A stretch of 64,000 bases of DNA, taken from contig CBDCOH010000002.1 in the NCBI GenBank assembly GCA_965219685.1, positions 1,856,001 through 1,920,000 of the forward strand, given 5' to 3'. A model generated the notes under the pieces. The model was not told the DNA's origin, searched no databases, and saw only the letters and a list, made by a program, of their open reading frames with translations. Source of the DNA: Candidatus Spongiisociaceae bacterium. Lineage in GTDB: Bacteria; Actinomycetota; Acidimicrobiia; Spongiisociales; Spongiisociaceae. Of the stretch, positions 1 through 64,000 are shown in pieces (positions within the stretch are counted from its first letter, which is position 1; the number at the start of each line of letters is the position of its first letter). The position numbers and the translations under genes are program-made.

Positions 1-61
1 CCAGTCCGGCGATCGGGGGACGCGGGTGCATGCGTACGGACCGCGCGAGCAGGAACCACTG

Positions 62-895
62 ATGATCGTCGACATGCACGCCAACCTCCTACCGGACGAC
101 CCGGAGGCCATCGAGCAGATGCGTCGCATCGGAAACGTGGTGGCCGACCCGGCCTTGTGCACCCTGTCGGGAACGCTCGACCGCCTCGACAGCCACGGTA
201 TAGACCGGGCGGTGGTGTGGCGCATAGGCAGATCGGCCGCCGAGTGCCGGCGCAACAACGACTTCGTGGCGGAGGCCGCGGCGCGGCATCCCGATCGCCT
301 CATCCCCTTCGCGACCGTGTGGCCGCACGACCCGGACGGGGCGATCCGCGAGGCCGAGCGGGCGGTCGGGGAACTGGGGATGAGAGGCATCAAGCTGCAC
401 CCCGTCCTGATGGAGGAGGTGATAGGAGGGCCTGGCTTTCTGGCCGTCGTCGAATGCGCCCGCCGACTGGACGTCCCGTTCGTGACCCACGTCAACCTGA
501 CGGTCCTGGGTCAGTTGACCCCCGGAGGTCCGTATACGGCGGCGGATCGACCGCGCCCCGAGGACCGCTCCCCGTTGGCCGAGCCGGAAGGCCTGTTCCC
601 GGTTGTCGACGTGTGGGATTCCCCGCGAGTGCAGGCGGCCCATATGGGAGGACTGTGGCTCCCCGACGTGCGCTCCTCGACGATCACGTTCCAGACGACC
701 GGCGCATCCCGCCACGTGCTCCAGTGGGCCGTGGACAACGTAGGCGCCGAGAGGATCGTCTTCGGGGCCGACTATCCGTTCTACTTCGTCGACGACGAGC
801 TGACCAAGGTGACGGCACTGGAGGCGTCGGCTGCCGAGAAGCACGCCATCCTGTCCGGCAACGCACTCACTCGGGTTCTGTCCGACCCTTCGTAG
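62..895 (+). CDS. Amidohydrolase_2 family protein (LigW/decarboxylase-like TIM barrel)
   Basis: ORF 26..895 with likely start MIVDMH at 62; motifs GMRGIKLHP, AHMGG, ERIVFGADYP, ILSGNA. Confidence 0.8.
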   Translation: MIVDMHANLLPDDPEAIEQMRRIGNVVADPALCTLSGTLDRLDSHGIDRAVVWRIGRSAAECRRNNDFVAEAAARHPDRLIPFATVWPHDPDGAIREAERAVGELGMRGIKLHPVLMEEVIGGPGFLAVVECARRLDVPFVTHVNLTVLGQLTPGGPYTAADRPRPEDRSPLAEPEGLFPVVDVWDSPRVQAAHMGGLWLPDVRSSTITFQTTGASRHVLQWAVDNVGAERIVFGADYPFYFVDDELTKVTALEASAAEKHAILSGNALTRVLSDPS

Positions 896-980
896 CCTCG
901 CATCGGCGGCTGTCGTACCCACCTCCGATGCTGAGGATCGTGACTGCCGCGGCACCCAGGAGCACCGATCCGCCGTTTTT

Positions 981-2414
981 TCAACCGTGCGAGTGGAGGT
1001 GGCTGCGTCCGGAGGGTGAGAGCCCGACGGTTTTCAGCCAGAGAGCCTTCACCTCCTCTTCGAGCCCGGCGGCACGCACGGTCTCGAGCGAGACCTCGGT
1101 CGCCTCGGCCAAGAGCTCCGGGACGTCCACCCCTTCGAGGCGTCCGTCGCGCAGCAGGAGATCACCGTTGACCACTACGTGGCGGACCGTGTGCCGGTCG
1201 GCCGCGAAGACCAGCGAGTCGACCGGGTTGGAAACCGGCCAGGAGCCCAGGGTCGCCAGATCGAACACGGCGAGGTCGGCGGCGGCGCCCGGTCTCAGGA
1301 CTCCGGAGTCGATTCCCAGAGCCAGCGCCCCGTCCCGGGTGGCCATCCGCAGCACCCGCTCCGGCGCCATGGCCTTGGGGTCACCGCTCACAGCCTTGTG
1401 GAGAAGCGCTGCGTACCGTAGCTCGCTGAGCATGTCGTAACGGTCGTTCACCATCCCGCCGTCCGTACCGAGGCCGACCCGGATGTCGCGAGCGAGCATC
1501 GCCGGAACGGGAGCAACTCCGGCGCCCGTTCGGGAGTTGGAACTGGGACAGTGCGAGACCGACGCACCCGTCCGCTGCAGAACCTCGAGATCGGACTCTG
1601 CGAGGTGGACTCCATGGGAGAGTACCGTCGAGGGACCGAGCAGCCCGATCGAATCGGCGTAGTCGAGCGGGCCCATACCGGTGCCCGCCCGGACCGCTTC
1701 AACGTCGGCCGTCTGCTCCGCGCAATGGAAGGTAAGCGGAACACGGTGTTGCGCTATCGCCGCGGATAGGGCCTGTCCGAGGCGGCGGTCCGCTCCGCTC
1801 AGGACGCGCAGCCCGAGCCAGAGGGCGATCCGCTCGCGGTTCTCCCGGCGCCATCGCCTGACGAACTCGCCGAACTCGGGACCGGTCACGTCGAGCGAGT
1901 CCGAGCCGGCATGGGAATGATGGCTGTGCCCGTGGGAATGGGCGGAGGCGCCGTACCCGGCTCCGGAGGCGACCGCCACCGCGAGCCCGGCCTTGATGCC
2001 GGTCTCCGCGGTCGCTGCCGCCACCTGATCGGCCAGGTGGGCGGGAACCTCCGGATCCAGCACGGCCGTGGTGCCGGACATCAGCATCTCCGCACACGCC
2101 AGCCGGACACCCACTCGGATCGAGTCCCCGTCGAGTTGGGCCATGAGCGGATGCTTGCGGTTGGCGATCCAGGCGATCGTGTCCTGCTCGCCGCCGCATC
2201 CCCTCCAGAGAACTTCGGCCATGTGCGCGTGGGTGTTGACGAATCCCGGCATCACGATCGAACCCCGGCAGTCGATCGACTCTCCGTGCCGGACGTGTCC
2301 CTCGACGATCCCGGCTACACGTCCCTCCTCGATCACGACGGTGGCCCCGGGACGGGCGGGCCGGGCGGGGTCCATCGTCAGCACCAGGCCGCCGGACAGG
2401 CTGCCGACCGTCAT
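981..2414 (-). CDS. Metal-dependent amidohydrolase (MTA/SAH deaminase / chlorohydrolase-like)
   Basis: PGFVNTHAH, FHCAE, SHGVH, SHCPSSN, GLGTDG motifs; His-rich insertion. Confidence 0.85.
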   Translation of the reverse strand: MTVGSLSGGLVLTMDPARPARPGATVVIEEGRVAGIVEGHVRHGESIDCRGSIVMPGFVNTHAHMAEVLWRGCGGEQDTIAWIANRKHPLMAQLDGDSIRVGVRLACAEMLMSGTTAVLDPEVPAHLADQVAAATAETGIKAGLAVAVASGAGYGASAHSHGHSHHSHAGSDSLDVTGPEFGEFVRRWRRENRERIALWLGLRVLSGADRRLGQALSAAIAQHRVPLTFHCAEQTADVEAVRAGTGMGPLDYADSIGLLGPSTVLSHGVHLAESDLEVLQRTGASVSHCPSSNSRTGAGVAPVPAMLARDIRVGLGTDGGMVNDRYDMLSELRYAALLHKAVSGDPKAMAPERVLRMATRDGALALGIDSGVLRPGAAADLAVFDLATLGSWPVSNPVDSLVFAADRHTVRHVVVNGDLLLRDGRLEGVDVPELLAEATEVSLETVRAAGLEEEVKALWLKTVGLSPSGRSHLHSHG

Positions 2415-2447
2415 GCAGCGGCTGGTCCCTCTCGACCGATGCGGTCG

Positions 2448-2709
2448 GCTAGATGATTAGTTCCTAGTCGGTAGTTGGTAGTCTGTAGTTGGTGAGCGGT
2501 GGTTAGCGTTAGATCGTGGCAAGTGTCGGCCTCGTTAGCACGGTTCCGGAGTCGCTGGCGGGCCGAGGGGCGACTCTCACGGAGTAGATGCGAGGGGATC
2601 CGGCCCAAAGGCAGATGCATATGAGCTACTGCTGTGTTGTACAGCGTTGTGTACTGATGGTATAGTTTCGGTCGCTTCCAGTCAGATCCCTTGGAACTAC
2701 TCATCTAGC
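2448..2709. repeat. ~260-bp non-coding element with 17-bp terminal inverted repeats (MITE-like or regulatory), copy E1
   Basis: GCTAGATGATTAGTTCC (2448-2464) vs reverse complement of 2693-2709 GCTAGATGAGTAGTTCC (16/17 match); collinear with 19361-19714. Confidence 0.6.
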
Positions 2710-4973
2710 GCCGCCAGCACCCGCTCCGGCGTCAGGGGTAGCGTGGTGACGCTGAGTCCCACCGCGTCGAGCAGCGCGTTGGCGACGGCCGGGGCGGGGA
2801 GCATGATGCTCGGCTCCCCTATTCCCTTGGCGCCGAAAGGCCCGGTCGGGTCCGGGCACTCCACGACCTGTACCTCGATGGAGGGACCGTCGCCCGCGTA
2901 TGCAACCGCGTAGTCCATGAGGGTCCCGTTCATCAGGACCCCACCATCGTCGACGATGAGCTCTTCCGTGAGAGCGAACCCCAGACCCTGGTGGGTGGCG
3001 CCCTCGATCTGCCCTTCCACGATGGTCGGGTTGATCGCCTTCCCCACGTCCTGGACTGCCAGCATACGGTTTACGGTCACCTCACCCGTCTCGACGTCGA
3101 GGTCCACTTCGGCGCAGTGGACCGCGTAGGTCGGGGCGTTCTCGAACTCCGTGTAGGCGGTCTCGACGATGTCGACCCCCCTCATGAGGGCCGCACGGGC
3201 GACCTCCGCCACCGTGATGCTGTAGCCGGGCGCGCCGATCGCGAACACCCGGCCCGAGTCCGCGGTCAGATCGGCGGCATCCACCTCCAAGAGTTCCGAT
3301 GCGATCCCCGCCAGCCGATCGCGTGCCTTGGTGGCCGCTGCCACGACCGCTTGCCCGCACCTGTAGAGGGACCGGCTGGCGTGTGCACCCGTGTCGAAGG
3401 GCGTGGCGCCGCTGTCGGCCGACGTGGTCCGCACGCTCTCGACATCGACTCCGAGTGCGTCGGCGCAGATCTGGGCAAGCGTGGTCCTGATCCCGGTCCC
3501 CATCTCGATGGCGGCGACGCCCAGGTCGACGGTGCCGTCGAGGTTGACCGACACGGTGGCTCCGCTCAGGTCTATCGACCCGGGCTTGCCGGCGATTCCG
3601 CTCTTCCAGGCTGTCATCGCCATCCCGCGGCCCCGGCGCAGGTGGGGTTCGGGCGGTGGATCAGCGGGCTCGTCCCACCCGAAGGCCTCAACGGCGACCC
3701 GGAGGGTCTCGTCGAATCCCGTCAGGTCGAGCGGCCGGTTTCGGGGACCCCACGGTACCCCGTCCCGCATCCGATGCCGGCGCCTGAACGAGATCGGATC
3801 GGAAGCTGTCGCCCGTGCCGCGAGGTCCATCATGTGCTCCAGAGCGAAGACCGACTGCGGACCGCCGTAACCGCGGAACGCCCCGGCGACCGGGGTGTTG
3901 GTGAACACGCCGACCACCTCGATGTCGGCGTTGGCGATGTCGTAGGTCTGCAGGAACTGGTTGGCGATCACTCTGAGAACCCGGGGGCTGTGGCTCCGGT
4001 AGGCGCCGCAGTCGACCCGGCATCGGGCTCTGAGACCGGCGATCCTCCCGTCGGGTGATAGGGCGACCGAGACGTCCGCGACCATCGCATGGCGGGATTC
4101 CGTACCGACGAAGTCCTCGGTCCGGTCGAACACCAGCCTGACCGGTCGCCCCGTGAGCAGGGACAGGGCCACGGCGTATGGTTCCGCGGTCAGGGCGTCA
4201 TTCTTGCCGAACGCGCCGCCGATCTCCGGGTTCACGACGCGAAGCCGGGTCTCGGGAATCCCGAACAGGTGCGCGAGGGTGCTGCGTGCCCGGTGCGGCG
4301 CCTGGTGGGGACTCCACACCTCGATCCGGCCGTCGGCCTGCGGGATCACGAGGCATCCGGTGGGCTCCAACTGGCACTGCTTCTGCCTCGGTGTCGTGAA
4401 TCGGCGCTCGACGACCCGATCCGCCCCGGAGAAGGCAACACCCGGATCACCGCTCACGACCCGGACGGTGTCGGCGATATTCGAGGACGTCGAGTCGTGA
4501 ATCACCACCGCATCCGGCGCCATGGCCGCCCCGAGTGCCACGGCGGGGTCGAGGGGCTGGTACCGGACGTCGATCAGACCCGCGGCGGCCTGAGCCTCCT
4601 TGCGGGAGCGTGCCGCGACCGCCGCGACCGGCTCGCCGATGTAGCGGACCCGGCGGTCGAACAGCCGGAAGTCACCGGGTTGGAGTTCGAAGGCCGGATC
4701 CCGCTCGAAGTCATGGCAGGCCGGGTCGAAGGACCGGGTCCCGGGGGCAACCTGACCGATGTTCGAGAGGGAGACAACCCCCTCGACCCCGGACGCCGAG
4801 CGGGCCGATGCCTCATCGACCGTTACCAGCGCGTGGTTGGAGAAGCTCCGCGCCAGCGCGGCGTGCAGCATGCCCGGCACGCTGATGTCCTCCACGTACG
4901 TGGCTGTGCCGAGCGCCTTCGACGTGGCGTCGACTCTCTCGACACGCCGCCCGACCGCTCGCGTCGCGATCAT
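2697..4973 (-). CDS. Xanthine dehydrogenase family molybdopterin-binding (large) subunit
   Basis: Start MIATRAVG at 4973 (ATGA overlap with small-subunit stop); IGGAFGK, GAFRGYGGPQ, NPTIVEGQIEG, GAKGIGEP. Confidence 0.9.
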   Translation of the reverse strand: MIATRAVGRRVERVDATSKALGTATYVEDISVPGMLHAALARSFSNHALVTVDEASARSASGVEGVVSLSNIGQVAPGTRSFDPACHDFERDPAFELQPGDFRLFDRRVRYIGEPVAAVAARSRKEAQAAAGLIDVRYQPLDPAVALGAAMAPDAVVIHDSTSSNIADTVRVVSGDPGVAFSGADRVVERRFTTPRQKQCQLEPTGCLVIPQADGRIEVWSPHQAPHRARSTLAHLFGIPETRLRVVNPEIGGAFGKNDALTAEPYAVALSLLTGRPVRLVFDRTEDFVGTESRHAMVADVSVALSPDGRIAGLRARCRVDCGAYRSHSPRVLRVIANQFLQTYDIANADIEVVGVFTNTPVAGAFRGYGGPQSVFALEHMMDLAARATASDPISFRRRHRMRDGVPWGPRNRPLDLTGFDETLRVAVEAFGWDEPADPPPEPHLRRGRGMAMTAWKSGIAGKPGSIDLSGATVSVNLDGTVDLGVAAIEMGTGIRTTLAQICADALGVDVESVRTTSADSGATPFDTGAHASRSLYRCGQAVVAAATKARDRLAGIASELLEVDAADLTADSGRVFAIGAPGYSITVAEVARAALMRGVDIVETAYTEFENAPTYAVHCAEVDLDVETGEVTVNRMLAVQDVGKAINPTIVEGQIEGATHQGLGFALTEELIVDDGGVLMNGTLMDYAVAYAGDGPSIEVQVVECPDPTGPFGAKGIGEPSIMLPAPAVANALLDAVGLSVTTLPLTPERVLAALDE

Positions 4974-5452
4974 GGCCCGCCTCGCGTCAGCACCCCGGCA
5001 ACGGCGTCGACGATCTTCTCGTACCCGGTACAGCGGCACAGCGTCCCCGAGAGGCCGGATGCCAACTCGCGCCGGGTGATGGGGCCGCGACGCTCGGCGA
5101 CGAGCGCGGCGGCGGCGACCAGGAAGCCTGGGGTACAGAATCCGCACTGGATGGCGCCCTTGGAGATGAACTCCTCCTGCAGGGCGTCCAGGTCAGACGG
5201 GGAGCCGAGACCGTGGACGGTGGTGACCTCGCGGCCTTCCGCCTGCAGGGCGAGCATGAGGCAGGACCGGGCCAGTTCGCCGTCGATCAGGACGTTGCAC
5301 GATCCGCAGACGCCCTCACGGCATCCGATCTTCACGCCGTGCTTGCCCAACCGGTCCCTCAGGGTGTCGACGAGCACCTCGAACGGTTCCGCAACGAGGT
5401 CGTACGTCATATCGTCGACTCTCAGCGATAGGGACAGTGGCGGTTCACCCAC
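4970..5452 (-). CDS. (2Fe-2S)-binding small subunit of Mo-hydroxylase (CoxS/XdhC-like)
   Basis: GCREGVCGSC...SC and QCGFCTPG...LCRCTGY motifs. Confidence 0.92.
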   Translation of the reverse strand: MGEPPLSLSLRVDDMTYDLVAEPFEVLVDTLRDRLGKHGVKIGCREGVCGSCNVLIDGELARSCLMLALQAEGREVTTVHGLGSPSDLDALQEEFISKGAIQCGFCTPGFLVAAAALVAERRGPITRRELASGLSGTLCRCTGYEKIVDAVAGVLTRGGP

Positions 5453-5593
5453 GTGTTCGACTCCGCGACGGCTCGGGACCGAGCTTTACAATAGCCATTG
5501 GCGGCTGCCGGGAGCCGGGAGGTTCCACCCGTTACGAGGGACGGCCCGTATCTGCGGCAGCCTCAGCGCATCGGAGATCAGGAGGGTCGCGGG

Positions 5594-6376
5594 ATGGACA
5601 CGGTACTCGACCTTTTCCGGCTGGACTCCAAGGTGGCGATGGTGACGGGTGGCAGCAAGGGCATCGGCCGCCACTATGCGGAGGCCCTTGCACAGGCAGG
5701 GGCCCGTGTGGTCGTAGCCGACATAGATCGAGCCGCGATCGACGAGACGACGGCTCGCCTTGAGGCATCTCACCCCTCGCAGGCAATGGGCATCTATGTC
5801 GACGTGACCGACCGTCAACTCATCGAAGAGGCCGTAGGCGAGATCGACCGGCGTTGGGGCGGGCTCGACATCCTCGTGAACAATGCCGGCCTCTACGCCG
5901 CGCTTCCTACCCGCGAATCGGCCTGGGGCATCCCGGACGACGAGTGGGACCGTATCCTCGCCGTCAACGTCCGCTCGATATACGTGATGACAGAAATGTG
6001 CCTGCCGTTGCTGAAGAGGGGAGGTTGGGGGCGGGTGATCAACATCTCCTCAGGTCTGGCCATCCGCGGTTCTCCGCGGCTCATCCACTACTCGGCCACG
6101 AAGGCGGCGGTCACCAACCTCACCCGTACGACCGCGCTGGCGGTCGCCGGGACCGGCATAACGGTGAACTCCATCGGGCCCGGGATGACCGCCAGCGACA
6201 CGGCCCTGGCCGCGAGGGGTGCCGACTACTACAGGAAGCCGGTAGCGCCCCAGGTCATCGACCGGGTGGGTCTTCCGGGTGATCTGGTCGGCACCCTCCT
6301 CTACCTTGCGTCACCGGCCAGCGACTTCGTGACCGGCCAGATGATCCTGGTCGACGGCGGAGGCATCTTCCACTGA
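5594..6376 (+). CDS. SDR family oxidoreductase
   Basis: TGGSKGIG, NNAG, YSATK; start MDTVL at 5594 after GGAGGG. Confidence 0.9.
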   Translation: MDTVLDLFRLDSKVAMVTGGSKGIGRHYAEALAQAGARVVVADIDRAAIDETTARLEASHPSQAMGIYVDVTDRQLIEEAVGEIDRRWGGLDILVNNAGLYAALPTRESAWGIPDDEWDRILAVNVRSIYVMTEMCLPLLKRGGWGRVINISSGLAIRGSPRLIHYSATKAAVTNLTRTTALAVAGTGITVNSIGPGMTASDTALAARGADYYRKPVAPQVIDRVGLPGDLVGTLLYLASPASDFVTGQMILVDGGGIFH

Positions 6377-6389
6377 GGACGCCCAGGGT

Positions 6390-7466
6390 TCACCACAGCA
6401 CCGGCGACTCCGACAGGAGACGGTCGGGATCCCCGTACTCGGCGGCTTTCGCCCGCACGGAGGGATGGTCGAGGGTTGACAGGCGACCGCGGTCGACCAG
6501 TGGCTTTCCGTCCACCGTGATGGTCGGCCGGTCGAACTGGCAGTCGCAGTGGGCGCGGCCGGGACCCGCCCGGTCCGCTGCGTCGAGCGAGTCGATCCCG
6601 AAATAGAACGCCCCGGCATGTTTCTCCCGTTCGAACTGGGGCGCCCCTTTCACGCGAACCTTGGGATTCAAACCGATGAACGCGTGCCTCAAGTAGTAGC
6701 CGGAGGGTGAGAACACCTCCAGGTCGCGGGCTTCGACCCCTCCCGAAATGTCCACCACGCGATTGCCTTCGAGGCGCAGCGCCAAGGGGTCCGTGGGAAC
6801 GCCGGTCACGGTGCACTCTTCGATGACCACGGTGCCATAAGTATCGTCCGGGTACCAGTTCACACCCCCGTAAGGGAACGGAGACCATGACCCGGGCTCC
6901 TGCAACGGGCCGTTGTCGGTATCGAACCGCATGTGACCGAACCGGATGTCGGTGCCGAACGAGGTGGTGACCCGGATCTCGGACGACCCGACGACGTGGT
7001 CCAGTACCCGGCTCTTGATCTCGTAGAACACCTCGGGGGGAAACCGCGCTCCGGTGGTGAAGGCCCCCAGCGTCGCGGTCTGATGTAGCGCGGCGAGACG
7101 CGCCCCGAGGCGGCCGAGTTCAGTGAAGAACAGAGGCCCCGTGTGGACTTCCGCCCACCATGCGCAGGAAATGACGACATCCGCCGCCTCCCAGGCAGCG
7201 ACGACCACGGGACTGGGATCGGTCGCTCCCATGCCGCCCGGCCTCCACGGGTCCACATAGAGAGTGGACACGTTTCCTCCGAGGAGCGCAGCCACCGAAC
7301 CGATCGCTCCCACAACCGCCGGATGGACCGAATGCTCGGCTAGCACCAGGACATGCTCGCCGACGCTCAGCGACACGTAGTCCATCAGGTTCTTGACACC
7401 CGGCATCAGCATCGGCGTCGTGCCGGGACCCGGAGGGTTCATGTCGGCGTATGCTCGGGGTTCCAC
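6390..7466 (-). CDS. NicX/peptidase M29-fold protein, putative 2,5-dihydroxypyridine dioxygenase-like ring-cleavage enzyme
   Basis: C-terminal RHAFIGLNPK...AHCDCQ...ITVDG resembles the NicX His...HxD iron site; GTDIRF motif. Confidence 0.55.
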   Translation of the reverse strand: MEPRAYADMNPPGPGTTPMLMPGVKNLMDYVSLSVGEHVLVLAEHSVHPAVVGAIGSVAALLGGNVSTLYVDPWRPGGMGATDPSPVVVAAWEAADVVISCAWWAEVHTGPLFFTELGRLGARLAALHQTATLGAFTTGARFPPEVFYEIKSRVLDHVVGSSEIRVTTSFGTDIRFGHMRFDTDNGPLQEPGSWSPFPYGGVNWYPDDTYGTVVIEECTVTGVPTDPLALRLEGNRVVDISGGVEARDLEVFSPSGYYLRHAFIGLNPKVRVKGAPQFEREKHAGAFYFGIDSLDAADRAGPGRAHCDCQFDRPTITVDGKPLVDRGRLSTLDHPSVRAKAAEYGDPDRLLSESPVLW

Positions 7467-7867
7467 CGCCCACCTCCCTCCCTGACCGCCGGCCGGGACC
7501 CGTCACTCCCGGCCGGACAAGGCCGCAACTCCACCGGCCCCCGGGGTAATGGAACGGTGACACGGTCGGGGTCCGGTTCATGGGGAGCGTAGTACGGGCC
7601 GGCTCGCCGCCGCTCACCTCATCAGAGACCGGGGCGGGTCCGTCCGGTCATCACGGATGGATACCCGAGGCCGGATGCTGTCGCGTAAGATCTCGATCCG
7701 CCGGAGCCTCCCCCGACTGGTCGAAAGAAGTACCGACGACCGGATGCGGTGCGGTTCCGGCTACGGCTAACTTAGACAGCAAGGGCGGGAGCCGAACCCC
7801 GAGCGCCCGCGACTTGCGTCGACACGGAGGCGGGCTCACCCACCAGAATCTACTGGAGGTCATCAGT

Positions 7868-8902
7868 ATGCCAATCATGAAGGCCGCACAGGTTCATGAA
7901 GACCTGAGCTTGAATGTGAACGAAGTGGATAGACCTTCCCCCGGACCTGGGGAAGCGCTGGTCCGGTTACATTCGTCCGGGGTGTGCGCCACCGATCTTC
8001 ACGTCCTCGAGGGGATGATCCAGCCCGACGAGTATCCGATGACGGTCGGCCATGAAGCGGCCGGAGTGGTGGTCGAGGTCGGCGACGGCGCGACCGTATC
8101 CGTCGGTGACCGGGTGGCTGTTTACAACAAGATCTTCTGCGGGACCTGCGAGCAGTGCCTGGTCGGACGCCAGAACATTTGCGACAACGAACCCGGGCAG
8201 TTCGGATTCAACCTGGATGGCGGGTATGCCGAGTACATCAACTCTCCCTCCCGCAATCTTGTCCCGCTACCGGACAACGTGGACTTCGACACCGCCTCGG
8301 TACTCGCCTGCGCGGGCATGACCGCTGTGCATGCGGCCCGGCTCTCGCACATGAGCGTGGGCGAGACGGCAGTCGTGAACGGCGTCGGCGGAGTCGGATC
8401 CATGGTCCTCCAGGTGGCCGCTCTGGCCGGCGCCCGTGTCCTCGCCGTCGCCGATACCGAGGAGAAGCTGGAACTGGCGAAGTCATTCGGTGCTTCCGGG
8501 GGCGTCGTGGTGCCGGACGCCGATGGCTACGACGAACTCCCCGAGCGAATCCGGGGACTGACCGGGGGCAGGGGCACCGACCTGTTCTTCGAGTTGGTAG
8601 GCACCACGAAGACGATGCTGGCCGGTATCCGCTCACTGGCCAAGCACGGGCGTTTCGTGTCAACCGGATACACGGGCGAATCGCTGGAGGTCCACCCGAT
8701 CGAGTTCATCCTGCCGGAGACCGTCTGGGTATCCACGGTGGCCGCCACCGTGCGCGACCTGGCCGACGCCATCCGCCTGGCCGCCGACGGGCACATCTCG
8801 GTGCCGGTAGCCGCCACGTACCCGCTCGACGGCGCCGCAGAAGCACTGGAGAACCTGCGGCAGCGGCGGGTACTCGGGCGCCAGGTTCTCGCCCTGGCCT
8901 GA
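7868..8902 (+). CDS. Zn-dependent alcohol dehydrogenase (MDR)
   Basis: GVCATD, GHE, CGTCEQC...C, GVGGVG; start MPIMK after GGAGG. Confidence 0.9.
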   Translation: MPIMKAAQVHEDLSLNVNEVDRPSPGPGEALVRLHSSGVCATDLHVLEGMIQPDEYPMTVGHEAAGVVVEVGDGATVSVGDRVAVYNKIFCGTCEQCLVGRQNICDNEPGQFGFNLDGGYAEYINSPSRNLVPLPDNVDFDTASVLACAGMTAVHAARLSHMSVGETAVVNGVGGVGSMVLQVAALAGARVLAVADTEEKLELAKSFGASGGVVVPDADGYDELPERIRGLTGGRGTDLFFELVGTTKTMLAGIRSLAKHGRFVSTGYTGESLEVHPIEFILPETVWVSTVAATVRDLADAIRLAADGHISVPVAATYPLDGAAEALENLRQRRVLGRQVLALA

Positions 8903-8908
8903 CACACG

Positions 8909-8945
8909 GGGAGCTATAGGAAACATGGGAGCTATAGGAACATGA
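8909..8945 (+). promoter_or_regulatory. Tandemly duplicated RBS/start region creating a 6-codon uORF
   Basis: GGGAGCTATAGGAAACAT followed by GGGAGCTATAGGAACAT; ATG 8925 to TGA 8945 overlaps the ALDH ATG at 8942. Confidence 0.6.
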
Positions 8946-10459
8946 CAGTCATTGAACGCCCCAGCATCGACTTCCTCACCCGGCCCAAGCGTCTCTTCAT
9001 CGGAGGCGAATGGGTCGACGGAACCGACATCTTCCTGACCAGCGACCCCTCAACGGGGGAGGTACTTGCTGAGATACCCGTCGCCGGTCCGGACCAGATC
9101 GACCAAGCCGTGGCAGCTGCCCGGCATGCGTTCGACAACGGTTGGCGGGACATGGCGCCGACCGAGCGCCAGCGGCTCATCTGGGGTCTCGGCGACCTGC
9201 TCGACGAGCACAGGGACGAGTTCGCGGTGCTCGAAGTCCTGGACAACGGCAAGCCGCTGTGGGAGGCGGAGCTGGTGGATATCGCCCTGTCGATCGAGAT
9301 CCTCCGGTACTACGCCGGTTGGGCCACCAAGATCCACGGCGACCTGCTCCCGAACAGCATCCCCGGGCTGATCAGCCTTCGCAAGCGCGAACCGATCGGC
9401 GTGGTTGGGGCCATCGCGCCCTGGAACTTCCCGCTGCTGGAGATCATCTACAAGCTCGGTCCGGCGCTGGCGGCCGGTTGCACGGTCGTGGGCAAGCCCG
9501 CCTCGTGGACACCGCTCACCACGCTGCGCTTCGCGGAGTTGGTGAACGAGTCCGGGATCCCGCCGGGAGTGATCAACATCGTCACCGGTCCGGGTCCCGA
9601 CGTGGGTGCCGCGATCGCATCGCACCCGGGAGTCGACAAGGTGGCCTTCACCGGTCAGACCAGCACCGGCCAGCAGATCCTCAAACAGGCCATTCCCTCC
9701 CTCAAGCGCGTTTCGCTGGAGCTGGGGGGCAAGAGTCCGAATGTGGTGTTCGCCGACGCCCACCGGGAGGCGGCAATGGCGGGCGCCTTCGGTGGGATCT
9801 TCTTCAACCAGGGCCAAGCCTGCGTGGCCGGTTCCCGGCTCTTCGTCGAGGAGAGGATTGCCGACGAGTTCGCCGAGGAGTTGACCGCGAAAGCGCGGGG
9901 TGTGCGTCTCGGCCAGGGCCTGAATCCCGATTCGCAGATGGGTCCGCTGGTCTCGGCCTCCCATCGGGAAACGGTGAAGGGCTACATCGACACCGCCTCC
10001 GGAGGAGGCGCCGAGGTCGTGGTCGGCGGCCGCGACGCCACAGTTGAAGGTCTCGAGAGCGGCTTCTTCCTCGAGCCCACGGTGGTGGACCGGGTCACCA
10101 ACGACATGACGGTCGCCCAGGAGGAGATCTTCGGACCGGTGGTGTCGATCCTGCGGTTCTCGGATTGGGACGAGCTCATCTCGCTGGCCAACGACGTCCG
10201 GTACGGCCTGGCAGCCGGCGTTTGGACCTCGGATGTCAACAAGGCGCTGAAGTTCGCCGACGCGGTCCGGGCAGGCACCGTATGGATCAACACCTACGGC
10301 ATGTTCGATGTTGCGGTGCCGTTCGGAGGTCAGAAGATGTCGGGGTTCGGTGGTCGCGAACTAGGCGAGGAGGCGCTCGACCCCTACCTGCAGTCCAAGT
10401 CGATCTGGATCGACACCGAGGCGGTGATCCCGACGCAGGGGCAGGGCATCTCCCGCTGA
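8942..10459 (+). CDS. NAD(P)-dependent aldehyde dehydrogenase
   Basis: PWNFP, FTGQT, LELGGKSP, FFNQGQACVAG, EEIFGPV. Confidence 0.95.
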   Translation: MTVIERPSIDFLTRPKRLFIGGEWVDGTDIFLTSDPSTGEVLAEIPVAGPDQIDQAVAAARHAFDNGWRDMAPTERQRLIWGLGDLLDEHRDEFAVLEVLDNGKPLWEAELVDIALSIEILRYYAGWATKIHGDLLPNSIPGLISLRKREPIGVVGAIAPWNFPLLEIIYKLGPALAAGCTVVGKPASWTPLTTLRFAELVNESGIPPGVINIVTGPGPDVGAAIASHPGVDKVAFTGQTSTGQQILKQAIPSLKRVSLELGGKSPNVVFADAHREAAMAGAFGGIFFNQGQACVAGSRLFVEERIADEFAEELTAKARGVRLGQGLNPDSQMGPLVSASHRETVKGYIDTASGGGAEVVVGGRDATVEGLESGFFLEPTVVDRVTNDMTVAQEEIFGPVVSILRFSDWDELISLANDVRYGLAAGVWTSDVNKALKFADAVRAGTVWINTYGMFDVAVPFGGQKMSGFGGRELGEEALDPYLQSKSIWIDTEAVIPTQGQGISR

Positions 10460-10616
10460 CCGGCCACCCCCGGCTGGATGGTTTCCAGGCCGGGAGCGCG
10501 CCCCGCTACCAGTGGTCTGCCTGCGAATTGGCGGCGCGCCGCGCGGCGCTATCCGGCGGACAGACCACCAGCGATCATCTATCGTTTCGGGACAAGTGGA
10601 GGGAAGGAGAATCGGG

Positions 10617-11477
10617 GTGGACAAGCTGGTACGACCTGGTTGGCTCGAGGAGAACCTGGCGGCCCCTGACCTGCGCATCCTCGACTGCTCGGTGGTCTTC
10701 GAGAGACCGGGCGGTGTGCTCAACATCGAAAGCGGCCGGGAACGGTGGAATCAGGAGCACATACCGGGAAGCGTCCACGTCGATCTCATGACCGAACTCG
10801 CCGACCAGACCGCGGAACTCATGTTCATGATGCCGCCCGCCGAGCAGTTCGTGTCGGTCATGGAGTCGGTCGGGGTCGGCGACGGTACGAGGGTCGTCCT
10901 CTACGACTTCGATATCAACATGTGGGCCGCCCGGGTCTGGTGGATGCTTCACTCCGTGGGGTTCGACGAGGCAGGTATCCTCGATGGGGGCCTTAGGGGC
11001 TGGAAGGCCGGAGGCCGGTCGGTCACGGCTGATCCCGCGCCGCGGCATCCCCGGGCCTCACTCACCCTCCGGCCACGCCCGGGCATCTTCGTGGGCAAGC
11101 AAGAGGTCCTCGCCGCTATGGAGGACGACGACGTAACCATCGTCGACGCCCTGCCTGCAGCTCACTACAACGGGGAGACCCAGTACTACCGCCGCCGGGG
11201 TCACATCCCGACCGCGGTCAACGTACCGGCCGGCTCCCTCGTCGATCACCGCACGCACGCCTACGCCGAGACCGATGAACTGCGCAGTCTGGCAGCCCCC
11301 GCGCTCGAAACCGGGGCCAGCCAGACAATTGCCTACTGCGGAGGAGGAATCTCCGCGGCGAGCACCGCATTCGCGCTGTCCCTGCTCGGTGAAGAGCACG
11401 TTTCGATCTACGACGCCTCCATGGGCGAGTGGACGAGGGATCCCTCGTTGCCTCTCGAGGTCCCGCCTGCCGGTTGA
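10617..11477 (+). CDS. Two-domain rhodanese / sulfurtransferase (SseA-like)
   Basis: HIPGS, AARVWW, GHIP, YCGGG, YDASMGEW; GTG start after AAGGAG. Confidence 0.9.
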   Translation: MDKLVRPGWLEENLAAPDLRILDCSVVFERPGGVLNIESGRERWNQEHIPGSVHVDLMTELADQTAELMFMMPPAEQFVSVMESVGVGDGTRVVLYDFDINMWAARVWWMLHSVGFDEAGILDGGLRGWKAGGRSVTADPAPRHPRASLTLRPRPGIFVGKQEVLAAMEDDDVTIVDALPAAHYNGETQYYRRRGHIPTAVNVPAGSLVDHRTHAYAETDELRSLAAPALETGASQTIAYCGGGISAASTAFALSLLGEEHVSIYDASMGEWTRDPSLPLEVPPAG

Positions 11478-11486
11478 TCGATCGCG

Positions 11487-12701
11487 GTGCCGCGCAGCGA
11501 GATGAGAGAAGTGGGCGCTGATCGGACAGCCAGGGCCGCGATCGAGTCGCTGGATCTCGACCTCGCGGTCGATCTGTGCCGGCAGGTATCGCGCATCCCG
11601 AGCGTGCTCGGCGAGGAGGGTCCCCTAGCCGAGTTCATCGCCGCCACGCTGCGGGATCTCGGGTTCGAGCAGGTCGAACTCCAGCCGGTCCTTCCGGGCC
11701 GGCCCAACGCCATCGGAGAACTGTCCTTCGGTCCGGGCCGGCGGGTGGTGCTCACCGGCCACCTGGATACCAAGCCGGTTTCCCACGGCTGGACCGTGGC
11801 CGAGCCGTACTCCGGTGATCTCGTGGACGGGCGCGTGTACGGGCACGGGATCATGGACATGAAGGGGGCCCTCGCCTGCCAGATCGCGGCCCTCACGGGA
11901 CTGAGGAGCGCCGGGATCCCGCTCACCGGGACGGCCGCCCTCGCGGCGGTGTCGGACCACATGGGTGAGCAACGGGGTTCGATCGCATACTTCGAGGCTC
12001 ACCCTGCCGATCTGTGCGTGCTCGGTGAGTTAAGCGAGAGCACCATCTGCCTGGGCCACCGGGGCCGCTACTACTTCGACATCCACGTGTACGGGCGCTC
12101 GGCGCACACCTGCCACAAGTACGACGCGGTGAACGCCAACTACCTCGCCGCTCTGGCGGTCCTCGAGTTGGACCGGTCCCGGCTGGAACCCGACCTGGAA
12201 CCGTGGGTGGCGGACATGTTCGGCAAGGAGACGTTCATGTCCCCTGGCCGTATCTACGGCGGACTCCCTCCTGGCGGTCCGTCCATGATCCCCGACGAGT
12301 GCGTGATCAGGGTCGACTGCCGGCCCCAGCCCGGGGTGAGCAAGGCGACCGTACGCGCCGAGATCGACCGCGCACTGGCAGCCGCGGCGGCGAAGGACAC
12401 CCGGTTCAGAGCCGACGTGGTGCTGGCCGACGAGAAACCCGGTCATCTCGTGGATCGAGACTCCGAGGTGGTGCGCCTGATGCGAGAGGCTGTCCGCGCT
12501 GCCCGGCCGGGACACGAGCCCTCATTGCGGGTGGAGGGCTGGCTCGGCGACACCTCCAGCTTCGGACCCCTGGTCGAGACGGTGATCTTCGGTCCGGGCG
12601 GAGAGCCCGTCTACTCGGCCGACGAGAACCTATCGGTCGACGACATACACGACGCGACGAAGGTGTACGCCGCCTTCGCCGCCCTGGCCCTCTCGACGTG
12701 A
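11487..12701 (+). CDS. M20 family metallohydrolase (ArgE/DapE-like deacylase)
   Basis: GHLDTK, GRVYGHGIMDMKG, GRSAH, VIFGPG. Confidence 0.85.
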   Translation: MPRSEMREVGADRTARAAIESLDLDLAVDLCRQVSRIPSVLGEEGPLAEFIAATLRDLGFEQVELQPVLPGRPNAIGELSFGPGRRVVLTGHLDTKPVSHGWTVAEPYSGDLVDGRVYGHGIMDMKGALACQIAALTGLRSAGIPLTGTAALAAVSDHMGEQRGSIAYFEAHPADLCVLGELSESTICLGHRGRYYFDIHVYGRSAHTCHKYDAVNANYLAALAVLELDRSRLEPDLEPWVADMFGKETFMSPGRIYGGLPPGGPSMIPDECVIRVDCRPQPGVSKATVRAEIDRALAAAAAKDTRFRADVVLADEKPGHLVDRDSEVVRLMREAVRAARPGHEPSLRVEGWLGDTSSFGPLVETVIFGPGGEPVYSADENLSVDDIHDATKVYAAFAALALST

Positions 12702-13660
12702 ACTACCCCGGTTTCGACGCCGTACTCGAATCCTGCCTGCGAGTGCGACCGGGTGAAGAAGTCCTGCTGCTCACCGACGAGGGGACGGATGCGGACGTCG
12801 TAGCCGGTCTCGTAGAAGGAGTGACCGCGCGGGGCGCCATCCCCCTCGTGTCCAGGATGCCGATGCCCTACATACCGGGCTCCGAGCCACCTCGGGCCGT
12901 GGCTGCGGCTCTACGGTCATCGGGAGCGGCCATCGAACTGACCAGCCTGTTCGTCGGGTCGAGCCGGGCCCGCCAGAGGGCTTCCGCGGCCGGCGTTCGA
13001 TATCTTGCCATGCCGGGCGTCGAACTGGACACGTTCCGCGCCGGAGGACCTCTGACCGTGGACTTCGACTCGCAGCGCGCGGTCGCCGTCGCGATCGGTG
13101 CAGCCTGGGATCGCGGCTCCAGTTTCAGGCTGACCAGCGCCGCCGGTACCGATCTGCGTGGCTCGGTGGCGAACCGCGCCGGCCGGGTCCTCGACGGCAT
13201 CGCAAGAGCCGATGGGCAGTACATGGCGCCTCCGGACATCGAGGCCGGAACCGCGCCCGTCGAGCAGACCACCTCGGGGGTGGCCGTGATCGACGGCGAT
13301 CTCCTGTTCATGGGTCGAGGCCCCCTCCCAGAGCCGGTCGTCATGCACTTCGACCGCGGACGGATGGTGGGCACCGACGGCGCCTACAAGGATCGCCTTC
13401 TCGAGATGATTGCTCGCTGCGACGACGACCGGATGAGCAATCTGGCGGAGGTGTCCATGGGCCTGAACCCTCTGGGGAGGATCTGCAGCGTCCCGATGGA
13501 GACCGAGTCGGCACTGGGAACGGCCCACATCGCACTCGGTAACTCCATCGCCTACGGGGGCACTGTCAATGCAGCCGCTCATCTCGACTGCGTGATGGCG
13601 GCCGCCACCTTGGAGATCGACGGCGAGGTGGTGATAAGCGACGGGGAACTCCGGCCATGA
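12698..13660 (+). CDS. Peptidase M29 / aminopeptidase T-like protein
   Basis: GTG start overlapping upstream stop; NLAEVSMGLNP, GTAHIALG, AHLDCV. Confidence 0.7.
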   Translation: MNYPGFDAVLESCLRVRPGEEVLLLTDEGTDADVVAGLVEGVTARGAIPLVSRMPMPYIPGSEPPRAVAAALRSSGAAIELTSLFVGSSRARQRASAAGVRYLAMPGVELDTFRAGGPLTVDFDSQRAVAVAIGAAWDRGSSFRLTSAAGTDLRGSVANRAGRVLDGIARADGQYMAPPDIEAGTAPVEQTTSGVAVIDGDLLFMGRGPLPEPVVMHFDRGRMVGTDGAYKDRLLEMIARCDDDRMSNLAEVSMGLNPLGRICSVPMETESALGTAHIALGNSIAYGGTVNAAAHLDCVMAAATLEIDGEVVISDGELRP

Positions 13661-14061
13661 GCAGGCCCCGCATCCTGCTGGCCAAACCCGGTCTCGACGG
13701 CCACGACCGCGGCGTGAAGGTCATCGCCATGGCACTTCGGGATGCGGGAGCGGAAGTCATCTTCCTCGGGCTCCGGCAGTCACCGGAGCAGATCGTCACC
13801 GCCGCGATCGAGGAGAGCGTGGACGTGATCGGTGTCTCGTTGCTGTCCGGAGCGCACGTGGCGCTGGCAAGACGCTTGGTGGAGGAACGAGCCAGGGCCG
13901 GCATCGCCGACGTCCCGATAGTCATCGGCGGAACCATTCCGCAGGCGGATGTCGACCTGCTCACACACATCGGGATACATGGGGTCTTTCCGGTGGGATC
14001 TCCCCTCGACGTTGTGGTGGACGGGATGTTCCGTGCGGCGTCTGCCGGCATCCCCCGATGA
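13657..14061 (+). CDS. Cobalamin-binding small subunit of acyl-CoA mutase
   Basis: GLDGHDRG (DxHxxG), SLLSGAH, GGTIP. Confidence 0.92.
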   Translation: MSRPRILLAKPGLDGHDRGVKVIAMALRDAGAEVIFLGLRQSPEQIVTAAIEESVDVIGVSLLSGAHVALARRLVEERARAGIADVPIVIGGTIPQADVDLLTHIGIHGVFPVGSPLDVVVDGMFRAASAGIPR

Positions 14062-15650
14062 TCGACGAACGCCACACCGACTCCGGAATCCCGGTAGCGC
14101 CCCTCTACACAGACGCCGACGTCGAGGGTCTCCTGCCGGACCGGCATCTCGGGTTCCCCGGCCAACCACCCTTCACCCGGGGTCCGTACGAGACGATGTA
14201 CCGCGGTCGCCTGTGGACGATGCGCCAGTTCGCCGGGTATGGCAGTGCCGAGGACGCCAACGAACGCTTCCGATTCCTGCTCGAACAGGGCCAGACCGCT
14301 CTTTCGGTTGCCTTCGACCTCCCGACCCAGCTGGGCTACGACTCGTCACATCCCATGGCCCAGGCCGAGGTCGGTCGGGTGGGAGTGGCCATCGATACCG
14401 CCGACGACATGGCAGACCTCTTTCACGGCCTACCCCTCGACAAGCTCTCGGTGAACCTCACCATCAACGCCACGGCACCGATCATCCTGGCGTTCTACCT
14501 GGTGGCGGCCGAACGCCAGAACGTGTCGTACGCGGACCTGTCCGGAACCCTCCAGAATGACCTGCTCAAAGAGTTCCTGGCCCGCAAGGCGTTCATCTTT
14601 CCCCCGACGGAGTCGATGCGGCTCGTAGCGGACATCGTCGAATGGTCCTCAACCCACCTGCCGCGGTTCAACCCGATCTCGGTAACCGGATACCACGCCC
14701 GGGAGGCGGGTTGCAATGCGGTGCAGGAACTGGGCCTGACGATGTCCTCCGCCATCGCCTATGCCGAGGAGCTGCTGGCCCGGGGGCTTCCCTTCGACTC
14801 TTTCGCACCCAGGTTCTCGTTCCACTTCGCCACCACCATGAACCTGTTCGAAGAGGTCGCCAAGCTGAGGGCGGCCCGGCGCCTGTGGCACGACATCGCC
14901 ACTGCCCGTTTCGGAGCCGACGACCCCCGCTCGGCCCGGCTTCGTTTCTTCTCCGGGAACTCGGGCACCACCCTCACCGCCGCCCAACCGCTCAACAACA
15001 TCATCCGCTCGACCATCCAGTGCCTGGGCGCGGTACTCGGCGGCGCCCAATCCATACACGTGATGGGCTACGACGAGGCCTACGAACTACCCACCGAGGA
15101 GGCCGTGACCCTCTCGCTCCGCACGCAGCAGATCGTGGCCCACGAATCGGGGGTCGCCGACACCGTAGACGCCCTGGCGGGTTCCTACTACGTCGAGTGG
15201 CTCACCAGCGAGGTGGAGCGTCGGGCCCGCCGGGTCATGGCCGCGGTGGAGGATCTGGGGGGCGCCGTCAAGGCGCTGGAGGCCGGTACACCCCAGCGCT
15301 GGATAGCGGAGGAGGCCTACAGGACGGAGCGGAACATCGCCGACGGATCGAGGGTGCGGGTAGGTGTGAACCGGTACGTGGACGATTCGGACACGCCGGA
15401 CGAACCCCGGCTGTTCACGCTGGATCCCGAGATCGGCGAGCGTCAGATCGCCCGGACGGAACGGAGAACGGCCACCCGGGATGACCATTCAGCCGGCACG
15501 GCACTCCAAGTTCTGCGGCAAGTCCTGCGCAGGGGAACGAACGTCATGCCCCCGATCCTGGAATGCGCGAGGGCCGGGGTCACGCTCGGTGAGATGAGCG
15601 ACGTGATGAGGGACGAGTTCGGCGAGTTCCGCGAACCGAGCCCCTGGTGA
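14058..15650 (+). CDS. Methylmalonyl-CoA mutase family large subunit (two-subunit type)
   Basis: PFTRGPY, WTMRQFAG, AFDLPTQ, QNDLLKEF, GYHAREAG, LRTQQI, GVN. Confidence 0.92.
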   Translation: MIDERHTDSGIPVAPLYTDADVEGLLPDRHLGFPGQPPFTRGPYETMYRGRLWTMRQFAGYGSAEDANERFRFLLEQGQTALSVAFDLPTQLGYDSSHPMAQAEVGRVGVAIDTADDMADLFHGLPLDKLSVNLTINATAPIILAFYLVAAERQNVSYADLSGTLQNDLLKEFLARKAFIFPPTESMRLVADIVEWSSTHLPRFNPISVTGYHAREAGCNAVQELGLTMSSAIAYAEELLARGLPFDSFAPRFSFHFATTMNLFEEVAKLRAARRLWHDIATARFGADDPRSARLRFFSGNSGTTLTAAQPLNNIIRSTIQCLGAVLGGAQSIHVMGYDEAYELPTEEAVTLSLRTQQIVAHESGVADTVDALAGSYYVEWLTSEVERRARRVMAAVEDLGGAVKALEAGTPQRWIAEEAYRTERNIADGSRVRVGVNRYVDDSDTPDEPRLFTLDPEIGERQIARTERRTATRDDHSAGTALQVLRQVLRRGTNVMPPILECARAGVTLGEMSDVMRDEFGEFREPSPW

Positions 15651-16855
15651 CCGGCGGAGGCATGCTGGACGGGATCCGGGTGGTGGACCTCACCAGATTC
15701 GTCTCGGGGGCCTACGCCTCCTTCATACTGGCGACCCTCGGCGCCGAGGTGCTCAAGATCGAAGGCCCGTCCGGAGGCGACCCCTACCGGGGTCAGGGAG
15801 CCGCCCGGATCGGGAACGAGTCCGTGCTGTTCATGACCCTCAACAGCGCCAAGAAGAGCATCGCGCTCGACTTCCGGGCGGAGGACGCCCGACCTGCGAT
15901 GGAAGCACTGCTCGCTTCTTCCGATGTCATTCTCGAGAACGGACGACCGGGCAGCCTCGCCAAATACGGACTCGACTACCCCTCGGTCCACGCCCGGCAT
16001 CCCTCGATCGTGTACGGGTCGGTTTCCGGGTTCGGAGATGTGGGACCTGACGCCACGAGGGGCGGGTTCGATCTCATCCTGCAGGCCTCGGGCGGTCTCA
16101 TGAGCGTCACCGGCCACGAAGCGACCGGACCGGCCAAGATAGGGGCCCCGGTCACGGACGTTGGCGCCGGCCTCGCCTGTGTAGTCGGCGTGCTCGCCGC
16201 CCTCGCCGAGCGGGAACGAACCGGGCTCGGGCGACAGGTCTCCACCTCGCTGCTCGAGTTCTCCCTGGCCGCGCTGGCCACGGTCGCCACGCCGTACCTG
16301 GTGAACGGTGAGCTACCAGGCCTGTTGGGCAGCCACTCCCCCACGTTCGCGCCGTACGGCGCATTCCGGGCCCGCGACGGCCACTTCGTCGCCGCCGGCG
16401 CCGGATCGGAGGCCCTGTGGCAACGTTTCTGCAGGACGATCGGTGCGCCACAACTGATCGAGGATCCCCGCTTCGCCGACAACGCCTCACGTGTGGCCGC
16501 TCGAGACGAACTGACAGCCGAGATCGAGTCGGTCACCATGAGCAGGGACGTGTCCGAGTGGCTGACCCTCTTCGAAGAGGCCCGTGTCCCCGCTGACCGC
16601 ATCAACGACATCGGCGGTGTGCTGGACGGACTCCAGGCGCGGGCGCTCGGCGCGGTTCAGACCCTGGTCCACGACACGGCCGGTTCCTACCCCGCGATCG
16701 GCCTCCCGCTCCGGATCGACCGCCACCCGCTGCCCATTCCCCGGCCTGCGCCGCTGCTCGGCCAGCACACGCGGGAATCACTCCTGCAGGTCGGGATTGA
16801 ACCGGACGATGTCGAAGCGCTCATCGCCGGCGGAACGGCGGCCGAGCCGGAATGA
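15647..16855 (+). CDS. CaiB/BaiF family III CoA-transferase
   Basis: LDGIRVVDLT, KIEGPSGGD, NSAKKS, GFDLILQA, APLLGQHT. Confidence 0.92.
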   Translation: MTGGGMLDGIRVVDLTRFVSGAYASFILATLGAEVLKIEGPSGGDPYRGQGAARIGNESVLFMTLNSAKKSIALDFRAEDARPAMEALLASSDVILENGRPGSLAKYGLDYPSVHARHPSIVYGSVSGFGDVGPDATRGGFDLILQASGGLMSVTGHEATGPAKIGAPVTDVGAGLACVVGVLAALAERERTGLGRQVSTSLLEFSLAALATVATPYLVNGELPGLLGSHSPTFAPYGAFRARDGHFVAAGAGSEALWQRFCRTIGAPQLIEDPRFADNASRVAARDELTAEIESVTMSRDVSEWLTLFEEARVPADRINDIGGVLDGLQARALGAVQTLVHDTAGSYPAIGLPLRIDRHPLPIPRPAPLLGQHTRESLLQVGIEPDDVEALIAGGTAAEPE

Positions 16856-17949
16856 TCGAGGACGCAGCCAGAGCCGTCCTCGAACGAACCGTCGAGTTGG
16901 CAGCTGTCCCGGCGCCACCCCTGGACGAAGCAGACCGGGCGAGGGTCGTAGCCCGATGGTGGCGCGCCGACGGACTGGAACCGCGGATCGATCGGGCGGG
17001 TAACGTCGTCGCCCGGGTTCGCAGAGGGGAAGGTGCGGCGACCTTCGTGGCCGCCCACCTCGATACGGTCTTCGGCCGGGACGTCCGCCACAGTGCCGAG
17101 CGGCGCGACGGCAGGCTCTACGGCGTCGGGGTGGGAGACAACACCGTCGCCGTCGCGGCGCTGTCCCTTCTGGACCGGCTCCTGCCACCGAGTATGTCCC
17201 GCCCGGTGTGGATCGTGGCCACCACCGGCGAGGAGGGCCTCGGCAACCTTGCCGGGGCCCGGCATCTGGTGAAGCATCCTCCGGACGAGATCGGGGGATT
17301 CATCGCACTGGAGGGGAACTACCTCGGGCGGGTCGTGACAGTCGGGGTCGGATCGATCCGGTGGCGCGTGGAGCTCGCAGGTCCGGGAGGCCACGCGTGG
17401 GAGGCTGCCGACAGCCCCAGCGCCATCCACGACCTGGCCAGGATCATCACCGGCCTGGAACGGCTGCTTCCGGACGCCCGCAGCCGCGCCCGGTGCTCCC
17501 TCAATGTAGGCCACATCGAAGGCGGCGAGTCGATCAACGCCCGTGCTCGCCGCGCCGCGTTCCATGTCGACATCCGCTCCGCCGACTCGCTGGTCCTTTC
17601 CGATCTCGACGCCGCGGCCCGCCAGGTGGTGGACAAGGAGACATCTCCGTCGGTGACGGTGCTCTACGAAGCACTGGGGAAACGGCCCGCCGGTTCGGTC
17701 GCCGAGACGCATCCCCTGGTGGGGGCAGCTGACGCTGCCCTGACCGCTATCGGATTGGATCCCCAGCATGTCGCGACCAGCACCGACGCCAATGCCGCCT
17801 ACGCAGCCGGGATTCCAGCTGTCACCATCGGCATTACGCTCGGATCCGGGGAGCACACGCCCCACGAATGGATAGAGACCGAGCCGGTCGGAGCCGGACT
17901 CACCGCCCTGGCCGATACCATCGTCGGGTACGACAGGAAGGCAGGATGA
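16852..17949 (+). CDS. M20/M28 family metallohydrolase
   Basis: AAHLDTVF, GVGDN, TTGEEGLG, GGHAW, STDAN, HTPHEW. Confidence 0.85.
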   Translation: MIEDAARAVLERTVELAAVPAPPLDEADRARVVARWWRADGLEPRIDRAGNVVARVRRGEGAATFVAAHLDTVFGRDVRHSAERRDGRLYGVGVGDNTVAVAALSLLDRLLPPSMSRPVWIVATTGEEGLGNLAGARHLVKHPPDEIGGFIALEGNYLGRVVTVGVGSIRWRVELAGPGGHAWEAADSPSAIHDLARIITGLERLLPDARSRARCSLNVGHIEGGESINARARRAAFHVDIRSADSLVLSDLDAAARQVVDKETSPSVTVLYEALGKRPAGSVAETHPLVGAADAALTAIGLDPQHVATSTDANAAYAAGIPAVTIGITLGSGEHTPHEWIETEPVGAGLTALADTIVGYDRKAG

Positions 17950-17953
17950 TCGC

Positions 17954-18937
17954 ATGCAAACCGGTGTAGCCCTGCAGGGTCGCTACCCTCCCAGCGTCTT
18001 CGAGGACATGGTCCGGGTGGTCGACGGGTGCGGATACGACTATCTATGGCTCACCGACTCCTCGCTCCATACCCGGAACCCCTACATGCACCTAACGTTG
18101 GCCGCCCGGTTGACAACACGCATGGTTCTGGGAACGGCCGTGACCAATCCGCAGACCCGACATCCCGGCATAGTCGCGGTCAACGCAGCCAGCCTCGAGG
18201 AACTGGCGCCCGGGAGGACGATCCTCGGTATAGGGGCAGGCGACCGCCCCCTCCGTTCCCTCGGACTGCGACCTGCCCGCCTCTTGGAGATGCGGGAGTC
18301 GATAGACGCCATCCGGCGGCTCCTCTCCGGTGAGCACGTCACCTACGAGGGCCAGGGGTTCACGATGGACGACGCGCACCTCCGGTTCGATGCCGCCTAC
18401 CACATACCGGTGTTCATCTCGGCGAGCGGCCCCAAGACCCTCGAGTTGGCCGGCGAGATAGCCGACGGCGTTATCTTCCTGGGCGGCCTGTTCCGGGACG
18501 GGGTCGCGTACGGATTGGAACACATCGAGCGAGGCGCCGAGCGGGCGGGACGGTCCCGACCCCACGTGTCCGTGTTCGGATATGGAGCGATCGACGACAA
18601 GGATCCCGCCGGGGCGCTACAGGTAGCCCGCTCGATCGCAGCCTGGTTCCCGCAGACCGCGCCGATGTACTGCGATCTTGCCGGCCTGGACCCTGCCATC
18701 TCAGCCGAGGTGAAGGCTCGCTACGCGGGAGGCGAGTTCCAGGAGGCACTCGCCGCGGCTTCGATCATGCCCGAAGAATTCGTCAAGAAGATGGCCTTTG
18801 CCGGCGACAGCGAGCAGGCGCTGGCCCACCTCCGGACGCTCGACGACCTGGGGGTCGACTCTGTCACCGTGTTCCCCCTCGGTTCGAAGAGGCGGGAGAC
18901 GGTCGAGGCGTTCGCCCGCGTGTTCTCCCGCCTGTGA
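17954..18937 (+). CDS. LLM-class (likely F420-dependent, Mer-like) oxidoreductase
   Basis: GTAVTNPQTRHP, GIGAGD, GPKTLELAGEIADG. Confidence 0.88.
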   Translation: MQTGVALQGRYPPSVFEDMVRVVDGCGYDYLWLTDSSLHTRNPYMHLTLAARLTTRMVLGTAVTNPQTRHPGIVAVNAASLEELAPGRTILGIGAGDRPLRSLGLRPARLLEMRESIDAIRRLLSGEHVTYEGQGFTMDDAHLRFDAAYHIPVFISASGPKTLELAGEIADGVIFLGGLFRDGVAYGLEHIERGAERAGRSRPHVSVFGYGAIDDKDPAGALQVARSIAAWFPQTAPMYCDLAGLDPAISAEVKARYAGGEFQEALAAASIMPEEFVKKMAFAGDSEQALAHLRTLDDLGVDSVTVFPLGSKRRETVEAFARVFSRL

Positions 18938-19365
18938 TGGCCACGGAACCGCCCTCGTCGGCATGGCCGCCCCCCCTCAGGATCCACCACGTTGCCTTCG
19001 CGCACACCGGGGGTTCCGCTCCACACCACCGGTTCGCCGAACTCTTGGGCGTCCCCGTGTGCCACGAGGAGGACGGGCCGGGATTCCTTGAGAGGATGCT
19101 GCCCGTGGGGGACGGCTTCGTACAGACCCTCGAAGCGACCGGGCCGGGTGTGATCGGCAAGTTCGTAGGCAAACGGGGGTCCGCGCTCCACCACATCGCG
19201 TTCGAGGTGGAGGACATCGACGAGTACCTGCAACGGCTCCGCGACTTGGGCGTATGCCTCATCGACGAGCATCCCCGCCCCGGCGGCATGGACACGATGA
19301 TCGCATTCGTCCATCCCCGGGAGTTCGACGGCTTGCTGGTGGAATTGGTGGAAACCCGCCGCTAG
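18934..19365 (+). CDS. VOC-family protein, methylmalonyl-CoA epimerase-like
   Basis: IHHVAFA, LHHIAFEVEDI, FVHPREFDGLLVELVE. Confidence 0.8.
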   Translation: MMATEPPSSAWPPPLRIHHVAFAHTGGSAPHHRFAELLGVPVCHEEDGPGFLERMLPVGDGFVQTLEATGPGVIGKFVGKRGSALHHIAFEVEDIDEYLQRLRDLGVCLIDEHPRPGGMDTMIAFVHPREFDGLLVELVETRR

Positions 19366-19714
19366 ATGATTAGGCCCTAGTCGGTAGTCTGTAGTGTATA
19401 GTTAGTAATCGGTAGGTACCGTTAGGTTGGATCATTTGCCATCCCCAATAGCACTGGTTGGGTGCCGCCGTTAGGCCGAGTGGGGGGCTCTTCGCGAAAG
19501 TGGCCGCGAGGGGTCCGAGTCCGGGAAGAGACCTATTCAAGTTACACAGATGTGTTGTACAGCAGTATCCCCGGCGTTGCGCAAGTCATGTACTCAAGGG
19601 TGCGCATTGCTTGTAGTCACCTCAGGTTCGCTTCCGGGTTGCGGCGCGTCGGGCGTCTTGCGGCGTTAATGCGGACGGATCGTGCGTAATGCGGACCACT
19701 TGTGAGTCATCTGA
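19361..19714. repeat. Second copy (E2) of the GCTAGATGATTAG non-coding element
   Basis: Shares collinear blocks with 2448-2709: GCTAGATGATTAG, CTAGTCGGTAGT, TAGCAC, GGCCGAG, GCGAGGGG, TGTGTTGTACAGC, TCGCTTCC. Confidence 0.55.
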
Positions 19715-20874
19715 TCAGAGATCTTGCAGCGGATCCTCCGATGTCAGCAGTTCGACCGCGCCGATGGCGGTGATCCTCTCGGCCATGGGAAACCGATGCC
19801 GGCCGGCGTGAACCACCACCAGATGGTCAAGGTCCAGGTCGGCTACCGCGATGTGCATGGATTTCGACGTGGAAGGGCGGTCGGTCCGCTTGATCTCGAA
19901 TCCGAGCACCCGACCCCCGATGTCCATGCGGAGATCCAACTCGGCGCCTCCATGCGTCGCCCAGTAACCGGCCTCCGCTCGAGGGAACCGGGCCAGGAGT
20001 TGCTCGATGATCATCCCCTCCCAGCTGGCACCCAGCTTGGGATGACGCTCGAGATCGAGGCTGCTGCCGATACCCAGAGGCGGTGCAGCAGGCCGGAATC
20101 CCGGATGTAGACCTTGGGCGATCGGACCTGGCGCTTGCCTACGTTCGCGAACCATGGGAGTAGCTGCCGCACCACGAGGGCGTCGGTGAGCGCATCGACA
20201 TAGCGGCGCACTGTCGACTGGGACACGTCGATCGAACGGGCGATCTCAGCCCCGTTCCACCTCTGCCCGTGACAATGGGCCAACATCGTCCAGAACCGGC
20301 GCATCGTGGTGGCAGGGAAGCGGAACCCGAGGTTTCCCAGGTCGCGCTCCAGGAAGGTGGCGATGTAGTCGTCCCGCCAGAGGTTGGAGTCGGCACCGGT
20401 ACGTGCGAGAAAGGACTCCGGTAGGCCACCTCGTAGCCAGAGAGCGTCGAGCCGGTCAGGGCCGACGTCGCTGAGCCGGAGACCCGACAGGGTCACGAAG
20501 GTCACGCGGCCGGCCAGCGACTCCGAACCGAGTCCCACCAGATCCGGCGAGGCGCTACCCAGCACGACGAACCGGCCCGGGCGCCGGTTCTCGTCCACCA
20601 GCACCCGCAGGGTCGGGAAGAGGTCCGGCTTAGGCTGGGCCTCGTCGATGACGATCGTCGCGCCCGTGTCCCGCAGGGCGAGGATAGGCTCGGCGAGTCG
20701 GGCCTGGTCCCGGTAGTCCTCGAGGTCGTAGAAGGCTGATGGCGACGGCGCGATGACCTGCCGGGCCAATGTCGACTTGCCGGCCTGGCGAGGGCCGGTC
20801 AGCAACGTCACGGGAGAACGCGCCACTGCTCTACTCAAGGCATACACATCCAGGGGCCGGTCGACGAGAACCAT
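19715..20874 (-). pseudogene. AAA_14 + DUF4143 ATP-binding protein, frameshifted
   Basis: [24 protein letters not shown] in ORF 20011..20910; the continuation (ASWEG, ELDL, GFEIK) is in a different frame, ORF 19715..20155; apparent 1-nt loss near 20076. Confidence 0.8.
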
Positions 20875-21037
20875 GCAGTCAAGATGATCATTGAAAATCC
20901 ACCACACCAAGAAGGATTTACCAGGGCAATGCTGGCTCAGCCAGTGTTCAGCCGATCAGATCGCTTCCCCGCCAGGAATGGCTCTGGCTTGTGCATATAA
21001 TATGCTGCGTAGGCTAACAAGACACTACACTCGTCCA

Positions 21038-21307
21038 ATGACCAGGCCCACCAACGTACTATTGGACGCTTCGCTGCGTGCGATAGCCAAACGCCGTGCT
21101 CTAGAGCGAGGCTTGAGCCTGTACGCCTACGTTCGCGAGCTCATCCGAGCCGACGATGCAGCCGCCCGGGGAACAACCGGCGACATCACTCCCCTCGTTG
21201 GCATCCTGGGAAGTCAGGGTGAAATGACCGACATCGCCCGTCACAAGCACAAAATGATTGGGGAGGCATTCGAACGGACGCAACCCCCTCGAAGGACTGC
21301 TGGTTGA
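21038..21307 (+). CDS. Putative RHH/CopG-type antitoxin
   Basis: MTRPTNVLLDASLRAIAKRRALERGLSLYAYVRELI; stop overlaps the start of a PIN-domain gene. Confidence 0.6.
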   Translation: MTRPTNVLLDASLRAIAKRRALERGLSLYAYVRELIRADDAAARGTTGDITPLVGILGSQGEMTDIARHKHKMIGEAFERTQPPRRTAG

Positions 21308-21725
21308 CCCGGGTCTTCGTGGATCCGAGCGCGTGATATGCGGCAGCGGCAAGTGACGACGTGTCCCACAAGCGGGCAGTTCACCTTCTGAGCGACCATG
21401 GCGGACATTGAGCACTACTGACCATGTGCTTGTGGAAACATGGGTGCTCGCTCGAAACGGGGGAGGCCGTGCCGCGGCGGATTCCCTGGTGGAAACCGTT
21501 ATGGGCCGAAACCTCGCCGAAGTGCTGACGGCGACACCAGACGACATCCGCATGGCTCTGCGGATCGGAGAACTCTTCAGCGACCAGGACTTCTCGATAG
21601 TAGACAGGACGAGCTGGGCCGTCATGGAACGATACGGCATCAAGGAAGCTGTTGCGTTCGACGTGGACTTCGGCGTGTACCGCTACGGACCCGGCCTGCG
21701 AAGAGCCTTCACCGTCCATCGCTGA
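21304..21725 (+). pseudogene. PIN-domain (VapC-like) toxin, inactivated
   Basis: TTG-TRVFVDPSA then in-frame TGA at 21334; frameshift near 21405 into TTDHVLVETW...FSIVDRTSWAVM...AFDVDF. Confidence 0.75.
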
Positions 21726-21754
21726 GGGTTCTCACCACCCGTCCGGGCTTATAC

Positions 21755-23104
21755 CTACCGTTCGAGAAGTCCGGCGTACTCCTCCGGTACCTCCATCCGG
21801 TCGATGCAGGTGACGAAGCTCTCGGTGGCCTTGGCGAGGACTTCCTCCTCGTCGAATAGCAGGAACTCGCGACCTTCCATCACGACGGTGCCGTCGACGA
21901 TGGTGGTGTCGACCGCCGCGCTCTCGGCGCTGTAGACCAGATGGGATATCAGGTGGGTCTTGTTGCCCCGTACCCATGGGGTGAAGTGGTGGTTCTGCAG
22001 GTTGACGAGGATCACGTCCGCAACTTTGCCGACGCTCAACTCACCGGTCTCGTGGCCGAGGGCCCGGGAGCCATTCCGGGTCGCCATGCGCAGGATCTGT
22101 GGGGCCTGCAGGATCGACGCGTCCTTGCGCTCGGCCCTGTGCACCAGGGAAGCCCACTTCATCACCTGGAACAAGTCGCAACTGTTGGTACCCTCCGCCG
22201 AGTCGTGCCCGAGCCCCACGTTCAGGCCGGCGTCGAGCATCTCCGGTAGCCGGGCTATCCCGTTACCGAGCTTGGCGTTCGACGACGGGTTGTGGGAGAT
22301 ATGGGTCCCGGTCTCGCTCATCAGCCCGATCTCCCGGTCCGAGAGGTGGACGCAGTGGGCGGCCACGCAGTCGGAACCGAGTATCCCGGCGTCGTAAGCG
22401 ACCTCGCTGGGCCGGCGCCCGCCGAAGTTCTGCATCGAGATCTCGACCTCGCCCAGGGACTCGTTCAGGTGGATGTGTATCCCGGTCCCCAACTCGTCGG
22501 CCAGCGCCCGGCAGTCGACCAGCAATGACTCGGAAGCGAGGGGAAGCCACTCGATCCCCATGAATACCTCTACCCTGCCGTCACCCATCCCGTGGCATTG
22601 GTGGTACGCCGATTCGTTGTCCTCGAGGACATCTATTCCGTGCTCCGGATCGGCGACCACGTTGGAGAGCACCACCCGGATCCCGCTGTCCACCGCGGCC
22701 CTGGCCAGCCCTGGAAGCCGGCGGAACATGTCATTTGCCGTCGTGACCCCTGCCTTCAGCGACTCGCTGTAGCTCGCCATGGCCGCCCAGTAGACCTCTT
22801 CGGTATTGACCGCCCGGATCATCGGGTACCAGAACGCTTGGAGGATCTCCCACAGATCCAGGTGGTCGCAGTAGCCCTTGCCGATGGCGGTGTGGTAGTG
22901 GAGGTCGACGAACCCCGGAAGGGCTGCCTTTCCGCCGGCGTCGATGATCTTCGCGTTCGTGCGGTCGAATCCGGAGACCGCTTCGGAACCCCCGACCGCG
23001 ACGATCCTGTTGCCCTCGATCACAATCGACCCGTCGAAGATGACATCGTCTTCGTCGTTCATGGTCACGATGGCGGCGTTCTCGATGATGATCCGATTAG
23101 CCAC
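21755..23104 (-). CDS. Metal-dependent amidohydrolase (deaminase/chlorohydrolase-like)
   Basis: GTG start VANRIII; PGFVDLHYH, HIHLNE, AHCVH, SHNPSSN, GLGHD. Confidence 0.88.
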   Translation of the reverse strand: MANRIIIENAAIVTMNDEDDVIFDGSIVIEGNRIVAVGGSEAVSGFDRTNAKIIDAGGKAALPGFVDLHYHTAIGKGYCDHLDLWEILQAFWYPMIRAVNTEEVYWAAMASYSESLKAGVTTANDMFRRLPGLARAAVDSGIRVVLSNVVADPEHGIDVLEDNESAYHQCHGMGDGRVEVFMGIEWLPLASESLLVDCRALADELGTGIHIHLNESLGEVEISMQNFGGRRPSEVAYDAGILGSDCVAAHCVHLSDREIGLMSETGTHISHNPSSNAKLGNGIARLPEMLDAGLNVGLGHDSAEGTNSCDLFQVMKWASLVHRAERKDASILQAPQILRMATRNGSRALGHETGELSVGKVADVILVNLQNHHFTPWVRGNKTHLISHLVYSAESAAVDTTIVDGTVVMEGREFLLFDEEEVLAKATESFVTCIDRMEVPEEYAGLLER

Positions 23105-23181
23105 TTTCTCCCTCGCTCTCGCTATCCGTGGGTTCAGGCAACGCGGCGCGTCGGCACCCACGGCAGCAAACGCTTCTCCGT

Positions 23182-24738
23182 CTACCGACGCATGGTACGG
23201 GCTGTCGGCCCCAGTTGCTCGGGGAGAACGGCATAGGCATCCTCGATCCACTGGCACAGGACCGGTCTGGTCCGACGCGGATCGATGATCTCCGGTACGC
23301 CGAACGCCTCTGCTGTGCGGAAGGGCGACGACAGATCGTCGTATTGCGCTTCCAACTGTGCCAGCCTCTTCTCGGCTTCGTCGGCGGGCAGGGCGTCGAG
23401 TTCGCGGCGGAAGGCGGCCCTCACCCCTCCCTGGATCGGGATAGAACCCCACCGGGCGGACGGCCACGCGTAGTGCAGGTTCAGGCCCTGCAGCCGCCCG
23501 TAGCTGGTGCCGGCCAGCCCGAAGAGCCTCCGGATGATCATCCCGCACCACGGCACCCGCGACTGCTCGATGGCCGAGACGAGCCGGATGGTTCCCCGCA
23601 CGGCCCCTTCACGTTCGGCTTCCAGGCCGATGACGGTGCCGGGCTGGTCCACGAAGTTCACTATCGGGATGTGGAACGTGTCGCACAGGTCCACGAACGT
23701 CTCGACCTTCTCCGCGGCGGCGCGGGTGAGGCCGCCCCCGAACCGGTAGGGATCGTTCCCGATGACCCCGACCGGATACCCGTTGAGGCGCGCCAGAGCC
23801 GTGATGGACGACGGCCCGTAGGCGGGAGCGATCTCGAACAGCGAATCACGGTCGAACACCAGCGAGAGGAGCCTTCGCGAGTCGTAGACCTGGCGCTGGT
23901 TGCGAGGGATGATCGAAGCCAACTCCTCCTCGGCTCGTTCCGGCGGATCATCGGAGGGTCGGCGGGGAGGCACGTCGAACACGCTCTGGGGCAGGTACGA
24001 CAGGAACTGTTTGGCCTGCTGCATCGCCTCCTCCTCCGAGTCGGCGGCGTTGTCGATGACGCCGCTCTGCCCGGTATGGATATGGGCGCCCCCGAGTTCC
24101 TCCTTGTCGATGTCCCGGCCTAGGGCAACCCGGGCGACGGGAGGACCGGCCGCGAAGACCTGGCTGGTTCCGCGGACCATCACCGAGAAGTGGCTGCTGG
24201 CGGCCTTCATCGGGCCGAGACCCGCTGACGGACCCAGCACCAGGGCCACCACGGGAACGTAGCCGAGCATCTCGGCGAGGGGCCACATGCGGTAACCGGG
24301 GATCTTGGTCCGGCCCATCTTCTCGAGTAGCCGGACGCTTCCGCCGACGTTCTCGACGAGACGGATCATCGGCATGCGCATCTCCAGCGCGTACCGGTTG
24401 ATGAACTCCCACTTCTCCGAGATCTGGGCTTCGGTGGAACCGCCCCTGATGGTGTAGTCGTCTGCTTCCACGGCCACGCGGCGATCCCGGACCCGGCCGG
24501 TGCCGATGATCGTGTTGGCGGGCCTGACGCTCACGAGGCGGCCTTCCGCATCGTAGGCGGTACGGCCGGTGAAGGTGCCGATCTCCTGCCAGGTGTCCTC
24601 GTCAAGTAGCAGCCCGATCCTCTCCCTGGCGGTGAGCCGGCCTGCTCCATGCTGGCGGGCGACGGACTCCTCTCCGCCCATCGAGAGCGCGAACGCCTTC
24701 CGGCGCTCCATCTCCTCGAGTTCGGGCTCCCAGATCAC
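23182..24738 (-). CDS. Acyl-CoA carboxylase/decarboxylase carboxyltransferase subunit
   Basis: LTARERIGLLLD, DYTIRGG, EELGGA, FVDQPG, IIDPRRTR. Confidence 0.9.
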   Translation of the reverse strand: MIWEPELEEMERRKAFALSMGGEESVARQHGAGRLTARERIGLLLDEDTWQEIGTFTGRTAYDAEGRLVSVRPANTIIGTGRVRDRRVAVEADDYTIRGGSTEAQISEKWEFINRYALEMRMPMIRLVENVGGSVRLLEKMGRTKIPGYRMWPLAEMLGYVPVVALVLGPSAGLGPMKAASSHFSVMVRGTSQVFAAGPPVARVALGRDIDKEELGGAHIHTGQSGVIDNAADSEEEAMQQAKQFLSYLPQSVFDVPPRRPSDDPPERAEEELASIIPRNQRQVYDSRRLLSLVFDRDSLFEIAPAYGPSSITALARLNGYPVGVIGNDPYRFGGGLTRAAAEKVETFVDLCDTFHIPIVNFVDQPGTVIGLEAEREGAVRGTIRLVSAIEQSRVPWCGMIIRRLFGLAGTSYGRLQGLNLHYAWPSARWGSIPIQGGVRAAFRRELDALPADEAEKRLAQLEAQYDDLSSPFRTAEAFGVPEIIDPRRTRPVLCQWIEDAYAVLPEQLGPTARTMRR

Positions 24739-25640
24739 TTCGTCTCCACCCCCATCCCGACCCTAATCAGACCGGGGATATCCTCCACGCGCTCCGCTAT
24801 GAGCGCCCCGGCAGCCGCGAGCATGTCACGTTTCACGACCGTCCGGTCTGTATCGCGCCGCACCATCGCCGACACATGCCCGAACGACGATCCGGGCGGG
24901 TGGGCGTCCTGGAACTCACCCACGATCATCGCCACGACGGGTTTGGTGACCTCGCCGCTCTCCATCGCGGCGGCCAGCCCGGACTCATGGTCCGATCCGG
25001 GCTCCCCGAACACCACGATGGCGTCGGTGGCGGCGTCTGCCTCGAACCAGCGGGCGTACTCGGCCATCGTCCTCCCGGTGATGGCTTCGCCTCCCATCGA
25101 CACGCACGTCGAGATGCCGCTCCCGGCCCTCGCCAGCGCGAGGGCGATCTCGGCGGACATACCTCCCGACCGGGAGCAGACACCCACCCTTCCCGGCCTG
25201 AACAGGTCGGCCGGCCTCGGTCCCCCGATACCGCCCAGCTTCGTCTTGCCGGGAGATATGACGCCGTTGGTATTGAAACCGATGAGGACCGAACCGGCGT
25301 CCCGGGCAGCAAGGGCTGCCCTCCATGCATCTTGACGGGGGAGGTTCTCGGCCATGGCGACGATCGGCGAGAGTCCGGAAGAGCACGCCTCCATTACCGC
25401 GTCCGCCGCGTGGCGCGCGGGCACGTACTGAACGGCCGCGTCGGCCCCGGTCCGGTCGACGGCTTCACCTACGGTGTCGAAGACCGGTACTCCCGATACG
25501 GACTGGCCACCCTTCCCGGGCGTCACCCCGGCCACGATCCGGGACCCGTACTCCAGGCAGAATCGTGTGTCGAGCCGTCCCACCGAGCCGGTGATGCCCT
25601 GTACCAGGATGCGGGTCCGCTCGTCGACCAGAATGCTCAC
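24735..25640 (-). CDS. Succinyl-CoA synthetase alpha-like subunit
   Basis: VQGITG, GVTPGKGG, SRSGG, FGEPG, phospho-His loop FGHVSA. Confidence 0.88.
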   Translation of the reverse strand: MSILVDERTRILVQGITGSVGRLDTRFCLEYGSRIVAGVTPGKGGQSVSGVPVFDTVGEAVDRTGADAAVQYVPARHAADAVMEACSSGLSPIVAMAENLPRQDAWRAALAARDAGSVLIGFNTNGVISPGKTKLGGIGGPRPADLFRPGRVGVCSRSGGMSAEIALALARAGSGISTCVSMGGEAITGRTMAEYARWFEADAATDAIVVFGEPGSDHESGLAAAMESGEVTKPVVAMIVGEFQDAHPPGSSFGHVSAMVRRDTDRTVVKRDMLAAAGALIAERVEDIPGLIRVGMGVETK

Positions 25641-25855
25641 CGGTGGAGTTCGATCCGTACCAGCGTGTCACCGGCGTCGATGACGTCCCCCTCCGCGACC
25701 GGGATGTCCTCCACGACTCCGGACACCGGGGAGAGCACCGGGATCTCCATCTTCATCGACTCGAGAATGAGCAGTTGCTTCCCGGGATGGACCGTTTCCC
25801 CTTCGGCCACGGTGACCCTCCAGACGATCGATGCCATATCTGCGGTGACTATCAC
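25637..25855 (-). CDS. Biotin carboxyl carrier protein
   Basis: LESMKMEIPV biotinylation motif; GTG start overlaps upstream stop. Confidence 0.85.
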   Translation of the reverse strand: MIVTADMASIVWRVTVAEGETVHPGKQLLILESMKMEIPVLSPVSGVVEDIPVAEGDVIDAGDTLVRIELHR

Positions 25856-27000
25856 CGGTTGATCCTGACCAGAGTATCCACAGCGTCTCCAAGGCTCGCT
25901 CCGGAGGGAAGGTACCGCATACCGGCGCGGCGGGCCGCCAACCGCCTCGCCCGGCCGGCGTTGAAACCCTCGAGCCTGACCACGACCGGGATCGAGCCCT
26001 GCCCGGAACCCCAGCGGTCCAGACCGACCAGGAGCCGCTCGACGATGAGGTCGCACGGCGCCAGCTGCAGGATGTTGAAGCTGACCAGAAGGCGAGAGAG
26101 GTTGGGATGCGTCAGGACGGCTTCGATGAGAACGTCCAGCTTCTCGGCTGACACGCCGGCGCCCAGGTCACTGTGGTTGGCCGGCCGCACACCGGCCTCG
26201 ACGAGCAGGTCGTGCTGGTACAGACCGGCGCCACCCCCTCCCACGAGCAGCCCCGTGTCCCCGTCCAGCTCCACGTACCGCACCGACGCTCCAGGGAGCC
26301 GCCGATCCGCATCCGTCACGAAGGCTTCACGTTCGCTGAGCCCGTGGGGACGCCACCGGAGTTCCGGATGCCTGAACAGCGCGTTGGTGTCCATCTCGAT
26401 CAGACCACCGACCGCGGTGACGGCCCCCTCCGGTGAAATGGCCAGTGGGTTGAGTTCAACCAGTAGAGCGTCGTCGAGGAAGACCGTCGCGGCGGCCACC
26501 GTCTGGTCGACCAGCGGGGCGGGGATCCGGTGGTCACCGAGCGCCCGCCGCCAGAGATCCTCAGCCATCTCTCGCGTGAAGCTCCCAGGCCCGTCGAAGG
26601 CCCTTCGTGTCAGTGCATCGCCCGACTCTTCGATGTCGACGCCTCCGGTGCCGGATGCGGTGACCAGAGGTCCACGGGGACCCCACGAGAACGCCACATA
26701 GAGCTCGCGGGAGACTGCCACCGCCTCCTCCACATACACGGAGCGGCAGGGATGGCCGAGGATCCGGGAACCGAGCAACCGCCTTGCTGCCTCCGCTGCC
26801 GCAGCCACTCCGATCGGACCTATCACCCCGTTGCTCCTCGCACGCCGATTCGCCGGGACCAGGGCCTTGACGAAAACCTCGGCGCCCAGTGCTCGGGCAA
26901 CTCTCTCCGCGCCGGCCGGCGAATCGGCCACGCCTCCGCTGGGGACATTCACCCCCGCTCCGGCCAGGCGAGACTTGGACTCACTCTCCAGCAACCTCAT
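25852..27000 (-). CDS. Succinyl-CoA synthetase beta-like (ATP-grasp) subunit
   Basis: MRLLESESK, GGVDIE, VELNPL, GGGAG, PANHSDLG. Confidence 0.85.
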   Translation of the reverse strand: MRLLESESKSRLAGAGVNVPSGGVADSPAGAERVARALGAEVFVKALVPANRRARSNGVIGPIGVAAAAEAARRLLGSRILGHPCRSVYVEEAVAVSRELYVAFSWGPRGPLVTASGTGGVDIEESGDALTRRAFDGPGSFTREMAEDLWRRALGDHRIPAPLVDQTVAAATVFLDDALLVELNPLAISPEGAVTAVGGLIEMDTNALFRHPELRWRPHGLSEREAFVTDADRRLPGASVRYVELDGDTGLLVGGGGAGLYQHDLLVEAGVRPANHSDLGAGVSAEKLDVLIEAVLTHPNLSRLLVSFNILQLAPCDLIVERLLVGLDRWGSGQGSIPVVVRLEGFNAGRARRLAARRAGMRYLPSGASLGDAVDTLVRINR

Positions 27001-27434
27001 CCCGTTACAGGGTCGGTCCCGGAGGGGTCGCCGTGGGGCTCCACCAGGCCGGTCAGGACGCCGTCGTTGGTAGCGGGATGGATGAACACCCGGCGCCCCC
27101 TGGCATCCTCCATGGGGGTGCGAGAGATCAGGCCACAGCCCGCGGCCTCCGCCGCCGCGGTGGCATCGGCCACGGATCCGACCCGCAGGCAGAGGTGATG
27201 CAGACCCTCGCCGCGCCCGGCCAGGAACCGGTCCAGATCCGAGCCGTCCCTCGTCGACTCGAGGATCTCGACGTAGGCCGCACCGGACCGAAGGAGATGG
27301 CTCCTGATCCCCCCCGGCAGGTCCTCGGTGCGCACCTCGACGAATCCCATCGTCCGGTAGCGATCTATCGCCGCTGCCGAGTCTCGGACGGCGACACCGA
27401 CATGCTCGATCGCGACCACCGGTGATTCAGCCAT
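26997..27434 (-). CDS. VOC-family protein, methylmalonyl-CoA epimerase-like
   Basis: IEHVGVAVRD, GEGLHHLCLRV, FIHPATNDGVL. Confidence 0.8.
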   Translation of the reverse strand: MAESPVVAIEHVGVAVRDSAAAIDRYRTMGFVEVRTEDLPGGIRSHLLRSGAAYVEILESTRDGSDLDRFLAGRGEGLHHLCLRVGSVADATAAAEAAGCGLISRTPMEDARGRRVFIHPATNDGVLTGLVEPHGDPSGTDPVTG

Positions 27435-29019
27435 CCGCGCCATCCGCCTGCCCCCGCTCGAAGACCACCCGTTCGGTGGCGACCCGGCGGAGGTCCGCCC
27501 TCTGTAGTTTGCCGGTCGGGCCGCGCGGCATCGCCTCAACCACCACCACTGCCTCCGGACAGTGGATCGGTGGGATCCCGGCACGCTGCAGGAAGCCGGC
27601 TAGGTCCGCGGCGCGAGGTACGAAACCGGGCCGCGCTTGGACACATGCAACGGGCCGTTCCCCGAGACGGCGGTCAGGCACCCCGACCACGATGGCGTCC
27701 TCCAGCAATTCATGACGAGCCAACGCCCGCTCCACCCTCTCGGCGGGTATGTTCTCCCCGCCCCGGATCACCATGTTCTTGACCCTCCCGGTGATCACCA
27801 GGTAGCCGTCGCGGTCCGCGTAGCCCAGATCCCCGGTCCGGAAGAATCCCTCCTCGTCGATCGCTCCGGGGGAGCGGCCGGCGTGGTAACCGGTCATCAG
27901 GAACGGCCCCCGGAACGCGACCTCACCTTCCCGCTCCCGGCCCAGCCGCTCGCCATCGGGACCGAGGACCCGCATCTCGATCTCGGGATGGGGGTGACCT
28001 TCGGTCGTGAGCAACTTCTCGGTCGGCGAGCCCTCCCCAGTAGAGCAGACGTGCCCGACCTCGGTCATCCCGAAGGCCTTCGACATCCGGCCCGGCAGCG
28101 TGTCCACTACCTCCTCTGCCACATCGGAGGCGAGCTTGGCGCCCGCGCACGTGAACAGGCGGAGTGAATCGAGGCGACCACGCCAGGTGGAGCGGCGAGC
28201 AAGCAGATCCACCAGAAAGGCAGGAGGACCCGAACTCACCGTGACCCCGTACCGGTCGGACAGGTCCAGCATCAGGTCCGGGTCCCAGCGCTCCTGGAGG
28301 ACCACACGGGCGCCGGCGTGCAGGCCGAGGCGTACCCCGTAGAAGTACCCGAAGTTGTGTCCCACCGGTAGGGCGACGTGCACGACGTCGTCGGCATCTA
28401 TCCCCTGCCTGGAAATGGTGGAGAGAATGCCGGCGGTCGCGGTGGCGTGGGTATGGAGCACGCCCTTGGGAGGTCCGGTCGTCCCCGACGTGAAGGCCAA
28501 CTCGGCCACGTCGTCCGGGCCGGGGGGATCCGGCAGCCTGCCTACCGGACCGGGTTCGTCGAGCAACTCATCGAGCAGCAGCCCCGCGCCGGACTCGGAG
28601 ACCGACACCGCGGGGATGCTGCCCATGCCATCGAGGGTGTCCGGGTGGTTGGCTGTCAACACCAGCGCCGGCCGGGCAAGCTCCACTATCTCCCCGAATG
28701 CCTTGCCTCTGACCGCCGGTAGCAAGGGTGACACGACCGCCCCCAGGCGTTCGGCGGCGAGGAACGCGGGTACGAACCCGCGCACGCCGTGCATCTGGAC
28801 GATCACCACATCGCCGTGGCCGACACCCATCTGCCGGTACCGAGCGGAGAGCCTGAGGGTGGCCTCGACGAGGCGTAGATAGGTGTATGCCCCGGAACCG
28901 TCGGACACCGCGCTGGCGTCGGGTCGTTCGGCGGCGTGGCGGACCACGTCGTCCCACAACGTTCGTTCGGGCCAGCGGAAGCCGGCGGGACATCGGTGCT
29001 GTCTCAGGGAGGATGTCAC
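27427..29019 (-). CDS. AMP-dependent acyl-CoA ligase (cyclohexanecarboxylate-CoA ligase-like)
   Basis: FTSGTTGPPKG, FGMTE, FRTGDLG, GRVKNMVIRGGENI, TGK. Confidence 0.9.
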   Translation of the reverse strand: MTSSLRQHRCPAGFRWPERTLWDDVVRHAAERPDASAVSDGSGAYTYLRLVEATLRLSARYRQMGVGHGDVVIVQMHGVRGFVPAFLAAERLGAVVSPLLPAVRGKAFGEIVELARPALVLTANHPDTLDGMGSIPAVSVSESGAGLLLDELLDEPGPVGRLPDPPGPDDVAELAFTSGTTGPPKGVLHTHATATAGILSTISRQGIDADDVVHVALPVGHNFGYFYGVRLGLHAGARVVLQERWDPDLMLDLSDRYGVTVSSGPPAFLVDLLARRSTWRGRLDSLRLFTCAGAKLASDVAEEVVDTLPGRMSKAFGMTEVGHVCSTGEGSPTEKLLTTEGHPHPEIEMRVLGPDGERLGREREGEVAFRGPFLMTGYHAGRSPGAIDEEGFFRTGDLGYADRDGYLVITGRVKNMVIRGGENIPAERVERALARHELLEDAIVVGVPDRRLGERPVACVQARPGFVPRAADLAGFLQRAGIPPIHCPEAVVVVEAMPRGPTGKLQRADLRRVATERVVFERGQADGADG

Positions 29020-29876
29020 CTGTAGAGGCTACGGAGCGGCTCGACGCGGTGGCCACCGTCGCCGGAGGGGACGATCACGCGATCGTCGTGGCCGGGCAGC
29101 ACCGTCATTCCGTAACGCTCCACCAAGCGGCGGACCTTGACCGCCGATCTGGCCCACTCCTCGGGGAACTGGTTGAGGATGCTGGGCACGAACCGCTTTC
29201 CGTAGGTGTCGGCCAGGTAGATGGCGTCGGACGCGATCAGGATCCATCCGTCCCGCTCGAGCAGGACGGCGACCCCGATCGTCCCCCACGTGTGTCCCGG
29301 CAATGTCACGACCCAGACTCCCTTCAGCAGCTCGAAGTCGGCGAACACTTCGACGGCCCGGTCTGGCATCAGCGACGCGAAGTCGGCCCGCGTGAAGCCC
29401 TGGGGGCTGGTGACCCCCCAGAGCGTCACCAGATCGTCCCGGATCAGCCCTCCCTTCTGGCTGAAGGCCCCTCGCAGTTCGTCCCGGCCCACATAGATCC
29501 GGGCATCGGTGGGCGCGAACATCCGCACGTTGCCGGCATGGTCGGTATGCAGGTGGGTGATGACAACGTGATCGAAATCGTCGGGGGACAGCCCGAGAGC
29601 GGCGATGCGCTCCGGGAACAGACCACCGTCTCCCGGGTCGTAGGACATGGCGTTCTGATAGAACTCGTTCTTCCACTCCTGGCGGAAGCGGACCGAGACG
29701 CCGGTGTCCACAAGGACTCGCCCGTCAGGATGCTCGATCACGTACACGTAGATGGGATGACGGAGTAGCTCCTTGCGACCGGAGCTCTCCGCGGTAGCAA
29801 GGCGCTCGGGATGTCCGGTGAGGGCGAGCTCAAAGTCGAGCGAAGTCCGTCCGCATTCGATCACCTTCAACTCCAT
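29016..29876 (-). CDS. Metallo-beta-lactamase fold lactonase (AHL lactonase / 4-pyridoxolactonase family)
   Basis: LVDTG, THLHTDHAG, LPGHTWG, ASDA, LPGHD. Confidence 0.85.
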   Translation of the reverse strand: MELKVIECGRTSLDFELALTGHPERLATAESSGRKELLRHPIYVYVIEHPDGRVLVDTGVSVRFRQEWKNEFYQNAMSYDPGDGGLFPERIAALGLSPDDFDHVVITHLHTDHAGNVRMFAPTDARIYVGRDELRGAFSQKGGLIRDDLVTLWGVTSPQGFTRADFASLMPDRAVEVFADFELLKGVWVVTLPGHTWGTIGVAVLLERDGWILIASDAIYLADTYGKRFVPSILNQFPEEWARSAVKVRRLVERYGMTVLPGHDDRVIVPSGDGGHRVEPLRSLYR

Positions 29877-29940
29877 CCGACCTCCTCCGGGCGCGGCGGC
29901 GACTCCCGCATTATGGTCAGGTCACCAAAGGAGGACCACG

Positions 29941-31515
29941 GTGAGCCGCACATTGGTGATGGGAGATCCCCTCGTCGTCCTCGGCGATCCGTCCCCGGGA
30001 TACATCCGGGATGGCGCGCTCATCGTCGAAGGTCGCCGGATCGTACGAGTCGGATCGAGGCAGGATCTTGAGGGTCTCGGTCCTTTCGATCACCTGGTCG
30101 GGTCTCCCCGCCATGCCGTCCTGCCCGGATTCATCAATGGTCACTACCACTCGGGTTCGGCCCTGAACCGGGGAATGCCCCAGTACATCTTCGAGCGGGC
30201 CAACGTCCATGTGCACGCCATGTGGAGCGCGGTCACCGAGGAAGACCTCTACTACGCCGTGCTGGCCAACGTCATCAACGACGTTCGAGGAGGCCAGACC
30301 GGGTTCGTCGACCTCAACTACGGCCGGTCCGGCCTGCCCAACTTCGGGTACGACGCCATCCTGCAGGCTTACGGGGACCTCGGGGTGCGGGTGGCCCTCG
30401 GGGTGGTCACCAGGGATCGGAACACCCTGGTCCATGCGGACGATGAGTCCTTCCTCGCCACGCTTCCCCCGGATCTGGCCGCGCGGGTGCGCGCCTCGAC
30501 GATGGGTTACGCATGGCCGGTCGACCAGGTGTTCGCCGCCTACCGGGACCTGGTCGCTCGCTGGGACTACCGGGAGGGCCGTATCCGGGTCCTGCTCGCA
30601 CCCGACTGGACCCCGGCCTGCTCGGACGAACTCTACGTCCAGAACCGGCGCCTGGCCGACGAGTTCGGAACGGGGATCATGACGCACGTGCTCGAGACCC
30701 GTTCCGAGATGATGTACGCGCTGGAGAGCGACGGCAAGACCGCCATGCGCCGGCTGGCGGATCTCGAAGTGCTGGGACCCGATGTCTCGTGCTCCCACTT
30801 CGTGTGGGCAACCGACGAGGACATCTCGATACTCGCCGATACGGGGGCGGTCGCGGTCAACAACCCGGGTTCCAACCTCCGCCTGAGCACGGGGATAGCC
30901 CGGGTGAGGGACATCATGGACCGTGGCGGGCGGGTGTGCTTCGGTACCGATAACATCTCTTTTTCGGACTCCGGCGACTTCTTCCAGGAGCTCCGCCTCG
31001 CCGCCTACCTGCAGAGAACCCCGGGATTGCTGGAGGTAGGTCGCCTCGATTCGGAGGCCGTGCTGCGAGCTGCGGCGCGCAACGGCGCCCGGGCGATCCG
31101 CTTCGAGTCCGAACTCGGTTCGCTGAGCGTGGGGAAGGAGGCCGACCTGGTCGTCTTGAGCCGCGACCGCCTGTTCTGGCCGGAGGAACGTTACGCCTCC
31201 GCCCCGCCCCTGGACGTCATCCTCGACCGAGCGTCGGCCGCCGACGTGGCGTCCATAATGGTTGCCGGAGAGGTCGTGTTCGACGATGGCGAATTCACCC
31301 GGATCCCTGAGAGCCGGATCCGGGACCACGTTGCCGAAGCGGCTCTGCGCATCATGGGCAACGATCCCGACCCGGACTCGGTGCGCCTGGGCTGGGAGGT
31401 GGACCCCTACGTACTCGATTTCTACCGCCGGTGGGCCCGGACGCCGCTCGAGCCGGCCGCGGTGTACAACGCCAAGCATCCGCCCCCAGGCGGGGATGGT
31501 TCGAGAGAGGAGTGA
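29941..31515 (+). CDS. Amidohydrolase (deaminase-like), paralog of 52333..53931
   Basis: GTG after AAGGAGG; PGFINGHYH, THVLE, SHFVW, NNPGSNLRL, FGTD. Confidence 0.88.
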   Translation: MSRTLVMGDPLVVLGDPSPGYIRDGALIVEGRRIVRVGSRQDLEGLGPFDHLVGSPRHAVLPGFINGHYHSGSALNRGMPQYIFERANVHVHAMWSAVTEEDLYYAVLANVINDVRGGQTGFVDLNYGRSGLPNFGYDAILQAYGDLGVRVALGVVTRDRNTLVHADDESFLATLPPDLAARVRASTMGYAWPVDQVFAAYRDLVARWDYREGRIRVLLAPDWTPACSDELYVQNRRLADEFGTGIMTHVLETRSEMMYALESDGKTAMRRLADLEVLGPDVSCSHFVWATDEDISILADTGAVAVNNPGSNLRLSTGIARVRDIMDRGGRVCFGTDNISFSDSGDFFQELRLAAYLQRTPGLLEVGRLDSEAVLRAAARNGARAIRFESELGSLSVGKEADLVVLSRDRLFWPEERYASAPPLDVILDRASAADVASIMVAGEVVFDDGEFTRIPESRIRDHVAEAALRIMGNDPDPDSVRLGWEVDPYVLDFYRRWARTPLEPAAVYNAKHPPPGGDGSREE

Positions 31516-31517
31516 GC

Positions 31518-32480
31518 ATGGCCTTCGTGGTGGATTGCCACATGCACATCATGGAGCCGGACTGGAACCCGATGAACGTCTCCTCCGGGATGGCCGAGTC
31601 CTGGGCCCGGCAGGTCCGCTGGTACGACCCGCCCAAGTCCGATCCCGAGTACTTCGCGGAGGCATGGAAGGTGTCCGCCGACGGCAACGGTGATAAGGCG
31701 GTGGCGCGTATGGACGAGGCCGGGGTGGACGCGTCGGTGATGATGCCCATGGACCACGGCGTCGGCCTTGGCGAGGAAGGCGTCATACCCATAGCCGAGA
31801 AGAACCGGCTCTGCGCCCAAGCCACCAAACGACACCCCGGACGGCTCTACACCTTCTGCGGAGTAGACCCCCGACGACCCAACGCCCTCGAAATCCTCAC
31901 CACCGCGGTAGACCAATGGGGCGCCATCGGCCTCAAGCTCTACCCCACCAACGGCTTCTACCCCGACGACGAAAACGTCGTCTACCCCCTATACCGGTTC
32001 CTACGCGAACGCGACCTACCCGTCCTACTACACCAAGGACACTCCGCAGGACGCCACAAATCCAAATACGGACACCCCATCTACGTAGACTCCGCCGCCG
32101 CCGACTTCCCCGACCTCCGCTTCATCATGGGCCACTCCGCCCGCTACGAAACCTGGGCACACGAAGCAATCTCGGTCGCCATCTACAAAACCAACGTGCA
32201 CCTCGACATGAGCCTTTGGCAACACTGGATCTCCCCCGACGAACTCGTACGCAAGATCGTCTGGATGAGAGACCGCATCGGAGCCGACCGGATCCTGTTC
32301 GGATCCGACATGGCCGGAATCGAAGTATCCCTCACCCTCGCGCAGTGGGTAGACCAGTTCCGCATGCTCCCAGAATGGGCCAAACAATTGGGCTACCGCA
32401 TCCCCCAACACCAGATCGACCAGATACTCGGAGAAAACACCCGCCGCATCTACCGGCTAGACGACCACCAACCCAACTAG
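31518..32480 (+). CDS. Amidohydrolase_2 family protein, copy 1
   Basis: VDCHMH, GLKLYP, LLHQGH, IMGHS, ILFGSD, ILGEN. Confidence 0.88.
   Translation: MAFVVDCHMHIMEPDWNPMNVSSGMAESWARQVRWYDPPKSDPEYFAEAWKVSADGNGDKAVARMDEAGVDASVMMPMDHGVGLGEEGVIPIAEKNRLCAQATKRHPGRLYTFCGVDPRRPNALEILTTAVDQWGAIGLKLYPTNGFYPDDENVVYPLYRFLRERDLPVLLHQGHSAGRHKSKYGHPIYVDSAAADFPDLRFIMGHSARYETWAHEAISVAIYKTNVHLDMSLWQHWISPDELVRKIVWMRDRIGADRILFGSDMAGIEVSLTLAQWVDQFRMLPEWAKQLGYRIPQHQIDQILGENTRRIYRLDDHQPN
31688..32464 (+). repeat. 777-bp near-identical direct repeat of 44186..44962
   Basis: Offset 12498; by eye about five substitutions, all synonymous. Confidence 0.9.
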
Positions 32481-32570
32481 CAGACACTCCTTTGCCTTTT
32501 CGCCACCATCTCCGGCGACGGACGCCGTTGTGCCCACGCGTCTTCGGCTTCCGTTCAGGCTACGGGTTGG

Positions 32571-32762
32571 TCACTTCAGCACCGCGATGATGACCCCGGT
32601 GGCGGAAGCGATGCCCGCAAGGATCAAGGCCGCAAGCCACATCGTCTGGCGGAACGCGGCCCGCTCCGACCGCTGCACGGCCTCGATCCACAGCGCGTAC
32701 GTCTCCGCCTTCATCCGTGCGGTCTGCGCCTCCACGTGACCTTCGGTGACCGGAGCGGTCAT
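32571..32762 (-). CDS. Small protein with C-terminal transmembrane helix (DUF1640/CCDC90-like)
   Basis: 63 aa ending WLAALILAGIASATGVIIAVLK; purine-rich RBS upstream. Confidence 0.5.
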   Translation of the reverse strand: MTAPVTEGHVEAQTARMKAETYALWIEAVQRSERAAFRQTMWLAALILAGIASATGVIIAVLK

Positions 32763-32946
32763 CGTCCCTCTCTGTCTCCCTCGCTGACTCGTACCCTAAC
32801 CCTAACATATCTATTAGCTAAGGTAACAACCGTTATCACTTGAGTACGATGGCGAACAGCGTAGAATACCAGGACTCGCCCTGCCCAGCGAAGCCCTTGT
32901 TCGTGAACAGTCAACATCCCTGGTAGTCGGTGACCGGTGGTGCTAG

Positions 32947-33099
32947 TCAGAGTGGCGGCGGTCGGCGGTCCCATCACGGGTCCGCCCTCTCGAGTTGGGC
33001 GGAGAGGCGGAACAGGAGTGCTTCGTTGCCGAAGGAGGCCGCGATCTGCACTCCGACCGGAAGACCATCCGGGGTCATGTGCATCGGGAGCCTGACGGC
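32947..33099 (-). pseudogene. 3' fragment of amidase (diverged copy of 41750..41899)
   Basis: [34 protein letters not shown] with a W-to-TGA change at 32974. Confidence 0.8.
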
Positions 33100-33147
33100 A
33101 AGACATGACTGGTGGCAGACGCCAGCCGTGGGATAGGTCGACCGGTA

Positions 33148-33413
33148 GCCTGTGGCAACACTGGATCTCCGCCGACAACCGGACGAAAGATCGTCGGGAT
33201 GCGAGACCGCATCGGAGCGGACCGGATCCTGTTCGGATCCGACATGGCCGGAATCGAGGTGCCCCTCACCCTCAAACAATGGGTAGACCAGTTGCGCATG
33301 CTCCCAGAATGGGCCAAACAACTCGGCAACTGCATCCCCCAGCACCAGATCGACCAAATACTCGGAGAAACACCCGCCGCGTCTACCGACTAGACGACCA
33401 CAACCCCGAGTAG
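33148..33413 (+). pseudogene. 3' fragment of the duplicated Amidohydrolase_2 gene (third copy, frameshifted)
   Basis: SLWQHWIS / MRDRIGADRILFGSDMAGIEV...QILGE / RRVYRLDD split across frames. Confidence 0.85.
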
Positions 33414-33527
33414 CGACCGGTGGACGGGTCCAAGCGAACCCGGAACTCGACCGGAGTCTCCCGGGAACCGGACGCCTTCACTCGCGCTCGTTGATCCCTG
33501 CCATCTCACGTACCTAGGTTGCAGCAC

Positions 33528-36500
33528 TTACCCGGGCCTCGTTACGTCCATCACGATCACCGAGATCTTGCGCGCCTCGTCGGTCGTCAACTCCCCTTGC
33601 AGTTGTCGGGCCAGGTCGCCAGGCGTGTCGGGTCGCCGACCGTCGGGGTGCCTCGTGGTGCGGCCGGCTCCGAACCACAGGACCAGGTAGATCCCGTAGC
33701 CCGCCGTCGCCGGATCGGTCGTGTACTGGTTGATGAGTTGGCGGCGCAGCGCACTCCACAGGTCACGATGGGAATTCTTCTTGATCTCGATCGGCACATT
33801 GAACCCGTCGAAGGAAGCCCTAATGTCGGCCCGCTTTTCCGCTGCGTACCGGCCTTCGGGTACCAGATCGACTCCTCGTGGTAAACGCTGGTTGAGGGCT
33901 TCGAGCAGTACATCGCGGCAGGAATCCTCCGGCCTGCCTTCGGTCGGACGACGATTGGAGTCCTCGTTCCAGAATTGCCGCCACGGGTTGGTGTTACCAC
34001 CGCGGACGTGCTCACCGATGTCATGCAGTCGAACACCAAGGAGCGCTGCTAGATCAGCAGCGTTCGCAGGGGCCCGGTTGTCGAGCGCGTCCTGTACCTC
34101 GGTGACGCTCGGATGGCTGTAGGAGGCGTCGCGGTACGCGATCCGTTGCTTTTCCTGAGCCCAGGTCAGCTGTCGATTCCAGGGCCCGAGATGCGGATCG
34201 CCAACCAGTCTGGCCAGTCCTTCGTGGGCATCGGGATAGGTAGCCACACTTAGCTGTCGTATCAGACCTTCAATGAGTTGGGAAGTGCCGATCTCTAGAG
34301 TGAAGAATCCGTCCAGCTTCTGTGGGCTGTAGGAACGTCCCAGCATCTCAACTAGGTTGGCGAGTAGTTGCGAATCGCTACTACCCCAGAGGACTGTTTC
34401 CCAGGTGGTGTGTACCGAAGTGTTGTGGAGAAACTCCGCCAGATGTCGTATCCGTCTCTCACTCGCTCCAACGTAGGTCCGAAACTCGTGTGTAGGTTGT
34501 CCGCCTGATACCAGTGCATTGACGGTCATCCACCTGACCCGGTGAGCGACACTCAGGCTTCTCATGGTCAGCTTCTTCTCGGCTAACGGTTTCAGCAGCG
34601 TGTTGTCCACCTGTCGGAGGGTGCTCCCAAGCAGACTGTCGAATAGCCGCAGTTGTTTGCTCGGGATCCGTGTCGGGAAAGCATCGAGAAGTCTGAGTCG
34701 GGTCTCGAACACGAGTTCCTCGTGTCCTATCATACGATCCAATTCGTAAACACCGGGTAGGACTTCGTCACCGTTGCGTACTGCCGCTCCGGCGCAACGG
34801 AAGAGAACATCCAGTACCAGGTTTGGGTTCTCTTGGAACCACTTGTCGTAGCAAGTTCGCGCGTCGTGATCTCGATAACTAACGTGGCAGTAATAGATAG
34901 CGAGCGCCCGGCGCATCCGGTCGGTGTCCATCTCTCGCACGGGTTCTGCCTCGTGGGTTGATAGGCCCATGCTCGCCAGCACCGGATGCACGACGTATGG
35001 CATCTGTTTCTGGGAATGCAACGAGATAGTCATAGTCACATCGGGAAGATCGTCACGCCAGAGTGCGCAGCGCAGCGCGACCATGACAGAGTTGGCAAGC
35101 TCCGGATCGCCTCCGACCAGATCTTCAATACGGTCTTGGCCTTGTGCGTAGGCACCGCCGGTCCGTTCGCTGAGGTAAACCAACGCCAGGTAATGCAGGT
35201 TTTGGGGCGGGAAGGTGTTAGCTAGTAGCTCGGCTTCCTGTGAGCGCAGATTCAGTATCCAGTCGTCGCGGCGTCTCTGGGTCACCTCAGTTTGCTGCTC
35301 CCTGAGTTCTTCCATCCTCTGCCGATACTCACGGTGAGTGGAAGATACCTGGGAAGGCCGAACATCATGGAGCCTCTCATAGTGCTCCTCCAACACCGCA
35401 AGCCCGGATAATCGACTGTGTATCAACTGGTAATTCAGCCCCCTGCTTATTGTGGGGTCCCTCACCGAGCAGTACGACTCTTTCAGTAGTTTCTTCGAAA
35501 GGCCCTGATCTGTCACAGCGACCAGTATCGCCTGATCGAGGCACCACATCCCAAAGTCGGCCGAGAGTCGACTCCCGTGTAGAACATCGCCGAGATGGCT
35601 CCGATAGATCGTAAAGCAGTCGGGACTGTCGCTTAGCTTTAGCCACCTCAGGAGTACTTCCTTTTGAAGCCGGGGTCGGGCTTCCAACCACTCGCGCACC
35701 CTGTGGACATGGTCGTCACTTGCATGGCCCCAACCGATCGGGGGCACGGTAGCGGTCAGCCATCTGTAGAGACGCGACAGGTCGACACGGTCACCCATCG
35801 TTTGCAGACCCCGGGCTAGGAGCCGTCCTGGTAGGTCTTCGAACCCGGAGTCCTGCAGCATCTGGACGATCTCGGAGGAGTTTTGGTAGAGAGTGTCCAA
35901 AAGATCTGCAATCTGCTCGCCCGATGACTCCGTGAGGAGAGTTCTATCCCAAAACTCCCAGAATTGGCGCATGTCCACATGACTGTTCCGAGGCGCGGCG
36001 TACCGCCACACCTCTGCCGGGGGGAGGTCGTCGGGGTAGAGATGACGCAACAGAGTTCCAGCAATCTGATCGTCAGGATCGGGGAGCGTCCGGTCATGGA
36101 CAGCATCCAAGACGGCTCTCAACGTTAGTGTTCGGGTGTCACCCGGCGGTGACACCCGGATGTACGCTTCGACGGCAGCTTCGCGTGTCTCGGATGGTCG
36201 GGCTGCATCCCACAGGATGGCTTCCAGATCCGGAGCCAGGCACGCCAAGGACTCCAAGTCCGCGTCGCGGGCGTTCGACACCACTCGCAGCACGAACTCA
36301 AGGATCCGCCGGCTGGGTGCTTCGTCATCGTTGTGTTGGAGCAGATGCCTAACAGCCGGCAGCGTCTCCGCGGACACGAGGGAGCGGAAAGCCCATGCGG
36401 GTTCGTCTCCGTACCCCAGGGATCCCTGAGTAGCGAACACGGCCAACGATTCGAGCAGTCGTTTCTTCTCGTGGCCGCTGAAGCCGCTGATGTCACCGTA

Positions 36501-37652
36501 GAGTCCGACACCCACCGGGTCGGCATCGATCAGGAGGCTGCGAGCCTCGTCGGAGTACGCAGCCAGCCAGGCTGATAGTCCCCGGAGTGGGGTTACCACC
36601 CGTCCGTCGCTTGGACCGGTCATCAGCGCTGTCACCCTCCGGGCCGGGAGTCCGTTTCTGACGAGCCTCGCCAGGAAGCGACCGCCGAGGAACTCTGCAA
36701 GCTGGCGATGGACGGGTACGAATCCTGTCTCGTTCTCGGCCGTGAACAGCCTGGTACCGAGCGCCCGCGTCCAGTGGTGTCTGGAGAGGGGGGCAGTGCC
36801 TTGGTCGAGGTCATCCAGACTCGAGAACGAAGGGAGATGTAGCCCCCGCTGCATCACATAGCCTTCAAGGCCTGCAACCAACTGCATGGCACACAGGTAG
36901 CCGGCAGCATCCAGAGTGACTGTGGGCGACTCCGAGCCGCCCGCCTGCAAGTGCTCGGAGTTCTGCTCGGTCACCAACTTCTCGCATGCCATCTCGAACA
37001 TCTCTCGCCGGCTATCCGGCCACCCGCGCCCTTGACTTATCGCTTCCCCCATCAGTTGCAGCGTCAGGGGGTTCTCCAACAGCTGCCAGATCCCCGAGGA
37101 CCGAGCGTTCTCGACGAAGTCCTCCATTCTCAAGTCGGGAAACCTCGCAGCGACCACTTCCCTGATGGCCTCGGTGTTCAGCGGGTCCAACCGCACGACG
37201 GTAACGGTCGAATCGGGCGAGACCACAGCGAGTCTCTGCCGGTCGTTGTTCCCCAACCAGTCCGCCTCACGGCAAGAGATTCGGAATGCCGGTGGTCGGA
37301 GTTCGTCAAGACGGCCGCGGACCTCGTCGAACGGGGTCCGAGAGTCCACCGATCCCGCACGTATCTCGTCGAGTCCGTCGATGAACAGAACACTGTCACG
37401 CCACTCCGGGTACGAATCCACATGGAGGGTGACGAAGTCCCTAGCCTTGCGGTACTCGGCCTTTTGGCCTGACGCCCGGATCGCCTCACATTCCGTTTCA
37501 AACGTGGTCGTCTTCCCAGCACCGGGATCGCCAAGCAGCACGAGGGTGGACACCGATCGGAACTCACCCAACGGTTTGCTCTCACCCGGACGGACCCGGC
37601 CGTCGCCATCGATCTCGATCTCGGTGCAGGTCCGGTCAACTATGAGGCTCAT
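33528..37652 (-). CDS. Large STAND/NACHT-like NTPase with C-terminal PD-(D/E)XK-like domain (putative defence protein)
   Basis: Start MSLIVDR at 37652 (ATGA overlap); Walker A GDPGAGKT, Walker B LFIDGLDE, ISCR, NPLTL; C-terminal EDSCRD...RADI...PIEIK; visibly lower GC. Confidence 0.75.
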   Translation of the reverse strand: MSLIVDRTCTEIEIDGDGRVRPGESKPLGEFRSVSTLVLLGDPGAGKTTTFETECEAIRASGQKAEYRKARDFVTLHVDSYPEWRDSVLFIDGLDEIRAGSVDSRTPFDEVRGRLDELRPPAFRISCREADWLGNNDRQRLAVVSPDSTVTVVRLDPLNTEAIREVVAARFPDLRMEDFVENARSSGIWQLLENPLTLQLMGEAISQGRGWPDSRREMFEMACEKLVTEQNSEHLQAGGSESPTVTLDAAGYLCAMQLVAGLEGYVMQRGLHLPSFSSLDDLDQGTAPLSRHHWTRALGTRLFTAENETGFVPVHRQLAEFLGGRFLARLVRNGLPARRVTALMTGPSDGRVVTPLRGLSAWLAAYSDEARSLLIDADPVGVGLYGDISGFSGHEKKRLLESLAVFATQGSLGYGDEPAWAFRSLVSAETLPAVRHLLQHNDDEAPSRRILEFVLRVVSNARDADLESLACLAPDLEAILWDAARPSETREAAVEAYIRVSPPGDTRTLTLRAVLDAVHDRTLPDPDDQIAGTLLRHLYPDDLPPAEVWRYAAPRNSHVDMRQFWEFWDRTLLTESSGEQIADLLDTLYQNSSEIVQMLQDSGFEDLPGRLLARGLQTMGDRVDLSRLYRWLTATVPPIGWGHASDDHVHRVREWLEARPRLQKEVLLRWLKLSDSPDCFTIYRSHLGDVLHGSRLSADFGMWCLDQAILVAVTDQGLSKKLLKESYCSVRDPTISRGLNYQLIHSRLSGLAVLEEHYERLHDVRPSQVSSTHREYRQRMEELREQQTEVTQRRRDDWILNLRSQEAELLANTFPPQNLHYLALVYLSERTGGAYAQGQDRIEDLVGGDPELANSVMVALRCALWRDDLPDVTMTISLHSQKQMPYVVHPVLASMGLSTHEAEPVREMDTDRMRRALAIYYCHVSYRDHDARTCYDKWFQENPNLVLDVLFRCAGAAVRNGDEVLPGVYELDRMIGHEELVFETRLRLLDAFPTRIPSKQLRLFDSLLGSTLRQVDNTLLKPLAEKKLTMRSLSVAHRVRWMTVNALVSGGQPTHEFRTYVGASERRIRHLAEFLHNTSVHTTWETVLWGSSDSQLLANLVEMLGRSYSPQKLDGFFTLEIGTSQLIEGLIRQLSVATYPDAHEGLARLVGDPHLGPWNRQLTWAQEKQRIAYRDASYSHPSVTEVQDALDNRAPANAADLAALLGVRLHDIGEHVRGGNTNPWRQFWNEDSNRRPTEGRPEDSCRDVLLEALNQRLPRGVDLVPEGRYAAEKRADIRASFDGFNVPIEIKKNSHRDLWSALRRQLINQYTTDPATAGYGIYLVLWFGAGRTTRHPDGRRPDTPGDLARQLQGELTTDEARKISVIVMDVTRPG

Positions 37653-38908
37653 GAGGATTCGAACCAGTGGTCGGCGGGTAGCGACAGGAACTCGTGCAAC
37701 GGCTCGCCCCCCGTCCCCACCACCAGAGTCCGGCGAGGCTGGAATCGGCGTTCGAACTCCGCTAGACCCGGTGGTGACACCGGTGCTCTCCCTGTCTTCA
37801 CCTCGATCCCTACCACTCGCGGTCCCCGTTGAAGGACGAAGTCCACTTCGTGATTCCGGTACCTCCAGTACTTGACCTGGGTCCCGGGTAACGCCGTGTT
37901 GAGCAGATGGGCTCCCACCGCGCTCTCGACCAGACGACCCCAGAAACTGCGGTCCGCCCGAGCCTCCTCGAAACCGTATCCGGAAGCGGCAGCCATCAGA
38001 GCGGTGTTGAGCACGTTCAGCTTGGGAGTAGAAGCCTTCGCTGAGATCGGACGCTCCACATGCTTCGACAGACCGGTCAGCAGACCCGCATCCGACAGCA
38101 GCTTGAGGTAGCGGGTGAGGGTCGTCGTGTTCCCGGCGTCGTGAAGCTGGCCCAGCATTTTGTTGTACGACAGCACCTGCCCCGAGTACAGGGCTCCCAT
38201 GTCGAAGAGACGCTTCAAGAGTGACGGCTTGTCGACTCTCGTCATCGACAGCACGTCCCGCTCGATGATGGGCTCGACCAGTGCATCCCTCACATAAGCG
38301 GTCCACCTTGGCTCGTCGCGAACCAAAGAAGCCGCACCCGGGTACCCCCCGAAGTAGACGTACTGGTCCAAGCTGAGGCCGAACGCCTCTGACATCTCGA
38401 GATAGGACCAGTGCGTAAAGCGAATCGGCTCGAAACGCCCCGCCAGGCTCTCGTTCAAGCCGGCCTGCATCAGCAACGGCGCCGAACCTAGAAGGACTAC
38501 ATGCAGCGGGCAGCCACTGGCTCGGTCCGCGTCCCAAAGCCCCTTGACCGAGTCCGACCAGCCATCCATCTTCTGTATCTCATCCAGGATCAGGACGTAC
38601 CCCGGGTCGGAGCGACCCGCCCGGCGGCGACACATCTCCCAGATATCCGCCAACCACCGCTCATCGCGAACCCCGGACATCAGCACAGAATCGCCCCCGC
38701 CGTCCACCGGGAGCCGGCCACTCACGGCCGGCGAGTCAGGCTCGTCCACCGCCACGTACAAGCCCAAGCGGTGGATCGACGAAAGCGCCTGCCGAGCCGC
38801 CACGGTCTTACCGGTCTGGCGCGGACCGAATATCGCGACCAGACGCACGGGCGGCTCGGACAACCGCTCGGCCATAGTCCTAACTTGCCTGCGGCGGAAG
38901 TCCCTCAT
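37649..38908 (-). CDS. AAA_14 + DUF4143 ATP-binding protein
   Basis: GPRQTGKT, LDEIQ, ESLAGR, GGYPG, GRLVES, EVDFV...GIEVK. Confidence 0.88.
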   Translation of the reverse strand: MRDFRRRQVRTMAERLSEPPVRLVAIFGPRQTGKTVAARQALSSIHRLGLYVAVDEPDSPAVSGRLPVDGGGDSVLMSGVRDERWLADIWEMCRRRAGRSDPGYVLILDEIQKMDGWSDSVKGLWDADRASGCPLHVVLLGSAPLLMQAGLNESLAGRFEPIRFTHWSYLEMSEAFGLSLDQYVYFGGYPGAASLVRDEPRWTAYVRDALVEPIIERDVLSMTRVDKPSLLKRLFDMGALYSGQVLSYNKMLGQLHDAGNTTTLTRYLKLLSDAGLLTGLSKHVERPISAKASTPKLNVLNTALMAAASGYGFEEARADRSFWGRLVESAVGAHLLNTALPGTQVKYWRYRNHEVDFVLQRGPRVVGIEVKTGRAPVSPPGLAEFERRFQPRRTLVVGTGGEPLHEFLSLPADHWFESS

Positions 38909-38914
38909 ACCAGA

Positions 38915-38963
38915 ATCTTAGCTGTCGCTGTACCTCTTGAGTAAATTTACTCAAGAGGTACAG
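38915..38963 (-). promoter_or_regulatory. Leaderless-type promoter with perfect 36-bp palindrome (candidate operator)
   Basis: CTGTACCTCTTGAGTAAA|TTTACTCAAGAGGTACAG at 38928-38963; TAAGAT (-10 like) ends 6 nt before the ATG at 38908. Confidence 0.65.
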
Positions 38964-39332
38964 TACAGACAGTCATCCCTAGACCTCACCCGTAGCCAGC
39001 GCATTACTTACGCCGGAACATTCTGAACGGAGTGGACCACCCGGCATCACAGGACAAGAATGCCCATCCGACACGGTAGCCCCAGGGTTCGATAACACGC
39101 CGCCACGTGGCCGCTCGTAGCAGTGGCGCTGGGATGAGATCAGAAGCGTCGATCGTCAGTGACGCTGTGCCGGCCCAGATGTTTCTCAGGTTGACCCGGT
39201 CAACACATCCTAGAGGCCCATCAGTTCCAGAGGCGCCTCATCCATCCGGTCCATCAGCCGATGCAGGGGTCTCATCGTCGCTCACACCGCGTGAACTGTG
39301 GAGTTGCCTCGTTCCGCCAACGATGTGGCGAG

Positions 39333-41564
39333 TCAGTCATTCTCGACGGTGGTGATGATTAGTTCACGGAGATCTTCGGGCTCGGGTTGGCTGAGGTCCT
39401 CGCAGACAACGCGGTGAATGTGTCCGGTGAAGGGGAAGGGTGGTTGGTAGTCGTCGCCCACCGGCGTCCCGTAGTCCCGACCGACGAGCAACCGGCCCAG
39501 TCGAAACTGTACGGCAAGACGGTTGTCCGGCAGGTCCGTGGCGCCCACGTCTCGACCATTCAATGCCAAGCTGATGGTGTGGTCGTTCGTATCCGAGTCC
39601 TCGAGGTGCACGAGCCTGAGCTTGTGTCTGCCTGCTGGGATCGGTTCGCCGGCCACGAGCCGTACTGGTGTGCCTCCTAGATTGAAGGTCGCGACTAGGC
39701 GGCCATCCACAAAGTAAAGAGCCCATCCATGGTCGGTGAAGTGGTCCATCAGTCCAAGCCGCTGGGTGCAGATGATCCCGGCGGCATCCCGATCTCCGGG
39801 TATTTCGATATCTGCAACGAGGCGGAAGCTGGACACGAGAGCAGAGGTGAGAATCGGTCCCCCGCCGGGTAGATAGACGTATCGACGCCGACCGACATGC
39901 GCGGGCGGCTCGATGGCCGCGGCATGGTTCGAGTCCCAGAAACCGTCCATGAGCGGTAGGACTTGGTTTCGGCCTGCTTCGTACCACCAGAGCTCAACGA
40001 GGCTACGCAACCGCCCGGGGTGCTTCTCCGCGACATCATTCGCTTCTGAGAAGTCCTCGTGCAGGTTGTACAGCGACCACCGATCAGAGTCGAAGTCGGC
40101 GCTGCCCTCCACGAGTTCACGCTCGGCCGCAAGCATGCTGCCGACATGGTTGGTCGTTGCTTTCCAGCCCTCGTGGTAGATCGCGCGGGACCCCAGCATC
40201 TCGAAGTACTGGGGAGTCCGTTCTATCCGGGCGTCCGCGTCACGGAACGTCAGCAGGAGGCTCTCTCCGTCGAGGGGCTGCTGAGCGACACCGTCGAGCA
40301 CGGCGGGACTGTCGGCTCCGGCCACTTCGAGAACGGTGGCCATCAGGTCGATGGCGTGACAGAACTGTTGGCGCACGTCGCCGTTGTTCTCGGCCGGGAT
40401 GCCTGCCGGCCACCTCACGATGAGGGGAGTTCGGACCCCGCCCAGCCAGCTGTATCGCTTCCATAGCCGGAATGGGGTGTTGCCGGCCCAGGCCCACCCC
40501 CAGGAGTAATCACTCGCTACGCCGATCCCTCCGAGGTCGTCGATATGACTCGCCATGGAGTCGATGTCGTCTTTGCTCGCTCGCTGCCCGTAACGGCGGA
40601 CCATGCCGTGGGGCCCTGCGTCGGCGCTGGCACCGTTGTCGGACAGGAACATCACAAGGGTGTTGTCCGTTACGCCCATTGCCCCGAGAAAGGCCATGAG
40701 GCGCCCTATCTGAGCGTCGGCGTGTGTGACGAAGCCGGCGTACACCTCCATCATGCGTGCGTAGAGTCGACGTTCCTTCAACGGCAGATCCTCCCACGGG
40801 GCCACCCAGGAGGGGCGCCCGGTGTCGGTCGTGCCGGGTGGGATGACGCCCAGCCTCTGCTGCCTCACGAACGTGCGGGAACGGGCAGCCTCCCACCCGT
40901 CGTCGAACCGTCCGCGGTAGGGCTCGATCCAGGTGTCCGACACTTGGTGAGGTGAGTGAGGAGCCGCAGTGGCAAAGTACAGGAAGAAAGGCTTGTCGGG
41001 TGCTGCCTGTTGCTGATCCTGCACCAGCCGGATTGCCTGGGACGCCAGGTCCTCGGTCAGGTGATAGCCCTCTTCGGGGGTCAGCGGCGGTTCGACGTAG
41101 CGGTTGTCGCATACAAGGTGTGGAGTCCACTGATCGGTCAACGCTCCGAGAAAGCCGTAATAGCGCTCGAAGCCGAGACCGAGGGGCCAACGATCGAACG
41201 GGCCTGCTTGATTACGCTCGAAGCGGGGCGTCAGGTGCCACTTACCCACCCCAAGAGTGCTATAGCCCGCGTCGCGCAGCAGCCTGGGAAGCGTTCCCGC
41301 CGACCTCGGTATCCGCCCGGTATAGCCGGCGAGTCCCATCGGGACCTCGGGACCGATCCCCATACCAACCGCATGGTGGTTGCGACCCGTCATGAGCGAG
41401 GCTCTTGTCGGTCCACATAGTGATGTGACGTGAAAACTGTTGTAACGGAGGCCCTCGTCAGCAAGCAGGTCGATGTTGGGAGTGGCGATCTCGGCGCCGT
41501 AACATCCGATCTGAGCGAAACCCAAGTCGTCAAGGACGATCATGACAACGTTCGGAGCATCCAT
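39333..41564 (-). CDS. Arylsulfatase (Cys-type formylglycine sulfatase)
   Basis: PNVVMIVLDDLG, CGPTRASLMTG (CxPxR), GKWHL, APHSPH, SDNG. Confidence 0.92.
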   Translation of the reverse strand: MDAPNVVMIVLDDLGFAQIGCYGAEIATPNIDLLADEGLRYNSFHVTSLCGPTRASLMTGRNHHAVGMGIGPEVPMGLAGYTGRIPRSAGTLPRLLRDAGYSTLGVGKWHLTPRFERNQAGPFDRWPLGLGFERYYGFLGALTDQWTPHLVCDNRYVEPPLTPEEGYHLTEDLASQAIRLVQDQQQAAPDKPFFLYFATAAPHSPHQVSDTWIEPYRGRFDDGWEAARSRTFVRQQRLGVIPPGTTDTGRPSWVAPWEDLPLKERRLYARMMEVYAGFVTHADAQIGRLMAFLGAMGVTDNTLVMFLSDNGASADAGPHGMVRRYGQRASKDDIDSMASHIDDLGGIGVASDYSWGWAWAGNTPFRLWKRYSWLGGVRTPLIVRWPAGIPAENNGDVRQQFCHAIDLMATVLEVAGADSPAVLDGVAQQPLDGESLLLTFRDADARIERTPQYFEMLGSRAIYHEGWKATTNHVGSMLAAERELVEGSADFDSDRWSLYNLHEDFSEANDVAEKHPGRLRSLVELWWYEAGRNQVLPLMDGFWDSNHAAAIEPPAHVGRRRYVYLPGGGPILTSALVSSFRLVADIEIPGDRDAAGIICTQRLGLMDHFTDHGWALYFVDGRLVATFNLGGTPVRLVAGEPIPAGRHKLRLVHLEDSDTNDHTISLALNGRDVGATDLPDNRLAVQFRLGRLLVGRDYGTPVGDDYQPPFPFTGHIHRVVCEDLSQPEPEDLRELIITTVEND

Positions 41565-41749
41565 GGGTTCCCTAACGATCGAAGTCTCCCACGAGACTCT
41601 TACCGCGCTTCGTACGGCGATAACCGGATCTGGTCAAGCTCACCTCCAGGATAGGTCCACGAAGGGCGCCGCCATACGACCGACGACCGACCCTCCGGCG
41701 TGCCGGGGGTGTTGACACGCCGAATCTCAGGTCGAAGCCCTATCTCAAC

Positions 41750-43177
41750 TCAGTCCGGGGGTCGGCGGTCCCACCACGGGTCGGCCTGCTCGAGTTGGGC
41801 GGAAAGGCGGAAAACGAGCGCCTCGTTGCCGAAGGAGGCCGCGATCTGGACCCCTACCGGGAGACCGTCGGGGGTCATGTGCATCGGGAGGCTGGCGGCG
41901 GGACATCCGCTGAGGTTGTAGAGGGGCGTGAAGGCGAGGTGCCCCCACATGCGCTCGATGTAGACCTCGACATCTTCGCCCATCATGTCCAGGGCGCCTA
42001 GCAGGAGCGGCGGGTCGGCCAGGGTCGGGCTGAGGATGATGTCGTAGTCCTCGAAGAAACTCGCCAAGCGTCGTCCGGTGCGGTGGATCATGAGCAGTGT
42101 GTTGACGTAATCCCGCGCCGACAGGCGCCTGCCCTGCTCGGCCACCATGCGGGTGACGTTCTCGAGATCGTCCGCCTGCTGTCGCCTGCCCAATGCGGCC
42201 AGCCGTGAATCGACATGGTTGGCGGTATGGGCCGCCATCACCGTGCGCATGGCGGTCCGGCACTCGGAGCCGGACACCGGCGGAACAGCCGGGACCACGG
42301 TATGCCCCAAATCGGTCATCACCCGCGCAGCCCGCTCGGCGGCCTGAACGCATTCCGGGTCGATCCGTTCGCCGTAGAGGCCCTCGGTCCACAGAGCGAT
42401 GCGGAGGCTTCCGGGGTCTCGACCCACTTCGGCCAGGAATCCGCCGTCCGGCGGGGGCGCTGCGTAGGGATCCCCAGGCTCGGGTCCGTGAGTCACGTCG
42501 AGCAGGACTGCACTGTCGCGTACGGTGCGGGAGAGTACGTGATAGGAGGACAAACCGCTCCAGCCTTCGCCCGCGTCGGGTCCGGCGGGTGTCCTGGCCC
42601 GGGTCGGCTTCAGGCCGTACAGCCCGCACATGGATGCCGGGCTGCGGATGGACCCGCCGCCGTCGGAACCCTGGGCGACCGGGACCATTCCCGCCGCCAC
42701 CGCGGCGGCCGCTCCCCCGCTCGACCCTCCGGCGCTCCGGGAAGCGTCCCACGGGTTGAGGGTCGGTCCGAGCAATACCGGCTCGGTGGTACCGCTGATC
42801 CCGAGTTCCGGGGTGTTGGTCTTGGCGAGAACCACCAGCCCGGCGTGGCGAAAGCGCTCGGTGATCGTGCTGTCATGCCCGGCGACGTTTGTCCGATAGA
42901 GGCGGGAGCCGTTGGTAGTCGGCGCGCCGGCGAACAGGCAATGCAGGTCCTTGAGCATGAACGGAACCCCGGAGACAGGGCCCCCGGGAAGCCCTCGGGC
43001 GATCGATTGCCTCGCCGCATCCTCCATTAGATGTATGACCGCGTTGATCTCCGGGTTCTTCGCGGCAACCCGCGCGAGCGCGGCGTCCAGCAACTCTTCA
43101 GGGGTGACCAGCCGGTCGCGGATCAGTCCGGCCAGACCCAGCGCGTCGTAGTCTTCGTACTCGTCGAACACGGCCAT
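41750..43177 (-). CDS. Amidase signature family protein
   Basis: Start MAVFDEY; [32 protein letters not shown]. Confidence 0.92.
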
Positions 43178-43239
43178 TAGGGTTTCCCCATCGGTTGAGG
43201 ACCGATCCCAGCTTACCGGAGGTAGGGAGAGCGCTCTTG

Positions 43240-44013
43240 GTGGATTCCGGACAGTTCGAGATCCTACGGCCCGATCTCCGGGGCTCCACAGCACTGGTGG
43301 CCGGCGCCAGCCGTGGGATCGGCCGTTCCGCGGCTCTCGGCCTCGCCTCGGCAGGCGCCTCGGTGATCGGGCTTGCCCGCTCGGGCGACGCCCTCGAACA
43401 TCTCGGTAGGGAGATACGCGCATCCGGCGGCGAGTTCCTTCCGCTCGTCGCCGACATCGCCGACCTCACCTCCATGGGGGCGACCGTCGAGCGGGCCTGG
43501 AAGTGGAAGGACGGCTTGGACAACCTGGTTAACTCCGCGGGGGTGACGAACCGCTCTTCCCCCTTGGACATCAGCCCCGAGGAGTGGGATGAGTTGTTCG
43601 CGGTGAACCTCCGCGGTGCCTTCTTCCTCACAAGGGAGGTCGGTCGCCGCATGCTGGACGGCGACGGAGGCTCGATCGTCAGCATCGCTTCGCTGTCGGG
43701 GGTGGTGAGCGACGGCGCCCAGGTCGCCTACAGCGCCAGTAAGGCAGCGCTGATCCACATGAGCGCGGTGCTTGCCGACCAGTGGGCACCAAGAGTGCGT
43801 CTGAACTGCATCAGTCCGGCTTGGGTGGAAACCGACATGACCCGTGGCTTCCTGGCAAATCGTGACAACACATCCGCCATCCTGCAACGCACGCCCATGG
43901 GTCGGCTGGCGCAGCCCGATGAGATGGTCGGAGCCGTGCTGTTCCTTGTGTCGGAGATGAGCTCCTACATGACCGGGCAGAACCTGATTCTCGACGGAGG
44001 ATGGACAGCATGA
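43240..44013 (+). CDS. SDR family oxidoreductase
   Basis: GASRGIG, NSAG, YSASK, TPMGR; start uncertain (43195-43240), AGGGAG precedes 43237/43240. Confidence 0.85.
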   Translation: MDSGQFEILRPDLRGSTALVAGASRGIGRSAALGLASAGASVIGLARSGDALEHLGREIRASGGEFLPLVADIADLTSMGATVERAWKWKDGLDNLVNSAGVTNRSSPLDISPEEWDELFAVNLRGAFFLTREVGRRMLDGDGGSIVSIASLSGVVSDGAQVAYSASKAALIHMSAVLADQWAPRVRLNCISPAWVETDMTRGFLANRDNTSAILQRTPMGRLAQPDEMVGAVLFLVSEMSSYMTGQNLILDGGWTA

Positions 44014-44966
44014 CCCGTGCTCTGGTGGTTGATTGCCACATGCACATCCGGGGCGATGACTGGAACCCGGTGAACCTCCGCTCCGGGATGGATGCCTCGT
44101 GGGCCCGGCAGGTGCGGTGGTTCGACCCACCTCGCTCCGATCCCTCCTACCTGCATGCCAGCGTCGCTCAAGCAGCCGACGTGACCGGTGATAAGGCGGT
44201 GGCGCGTATGGACGAGGCCGGGGTGGACGCATCCGTGATGATGCCCATGGACCACGGCGTCGGCCTCGGCGAGGAAGGCGTCATACCCATAGCCGAGAAG
44301 AACCGGCTCTGCGCCCAAGCCACCAAACGACACCCCGGACGGCTCTACACCTTCTGCGGAGTAGACCCCCGACGACCCAACGCCCTCGAAATCCTCACCA
44401 CCGCCGTAGACCAATGGGGCGCCATCGGCCTCAAGCTCTACCCCACCAACGGCTTCTACCCCGACGACGAAAACGTGGTCTACCCCCTATACCGGTTCCT
44501 ACGCGAACGCGACCTACCCGTCCTACTACACCAAGGACACTCCGCAGGACGCCACAAATCCAAATACGGACACCCCATCTACGTAGACTCCGCCGCCGCC
44601 GACTTCCCCGACCTCCGCTTCATCATGGGCCACTCCGCCCGCTACGAAACCTGGGCACACGAAGCAATCTCGGTCGCCATCTACAAAACCAACGTGCACC
44701 TCGACATGAGCCTTTGGCAACACTGGATCTCCCCCGACGAACTCGTACGCAAGATCGTCTGGATGAGAGACCGCATCGGAGCCGACCGGATCCTGTTCGG
44801 ATCCGACATGGCCGGAATCGAAGTATCCCTCACCCTCGCGCAGTGGGTAGACCAGTTCCGCATGCTCCCAGAATGGGCCAAACAATTGGGCTACCGCATC
44901 CCCCAACACCAGATCGACCAGATACTCGGAGAAAACACCCGCCGCATCTACCGGCTAGACGATTAG
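44010..44966 (+). CDS. Amidohydrolase_2 family protein, copy 2
   Basis: ATGA overlap with SDR; identical to copy 1 from GDKAVARM to RLDD. Confidence 0.88.
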   Translation: MTRALVVDCHMHIRGDDWNPVNLRSGMDASWARQVRWFDPPRSDPSYLHASVAQAADVTGDKAVARMDEAGVDASVMMPMDHGVGLGEEGVIPIAEKNRLCAQATKRHPGRLYTFCGVDPRRPNALEILTTAVDQWGAIGLKLYPTNGFYPDDENVVYPLYRFLRERDLPVLLHQGHSAGRHKSKYGHPIYVDSAAADFPDLRFIMGHSARYETWAHEAISVAIYKTNVHLDMSLWQHWISPDELVRKIVWMRDRIGADRILFGSDMAGIEVSLTLAQWVDQFRMLPEWAKQLGYRIPQHQIDQILGENTRRIYRLDD

Positions 44967-45156
44967 TTGATAGTTGCTAGCATTAGGTCGAGTGGGTGTC
45001 CGGGGTCTCAGTTGTCCATCGGCAAGGGAGCCGGCCCAGAGGGGGTCACCGCTCGATAGCCCTCTCGCGCAGTGACGCCGGCGGCGTCTCCGGTCGGCGT
45101 TCCGCAACTCTCGTATACTTGCGCGCACACCTAGCGCCGCCCGGCACGGAGGCGTC

Positions 45157-45813
45157 ATGAATGAAGCACGGTTGACCCTTTCCGAAGTCATTCCACCTAA
45201 GGCCGCGACAGCATGGACTGCCGACGCGGGACAGACCATCCGCATCACCGACTTGGAAGGTGGCCAAGTAGGGGACCTGGTCCTGTTCGCCAGGGACGAT
45301 CTTCGCGATCGCGTCTCGATTTCATGGACCCGCACCAGGAATATCCGCACAGCGTCCACATACGAGCCTCCCCTCGGTCTCGCCCCCGGCAACGCCATTT
45401 GGTCCACGGGCTACCGCGTCCTTGCCACCGTCATCGAGGACACCTCACCGGTAAGGGGAGTACATGACCTCTACGGGAGGATGTGCAACCGGGGCATGTA
45501 CGAAATGTACGGTGTGGCCCCCCAGGACGGCTGCTACGAACTGCTTCAGGGTGTCCTGACGCCACATGGGGTGGCTCCATCCGAGATTCCGGACGCGATC
45601 GGGGTGTTCATGAACACCCAACCCGATCCGGAGACCAGGGTCATGCGCATACATCAGCCGGTCACACGACCTAACGACAGCATTTCCATCCGAGTCGAGA
45701 TGGACGTGCTCGCAGCCATGAGCACATGCCCGATGGATGTCCTCGCGCCTACCAACAGCTACAACATCACACCCATGAAGGTCGAAGTGCTCACAGGCGG
45801 CAACAGTTCTTAG
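45157..45813 (+). CDS. Urea carboxylase-associated family protein (DUF1989)
   Basis: GQTIRITDLEGGQVGDL, HDLYGRMC, GCYE, VFMN, STCP. Confidence 0.85.
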   Translation: MNEARLTLSEVIPPKAATAWTADAGQTIRITDLEGGQVGDLVLFARDDLRDRVSISWTRTRNIRTASTYEPPLGLAPGNAIWSTGYRVLATVIEDTSPVRGVHDLYGRMCNRGMYEMYGVAPQDGCYELLQGVLTPHGVAPSEIPDAIGVFMNTQPDPETRVMRIHQPVTRPNDSISIRVEMDVLAAMSTCPMDVLAPTNSYNITPMKVEVLTGGNSS

Positions 45814-45877
45814 GGAGGTCGAGCCGACGGAATGACGCTGACAGACCGCCGCGTCAGTTACCAGACTCCCGTGACAG

Positions 45878-46525
45878 TCAGCCCAAGGGCCACGATTCCT
45901 TGGTATAAGCCATGTCCCAGAACATATACTCGTAATTGACGCCGATCCGGAAACTCTCCAACATCTGACCTCGGCGCTCATCGGAGAGACCTTCCGAGTA
46001 TCTGTCCACGAAGTCCCGGTAGTCACGACAGAGCCTGTGATGATCCTCGCTCATGTAGAACTCCCACCAGTCAGCTTGGAAGTCCGTGAGTGGAGCCCCC
46101 TCGAGCTGGTACCCGATAGCGTCGTAACTCAGAGGACAGGGAAGGAACGATCCCAGGTACTCTACCGGATCGCGGGCGAACGCCAGATAGAAAAGATGCC
46201 GTGAATATGCGTGCAAGGTCGGAGCGACGGGGGCACCGAAAGTACCTCCCAGTTTCCTGAGCATGTCCTCCTGGTGGTAGTACTCGTCGAGGATGAGCTT
46301 GGTATTGCGAAGGAAGAAGTCCCTGATCTCGGCGTTCTGTGCCTTGGCGGCGACGATCGAGCGGCATCGCAACACTGCATCTATGTAGTGAACGTTCTGC
46401 TCGAAGTAGAACGCTAACTTGTCATTGCCCAGAGTCCCCGCCTTGAGTTCTTTCAGAAAGGGATGCTCATAGAGTTGGTCGAACAGTTGTGCCGTCTCCT
46501 CCATCATGTGTGCGGTCCAACTCAC
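45878..46525 (-). CDS. tenA: TenA/thiaminase II family protein (Cys-type; Asp44-equivalent is Asn)
   Basis: HPFL..L..GTL, FYFEQN, LPC, YEYMFWDMAY. Confidence 0.85.
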   Translation of the reverse strand: MSWTAHMMEETAQLFDQLYEHPFLKELKAGTLGNDKLAFYFEQNVHYIDAVLRCRSIVAAKAQNAEIRDFFLRNTKLILDEYYHQEDMLRKLGGTFGAPVAPTLHAYSRHLFYLAFARDPVEYLGSFLPCPLSYDAIGYQLEGAPLTDFQADWWEFYMSEDHHRLCRDYRDFVDRYSEGLSDERRGQMLESFRIGVNYEYMFWDMAYTKESWPLG

Positions 46526-47877
46526 GGCGCCCCCCTCGACAACCTGCCCTCGACCAAGCGTGCGACAGCATCTCGGGCGCGTTGGGCAACTTCCGTCTCG
46601 TCAACGGTCTTGATGACGCGGTCTTCCATCACGATGCGTCCATCCACGATGACCGTGCGAACCATCCTGCCATTCGTGGCGAAGACCAGTCGCGGCAGAA
46701 CGTTGGCTCTGTATGCGGGCAGTCGGGTGTCGTAGAACTCACTTTCGGCATCAACCAGGATGACGTCCGCCTTGCGACCGGGCTCGATCACTCCTGCCTC
46801 GACTCCCAGAGCTCGCGCCCCGTTCACCGTTGCCATTCGCAGGACCTGCTCCGCCGGCATCAACTTCGGGTCAGCGTGGAGGGCTCGCTGTAGGTACGCC
46901 CCGGTGCGCATCACCTCGAAGATGTCCATGGTGTTGTTACCTTCGGTGGCGTCATGGCCGAGTCCGACGTTGACGCCGGCATCGAGAAGCTCACGTGCAG
47001 GTGCGATTCCCTCGCCCAGTTTCGAGTTCGCGGCCGGATTGTGGGATACATGCGTTCCCGTCTCCGCAATCATGCCGATGTCCTCGTCCGTCAGCCACAC
47101 ACAGTGGGCTGCCACTGTCGACGGTCCGAGCAGACCGTGGTCGTGGGCAACCCGGACCGGCCGCGACCCGAACTCCTGCATGCAGGTCTCGACTTCTTGC
47201 TGGGACTCGCTGAGGTGGATGTGCAGGCCGGTGTCCAGATCGGCCGCCATGCTCGCGGCGTCCCGCAGTATGTCTGCCGTCGCCAAGGGGATCCATTCGA
47301 CCCCTACGGCAACCCGGACCCGGTCGTCGGGCTCCCCTGCACACGCATGGAACGCAGCGCGGTTGTCCTCGAGCACGTCCAACCCGTCCTCGGGTCGCGC
47401 TACCAGGCTGCTGAGAGTGGCGCGGATGCCGACTGTCCTCGCGGCCCGGGCCAGGGACTCGACGTGTCTGAACATGTCGTTGACCGAGGTCGTGCCCCCC
47501 CGGAGGGCGCGGACATAGCTGTAAAGGGCGCCAGCGTAGGCGGTGTCCGGGTCGAGGTTCCGCATCATCGGATACCAGTGCCCGAAGAGTGCCTCCTCGA
47601 CCTCGAGGGACTCCGAATAGCCTCCCCGTTCGATGGAGGTGTGGAAGTGGAGGTCCACCAGACCGGGCATGACGAACAAGCCCGAGGCGTCGATCGTGCG
47701 GGCTGCACCCACCTCCGGCGCTGATCCCTCGCCCGTGGATACGATCCGATCTCCGCGGATGACCACATGGCCGCCGTGATATATGTCGGCGTGTTCGTTC
47801 AGGGTCACGACGGTTCCGTTCCGCACCACGATCGTGCTGGGCGGCGTACCGGCAGCCGGGACGGCGTCATCCGTCAT
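46522..47877 (-). CDS. Metal-dependent amidohydrolase (deaminase-like), paralog of 21755..23104
   Basis: PGLVDLHFH, NDMFR, HIHLSE, AHCVW, SHNPAAN, GLGHD. Confidence 0.88.
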   Translation of the reverse strand: MTDDAVPAAGTPPSTIVVRNGTVVTLNEHADIYHGGHVVIRGDRIVSTGEGSAPEVGAARTIDASGLFVMPGLVDLHFHTSIERGGYSESLEVEEALFGHWYPMMRNLDPDTAYAGALYSYVRALRGGTTSVNDMFRHVESLARAARTVGIRATLSSLVARPEDGLDVLEDNRAAFHACAGEPDDRVRVAVGVEWIPLATADILRDAASMAADLDTGLHIHLSESQQEVETCMQEFGSRPVRVAHDHGLLGPSTVAAHCVWLTDEDIGMIAETGTHVSHNPAANSKLGEGIAPARELLDAGVNVGLGHDATEGNNTMDIFEVMRTGAYLQRALHADPKLMPAEQVLRMATVNGARALGVEAGVIEPGRKADVILVDAESEFYDTRLPAYRANVLPRLVFATNGRMVRTVIVDGRIVMEDRVIKTVDETEVAQRARDAVARLVEGRLSRGAP

Positions 47878-47880
47878 ATT

Positions 47881-48672
47881 TCATTCCTCTCGCAGATGGA
47901 GTTCGGCCTTGAGGGTGCGCTCGAGGCGAAGGAACTCGTCCGTGATCTCGATCCCCTTCTCACGTGGACGGTCCAGTTCTACGTCGTAGACAGCCTGGAT
48001 CCGCCCTGGACGGGGAGTCATCACGTAGACCCGATCCGACAGGTAGACAGCCTCGGCAACGTCGTGGGTGATGAACAGCACGGTGGTGCGGATCTCCTCC
48101 CAGACGCTCATCAGCCACTGCTGCAGACCCGTCCTCGTGTAGCTGTCCAACGCGCCGAACGGCTCATCGAGCAACATTATCGATCGTTTCTGAACCATCG
48201 TCCGTAGAAACGCCACCCGCTGTCGCATACCCCCTGAGAGTTGGTCCGGGTAGGCGTGGGCGAATTCGGACAGCCCGAAACGCTCGAGGTAGGGCTTGAC
48301 CCCGTCTCGAGCCGATTTCCGGGATAGGCCGTCCATCTCGAGTCCGAGGCTGGCGTTCCCCAGGACGGTCCGCCACGGAAAGAGGAGATCCTTCTGGAAC
48401 ATGTAGGCAATCTCGCCCAGGCGGCTACCGCCCGGAACACCGTCGAGTCGGATCTCGCCCGAGTCGTACCCCTCGAGGCCCGCAACGATGTTGAAGAGGG
48501 TGCTCTTGCCGCAGCCGCTCGGACCGATGAGGGTGACGAACTCGCCCGGCCTGACCACCATATCGACACCGTCGAGAGCCATTACGGGGCCCGATTTCGG
48601 GTGGAAGGTCTTGGTAAGACCCTCTATGACCAGGCCTCCCATTCCGGAGGCAGCCGACCCCGTCAACGTCAC
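47881..48672 (-). CDS. ABC transporter ATP-binding protein (TauB/SsuB/ThiZ-like)
   Basis: GPSGCGKST, LSGGMRQR, LLDEPFGALD, ITHD. Confidence 0.92.
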   Translation of the reverse strand: MTLTGSAASGMGGLVIEGLTKTFHPKSGPVMALDGVDMVVRPGEFVTLIGPSGCGKSTLFNIVAGLEGYDSGEIRLDGVPGGSRLGEIAYMFQKDLLFPWRTVLGNASLGLEMDGLSRKSARDGVKPYLERFGLSEFAHAYPDQLSGGMRQRVAFLRTMVQKRSIMLLDEPFGALDSYTRTGLQQWLMSVWEEIRTTVLFITHDVAEAVYLSDRVYVMTPRPGRIQAVYDVELDRPREKGIEITDEFLRLERTLKAELHLREE

Positions 48673-49532
48673 CCCGCGTCTCCCTGAGTCTTGGGTCGGT
48701 ACCACGGCATGACCAATCGCTGGAGGATCACAACCCCACCGAACAGGAGAAGGGTCACGGCCGAAGTAACCGTCACGGCCCCGAACACGAGGTCGGTGCG
48801 CAAGGCGTTCTTCATGGTGAGCATGTAGATCCCGAGGCCTTCCACCGCACCGACGAACTGGGCGATCACGGCCGCTATCACCGCGAACGACATCGAGACC
48901 CGTATGCCGGTGAAGAGATGGGTGAGGGCACTCGGAAAGCGAACCTTCAGCAGAAGCCGGACGCGACCGGAGCCCATCGTCCGCAGGAGGTTCATGGCGT
49001 CCTCATCCGTCGAGGCAAGCCCCTGAGCGAGGCTGACAGCCACCGGGAAGAAGGTGTACATGGCGACGACGAACGCATGCGACGAGATTCCGAACCCGAA
49101 CCAGATCACCACGAGGGGCGCGATAGCGACGATCGGAAGGGTCTGGGAAACGACAATCACCGGATAGATACTCCGCCTGACCCAGCCGAAGCTGTCGACC
49201 ACGACACCGATCACGACTGCGAGCACCAGCGCGGACCCGAACCCGAGGAGCACCGTCTGGAGGGTTATCCAGGTGGCTCCCCACAGGTTCGAGCGATCAT
49301 CCCACATCGCATCGAGAACATCGGTGGGCGTCGGGAGCACCGCGGGCGAGATGTCCTGCCACCGGACGAACATCTCCCACGCGATCAGGAGAATCAGGAC
49401 GGTGACCAGAGGAGGCCAGGCCATGCGAGCGAGACCCGGTCCGGACGAGTCGGTCCCGCCCCGCGTCAGGTCCGGCGGGGATCCCCGCTCGCTTCCTAGA
49501 TAATGGGAGTTCTTCCTAGCTGACTTCAGCAC
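48669..49532 (-). CDS. ABC transporter permease (TauC/SsuC/ThiX-like)
   Basis: LPTPTDV, SQTLPIVAIAPLVVIWFGFG, GLG; start uncertain. Confidence 0.85.
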   Translation of the reverse strand: MLKSARKNSHYLGSERGSPPDLTRGGTDSSGPGLARMAWPPLVTVLILLIAWEMFVRWQDISPAVLPTPTDVLDAMWDDRSNLWGATWITLQTVLLGFGSALVLAVVIGVVVDSFGWVRRSIYPVIVVSQTLPIVAIAPLVVIWFGFGISSHAFVVAMYTFFPVAVSLAQGLASTDEDAMNLLRTMGSGRVRLLLKVRFPSALTHLFTGIRVSMSFAVIAAVIAQFVGAVEGLGIYMLTMKNALRTDLVFGAVTVTSAVTLLLFGGVVILQRLVMPWYRPKTQGDAG

Positions 49533-49581
49533 GCTGCGGCCCACGATGGCCGGCTGTCCGACCCGGACCTGGCGGTAGGGA

Positions 49582-50832
49582 TCAGCAGCCGGGGAGGAGT
49601 TCGTTGGTTGCGTACACCGCGAACTCGGGTGCCGTAACCACCTGGCCGTCCTCATCCAACAGGACACCTGACCGTTCCAACAGGCCGCCTATGCCCGCGA
49701 AGTGCGACGGCTGCACGCAGCCCCATGTCCCGGCCTCGTTGAGATACTGAGATGCCCGGTATTGCGCGCTCTCCCGAACCAGTGCCTCGCTCTGCTGGAG
49801 ATCCGTCACCTCGCTGATCAGAATCTCGGCTGCTTGATCGGGATTCTCCGCGGCAAAGGTGTACGCGTCGCCCAAGGCTCTGAGGGCTCTCTCCAGTACA
49901 TCGGGTTGCTGGTCGATCATCTCGGAGCGGGCGATGAAGACCACATCCGGATATACGATCTCCGGTATGAAGTCGACGTAGGGGAAGAGGCGCAGTTCGG
50001 TACCGCGGAGTCGAGCGGCGATCTCGCTCCATCCCTGGAAGACGGCACTGAAATCGACCCGGTCCTCTATCAAAGCCTCGATGGCGCCGCCCTGCAGGAC
50101 GACCTCTTGGAAGTCGCCGGGGGTCGCAGCTCCGGCCGCCATGAGCATCTCGGTCACGAGGGGTCTCTCGTGCGGGGTCCCGTAGCCGCCGTACGACTCG
50201 GCAGCGTCGAGTTCAGCGGCAGTCTGGTAGGGCGAGTCAGCCGGCACGACCAAGGCCACGTTGTTCTCCTGGATGATGGCTGCGACGATCTTCAGCGAAG
50301 AACCAAGTGCCACCTCACGGAGCACGTCCGGCGGATAGGCAATGCCCAGGTCCGCGTCGCCCGCCTCGACCAAGACACCCGTGACGGTGAACGCCCACGG
50401 AACGACCTCCACATCCAGGTTCTCGCGCTCGAACAGGCCCATGGAGCGAGCGATGAAGATGCCCGCATGGTTGGTGTTCGGGATGAAGTCGAGAGCGATC
50501 CTGACTGTTGCCCGTTCCGGAGGAGCCGCGGTCGTATCCGGCGCGGCCGTCGTATCAGGCGCCGCAGTCGTGACAGGAGCAGCCGTCGTATCAGGCGCCG
50601 CAGTCGTGACAGGAGCAGCCGTCGTATCAGGCGCCGCAGTCGTGACAGGAGCAGCCGTCGTATCAGGCGCCGCAGTCGTGGCAGGAGCAGCGGTCGTGGC
50701 AGCGGATGTCGCTGCTCCATCGGACGATGGTTCGGAATCGCCGCACGCAGCCATAATCAACACCAGCGCGGAAAAATAGATCAGCAGTTTCCGGGCGACA
50801 CCCATCCGCCCCTGCGGCGACCTGTACCTCAT
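49582..50832 (-). CDS. NMT1/THI5-like (ThiY-type) ABC substrate-binding lipoprotein
   Basis: Lipobox MAAC; TTAAP linker; LDFIPNTNHAGIFIA NMT1 signature. Confidence 0.85.
   Translation of the reverse strand: MRYRSPQGRMGVARKLLIYFSALVLIMAACGDSEPSSDGAATSAATTAAPATTAAPDTTAAPVTTAAPDTTAAPVTTAAPDTTAAPVTTAAPDTTAAPDTTAAPPERATVRIALDFIPNTNHAGIFIARSMGLFERENLDVEVVPWAFTVTGVLVEAGDADLGIAYPPDVLREVALGSSLKIVAAIIQENNVALVVPADSPYQTAAELDAAESYGGYGTPHERPLVTEMLMAAGAATPGDFQEVVLQGGAIEALIEDRVDFSAVFQGWSEIAARLRGTELRLFPYVDFIPEIVYPDVVFIARSEMIDQQPDVLERALRALGDAYTFAAENPDQAAEILISEVTDLQQSEALVRESAQYRASQYLNEAGTWGCVQPSHFAGIGGLLERSGVLLDEDGQVVTAPEFAVYATNELLPGC
50546..50689 (-). repeat. 4 x 36-bp coding tandem repeat (TTAAPVTTAAPD linker)
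   Basis: GCCGTCGTATCAGGCGCCGCAGTCGTGACAGGAGCA x3 plus one copy with one mismatch. Confidence 0.9.
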
Positions 50833-51120
50833 CGTCTCTGCCCTCCCATTGAAACAGGCGGGTCCGAGCGGGCCCGCCGCTGAAACCTTGCAAAACACGG
50901 TATCAGAGATAGGTCGGCCAGGCCACCAGATCTTATGTCGAATGTTCGGACTGATCCACCGTTCGGCCAACCTCGAGCAACAACTCGGGCGGCGTTACAC
51001 AGGTACGGCTCGTAAACGCGGGCCAGACTCACATCTGGCAGAACGTCCCACCGAAGCCGGTCGACAATCCCCTGAACGGGATCCACCCGGTCCCGTCCTA
51101 TCTGCTTGCAGATGCTCGCG

Positions 51121-52122
51121 TCACCACCCCAGAACTGCGGCTGCGTGGTCGCCCATGATGCCCTCCAGCTTGTGCTGAGGGATCGGGTCGAGTCCCAGCG
51201 GCTCGGCATGGTCGTTCAGCGTTAGGAGCTTTTGCCGCAGGACCACGGGGTCGTACAGGAATCCCGGATAGTCCGAGCCGAAGAACAGCTTCTCCAGAGG
51301 AACGAAGAACGGTTCCGCCTTGTGCAGGAATGAGAACAGTTCCCTCGGGCTGAGCGCCGCGATCAGGTAGGAGAGTTCGCCGTAGAAGTTGGGATGCTTG
51401 GTGAGCAGGAATAGGGCTTCGTCCTGCCACGGAATACCCATGTGGGCGATGATGACGGTCAGATCCCTGAACTCCCGCCCGACGTCGTCGAGAAGCGCCG
51501 GCCTGCCGAGACCTAGCGAGGCGTCGATCCGGGTGGAACCGGCCTGGTGGAACATCACCGGGATCCCCAGGTCGAGAGCGCACTGGTAGACCGGGAATGC
51601 CAGTTCCCGGTCGTCCGGCGACCAGTGCTGGTACATCGGGTAGAGCTTCACACCCGACAGTCCCAGCTCCTGAACCGCCCTGGTGAGCTCCTCCACTGCC
51701 GCCTTCGGTCCCTGATAGGCGGGGTTGACCGACGCGAAACCGACCAGGGTCTCCGGATCCTGGCGCACCAGACCGGCTATGTAGTCGTTGCACTTCTCAG
51801 GATCGGGTGGGCCTTCGACGCCGCTGATGCCCGTAGGATCGACCGTTCCTATGAGCCGACCATCGAGCCACTGGGGGGAGACCGAGAGCAGGACGATCTT
51901 GTCGAACCCCGGGTGATCTCGTTTGGACTCGGCACCTCCGATAACCGGCCACCCTTTCCGGGAGAACCCGCTGCTCTCCCACTCCTCCTCCGTGGGCGTC
52001 CGGTGCGACGGCACGGAGCCGGCGCTGCGATAGATGCACAGGGACCCTTCCCGCCCGTACCTCACGGTGAAGTCGGGATCGGCCGCCAGTGCAAGCACGT
52101 GGGTGTGCATGTCGATCTGCAT
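51121..52122 (-). CDS. Amidohydrolase_2 family protein
   Basis: MQIDMHTH, GVKLYP, FHQAG, IAHMG, FFGSDYP. Confidence 0.88.
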   Translation of the reverse strand: MQIDMHTHVLALAADPDFTVRYGREGSLCIYRSAGSVPSHRTPTEEEWESSGFSRKGWPVIGGAESKRDHPGFDKIVLLSVSPQWLDGRLIGTVDPTGISGVEGPPDPEKCNDYIAGLVRQDPETLVGFASVNPAYQGPKAAVEELTRAVQELGLSGVKLYPMYQHWSPDDRELAFPVYQCALDLGIPVMFHQAGSTRIDASLGLGRPALLDDVGREFRDLTVIIAHMGIPWQDEALFLLTKHPNFYGELSYLIAALSPRELFSFLHKAEPFFVPLEKLFFGSDYPGFLYDPVVLRQKLLTLNDHAEPLGLDPIPQHKLEGIMGDHAAAVLGW

Positions 52123-52332
52123 TTGGCGCCCTCCCTCGTTACCGACTGCGGCGTCGCGAACCCTACTCGGGCCTGGTTCCCACCCGCCGTATCGAACCAC
52201 CGCTTGCCCGGACACCGCGTCCGGGTCCGAAGTAAGCTCCAAGGGCGGACCGGACCGGCGGGTTCGGGGAGAGAGACATCCTGGACTTCTTTTAGGCCGG
52301 TGCGTATGGGCACGAGCCGAAAGGACGGGCAG

Positions 52333-53931
52333 ATGTCACGATATCTAGTCGTGGGCAATCCGGTGGTCACGCTTGCCGACGAAGCGTTTATCACCGACGG
52401 TGCGCTCATCGTCGAAGGCAAGCAGATCGTCGAGTCCGGACCTCGGGAAGAACTCGAAGCCAAGGGTCCGTTCGACCGCGTCCTCGGCTCACCGGACCAC
52501 TTCGTGATGCCCGGGTTCGTCGCCTCCCACTATCACTCCGAGTCGGCGCTCGGCCCCGGACTCTGGGAGATGCTGTTCGAACGCGCCAATATCTACGTGC
52601 ATCCGGTCTTCAAACCGATGGACGAGGAGATCATGTACAAGGCGATCCTCGTCACCCTCATGACCGCGGTCCGGGGAGGGATCACGACCACCGTCGACGC
52701 CTTCTACGGCCGGCCCGGCCCGAAGAACTTCGGGATGGACAACGCCCTGCAGGCGTACGATGACCTGGGCATGCGTACCGCGCTGGGGATTACTCTGCGC
52801 GATGAGAACCTCTATGTGCACGAGGCGAACGAGGACTTCCTGAACCGGCTCCCCGATCAGCTGGCCGAAGAGGTACGCAACTCTCCGATGGGATACGCCC
52901 TCCCGGCGGACGACGTGATTGCTGCATACGAGAATGCCGCAGGCACCTGGGATGGCCGGGACGACCGGCTGCGGGTGCTGCTGGCCCCGGACTGGACTCC
53001 GGCGGTCTCCGACGACCTCTACCGCCGGTGCCGGGCCGTCGCCACCGAGTACGACACCGGGATCATGACCCACTGCCTCGAGACCCGGGCGGAGATGCAG
53101 TACAACATCAAGCGCTACGGCGTCACCGCCATGCAGCGGCTCCACGACATCGGGCTTCTCGGGCCCGACGTGTCCCTCTCCCACTTCGTCTGGGCCACCG
53201 ACCGCGACATCGAGATCCTGGCCGACAGCGGGGCAGTGGCTGCAAACAACCCCGGCTCGAACCTGAGGCTGAGCACCGGGGTGTGCCGGGTACGCGACAT
53301 CCTCGACGCAGGCGGAGGGCTGGCGTTCGGAACCGACGCCATCTCCTTCTCCGAGCGTGACGACATGCTCCAGGAGGTCCGGCTCGGCCTCTACCTCCAA
53401 CGCCTACCCCGCGGCCCGGAGCCCGAGCACGGCCGTCTGGACTCGGAAGCCGTCCTGAGAGCCGCCGCCACCTACGGAGCACGCGCGGCGCGCGCCGAGG
53501 ACCGCATCGGCAGCCTGGCGGTGGGAAAGGACGCCGACCTCCTCATCCTCGACCGCAAGCGGGTCTTCGACAGACCGGCGCGGTTCTACGTGAGCCCGGT
53601 GCTCGACGTGATACTGGACCGGGCCGACGGGACCGACATCGAGACCGTGCTCATTGCCGGCAAGGTCGTCCTCGACAACGGCGTGATCACCACGCTGAAC
53701 GAGCAGAAGATCCGGGACGAGTACAACGAGGAGATCGAGAGGGGGCTGTTCAATCTCGAGGAGCCTTGGGCCCGATGGGCCGAGTTGGCGTTCGAGGTCG
53801 AGCCCTACCTCTTCGACTTCTACCGTCCCTGGGCGGAGGAACCGATGGTCCCCGGATACGAGTACAACACGACCACCGGTCCTGTCGGCTTCGACGGCGG
53901 CCGACGGATCGGAGGAGGAAACAGCCGATGA
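52333..53931 (+). CDS. Amidohydrolase (deaminase-like), paralog of 29941..31515
   Basis: Start MSRYLVVG; PGFVASHYH, THCLE, SHFVW, NNPGSNLRL, FGTD. Confidence 0.88.
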   Translation: MSRYLVVGNPVVTLADEAFITDGALIVEGKQIVESGPREELEAKGPFDRVLGSPDHFVMPGFVASHYHSESALGPGLWEMLFERANIYVHPVFKPMDEEIMYKAILVTLMTAVRGGITTTVDAFYGRPGPKNFGMDNALQAYDDLGMRTALGITLRDENLYVHEANEDFLNRLPDQLAEEVRNSPMGYALPADDVIAAYENAAGTWDGRDDRLRVLLAPDWTPAVSDDLYRRCRAVATEYDTGIMTHCLETRAEMQYNIKRYGVTAMQRLHDIGLLGPDVSLSHFVWATDRDIEILADSGAVAANNPGSNLRLSTGVCRVRDILDAGGGLAFGTDAISFSERDDMLQEVRLGLYLQRLPRGPEPEHGRLDSEAVLRAAATYGARAARAEDRIGSLAVGKDADLLILDRKRVFDRPARFYVSPVLDVILDRADGTDIETVLIAGKVVLDNGVITTLNEQKIRDEYNEEIERGLFNLEEPWARWAELAFEVEPYLFDFYRPWAEEPMVPGYEYNTTTGPVGFDGGRRIGGGNSR

Positions 53932-54596
53932 CCAGCGTTTGCGAAACCCTCCGGGACAGTTGCAGGGAGATCTGGCACGAACTCCACCACCATCCATTCG
54001 TCGAGGAACTCGCCGCAGGCACGCTTCCGGAGCGGAAGTTCGCCTTCTACATCGGCCAGAACATCGTGTTCCTCAGGGAACTGGCGAGGGCGATGGCTCT
54101 CGGCGTGGCAAAGGCGGACGACGAGGACACGATGCGTGACTTCGCCGCCATCGTCAGCAACATCGTGGATTTCGAACTGCCCAAGAACCGCCAGTTGCTC
54201 GCCGAGGTCCGCGCGATGGTGCCGGGGGCTACCGAGGAGGTCGTGATGGCGCCCGGAACGTTGTCCTACACCCGTCACCTGCTCACGGTGGCCTACGAGG
54301 GCAGGGCCGCGGACATCATGGCGTCGCTGACCCCCTGCGCCTGGAGTTACGGGGAGATCGGCAGGGAACGGCTTCCAGACGCGCCGGACCACCCGGTCTA
54401 CGGAACCTGGATCGAGTTCTTCGGTGGACAGGAATACTGGGACACGCTCGAGGAGGTGAAGTCGAAGCTGGAAGGCCTGTGCCAAGGTATGAGCGAGTCG
54501 GATCTCGCCAGGATCGAGGACATCTTCCGTACCAGCAGCCGCTTGGAGCAGGTGTTCTGGGACATGGCCTACAACGAGAGCACCTGGCCGGTCTGA
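53928..54596 (+). CDS. tenA: TenA/thiaminase II family protein (Cys-type; Asp44-equivalent is Asn)
   Basis: ATGA overlap; HPFVEELAAGTLP, FYIGQN, TPCAWSY, HPVYGTWI, LEQVFWDMAY. Confidence 0.88.
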   Translation: MTSVCETLRDSCREIWHELHHHPFVEELAAGTLPERKFAFYIGQNIVFLRELARAMALGVAKADDEDTMRDFAAIVSNIVDFELPKNRQLLAEVRAMVPGATEEVVMAPGTLSYTRHLLTVAYEGRAADIMASLTPCAWSYGEIGRERLPDAPDHPVYGTWIEFFGGQEYWDTLEEVKSKLEGLCQGMSESDLARIEDIFRTSSRLEQVFWDMAYNESTWPV

Positions 54597-54606
54597 GTTC
54601 CCACGG

Positions 54607-56640
54607 ATGACATGGACCGTCGCCATCGACATCGGTGGCACGTTCACCGACGTGGTAGCCGACGACGGTACAGGCCGAAGGCTCACGGCCAAGGTGCCTA
54701 CCGTCCCCGCCGATCCCGCCGTCGGCCTTCTGAACGGCCTCGCGGTGCTCGGAAACCGGGGCATGCCGCTCGAGGATGTGAACCTGGTGTTCCACGGGAC
54801 CACCATCGCCACCAACGCGGTCATCAACGACGAACTGGCCCGGGTGGTGCTGCTCACGACCAAGGGCTTTCGCGACATCCTCACCTACCGATCGGGTTCC
54901 CGCCCCGACGCATACGACCTGCGCCAGAGCCGCCCGAGGGAGTTCATTCGACGCGATGACCGTCTAGAGGTCGACGAGCGGATCAGTTCCACCGGCGTCG
55001 TCCTACCCCTCACCGCGCCGGAGATCGACCGGGCTGTAGGTCGAGTCAGGAGCCGGAATCCGGAGGCGGTCGCCATCTCGTTCCTGTTCAGCTACCTGGA
55101 CGACGGCCACGAGCGGGCCATGGCCGATGCGCTCCGGTCGGCATGTCCGGGCATACCCATCTCCAGTTCGTCCGAGGTGGCGAGGGAGTTCCGCGAGTAC
55201 CCCCGCACGGTCACGACCGCCGTCAACGCCGGGCTCCGTCCGGTCGTGAGGGACTACCTGGGAGGGGCCGAGAGAGGTCTCAGGGATCTCGGAGTGCCCG
55301 GAAGCTTCCTCGTGATCCAATCGAACGGGGGAGGTGTTCCTGCCGCTCGAGCCGAGGCCGAGGCGCACAAACTCCTCGTATCCGGACCGGCGGCCGGCGT
55401 CGCCGGAGCGGTGGCTCTGGGGGCCGCCACCGGGCGAACCCACCTCCTCTCACTCGACATCGGTGGAACATCGGCGGATGTCTGCCTCATACGGGACGGG
55501 CGGGCTTCCATGTCGCCGATGCGGCACATCGAGTCCCACCCCATACTGGCTCCCTCCCTCGACATCCATTCGGCCGGAGCGGGGGGTGGGAGCATCGTCG
55601 ATGTGGACCGATCGGGGGCGTTGAAGGTCGGCCCTGCGAGCGCGGGTGCGTATCCGGGGCCGGCCGCGTACGGGCTCGGGGGTGAGAACGCCACCCTCAC
55701 CGATGCGCACCTGGTGGCGGGAACCCTCGGCGTGATGACCGCCCTGGGCGGGAGCCTCACCCTGGACCGCAACGCGGCCCTCGATGCGGTCCGCCGGGTC
55801 GGAACCAAGCTGGCCCTGAACACGCAGGCCACCGCCGAAGGGGTGCTGGCTATCGCCAACGCGCACCTCGAAGCCGCCATCCGGAGGGTCTCCATCGATC
55901 GCGGTGAGGATCCGAGACGCTACACCCTCGTGGCCTACGGTGGAGCCGGCCCACTCCATGCCGGTCAGTTGATCAGGGACCTGTCGATGCCGGAAGCGGT
56001 CATCCCGCGCCACCCCGGGCTGTTCTCCGCGGCGGGGCTGCTCGCGACGGATCTCAGGATCGACGAGTCGGCCACTGTCTTGACCACCATCGATCCCAGT
56101 TCCATCGCTGACATAGCCCGATGGTTCGATGCGACCGCGGGATCTCTTCGCGCCAGGTTGCGGTCGGACGGAATCGGGGAAGATCGAATCCGTGTCGCAC
56201 CTTCCATCGACTGCCGCTACAGGGGCCAGGGCTTCGAGTTGAACGTCCCGGTGGTGTCCAACGGACTCAGCCCCGAGGGGGTTCGGCAGGACTTCCGGCG
56301 CATTCACGACTCGCTGTATGGGCACACATCTGACGAACCTGTGATCGCAGTGACGCTGCGCCTGTCGGCCTTCGGGTCGCTGCCGATCGGAACGACGCGA
56401 CCCGCCGACGAGCCCCGCGGATCTCCGAACCCGGTTTCGAGCCGGACTGTCAAACTCCGGGAGATGTCCCGCCCCGCCGAAGTCCCCGTCTACTCGCGAG
56501 CTGATCTCGGGCGCGGAGCCAAACTTTCGGGACCGTGCATCGTCGAGCAACCCGACGCGACCACCCTCGTGCTCGACCGCCAGTCGGCCCGGGTGGACGA
56601 ATACCACAACCTGACGATCCGCGAGGCGGGCGATGGCTAA
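54607..56640 (+). CDS. Hydantoinase A / 5-oxoprolinase family subunit
   Basis: IDIGGTFTD, HGTTIATN, SGPAAG, DIGGTSAD, GAGGGS. Confidence 0.92.
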   Translation: MTWTVAIDIGGTFTDVVADDGTGRRLTAKVPTVPADPAVGLLNGLAVLGNRGMPLEDVNLVFHGTTIATNAVINDELARVVLLTTKGFRDILTYRSGSRPDAYDLRQSRPREFIRRDDRLEVDERISSTGVVLPLTAPEIDRAVGRVRSRNPEAVAISFLFSYLDDGHERAMADALRSACPGIPISSSSEVAREFREYPRTVTTAVNAGLRPVVRDYLGGAERGLRDLGVPGSFLVIQSNGGGVPAARAEAEAHKLLVSGPAAGVAGAVALGAATGRTHLLSLDIGGTSADVCLIRDGRASMSPMRHIESHPILAPSLDIHSAGAGGGSIVDVDRSGALKVGPASAGAYPGPAAYGLGGENATLTDAHLVAGTLGVMTALGGSLTLDRNAALDAVRRVGTKLALNTQATAEGVLAIANAHLEAAIRRVSIDRGEDPRRYTLVAYGGAGPLHAGQLIRDLSMPEAVIPRHPGLFSAAGLLATDLRIDESATVLTTIDPSSIADIARWFDATAGSLRARLRSDGIGEDRIRVAPSIDCRYRGQGFELNVPVVSNGLSPEGVRQDFRRIHDSLYGHTSDEPVIAVTLRLSAFGSLPIGTTRPADEPRGSPNPVSSRTVKLREMSRPAEVPVYSRADLGRGAKLSGPCIVEQPDATTLVLDRQSARVDEYHNLTIREAGDG

Positions 56641-58264
56641 GCGGAGACTGGACCCGGTCACGTACGAGTTGATCCACAGCCGACTCCGCCATGCAGCCCG
56701 TGAGATGGCGGTGATCCTGAAGCGTTCCAGCCACAGTCCGATCATCAGGGAGATGGAGGACTTCAGTTGCGCGATCTTCGCACCGGGAGGCGAGTCGGTG
56801 GCTCAGGACGAACGGATTCCCGCCCAACTGGGAGCGATGTCGTTGGCCGTCCAGACCTGCGTGGCGGAGTATCCGGATCCGGAGGACGTGCGGCCCGGAG
56901 ACGCCTTCCTCCTCAACCATCCGTACATGGGTTGCATGCATACACCCGACCTGAACCTCGTCATGCCGGTCTTCTCGGACGGCCTGGTAGTGGGGTGGGC
57001 CGGTTCGACCGCTCACCATGTCGATCTGGGCGGCCCCACCCCCGGCACCCTGGCGCCCCACCACCGCGAGCTGTTCGCGGAGGGTCTCATCTTCCCGCCC
57101 ATCAAGCTCTACCAGGAGGGCGAGGAGAACCGGGATCTCTTCAGGATGATCGCAGCCAATGTGAGAGAACCACGCGGACTCGTAGCCGACTTACGAGCCC
57201 AGCATGCCTCCTGCCTGACGGGGAAGATAGCGCTGCTACGCACGATGGAACGATACGGGCCGGACCACGTGCGCACCGCGTTCGACGAGATCCTCGACCG
57301 GACCGCCCGGCAGACCGCCGCCGCGCTGGCCGACCTGGATGACGGGGAGGCCGTCCGAACCGGTCACCTGGACGATGACGGCCTGGGGAGCGCTCCGGTT
57401 CCCATCCGCGTGCGTCTCTCCAAGTCCGGACAGAGCCTGAACGTGGACTTCACCGGGTCGTCCCCGCAGGTGGACGGAGCGCTGAACGTCCCGTGGGCGA
57501 GCACCCGAGCCTGCGTGGCCTATCTGATCCGCACCATGGTGGGCCTCGACATACCTTCCAACGACGGCTTGCTGGCCCCGGTCACCATCACCTGCCCACC
57601 CGGGACCATCCTCAATCCCCGGTTCCCTGCGGCGGTGTCCGTCAGGCACAACACCTGCCAAGTTGTCGCAGACACCCTGATCCGGGCCGCTTCCGACCTA
57701 TGGCCGGCCCGGGCGGTCGCAAGCAGCAGTGTCACCTTCTTCGGCCTGCAGATCGGGAGTAAGTCCCCCCAGACCGGCGAGACCGCGGTGCTGATGGAGG
57801 TGGTGGGCGGCGGGACGGGCGCGCATGACCACGGAGAGGGCATCGACGGGGTAGACACGTACATGTCCAACGTGGCCCTCCTTCCCGTGGAGGTGGCCGA
57901 GACCGAGTACTCCGTCCGCATACTCAAGAGCGAACTCGTCGAGGCCTCGTCGGGCGAGGGCCGGTTGCCCGGCGGCCTAGGAATCTGCCGTGAGTACCAG
58001 ATCCTCGACGTTCCCCAGATAGCCACGCTCTACTGCGAGCAGGCAGTCGACGAGCACCGGCCTCGGGGAGCGAGCGGGGGTGACGACGCCCGGCCGACCC
58101 GGGTCACCATTCTGGGACCTGACGGACGGGTCGTATCCAATGCCTCCAAGACTTCGACCTCCCTCGCGCCCGGGTCGGTGATCAGGGTGGAGACCAGTGG
58201 GGGTGGCGGCTACGGACCTTCCTCCACAGCGGGCACGACACCGGACATAGCCCGCTCCAGTTGA
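56633..58264 (+). CDS. Hydantoinase B / 5-oxoprolinase family subunit
   Basis: LDPVT, SPIIRE..DFS, NHPY..MHTPD, HHVDLGG, GGGGYG. Confidence 0.92.
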   Translation: MAKRRLDPVTYELIHSRLRHAAREMAVILKRSSHSPIIREMEDFSCAIFAPGGESVAQDERIPAQLGAMSLAVQTCVAEYPDPEDVRPGDAFLLNHPYMGCMHTPDLNLVMPVFSDGLVVGWAGSTAHHVDLGGPTPGTLAPHHRELFAEGLIFPPIKLYQEGEENRDLFRMIAANVREPRGLVADLRAQHASCLTGKIALLRTMERYGPDHVRTAFDEILDRTARQTAAALADLDDGEAVRTGHLDDDGLGSAPVPIRVRLSKSGQSLNVDFTGSSPQVDGALNVPWASTRACVAYLIRTMVGLDIPSNDGLLAPVTITCPPGTILNPRFPAAVSVRHNTCQVVADTLIRAASDLWPARAVASSSVTFFGLQIGSKSPQTGETAVLMEVVGGGTGAHDHGEGIDGVDTYMSNVALLPVEVAETEYSVRILKSELVEASSGEGRLPGGLGICREYQILDVPQIATLYCEQAVDEHRPRGASGGDDARPTRVTILGPDGRVVSNASKTSTSLAPGSVIRVETSGGGGYGPSSTAGTTPDIARSS

Positions 58265-59106
58265 GCGATGTGATCGCCGACCGACTCTATGCCGGGCATG
58301 TAGCTGGTGAAGAACGAGACATCGGTAGCCCCGATGGAGATCATCCGTTGCACGCTGGCAATGATCTGATCGGTGGTCTCCTCCGGTCCCAGGCCCACCG
58401 AGACGTGGAGCCGGAGGGTGTCCGCGGCCCGACCCGACTCGGCAGCGAGGCGCAGGATCTCCTTCCACGAGGCGTCGATCTGCTCAATCGTCTGCACCGG
58501 CCTCGACAGCCACCCCGCCGCGTGTTCCACCACCCGCCGGAACACCGGCGGGGTCGTCCCGCCGAACCACAGGGGTGGGTGGGGCCGGGTCACCGGCTTC
58601 GGTTCCATCCCCATCCCGTCCACCTCGTAGTAGTGCCCGTGGAAGTCGACCCGGTCCTGCGTCCAGAGCAGCTTCATCAACTCGATCCCCTCGTCCATCC
58701 GGCGACCCCGCTCGCTGAACGGAACCTCCAGCGCGTCGTATTCCTCCCGATGCCATCCGATCCCGATCCCCAGCTCGAGGCGCCCTCCGGAGAGGCTGTC
58801 GACGGCGGCGGCTTGCTTCGCCACCACCGCCGGGCCCCGCTGGGGCATGATCACCACCGCTGACCGCAGCGAGATCCGCCTCGTCACGCCTCCCAGGTAA
58901 CCGAGCGCAACCAGGATGTCGTGGTAGGGCGTTCGGGCCGGGTAGTGGGCCCGCGGCGTCCCGCCAGCCGCCGGGTAGGCCAGCAGAACGTGATCGATCA
59001 GGGTCAGGAAGTCGAAGCCGAGGTCTTCGGCGGCCTGCGAGACATCGCGCATGGCGGTGGGGTCGTCGATGAGGAGTGAGTTGACGGCTCCTATACCGTA
59101 TTTCAT
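58210..59106 (-). CDS. LLM-class F420-dependent oxidoreductase
   Basis: Start MKYGIG; IDHV, AKQAAAVDSLSGGRLELGIGIGW..EEY, PPLWFGG. Confidence 0.88.
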   Translation of the reverse strand: MKYGIGAVNSLLIDDPTAMRDVSQAAEDLGFDFLTLIDHVLLAYPAAGGTPRAHYPARTPYHDILVALGYLGGVTRRISLRSAVVIMPQRGPAVVAKQAAAVDSLSGGRLELGIGIGWHREEYDALEVPFSERGRRMDEGIELMKLLWTQDRVDFHGHYYEVDGMGMEPKPVTRPHPPLWFGGTTPPVFRRVVEHAAGWLSRPVQTIEQIDASWKEILRLAAESGRAADTLRLHVSVGLGPEETTDQIIASVQRMISIGATDVSFFTSYMPGIESVGDHIAQLERAMSGVVPAVEEGP

Positions 59107-59169
59107 GTCATGGGCTCCTTCACGATCCGAACATCCCGTACTCTTACCACATAGAGATGGAGGATCAGG

Positions 59170-60273
59170 ATGAGAACGAGAGCGGCGGTACTGCACGAGT
59201 TCAACACCCCGTTGGTCGTCGAGGAGGTCGAACTCGAAGGACCGAGAGCCAACGAAGTCCTAGTCGAGATGGTCTCCAGCGGAGTGTGCCACAGCGACCT
59301 GCACCTGGCGCAGGGCCACATCCCCGTCAACCTGCCGATCATCTGCGGCCACGAAGGCGCCGGTATCGTCGCCGCAGTCGGACCCGGCCCCGCCACCGTA
59401 CAGGTCGGGGATCGTGTAGTGCTCTCCTGGGTGTCGCCGTGCGGCAACTGCAACTACTGCGCCACGGGAAACCCGGCCCTGTGCATGACCGCCATCGGAC
59501 CGTCGTACGAGGGCCAACTCCACGACGGGACCAGCCGCTTCACGGACAGTAACGGCCAGACGATCAGCCATCACCTGATGCTGTCCACCTTCTCGCGCGA
59601 GGTGACCGTGCCCGCTTCGGCGGCGATCCCCGTTCCCGACGATGTTCCACTCGAGCCGCTAGCGGTGATCGGATGCGCCGTCTCGACCGGGATCGGAGCG
59701 GTGGTCAACACGGGCGAGGTGCAACTCGGCGACAGCGTCGCCGTCATCGGCTGCGGGGGCGTCGGGCTCAACGCCATCCAGGGAGCGCGGCTACGGGGCG
59801 CCGGAAAGATCGTCGGAGTCGACATCAGCGAGCACAAGCTCGAAGCCGCCCGACGCTTCGGCGCCACCCATACGGTGAACGCCTCCGAGGAGGAGACCGC
59901 CGAAGCTCTCATCGCTATGACAGGTGGGCTGGGAGTCGATCTCGCGGTGGAGGCGATCGGCCATCCAGAGACCGTGGCCACCGCGGTCCGCTCGCTTCGC
60001 CGGGGAGGCACCGCCGTGCAGGTGGGCATCGCACCGTACGGAACCGAGGTCTCCGTCGACATGGGCCTGCTGCTCGACGAGCGCAAACTCCTGGGTTGCT
60101 ACTACGGCTCCCTGCGGCCCGCCTTCGACATCCCCCGCTACGTGGAGTTGTACCGGGCCGGGAGGCTGCTGGTGGACGAACTGATCACCGCCGAGATCGA
60201 CCAGGAGGACATCAACGGCGCTCTCCACCAGTTCGAACTCGGAGAAGGAATCCGGAGCCTGGTCCGCTACTAG
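59170..60273 (+). CDS. Zn-dependent alcohol dehydrogenase (class III-like), copy 1
   Basis: GVCHSD, GHEGAG, CGNCNYC, GCAVSTG, GCGGVG. Confidence 0.92.
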   Translation: MRTRAAVLHEFNTPLVVEEVELEGPRANEVLVEMVSSGVCHSDLHLAQGHIPVNLPIICGHEGAGIVAAVGPGPATVQVGDRVVLSWVSPCGNCNYCATGNPALCMTAIGPSYEGQLHDGTSRFTDSNGQTISHHLMLSTFSREVTVPASAAIPVPDDVPLEPLAVIGCAVSTGIGAVVNTGEVQLGDSVAVIGCGGVGLNAIQGARLRGAGKIVGVDISEHKLEAARRFGATHTVNASEEETAEALIAMTGGLGVDLAVEAIGHPETVATAVRSLRRGGTAVQVGIAPYGTEVSVDMGLLLDERKLLGCYYGSLRPAFDIPRYVELYRAGRLLVDELITAEIDQEDINGALHQFELGEGIRSLVRY

Positions 60274-60413
60274 CGGGCCGGGTCGGCGAGCAGGACGTGA
60301 TCGATCAGGGTCAGGAAGTCGAAGCCGAGATCTTCCGCGGCCTGGCAGATGTCGCGCATGGCGTTGGAATCATCGATCAGGAGTGAGTTGACGGCTCCTA
60401 TACCGTATCTCAC
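60270..60413 (-). pseudogene. 5' remnant (47 aa) of a duplicated LLM oxidoreductase
   Basis: MRYGIGAVNSLLIDDSNAMRDICQAAEDLGFDFLTLIDHVLLA matches the N-terminus of 58210..59106, then stops. Confidence 0.85.
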
Positions 60414-60529
60414 TCAGGAATCCTCCCTCGCTATGCGACATCGCCTACGCTTGCGGGAGGCTACCCGGTGGTCCGCATGCAGCGGCGTGACGTGCGCCCC
60501 AGGCATCGCTCCGTGCAAGGAGGATCTGG

Positions 60530-61636
60530 ATGAGGACAAGAGCAGCGGTGCTGCGCGAGTTCAACACTCCGCTGGTCGTCGAAGAGGTCGAACTGGAAGA
60601 ACCCAAGGCCAACGAGGTGCTCGTCCGGATGGTGTCGAGCGGCGTGTGCCACAGCGATCTGCATCTGGTGCAGGGTCACATTCCCGTCAACCTGCCGCTC
60701 ATCTGCGGCCACGAGGGAGCCGGCATCGTGGCCGCCGTCGGACCCGGCGCCTCCACCGTCCAGGTCGGCGACCGGGTGGTCCTCTCCTGGGTTGCGCCGT
60801 GCGGCAGATGCAGGTACTGCGCCACGGGAAGCCCGGCGCTCTGCATGACCGCGATCGGACCCTCCTGGGAGGGGCGGTTGCAGGACTGGACCAGCCGGTT
60901 CACGGACACCAACGGCGAGACGATCAGCCACAGCATGATGTTGTCCACCTACTCCCGGGAGGTGACCGTGCCGGCTTCGGCGGCGATCCCGGTCCCGGAC
61001 GGTGTTCCCCTCGAGCCCCTCGCTGTGATCGGCTGCGCCGTCTCCACGGGGCTGGGGGCGGTCGTCAACACGGGCAACGTGCAACTCGGCGACAGCGTCG
61101 CCGTCATCGGCTGCGGGGGCATCGGACTCAACGCCATCCAGGGAGCGCGGCTGAGGGGCGCCGGGAAGATAATCGGAGTCGACATCGCCGAGCACAAGCT
61201 CGAAGCCGCCCGACGCTTCGGCGCCACCGATACCGTGAATGCCTCCGAGGTGGAGACGGCCGAGACCCTAATCGCCATGACCGGCGGACTCGGGGTGGAC
61301 CTGGCGGTGGAGGCGATCGGCTATCCCGAAACCGTGGCCACTGCCGTCCGTTCGCTTTGCCGGGGAGGCACGGCCGTGCAAGTTGGTGTCGCACCGTACG
61401 GGAGCGAACTCACCGTCGATATGGGCCTGCTGCTCGACGAGCGCAAACTCCTAGGCTGCTACTACGGCTCGCTACGGCCCGCCTTCGACATCCCCCGCTA
61501 TGTCGAGTTGTACAAGGCCGGCAAGCTCCTGCTGGACGAACTGATCACCGCCGAGATCGACCAGGAGGACATCAACGGCGCTCTCCACCAGTTTGAACTC
61601 GGACAAGGAATCCGGAGTCTGGTCCGCTACTCCTAG
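60530..61636 (+). CDS. Zn-dependent alcohol dehydrogenase (class III-like), copy 2
   Basis: Highly similar to 59170..60273 over its full length. Confidence 0.92.
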   Translation: MRTRAAVLREFNTPLVVEEVELEEPKANEVLVRMVSSGVCHSDLHLVQGHIPVNLPLICGHEGAGIVAAVGPGASTVQVGDRVVLSWVAPCGRCRYCATGSPALCMTAIGPSWEGRLQDWTSRFTDTNGETISHSMMLSTYSREVTVPASAAIPVPDGVPLEPLAVIGCAVSTGLGAVVNTGNVQLGDSVAVIGCGGIGLNAIQGARLRGAGKIIGVDIAEHKLEAARRFGATDTVNASEVETAETLIAMTGGLGVDLAVEAIGYPETVATAVRSLCRGGTAVQVGVAPYGSELTVDMGLLLDERKLLGCYYGSLRPAFDIPRYVELYKAGKLLLDELITAEIDQEDINGALHQFELGQGIRSLVRYS

Positions 61637-61713
61637 CCCCGACCCTTCATGTTCCCGGTACACCCGACGCACATGATGCCAAGGCCCCCATGAGGGTTGG
61701 CCGTAGCGACCGG

Positions 61714-64000
61714 ATGGCCTCCCTGATCGGCGCGCCGGTTGTCCGGCGGGAGGACCCTCGGCTGCTCACCGGATCGGGCGAGTACCTGGCCGATGTTCGC
61801 ATCCCGGGGACTCTCGAGGCAGCCTTCGTGAGATCGCCGCTCGCACATGCCGTGGTGCGTGGGCTCGATCCGCAGCGAGCCGTCGGTCTGGACGGTGTTC
61901 GAGCCGTGCTCACGGCGGCGACGCTCCCCGATCACGCTCCGCTGGTGGATGCCGTAGCCATCGAAGGGCTCGCCAAGACCCCTCAGCCGCCCCTTGCCGG
62001 GGAGCGGGTCCGCTACGTCGGAGAGCCGATCGCCCTCGTGGTGGCGGAGGACCGCTACGCCGCCGAGGACGGGGCAGAGTCCGTCTCCGTCGAATTCGAG
62101 GAACTACCCGCCGTCACCGATGCGCGCTCTGCGGCCTGCGCCGGGGCCCCGCAGCTGTACCCCGACCTCGGCTCGAACGTCGTCTTCAGGGAAGTGAAGG
62201 AGTTCGGAGACCCGGCGAAGGCGTTGGCATCGGCCCGCAAGGTGTATCGATCCGAGTTCCATGGAGGACGGGCGACCGCGGTGCCCATGGAGACGCGAGG
62301 CTGCCTGGCCTCCTACGACGCCGGCCGGGGGCGGCTGACCGTTTTCTCCTCGACCCAAGGCCATCACCTGTTGCGCCGCCGCCTGGCCGTCAGCACCGGC
62401 CTCCCCGAGTCGAGGGTGCGGGTGATCGTCCCCGACGTGGGAGGCGGGTTCGGCCAGAAGATCCCGGCTGCACCGGAAGAGGTGGCAGTGGCCCTCGCTT
62501 CGATGGCGCTGGAGAGGCCCGTGAGGTGGATTGAGGACCGGCGTGAGAACCTGGTCGCCGCCCCGCAGGCCAAAGAGCAGATCGTGTCGCTGCAGATGAG
62601 CGTCGACGAGGCAGGCCGATTCCGTGCCATACGGGCCAAGGTCACCGGGGATGCCGGCGCCTACTCTCACAACAGCGCCAGCGCACTCATCGAACCCTAT
62701 CTGTCGGCGCTGCTCCTGCCGAGCCTGTACAGGATCGAGCACTTCGAATGCGAGATATTGGCCGTCCTCACCAACAAGGCGCCCGCCTCCCCGTACCGGG
62801 GGGTGGGATGGACCGCCTCGCACACCGCCCGAGAGCTGCTCATAGACCACATAGCCAGGGAGGAAGCACGGGATCCGGCGGAGCTGCGGCGCCTGAACAT
62901 GATCCGGTCGGATGAGACACCCCACACCAACGTCACGGGCATGGTCTATGACAGTGGATCGTTCCGTGAGTCCTTGGACAAGGCCCTGGAGATGGCCAGC
63001 TACCAGTCGTTCCGCCGCAAGCAGGAAAGCGACACGCACCCGCGCCGCCGCGGGATCGGCATAAGCCCGTACGTGGAACCGAACGGATGGGGAAGCGACG
63101 GCGCGGCCCAGTCCCACTGGGTCTTCGCCTCCCACGATGCCGCCCGCGTCACGATGGACCCCGGCGGACACGTGACCGTGGCGGTCGGAACACCCTCCCA
63201 GGGCCAGGGCCACGAGACGACGCTGGCCCAACTCACGTCTGCCGCCCTCGGCATTGCTCCGGAGGCCGTAGAGATACGAAGCGACGACACCGACGCCACC
63301 CCGGTCAGCATCGCCGGCACACGTGCGTCGCGCACCGCCGTCGTGACGGGCGGAGCGGTGGTCCTCGCATCCGAGGACGTGCGGTCCAAGCTCCTGCGGT
63401 TGGCCGGTCACCTGCTGGAAGCGTCCGAGTGCGATCTCGACATCACCGACGGGATCGTGCACGTGACCGGTGACGAATCCACCCGGATCTCCGTGGCCGA
63501 TGTGGCTGCCGCCGCCCACTTCAACCCTGCCGTGCGCACCGCCGAACCGGAACCGCTGCTCACCTCGCAACGCTTCCACGATCCGGACGCCACCTATTCG
63601 AACGGCTGCGTGGTTGCGACGGTGGAACTCGATCTCGAGACCGGCGCAGTCGTGGTTGTTGACCTTGTGGCGGTCGAGGACTGCGGCCGGATGATCAACC
63701 CGCTGATCGTGGAGGGTCAGCTCCACGGGGCCGCGGCACAGGCCCTGGGATACGCTCTGCTGGAGACAGTGGCCTACAGCACCGACGGGCAGGTCCTGAC
63801 GAGCAGCCTCATGGACTATCTGATCCCCACGTGCGCCGAGGTGCCGACCATCCGGATAGGTCACATCGAGTCGCCCTCGCCCCACACGGTCTTGGGAGTG
63901 AAGGGAATGGGGGAATCAGGAATGATCGCAGTACCGGCGGCCATAGCCAATGCGGTGGCCGACGCCGTTCCCGGCCATCCGATGATCGACCGCCTCCCGA
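61714..64000 (+). CDS. Xanthine dehydrogenase/CoxL-like molybdopterin large subunit (runs off the window)
   Basis: Not in ORF track (no stop); translated by eye: MASLIGAPVVRREDPRLLTG, VGGGFGQK, PYRGVG, QGQGHET, NPLIVEGQ, KGMGESG. Confidence 0.88.
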   Translation, partial: MASLIGAPVVRREDPRLLTGSGEYLADVRIPGTLEAAFVRSPLAHAVVRGLDPQRAVGLDGVRAVLTAATLPDHAPLVDAVAIEGLAKTPQPPLAGERVRYVGEPIALVVAEDRYAAEDGAESVSVEFEELPAVTDARSAACAGAPQLYPDLGSNVVFREVKEFGDPAKALASARKVYRSEFHGGRATAVPMETRGCLASYDAGRGRLTVFSSTQGHHLLRRRLAVSTGLPESRVRVIVPDVGGGFGQKIPAAPEEVAVALASMALERPVRWIEDRRENLVAAPQAKEQIVSLQMSVDEAGRFRAIRAKVTGDAGAYSHNSASALIEPYLSALLLPSLYRIEHFECEILAVLTNKAPASPYRGVGWTASHTARELLIDHIAREEARDPAELRRLNMIRSDETPHTNVTGMVYDSGSFRESLDKALEMASYQSFRRKQESDTHPRRRGIGISPYVEPNGWGSDGAAQSHWVFASHDAARVTMDPGGHVTVAVGTPSQGQGHETTLAQLTSAALGIAPEAVEIRSDDTDATPVSIAGTRASRTAVVTGGAVVLASEDVRSKLLRLAGHLLEASECDLDITDGIVHVTGDESTRISVADVAAAAHFNPAVRTAEPEPLLTSQRFHDPDATYSNGCVVATVELDLETGAVVVVDLVAVEDCGRMINPLIVEGQLHGAAAQALGYALLETVAYSTDGQVLTSSLMDYLIPTCAEVPTIRIGHIESPSPHTVLGVKGMGESGMIAVPAAIANAVADAVPGHPMIDRLP

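What the first reader, a model, noticed from the sequence alone, without database searches (positions are those of the whole stretch)
45157..58264. Candidate new aminopyrimidine/thiamine catabolic system: deaminases coupled to TenA variants with Asp44->Asn
Seen: twice, independently, a deaminase-type amidohydrolase is translationally coupled to a tenA (46522..47877 to 45878..46525; 52333..53931 to 53928..54596). The pairs flank an NMT1/THI5 ABC importer, with DUF1989 on one side and hydantoinase A/B on the other. Both TenAs keep the catalytic Cys (LPC/TPC) and Glu (E..FW) but read Q-N (codons 46394-46396 and 54060-54062) where B. subtilis TenA has Q-D44. Established: Asp44 contacts the aminopyrimidine N3/4-amino edge, and canonical salvage uses ylmB-tenA-thiXYZ with no deaminase. 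Inference: the substrate is first deaminated and these TenAs act on 4-oxo-pyrimidines (oxythiamine/oxo-HMP-like). DUF1989, the amidohydrolases and ATP-dependent HyuAB would then open the ring, i.e. catabolism or detoxification rather than salvage.
Basis: partly seen in the sequence, partly recalled or inferred. Interest (0 to 1): 0.82.

Follow-up and report, generated by a model that had tools for sequence, protein, structure and literature searches.

The report
Catabolic gene island built around variant thiaminase-II
A sponge-associated actinobacterium that cannot make vitamin B1 carries four unusual copies of the B1-pyrimidine salvage enzyme TenA, wired to deaminase-type hydrolases and a vitamin-B12 mutase module, and the same gene set recurs in soil bacteria, pointing to an undescribed pathway that breaks down such pyrimidines rather than recycling them.

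Summary
Both amidohydrolase-TenA pairs overlap by 4 nt, and both TenAs keep the Cys and Glu but read Gln-Asn where B. subtilis has Gln-Asp44.

Gln-Asn (QN) marks minority clades: 17 of 151 best representatives. QN TenAs sit next to homologues of the window's amidohydrolases in 30 of 39 loci. Ordinary Gln-Asp (QD) TenAs do so in 2 of 96.

Soil metagenomes and three Actinomycetota genomes hold a compact cluster. It runs M20, unknown, B12 acyl-CoA mutase, CoA-transferase, M20, F420 oxidoreductase, epimerase-like, GntR, TenA(QN), alcohol dehydrogenase (ADH), aldehyde dehydrogenase (ALDH), two Amidohydro_1 and one Amidohydro_2. Apart from GntR, every member tested has a 48-72% identical counterpart in the window. 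The system therefore spans about 7.5 kb to beyond the window's end.

The genome lacks ThiC, ThiE, ThiN and any TPP riboswitch. TPP riboswitches precede 7 of 10 QD tenA-ABC operons and 0 of 12 QN loci.

I conclude catabolism, not salvage. HyuAB and DUF1989 are lineage-specific add-ons. The substrate, and whether it is 4-oxo, remain untested.

The parts
7580..8902 (+). Zn alcohol dehydrogenase. It is the orthologue of the ADH that directly follows TenA(QN) in soil clusters. The true start is probably later in the ORF.
   Evidence: Pfam ADH_N/ADH_zinc_N. 64-68% identical over about 340 aa to the ADH beside QN TenA in L147, L151, L157, L171, L199 and L229-L231.
8942..10459 (+). Aldehyde dehydrogenase
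   Evidence: Pfam Aldedh 571 bits. 62-64% identical to the ALDH of L157, L171 and L229-L231.
11487..12701 (+). M20 (ArgE/DapE-type) deacylase
   Evidence: Pfam Peptidase_M20. 66-72% identical to the first gene of the compact cluster. Its L229 orthologue scores 167 bits on the ArgE/DapE model, below the 217.6 cut-off.
12677..13651 (+). Conserved protein of unknown family
   Evidence: 66% identical to L229:16417-17427. No Pfam match.
13657..15650 (+). Split B12-dependent acyl-CoA mutase: B12-binding subunit 13657-14061 and catalytic subunit 14058-15650
   Evidence: Pfam B12-binding and MM_CoA_mutase 658 bits. 70-71% identical to L147, L151 and L229-L231.
15647..16855 (+). Family III CoA-transferase
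   Evidence: Pfam CoA_transf_3. 56-61% identical to the cluster orthologues.
16852..17949 (+). Second M20 hydrolase
   Evidence: Pfam. 48-56% identical to the cluster orthologues.
17954..18937 (+). Luciferase-like (F420-class) oxidoreductase
   Evidence: Pfam Bac_luciferase. 54-69% identical to the LLM of L147, L151, L157, L171, L199 and L229-L231. The L229 and L171 orthologues match F420/Mer-like NCBIfam models best, below their cut-offs.
18934..19365 (+). Glyoxalase-fold protein, methylmalonyl-CoA-epimerase-like
   Evidence: Pfam Glyoxalase_4. The L229 orthologue scores 82 bits on TIGR03081, below the 115 cut-off. 51-62% identical.
21809..23098 (-). Amidohydro_1 'AH1_d', the closest counterpart of the 444-aa amidohydrolase of the soil clusters
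   Evidence: Pfam. 57-67% identical to L100, L102, L117, L171, L198 and L229-L231. 47% identical to AH1_a.
29941..32480 (+). Amidohydro_1 'AH1_e' (29941-31515) followed by Amidohydro_2 'AH2_d' (31509-32480). This pair has no TenA.
   Evidence: Pfam. AH1_e is 55-60% identical to AH1_b and AH1_c. AH2_d is 92% identical to AH2_a.
41750..43423 (-). Amidase-signature amidase
   Evidence: Pfam Amidase 335 bits. Kept at 77-84% identity in the sister islands L195-L197.
44001..44966 (+). Amidohydro_2 'AH2_a'
   Evidence: Pfam. HxH motif. Model pLDDT 79.7. Its fold neighbours are ACMSD-type decarboxylases, the LigJ hydratase, the LigY hydrolase and BB4693. 55-65% identical to the gene beside QN TenA in L100 and L102.
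45157..45813 (+). DUF1989 protein, divergent from TenA1. Lineage-specific neighbour.
   Evidence: Pfam 127 bits. Present beside TenA1 in L007-L011 only.
45878..46525 (-). TenA1, QN variant (N44, C130, E199)
   Evidence: Pfam 84 bits. TIGR04306 89 bits, below the 130 cut-off. Alignment to PDB TenAs.
46522..47877 (-). Amidohydro_1 'AH1_a' (TRZ/ATZ and SAH-deaminase-like). Its stop overlaps the TenA1 start.
   Evidence: Pfam 222 bits. Best PDB match is 4f0r, an MTA/SAH deaminase. HxH and HxxE motifs. GTGA overlap.
47881..50970 (-). ABC importer: ATPase 47881-48705, permease 48669-49667 and NMT1/THI5-type binding protein 49582-50970
   Evidence: Pfam. The only PDB matches of the binding protein are 4nmy (131 bits) and 3ix1, the formylaminopyrimidine-binding ThiY (61 bits).
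51121..52242 (-). Amidohydro_2 'AH2_b' (likely start near 52125)
   Evidence: Pfam. 65-72% identical to the last gene of the compact clusters L117, L171, L229 and L230.
52333..53931 (+). Amidohydro_1 'AH1_b' (532 aa). Its stop overlaps the TenA2 start.
   Evidence: Pfam 157 bits. HxH and HxxE motifs. ATGA overlap. 52-57% identical to L100, L171 and L229.
53928..54596 (+). TenA2, QN variant (N45, C137, E207)
   Evidence: Pfam 141 bits. TIGR04306 163.6 bits, above the 130 cut-off. Alignment to PDB TenAs.
54607..58264 (+). HyuA/HyuB ATP-dependent hydantoinase/lactamase pair. Accessory insertion.
   Evidence: Pfam. Caprolactamase models 415 and 234 bits, below the 1000 cut-offs. Absent at this place in L195 and L197.
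58210..59196 (-). F420-dependent LLM-class oxidoreductase
   Evidence: TIGR03619 243.7 bits, above the 166.9 cut-off. RutA only 52.9 bits against a 498.3 cut-off.
59170..61636 (+). Two Zn alcohol dehydrogenases (59170-60273 and 60530-61636)
   Evidence: Pfam. The first is class-III/NDMA-ADH-like, 360 bits against a 440 cut-off.
61690..63999 (+). Molybdenum hydroxylase large subunit (xanthine dehydrogenase/aldehyde oxidase family). It runs off the window. Just beyond lie TenA3, a Dpp-type importer, AH2_c, TenA4, AH1_c and an MBL lactonase-like gene (L006).
   Evidence: Pfam. The continuation is in L006.

Best explanation
The two amidohydrolase-TenA pairs belong to a large catabolic system for a pyrimidine that carries a substituted methyl group at C5. 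The most likely substrates are the thiamine pyrimidine family: amino-HMP, formylamino-HMP, HMP or thiamine itself.

Steps shown by sequence and context:
- A distinct TenA lineage keeps the catalytic Cys and Glu but has Asn for Asp44. It also changes neighbouring pocket positions.
- This lineage is genetically tied, in unrelated soil Actinomycetota and in sponge Acidimicrobiia, to one gene set: a ThiY-like ABC importer, two kinds of deaminase-type Amidohydro_1 enzymes, an Amidohydro_2 enzyme of the ACMSD decarboxylase/hydratase fold, an alcohol and an aldehyde dehydrogenase, an F420-type oxidoreductase, two M20 deacylases, a family III CoA-transferase, an epimerase-like protein and a split B12 acyl-CoA mutase.

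Steps inferred:
1. The compound is imported.
2. An Amidohydro_1 converts the 4-amino group to 4-oxo. Gene overlap suggests this happens next to the TenA step. Asn favours, but does not prove, deamination first.
3. TenA(QN) adds its Cys at C6 and swaps the C5-methylene substituent for OH.
4. ADH and ALDH oxidise a CH2OH or CHO carbon.
5. The second Amidohydro_1, the Amidohydro_2 and the F420 enzyme reduce, decarboxylate or open the ring.
6. The M20 enzymes remove the acyl or amidine remnant of C2.
7. The branched C4 acid is taken to succinyl-CoA by the CoA-transferase, the epimerase and the B12 mutase.

In this genome the system is amplified into four TenA, five closely related Amidohydro_1 and four closely related Amidohydro_2 paralogues, with two importers. 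HyuAB and DUF1989 are local additions.
For: QN is a clade trait:
- 30 QN, 62 QD and 1 other among 93 TenA hits in 79 genome loci. QN occurs only in the sponge Acidimicrobiia set, two further MAGs and one archaeal copy.
- 63 QN and 53 QD among 116 relatives of TenA2.
- 17 QN (query included), 126 QD and 8 other among the query plus the 150 best of 3005 representatives at E<=1e-10, even with a QN-built profile.
- The N/D state needs 6 changes on a 185-row tree, against 58 for shuffled labels.
- Sites that change together with D44N: the next residue goes Tyr to Leu/Ile/Val, the residue aligned to B. subtilis His86 goes to Asn/Gln, and Thr/Met goes to Phe at TenA2 F164.

Linkage:
- Among TenA hits with at least 4 kb of flank, 30 of 39 QN have an AH1 or AH2 homologue within 6 kb (at least 40% identity, at least 50% coverage).
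- Only 2 of 96 QD do, and both of those lie in clusters that also hold a QN TenA.
- Counted by 70%-identity clusters: QN 8 with and 8 without, QD 1 with and 36 without.
- Compact clusters with the same order occur in L171, L147, L151 and L157 (metagenomes) and in L229-L231 (three Actinomycetota genomes).
- Reciprocal test: close AH1_a orthologues (E<=1e-80) occur in 4 of 401 sampled Actinomycetota. These are G000, G433, G600 and G703, the genomes where a QN cluster was found. A TenA of any kind occurs in 82 of 401.
- Those three genomes also carry a separate QD TenA next to an ABC importer about 12 kb away.
- Apart from GntR, every compact-cluster member tested has a 48-72% identical counterpart in the window.

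Not salvage:
- The genome (96.7% complete) has no ThiC, ThiE or ThiN, only a 27.7-bit partial ThiG-like hit, and no TPP riboswitch.
- ThiC is missing in 5 of 5 further genomes tested. ThiE is missing in 4 of those 5, including all three sponge relatives.
- TPP aptamers lie at or close to the upstream side of the tenA gene in 7 of 10 QD tenA-ABC loci, and in 0 of 12 QN loci.
- GntR/FCD regulators sit beside QN TenA in L147, L151 and L229, and one lies in L006.

Enzyme intactness: HxH and HxxE motifs are present in AH1_a, AH1_b and AH1_c.

The binding protein's only solved relatives are 4nmy and the formylaminopyrimidine-binding ThiY 3ix1.

Role of the Asp: its carboxylate hydrogen-bonds the amino groups of the bound pyrimidine, and D44A strongly lowers activity (PMC5623701, passages read).
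Against: - No activity, ligand or expression data exist.
- The substrate is inferred only from family membership (TenA, ThiY-like binding protein) and from neighbours.
- Thiamine vitamers are scarce in nature. That sits oddly with a system of over 60 kb and with full mineralisation to succinyl-CoA.
- The thiamine pyrimidine has one exocyclic amine, yet the compact cluster always carries two deaminase-type enzymes.
- Asn can hydrogen-bond a neutral 4-aminopyrimidine as well as a 4-oxo one, so the D-to-N change does not fix the order of steps.
- 9 of 39 QN TenAs with enough flank had no AH1 or AH2 hit at my thresholds. Three of these (L147, L151, L157) do show a partial AH1 at the contig end.
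- Many loci are close kin, so the counts overstate independence. The 70%-cluster count for QN is 8 with and 8 without.
- The window's own ADH/ALDH/mutase block lies about 26-38 kb from the TenA genes, separated by what looks like inserted DNA. Co-regulation here is not shown.
- The Amidohydro_2 fold neighbours include hydratases and hydrolases as well as decarboxylases.
Confidence: 0.55

Rival explanations
1. Same catabolic machinery, but the substrate is not thiamine-derived. It would be another heterocycle with a leaving group on a ring-methylene. Candidates are 5-hydroxymethyl- or 5-aminomethyl-uracil or -cytosine from modified nucleic acids, a 2-substituted pyrimidine natural product, or the pterin side chain of folate.
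For: - There are two deaminase-type enzymes per cluster, while HMP has a single amine.
- Asn at the 4-substituent contact would suit a uracil-like edge. As recalled, an Asn-to-Asp swap in uracil-DNA glycosylase shifts it towards cytosine.
- Amidohydro_2 neighbours include isoorotate (uracil-5-carboxylate) decarboxylase at rank 28.
- Molybdenum hydroxylases and a CDA-fold deaminase lie in the island.
- The size of the system argues for an abundant substrate.
- AH1 proteins score on 8-oxoguanine-deaminase and triazine-hydrolase models, below cut-off.
Against: - The closest solved relatives of the binding protein are 4nmy and ThiY.
- TenA2 passes NCBI's thiaminase II cut-off.
- Every TenA that I know to be characterised acts on thiamine-type pyrimidines (recalled).
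- No nucleoside- or folate-specific gene was seen in the clusters.
Confidence: 0.27
2. Detoxification of thiamine antivitamins (oxythiamine, bacimethrin, methoxythiamine) in a thiamine auxotroph. The Amidohydro_1 enzymes strip the 2-methoxy or 4-amino groups and QN TenA splits the oxo-analogue. This is.
For: - The host must import intact thiamine, so analogues would be harmful.
- TRZ/ATZ-type hydrolases remove methoxy, chloro and amino groups from azines (family knowledge; matches).
- Bacimethrin and methoxythiamine are released into natural waters (PMC12345177, passages read).
Against: - Picomolar toxins do not explain a CoA-transferase/B12-mutase module that feeds carbon into central metabolism, nor dedicated high-capacity importers.
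- Importing a toxin in order to destroy it is unusual.
Confidence: 0.1
3. Ordinary salvage. The amidohydrolases merely replace YlmB as the deformylase of formylaminopyrimidine, and the QN TenAs make HMP for thiamine synthesis.
For: - The layout of tenA, an NMT1-type ABC importer and an amidohydrolase resembles ylmB-tenA-thiXYZ.
- TenA2 scores 163.6 bits on TIGR04306, above the 130 cut-off.
- M20 (YlmB-family) genes are in the cluster.
Against: - No ThiC, ThiE, ThiN or real ThiG is present to use HMP. The same holds for ThiC and ThiE in three sister genomes.
- No TPP riboswitch is present, although 7 of 10 QD operons have one.
- Genomes G433, G600 and G703 keep a separate QD TenA with an ABC importer beside the QN cluster.
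- ADH, ALDH and the mutase have no role in salvage.
Confidence: 0.05
4. The AH1_b-TenA2-HyuAB block is a creatinine/N-methylhydantoin or other lactam pathway (deaminase plus ATP-dependent hydantoinase), and TenA2 is a bystander or regulator.
For: - Deaminase plus HyuAB is the known creatinine route (recalled).
- Sponge-associated setting.
- A creatinase-like M24 gene lies in L006.
- TenA-family regulators exist, for example LysR2 (search listing; PDB 9wdg).
Against: - HyuAB is absent from the same position in L195 and L197, while AH1_b-TenA2 stays.
- The genome has five other HyuA paralogues.
- The catalytic Cys and Glu of TenA2 are conserved across the clade.
Confidence: 0.03

Closest known systems
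Thiamine pyrimidine salvage: ThiXYZ importer, YlmB deformylase and TenA (thiaminase II) of Bacillus halodurans and B. subtilis
   Same: It shares the TenA fold with the catalytic Cys and Glu. It shares an NMT1/ThiY-type ABC importer. A hydrolase gene sits beside tenA.
   Different: Asp44 is replaced by Asn, with co-varying pocket changes. The partners are cog0402-type Amidohydro_1 and Amidohydro_2 enzymes, not only an M20 deformylase. There is no TPP riboswitch (against 101). The host has no HMP-using thiamine synthesis genes. The cluster carries ADH, ALDH, a CoA-transferase and a B12 mutase.
Fungal thymidine salvage: 5-hydroxymethyluracil to 5-formyluracil to uracil-5-carboxylate to uracil, ending with isoorotate decarboxylase (recalled)
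   Same: The logic is to remove a C5 one-carbon substituent by stepwise oxidation and then act with an Amidohydro_2-fold enzyme. IDCase is among the fold neighbours of AH2_a.
   Different: Oxidation here would use NAD-type ADH and ALDH, not a 2-oxoglutarate dioxygenase. AH2 is closer to the uncharacterised BB4693 than to IDCase. Decarboxylase activity is not shown.
Reductive or oxidative thymine catabolism feeding methylmalonate (semialdehyde) into methylmalonyl-CoA and succinyl-CoA (recalled)
   Same: Ring reduction or opening is followed by a branched C4 acid. An epimerase-like protein, a B12 acyl-CoA mutase and a class-III aminotransferase are nearby.
   Different: There is no dihydropyrimidine dehydrogenase, dihydropyrimidinase or ureidopropionase set. 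An F420-class oxidoreductase, cog0402 amidohydrolases and M20 enzymes stand in their place. The mutase is split (530 + 134 aa) and its substrate is unknown.
s-Triazine and purine/pterin deaminase branch of the amidohydrolase superfamily (AtzA/TrzN, SAH/MTA deaminase, 8-oxoguanine deaminase)
   Same: AH1_a to AH1_e share the fold and the HxH and HxxE motifs. The best PDB and NCBIfam matches come from this branch.
   Different: No equivalog cut-off is reached. No member of this branch is known to me to be paired with TenA.
Creatinine deaminase with N-methylhydantoinase (HyuAB) (recalled)
   Same: A deaminase-type amidohydrolase lies upstream of HyuA/HyuB.
   Different: A TenA gene sits between them, and HyuAB is dispensable in sister islands.

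Membership tests
TenA / thiaminase II (PF03070; NCBIfam TIGR04306 salvage_TenA) | Match to PF03070 above the gathering score | tested here: met
   TenA1 scores 84 bits and TenA2 140.6 bits against a cut-off of 22. TenA3 and TenA4 also match.
TenA / thiaminase II (PF03070; NCBIfam TIGR04306 salvage_TenA) | Score above the equivalog cut-off of TIGR04306 (130 bits) | tested here: inconclusive
   TenA2 scores 163.6 bits and passes. TenA1 scores 89.2 bits and fails. The soil QN TenA of L229 scores 129 bits and just fails.
TenA / thiaminase II (PF03070; NCBIfam TIGR04306 salvage_TenA) | Catalytic Cys135 and Glu205 (B. subtilis numbering) | tested here: met
   Both align. Cys is invariant in A2 and A3 and Glu is invariant in A3.
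TenA / thiaminase II (PF03070; NCBIfam TIGR04306 salvage_TenA) | Asp44 contacting the amino groups of the pyrimidine | tested here: not met
   Asn stands here in all four paralogues. The role of the Asp is taken from PMC5623701 passages.
TenA / thiaminase II (PF03070; NCBIfam TIGR04306 salvage_TenA) | Salvage context: thiamine synthesis genes in the genome, or TPP-riboswitch control | tested here: not met
   No ThiC, ThiE, ThiN or TPP aptamer. 0 of 12 QN loci carry an aptamer, against 7 of 10 QD loci.
TenA / thiaminase II (PF03070; NCBIfam TIGR04306 salvage_TenA) | Aminopyrimidine aminohydrolase or thiaminase activity | not testable with these tools
   This needs an enzyme assay.
Deaminase-type amidohydrolases (PF01979, TRZ/ATZ / cog0402 branch) | PF01979 match, N-terminal HxH metal ligands and the HxxE motif | tested here: met
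   (Pfam). HFH77 and HLSE221 in AH1_a, HYH66 and HCLE247 in AH1_b, HFH68 and HLLE247 in AH1_c.
Deaminase-type amidohydrolases (PF01979, TRZ/ATZ / cog0402 branch) | Membership of a named equivalog (SAH/MTA, 5'-deoxyadenosine, 8-oxoguanine or guanine deaminase, or chlorohydrolase) | tested here: not met
   All NCBIfam matches are below cut-off. The best for AH1_a is 352 bits against 609.
Amidohydro_2 / ACMSD-type decarboxylases (PF04909), including isoorotate decarboxylase | PF04909 match and TIM-barrel fold with HxH | tested here: met
   (Pfam). (HxH). Model pLDDT 79.7 with Foldseek probability 1.0 to decarboxylases of this fold.
Amidohydro_2 / ACMSD-type decarboxylases (PF04909), including isoorotate decarboxylase | Specific relation to a characterised decarboxylase rather than to a hydratase or hydrolase | tested here: inconclusive
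   The best sequence match is the uncharacterised BB4693. Fold neighbours mix decarboxylases, the LigJ hydratase and the LigY hydrolase at 15-21% identity.
ThiY-type pyrimidine binding proteins (NMT1/THI5, PF09084) | PF09084 match and similarity to the solved formylaminopyrimidine-binding ThiY | tested here: met
   PF09084 132 bits. 3ix1 at 60.6 bits is one of only two PDB matches. Ligand not tested.
ATP-dependent hydantoinase/oxoprolinase/caprolactamase (HyuA/HyuB) | Pfam Hydantoinase_A/B matches. Being a conserved part of the TenA(QN) system. | tested here: not met
   The family match is met. The equivalog cut-offs are not reached. The pair is absent beside TenA2 in L195 and L197 and from the soil and actinobacterial QN loci.

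The most novel reading that the evidence does not exclude
QN-TenAs are a new functional class of the thiaminase-II fold that works on 4-oxo (uracil-like) pyrimidines. They would open a hitherto undescribed, complete bacterial route that mineralises the pyrimidine half of vitamin B1, or of its oxo- and methoxy-antivitamins. The route would run through an ADH/ALDH oxidation, F420-dependent reduction, amidohydrolase ring cleavage and a B12 mutase to succinyl-CoA. Such a pathway would be a real biological sink in the B1 cycle of soils and of sponge holobionts. It would be carried by organisms that are themselves B1 auxotrophs.
Probability: 0.3. Interest if true: 0.85.

Novelty: new variant of a known kind. 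Interest (0 to 1): 0.74.

Why it matters
TenA is annotated everywhere as a salvage enzyme, and NCBI's thiaminase II model would name TenA2 so. This work separates a sequence-defined subgroup from that reading. The subgroup is marked by Gln-Asn, an aliphatic next residue and Asn/Gln for His86. Its genomic wiring is catabolic and not controlled by TPP.

If the substrate is thiamine-type, this would be, to my knowledge, the first gene-level description of bacterial degradation of the B1 pyrimidine. Only decades-old physiology (recalled) speaks to that question. It also bears on vitamin budgets in soils, oceans and sponge symbioses.

The finding assigns a testable role to several orphan families: BB4693-like Amidohydro_2, two cog0402 subgroups, a 325-aa protein with no Pfam match, and a split acyl-CoA mutase. 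It also offers a natural Asp/Asn specificity switch to test.

Tried and rejected
- RutA-like ring opening by the luciferase-like genes was rejected. The window's LLM passes the F420 class model and scores 52.9 bits on RutA against a 498.3 cut-off.
- HyuAB and DUF1989 as core steps were rejected on conservation.
- No RNA holder was listed for 45878-54596, so I did not use read laying.
- Literature searches found no paper that describes such a cluster. The searches covered TenA with amidohydrolase or thiamine degradation, thiaminase II with catabolism, gene cluster and deaminase, thiamine as nitrogen source or degradation pathway, and 'thiamine catabolism' and variants. They cover only the held open-access library. 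Supplements could not be opened.
- A search for BB4693 or 3IRS gave nothing relevant.
- The Dpp-type binding protein has only generic peptide-binding relatives.
- The GntR of the soil cluster has no close counterpart in this genome (35% identity, elsewhere).
- My first ORF picking in loci chose shadow ORFs. It was replaced by a third-position G+C filter.
- The frame 60349-61596 (no Pfam match) was replaced by 60530-61636, an ADH.
- The '168-aa' ORF 12868-13374(-) is probably the shadow of 12677-13651(+).
- L200-L203 (QD loci, only 3.7 kb each) showed no TPP aptamer. This is uninformative because the flanks are short.
- All 29 best TenA loci in the phylum sample are QD. Three of those loci (L205, L206, L213) come from genomes flagged unpublished (G716, G422, G517). 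The tallies also include the flagged genomes G567 and G700.

Full report
OBSERVATION

It adds an Amidohydro_2 gene at 51121-52242(-) between the importer and the second pair.

The two couplings are genuine 4-nt overlaps. One is GTGA at 46525-46522 on the minus strand. The other is ATGA at 53928-53931, behind a GGAGGAGG motif.

HMMER alignments to solved TenAs put N44 of TenA1 and N45 of TenA2 opposite the Asp of the Q-D motif of the B. subtilis and H. pylori enzymes. The Cys and the Glu-x-x-Phe-Trp are kept. In TenA2 the positions aligned to B. subtilis Tyr47 and Tyr163 are Phe. This rests on my own count on the alignment.

THE GENOME

The window is G000:C2:1856001-1920000. The genome holds only four TenA genes, all within about 30 kb and all QN.
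- TenA3 lies just past the window end. TenA4 lies 9 kb further on.
- TenA4 sits between an Amidohydro_2 and an Amidohydro_1, behind a Dpp-type importer.

Close relatives of these proteins come from sponge-associated Acidimicrobiia MAGs. Partial copies of the stretch occur in sponge, coral and marine metagenome runs.

TenA is rare in the class. TenA2 finds a match at E<=1e-10 in 4 of 401 sampled Acidimicrobiia genomes, the window's own genome included.

IS QN ORDINARY? NO
- Among 93 TenA hits in 79 genome loci, 30 are QN, 62 are QD and 1 is HD. The QN ones are the sponge Acidimicrobiia set, two further MAGs (L022, L023) and one archaeal second copy.
- Among 116 full-length relatives of TenA2, 63 are QN and 53 are QD. 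QN reaches down to about 40% identity and includes proteins named from Herbiconiux and Frankia.
- An exhaustive profile search of 1.84 billion representatives gave 3005 TenA-family hits at E<=1e-10. Of the query plus the best 150, 17 are QN, 126 are QD and 8 are other. This holds although the profile was built from QN sequences.
- On a FastTree of 185 rows (redundancy cut at 80% identity) the N/D state needs 6 changes, against a mean of 58 for shuffled labels. TenA1, TenA3 and TenA4 fall in a clade of 20 rows, 19 of them N. TenA2 falls in a clade of 26 rows, 25 of them N.
- D44N does not come alone. The next residue changes from mostly Tyr to Leu/Ile/Val. The residue aligned to B. subtilis His86 becomes Asn or Gln. 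A Thr/Met position (TenA2 F164) becomes Phe.

IS THE AMIDOHYDROLASE LINK CONSERVED? YES, AND FAR BEYOND THE NEAR RELATIVES

Near relatives keep these modules:
- NMT1 binding protein, permease, ATPase, AH1_a and TenA1, with DUF1989 divergent (L007-L011).
- TenA3, the Dpp importer, AH2_c, TenA4, AH1_c and MBL (L012-L019, L021, L024).

In JGI metagenome contigs with TenAs only 33-46% identical to TenA2, the QN ones sit with homologues of AH1_a (about 50% identity), AH1_b/c (52-58%) and AH2_a/b (55-72%), an NMT1-type binding protein and a Zn-ADH. The QD ones sit with an ATPase-permease-binding protein trio or alone.

Counts over all TenA hits with at least 4 kb of flank:
- 30 of 39 QN have an AH1 or AH2 homologue within 6 kb (at least 40% identity, at least 50% coverage).
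- 2 of 96 QD do, and both (L097, L102) lie in clusters that also contain a QN TenA.
- At the level of 70%-identity clusters the table is QN 8 with and 8 without, QD 1 with and 36 without (Fisher p = 1.1e-4). Kinship still inflates this figure.
- Three of the 'QN without' cases (L147, L151, L157) show a partial AH1 at the contig end.

A compact, co-linear cluster emerges. In L229 (genome G703) the order is: M20 deacylase, unknown, B12 subunit, acyl-CoA mutase, CoA-transferase III, M20, luciferase-like oxidoreductase, glyoxalase-fold epimerase-like protein, GntR/FCD, TenA(QN), Zn-ADH, ALDH, AH1 (444 aa), AH1 (525 aa), AH2. L230 and L231 (two further Actinomycetota genomes) and the metagenome contigs L147, L151, L157 and L171 share this layout or parts of it.

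The same three genomes carry a separate QD TenA beside an ABC importer about 12 kb away.

Reciprocal test. In a sample of 401 Actinomycetota, close AH1_a orthologues (E<=1e-80) occur in 4 genomes. These are the window's own genome and G433, G600 and G703, the ones where a QN cluster was found. A TenA of some kind occurs in 82 of 401. I checked the QN/QD state only for the 29 best loci (all QD) and for three second copies (all QN). The remaining weaker hits were not typed.

THE WINDOW HOLDS THE WHOLE SET

- ADH 7580-8902 and ALDH 8942-10459.
- A rhodanese, 10512-11477.
- M20 11487-12701 and an unknown gene 12677-13651.
- The B12 subunit 13657-14061 and the acyl-CoA mutase 14058-15650.
- CoA-transferase 15647-16855 and a second M20 16852-17949.
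- Luciferase-like oxidoreductase 17954-18937 and the epimerase-like gene 18934-19365.
- A further AH1 at 21809-23098(-).
- An AH1-AH2 pair at 29941-32480.

Each of these, the rhodanese excepted, is 48-72% identical to its counterpart in the compact clusters.

Downstream lie an F420-class LLM, two ADHs and a molybdenum hydroxylase. In L006 follow TenA3, the Dpp importer, AH2_c, TenA4, AH1_c, an MBL lactonase-like gene, a SnoaL-like gene, a CDA-fold deaminase, a GntR/FCD regulator and a class-III aminotransferase.

The system thus spans from about 7.5 kb to at least 14 kb beyond the window. A lower-G+C stretch at about 32-40 kb interrupts it.

SALVAGE OR CATABOLISM?

The genome is 96.7% complete with 5.9% contamination. 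Searches of it gave these results:
- No match to ThiC, ThiE (TMP-TENI) or ThiN.
- Only 27.7-bit and 22.7-bit partial hits to ThiG.
- One ThiD/PdxK-type kinase.
- No TPP riboswitch.

ThiC was missing in all five further genomes tested (G401, G402, G403, G703, G433). ThiE was missing in four of them, all but G433. HMP made by TenA therefore has no visible use for thiamine synthesis in the sponge lineage.

The regulatory contrast is sharp. TPP aptamers lie at or close to the upstream side of the tenA gene in 7 of 10 QD tenA-ABC loci tested, 9 aptamers in all. They occur in 0 of 12 QN loci. GntR/FCD regulators flank QN TenAs in L147, L151 and L229.

Together with the ADH, ALDH, CoA-transferase and B12 mutase, this argues for catabolism.

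WHAT IS NOT SUPPORTED
- HyuAB follows TenA2 in this genome, in L007 and in G401 (L196). In G402 and G403 the LLM gene follows TenA2 directly.
- No HyuA, HyuB or DUF1989 hit appeared in the soil and actinobacterial QN loci.
- The genome holds five other HyuA paralogues.
- The luciferase-like genes are F420-class, not RutA.

MECHANISM

Shown:
- The enzymes look intact. The TenAs keep Cys and Glu. AH1_a, AH1_b and AH1_c keep HxH and HxxE. The AH2 proteins keep HxH.
- The AH2_a model (pLDDT 79.7) resembles the ACMSD-type non-oxidative decarboxylases. These include isoorotate decarboxylase, and also the LigJ hydratase, the LigY hydrolase and the uncharacterised BB4693.
- The binding protein's only solved relatives are 4nmy and the formylaminopyrimidine-binding ThiY.

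Established:
- The Asp carboxylate hydrogen-bonds the amino groups of the bound pyrimidine, and D44A cripples B. subtilis TenA (PMC5623701, passages read).

Inferred:
1. Import.
2. Deamination at C4 by an AH1.
3. Cys-C6 addition by TenA(QN) and exchange of the C5-methylene substituent for OH.
4. Oxidation by ADH and ALDH.
5. Reduction, decarboxylation or ring opening by the F420 enzyme, the second AH1 and AH2.
6. Deacylation by the M20 enzymes.
7. Entry of a branched C4 acid into succinyl-CoA through the CoA-transferase, the epimerase and the B12 mutase.

The order of steps 2 and 3 is open. As recalled, an Asn-to-Asp swap shifts uracil-DNA glycosylase from uracil towards cytosine, which gives a precedent for an oxo/amino switch. 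Asn can, however, also pair with a neutral aminopyrimidine.

RIVALS
- A non-thiamine 5-substituted pyrimidine or a pterin is the main rival. Arguments for it are the two deaminases per cluster, the size of the system and the scarcity of B1 vitamers.
- Antivitamin detoxification is possible. It does not explain the central-metabolism module.
- Plain salvage is contradicted by the missing synthesis genes, the missing riboswitches and the coexistence of QD and QN operons in one genome.
- A creatinine or hydantoin reading of AH1_b-TenA2-HyuAB fails on conservation.

COMPARISON AND NOVELTY

By fold and catalytic residues the proteins are members of the TenA family. They fail the Asp44 feature and the salvage context. 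TenA1 also fails the NCBI equivalog cut-off.

Four literature searches of the held library found no description of a TenA-amidohydrolase-mutase cluster or of a gene-level thiamine-pyrimidine catabolic pathway. Subscription papers and supplements were not visible.

I rate this a new variant of a known kind. A new pathway is plausible, but its substrate is unproven.

LIMITS
- There are no activity or expression data.
- Many loci are kin.
- The thresholds are my own.
- Three of the 29 QD loci, and parts of the tallies, come from genomes flagged unpublished. No conclusion depends on them.

Noticed in passing
window 32000-41600: This lower-G+C stretch (0.57-0.63 against about 0.66) holds a 1669-aa ORF at 33528-38537(-) with no Pfam match. 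An AAA_14/DUF4143 ATPase gene (37649-38908(-)) and a sulfatase (39333-41564(-)) lie beside it. A second AAA_14/DUF4143 gene lies at 20011-20910(-). It looks like foreign DNA inserted into the catabolic island.
   Followed up: partly
window 2-6376: The window opens with more of the same enzyme kinds: Amidohydro_2 (2-895), Amidohydro_1 (981-2414(-)), a second molybdenum hydroxylase large subunit (2697-5147(-)) and an SDR (5498-6376). The island may therefore extend upstream of the window.
   Followed up: no
window 10512-11477: A two-domain rhodanese (sulfurtransferase) sits inside the ADH-ALDH-M20 block. It had no counterpart at my thresholds in the soil and actinobacterial clusters. Whether it has any link to a sulfur-bearing substrate, such as the thiazole half of thiamine, is unknown.
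   Followed up: partly
window 12677-13651 and L229:16417-17427: A protein of about 325 aa with no Pfam or NCBIfam match is conserved at 66% identity between the sponge genome and the soil cluster. It always lies between the M20 gene and the B12 mutase subunit.
   Followed up: partly
L097:2542-3258 and L102:3866-4573: Two soil contigs carry a second, divergent QD TenA (motif F-[VI]-G-Q-D-R-L-Y-L) in the same operon as a QN TenA, separated by the binding-protein gene. The two types may act on different forms of the substrate.
   Followed up: no
L006:12477-19046 (window end +12.5 to +19 kb): A CDA-fold deaminase, a GntR/FCD regulator, a 2-hydroxyacid dehydrogenase, a class-III aminotransferase, another luciferase-like gene and a creatinase/M24-like hydrolase follow the TenA4 module. 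The M24 and aminotransferase pair recalls ectoine or beta-amino-acid catabolism (recalled).
   Followed up: no
window 23182-29876: Next to AH1_d lie a carboxyl-transferase, succinyl-CoA-ligase-like alpha and ATP-grasp subunits, an AMP-forming acyl-CoA ligase and an MBL-fold hydrolase. They are possibly further CoA-level steps of the same pathway.
   Followed up: no
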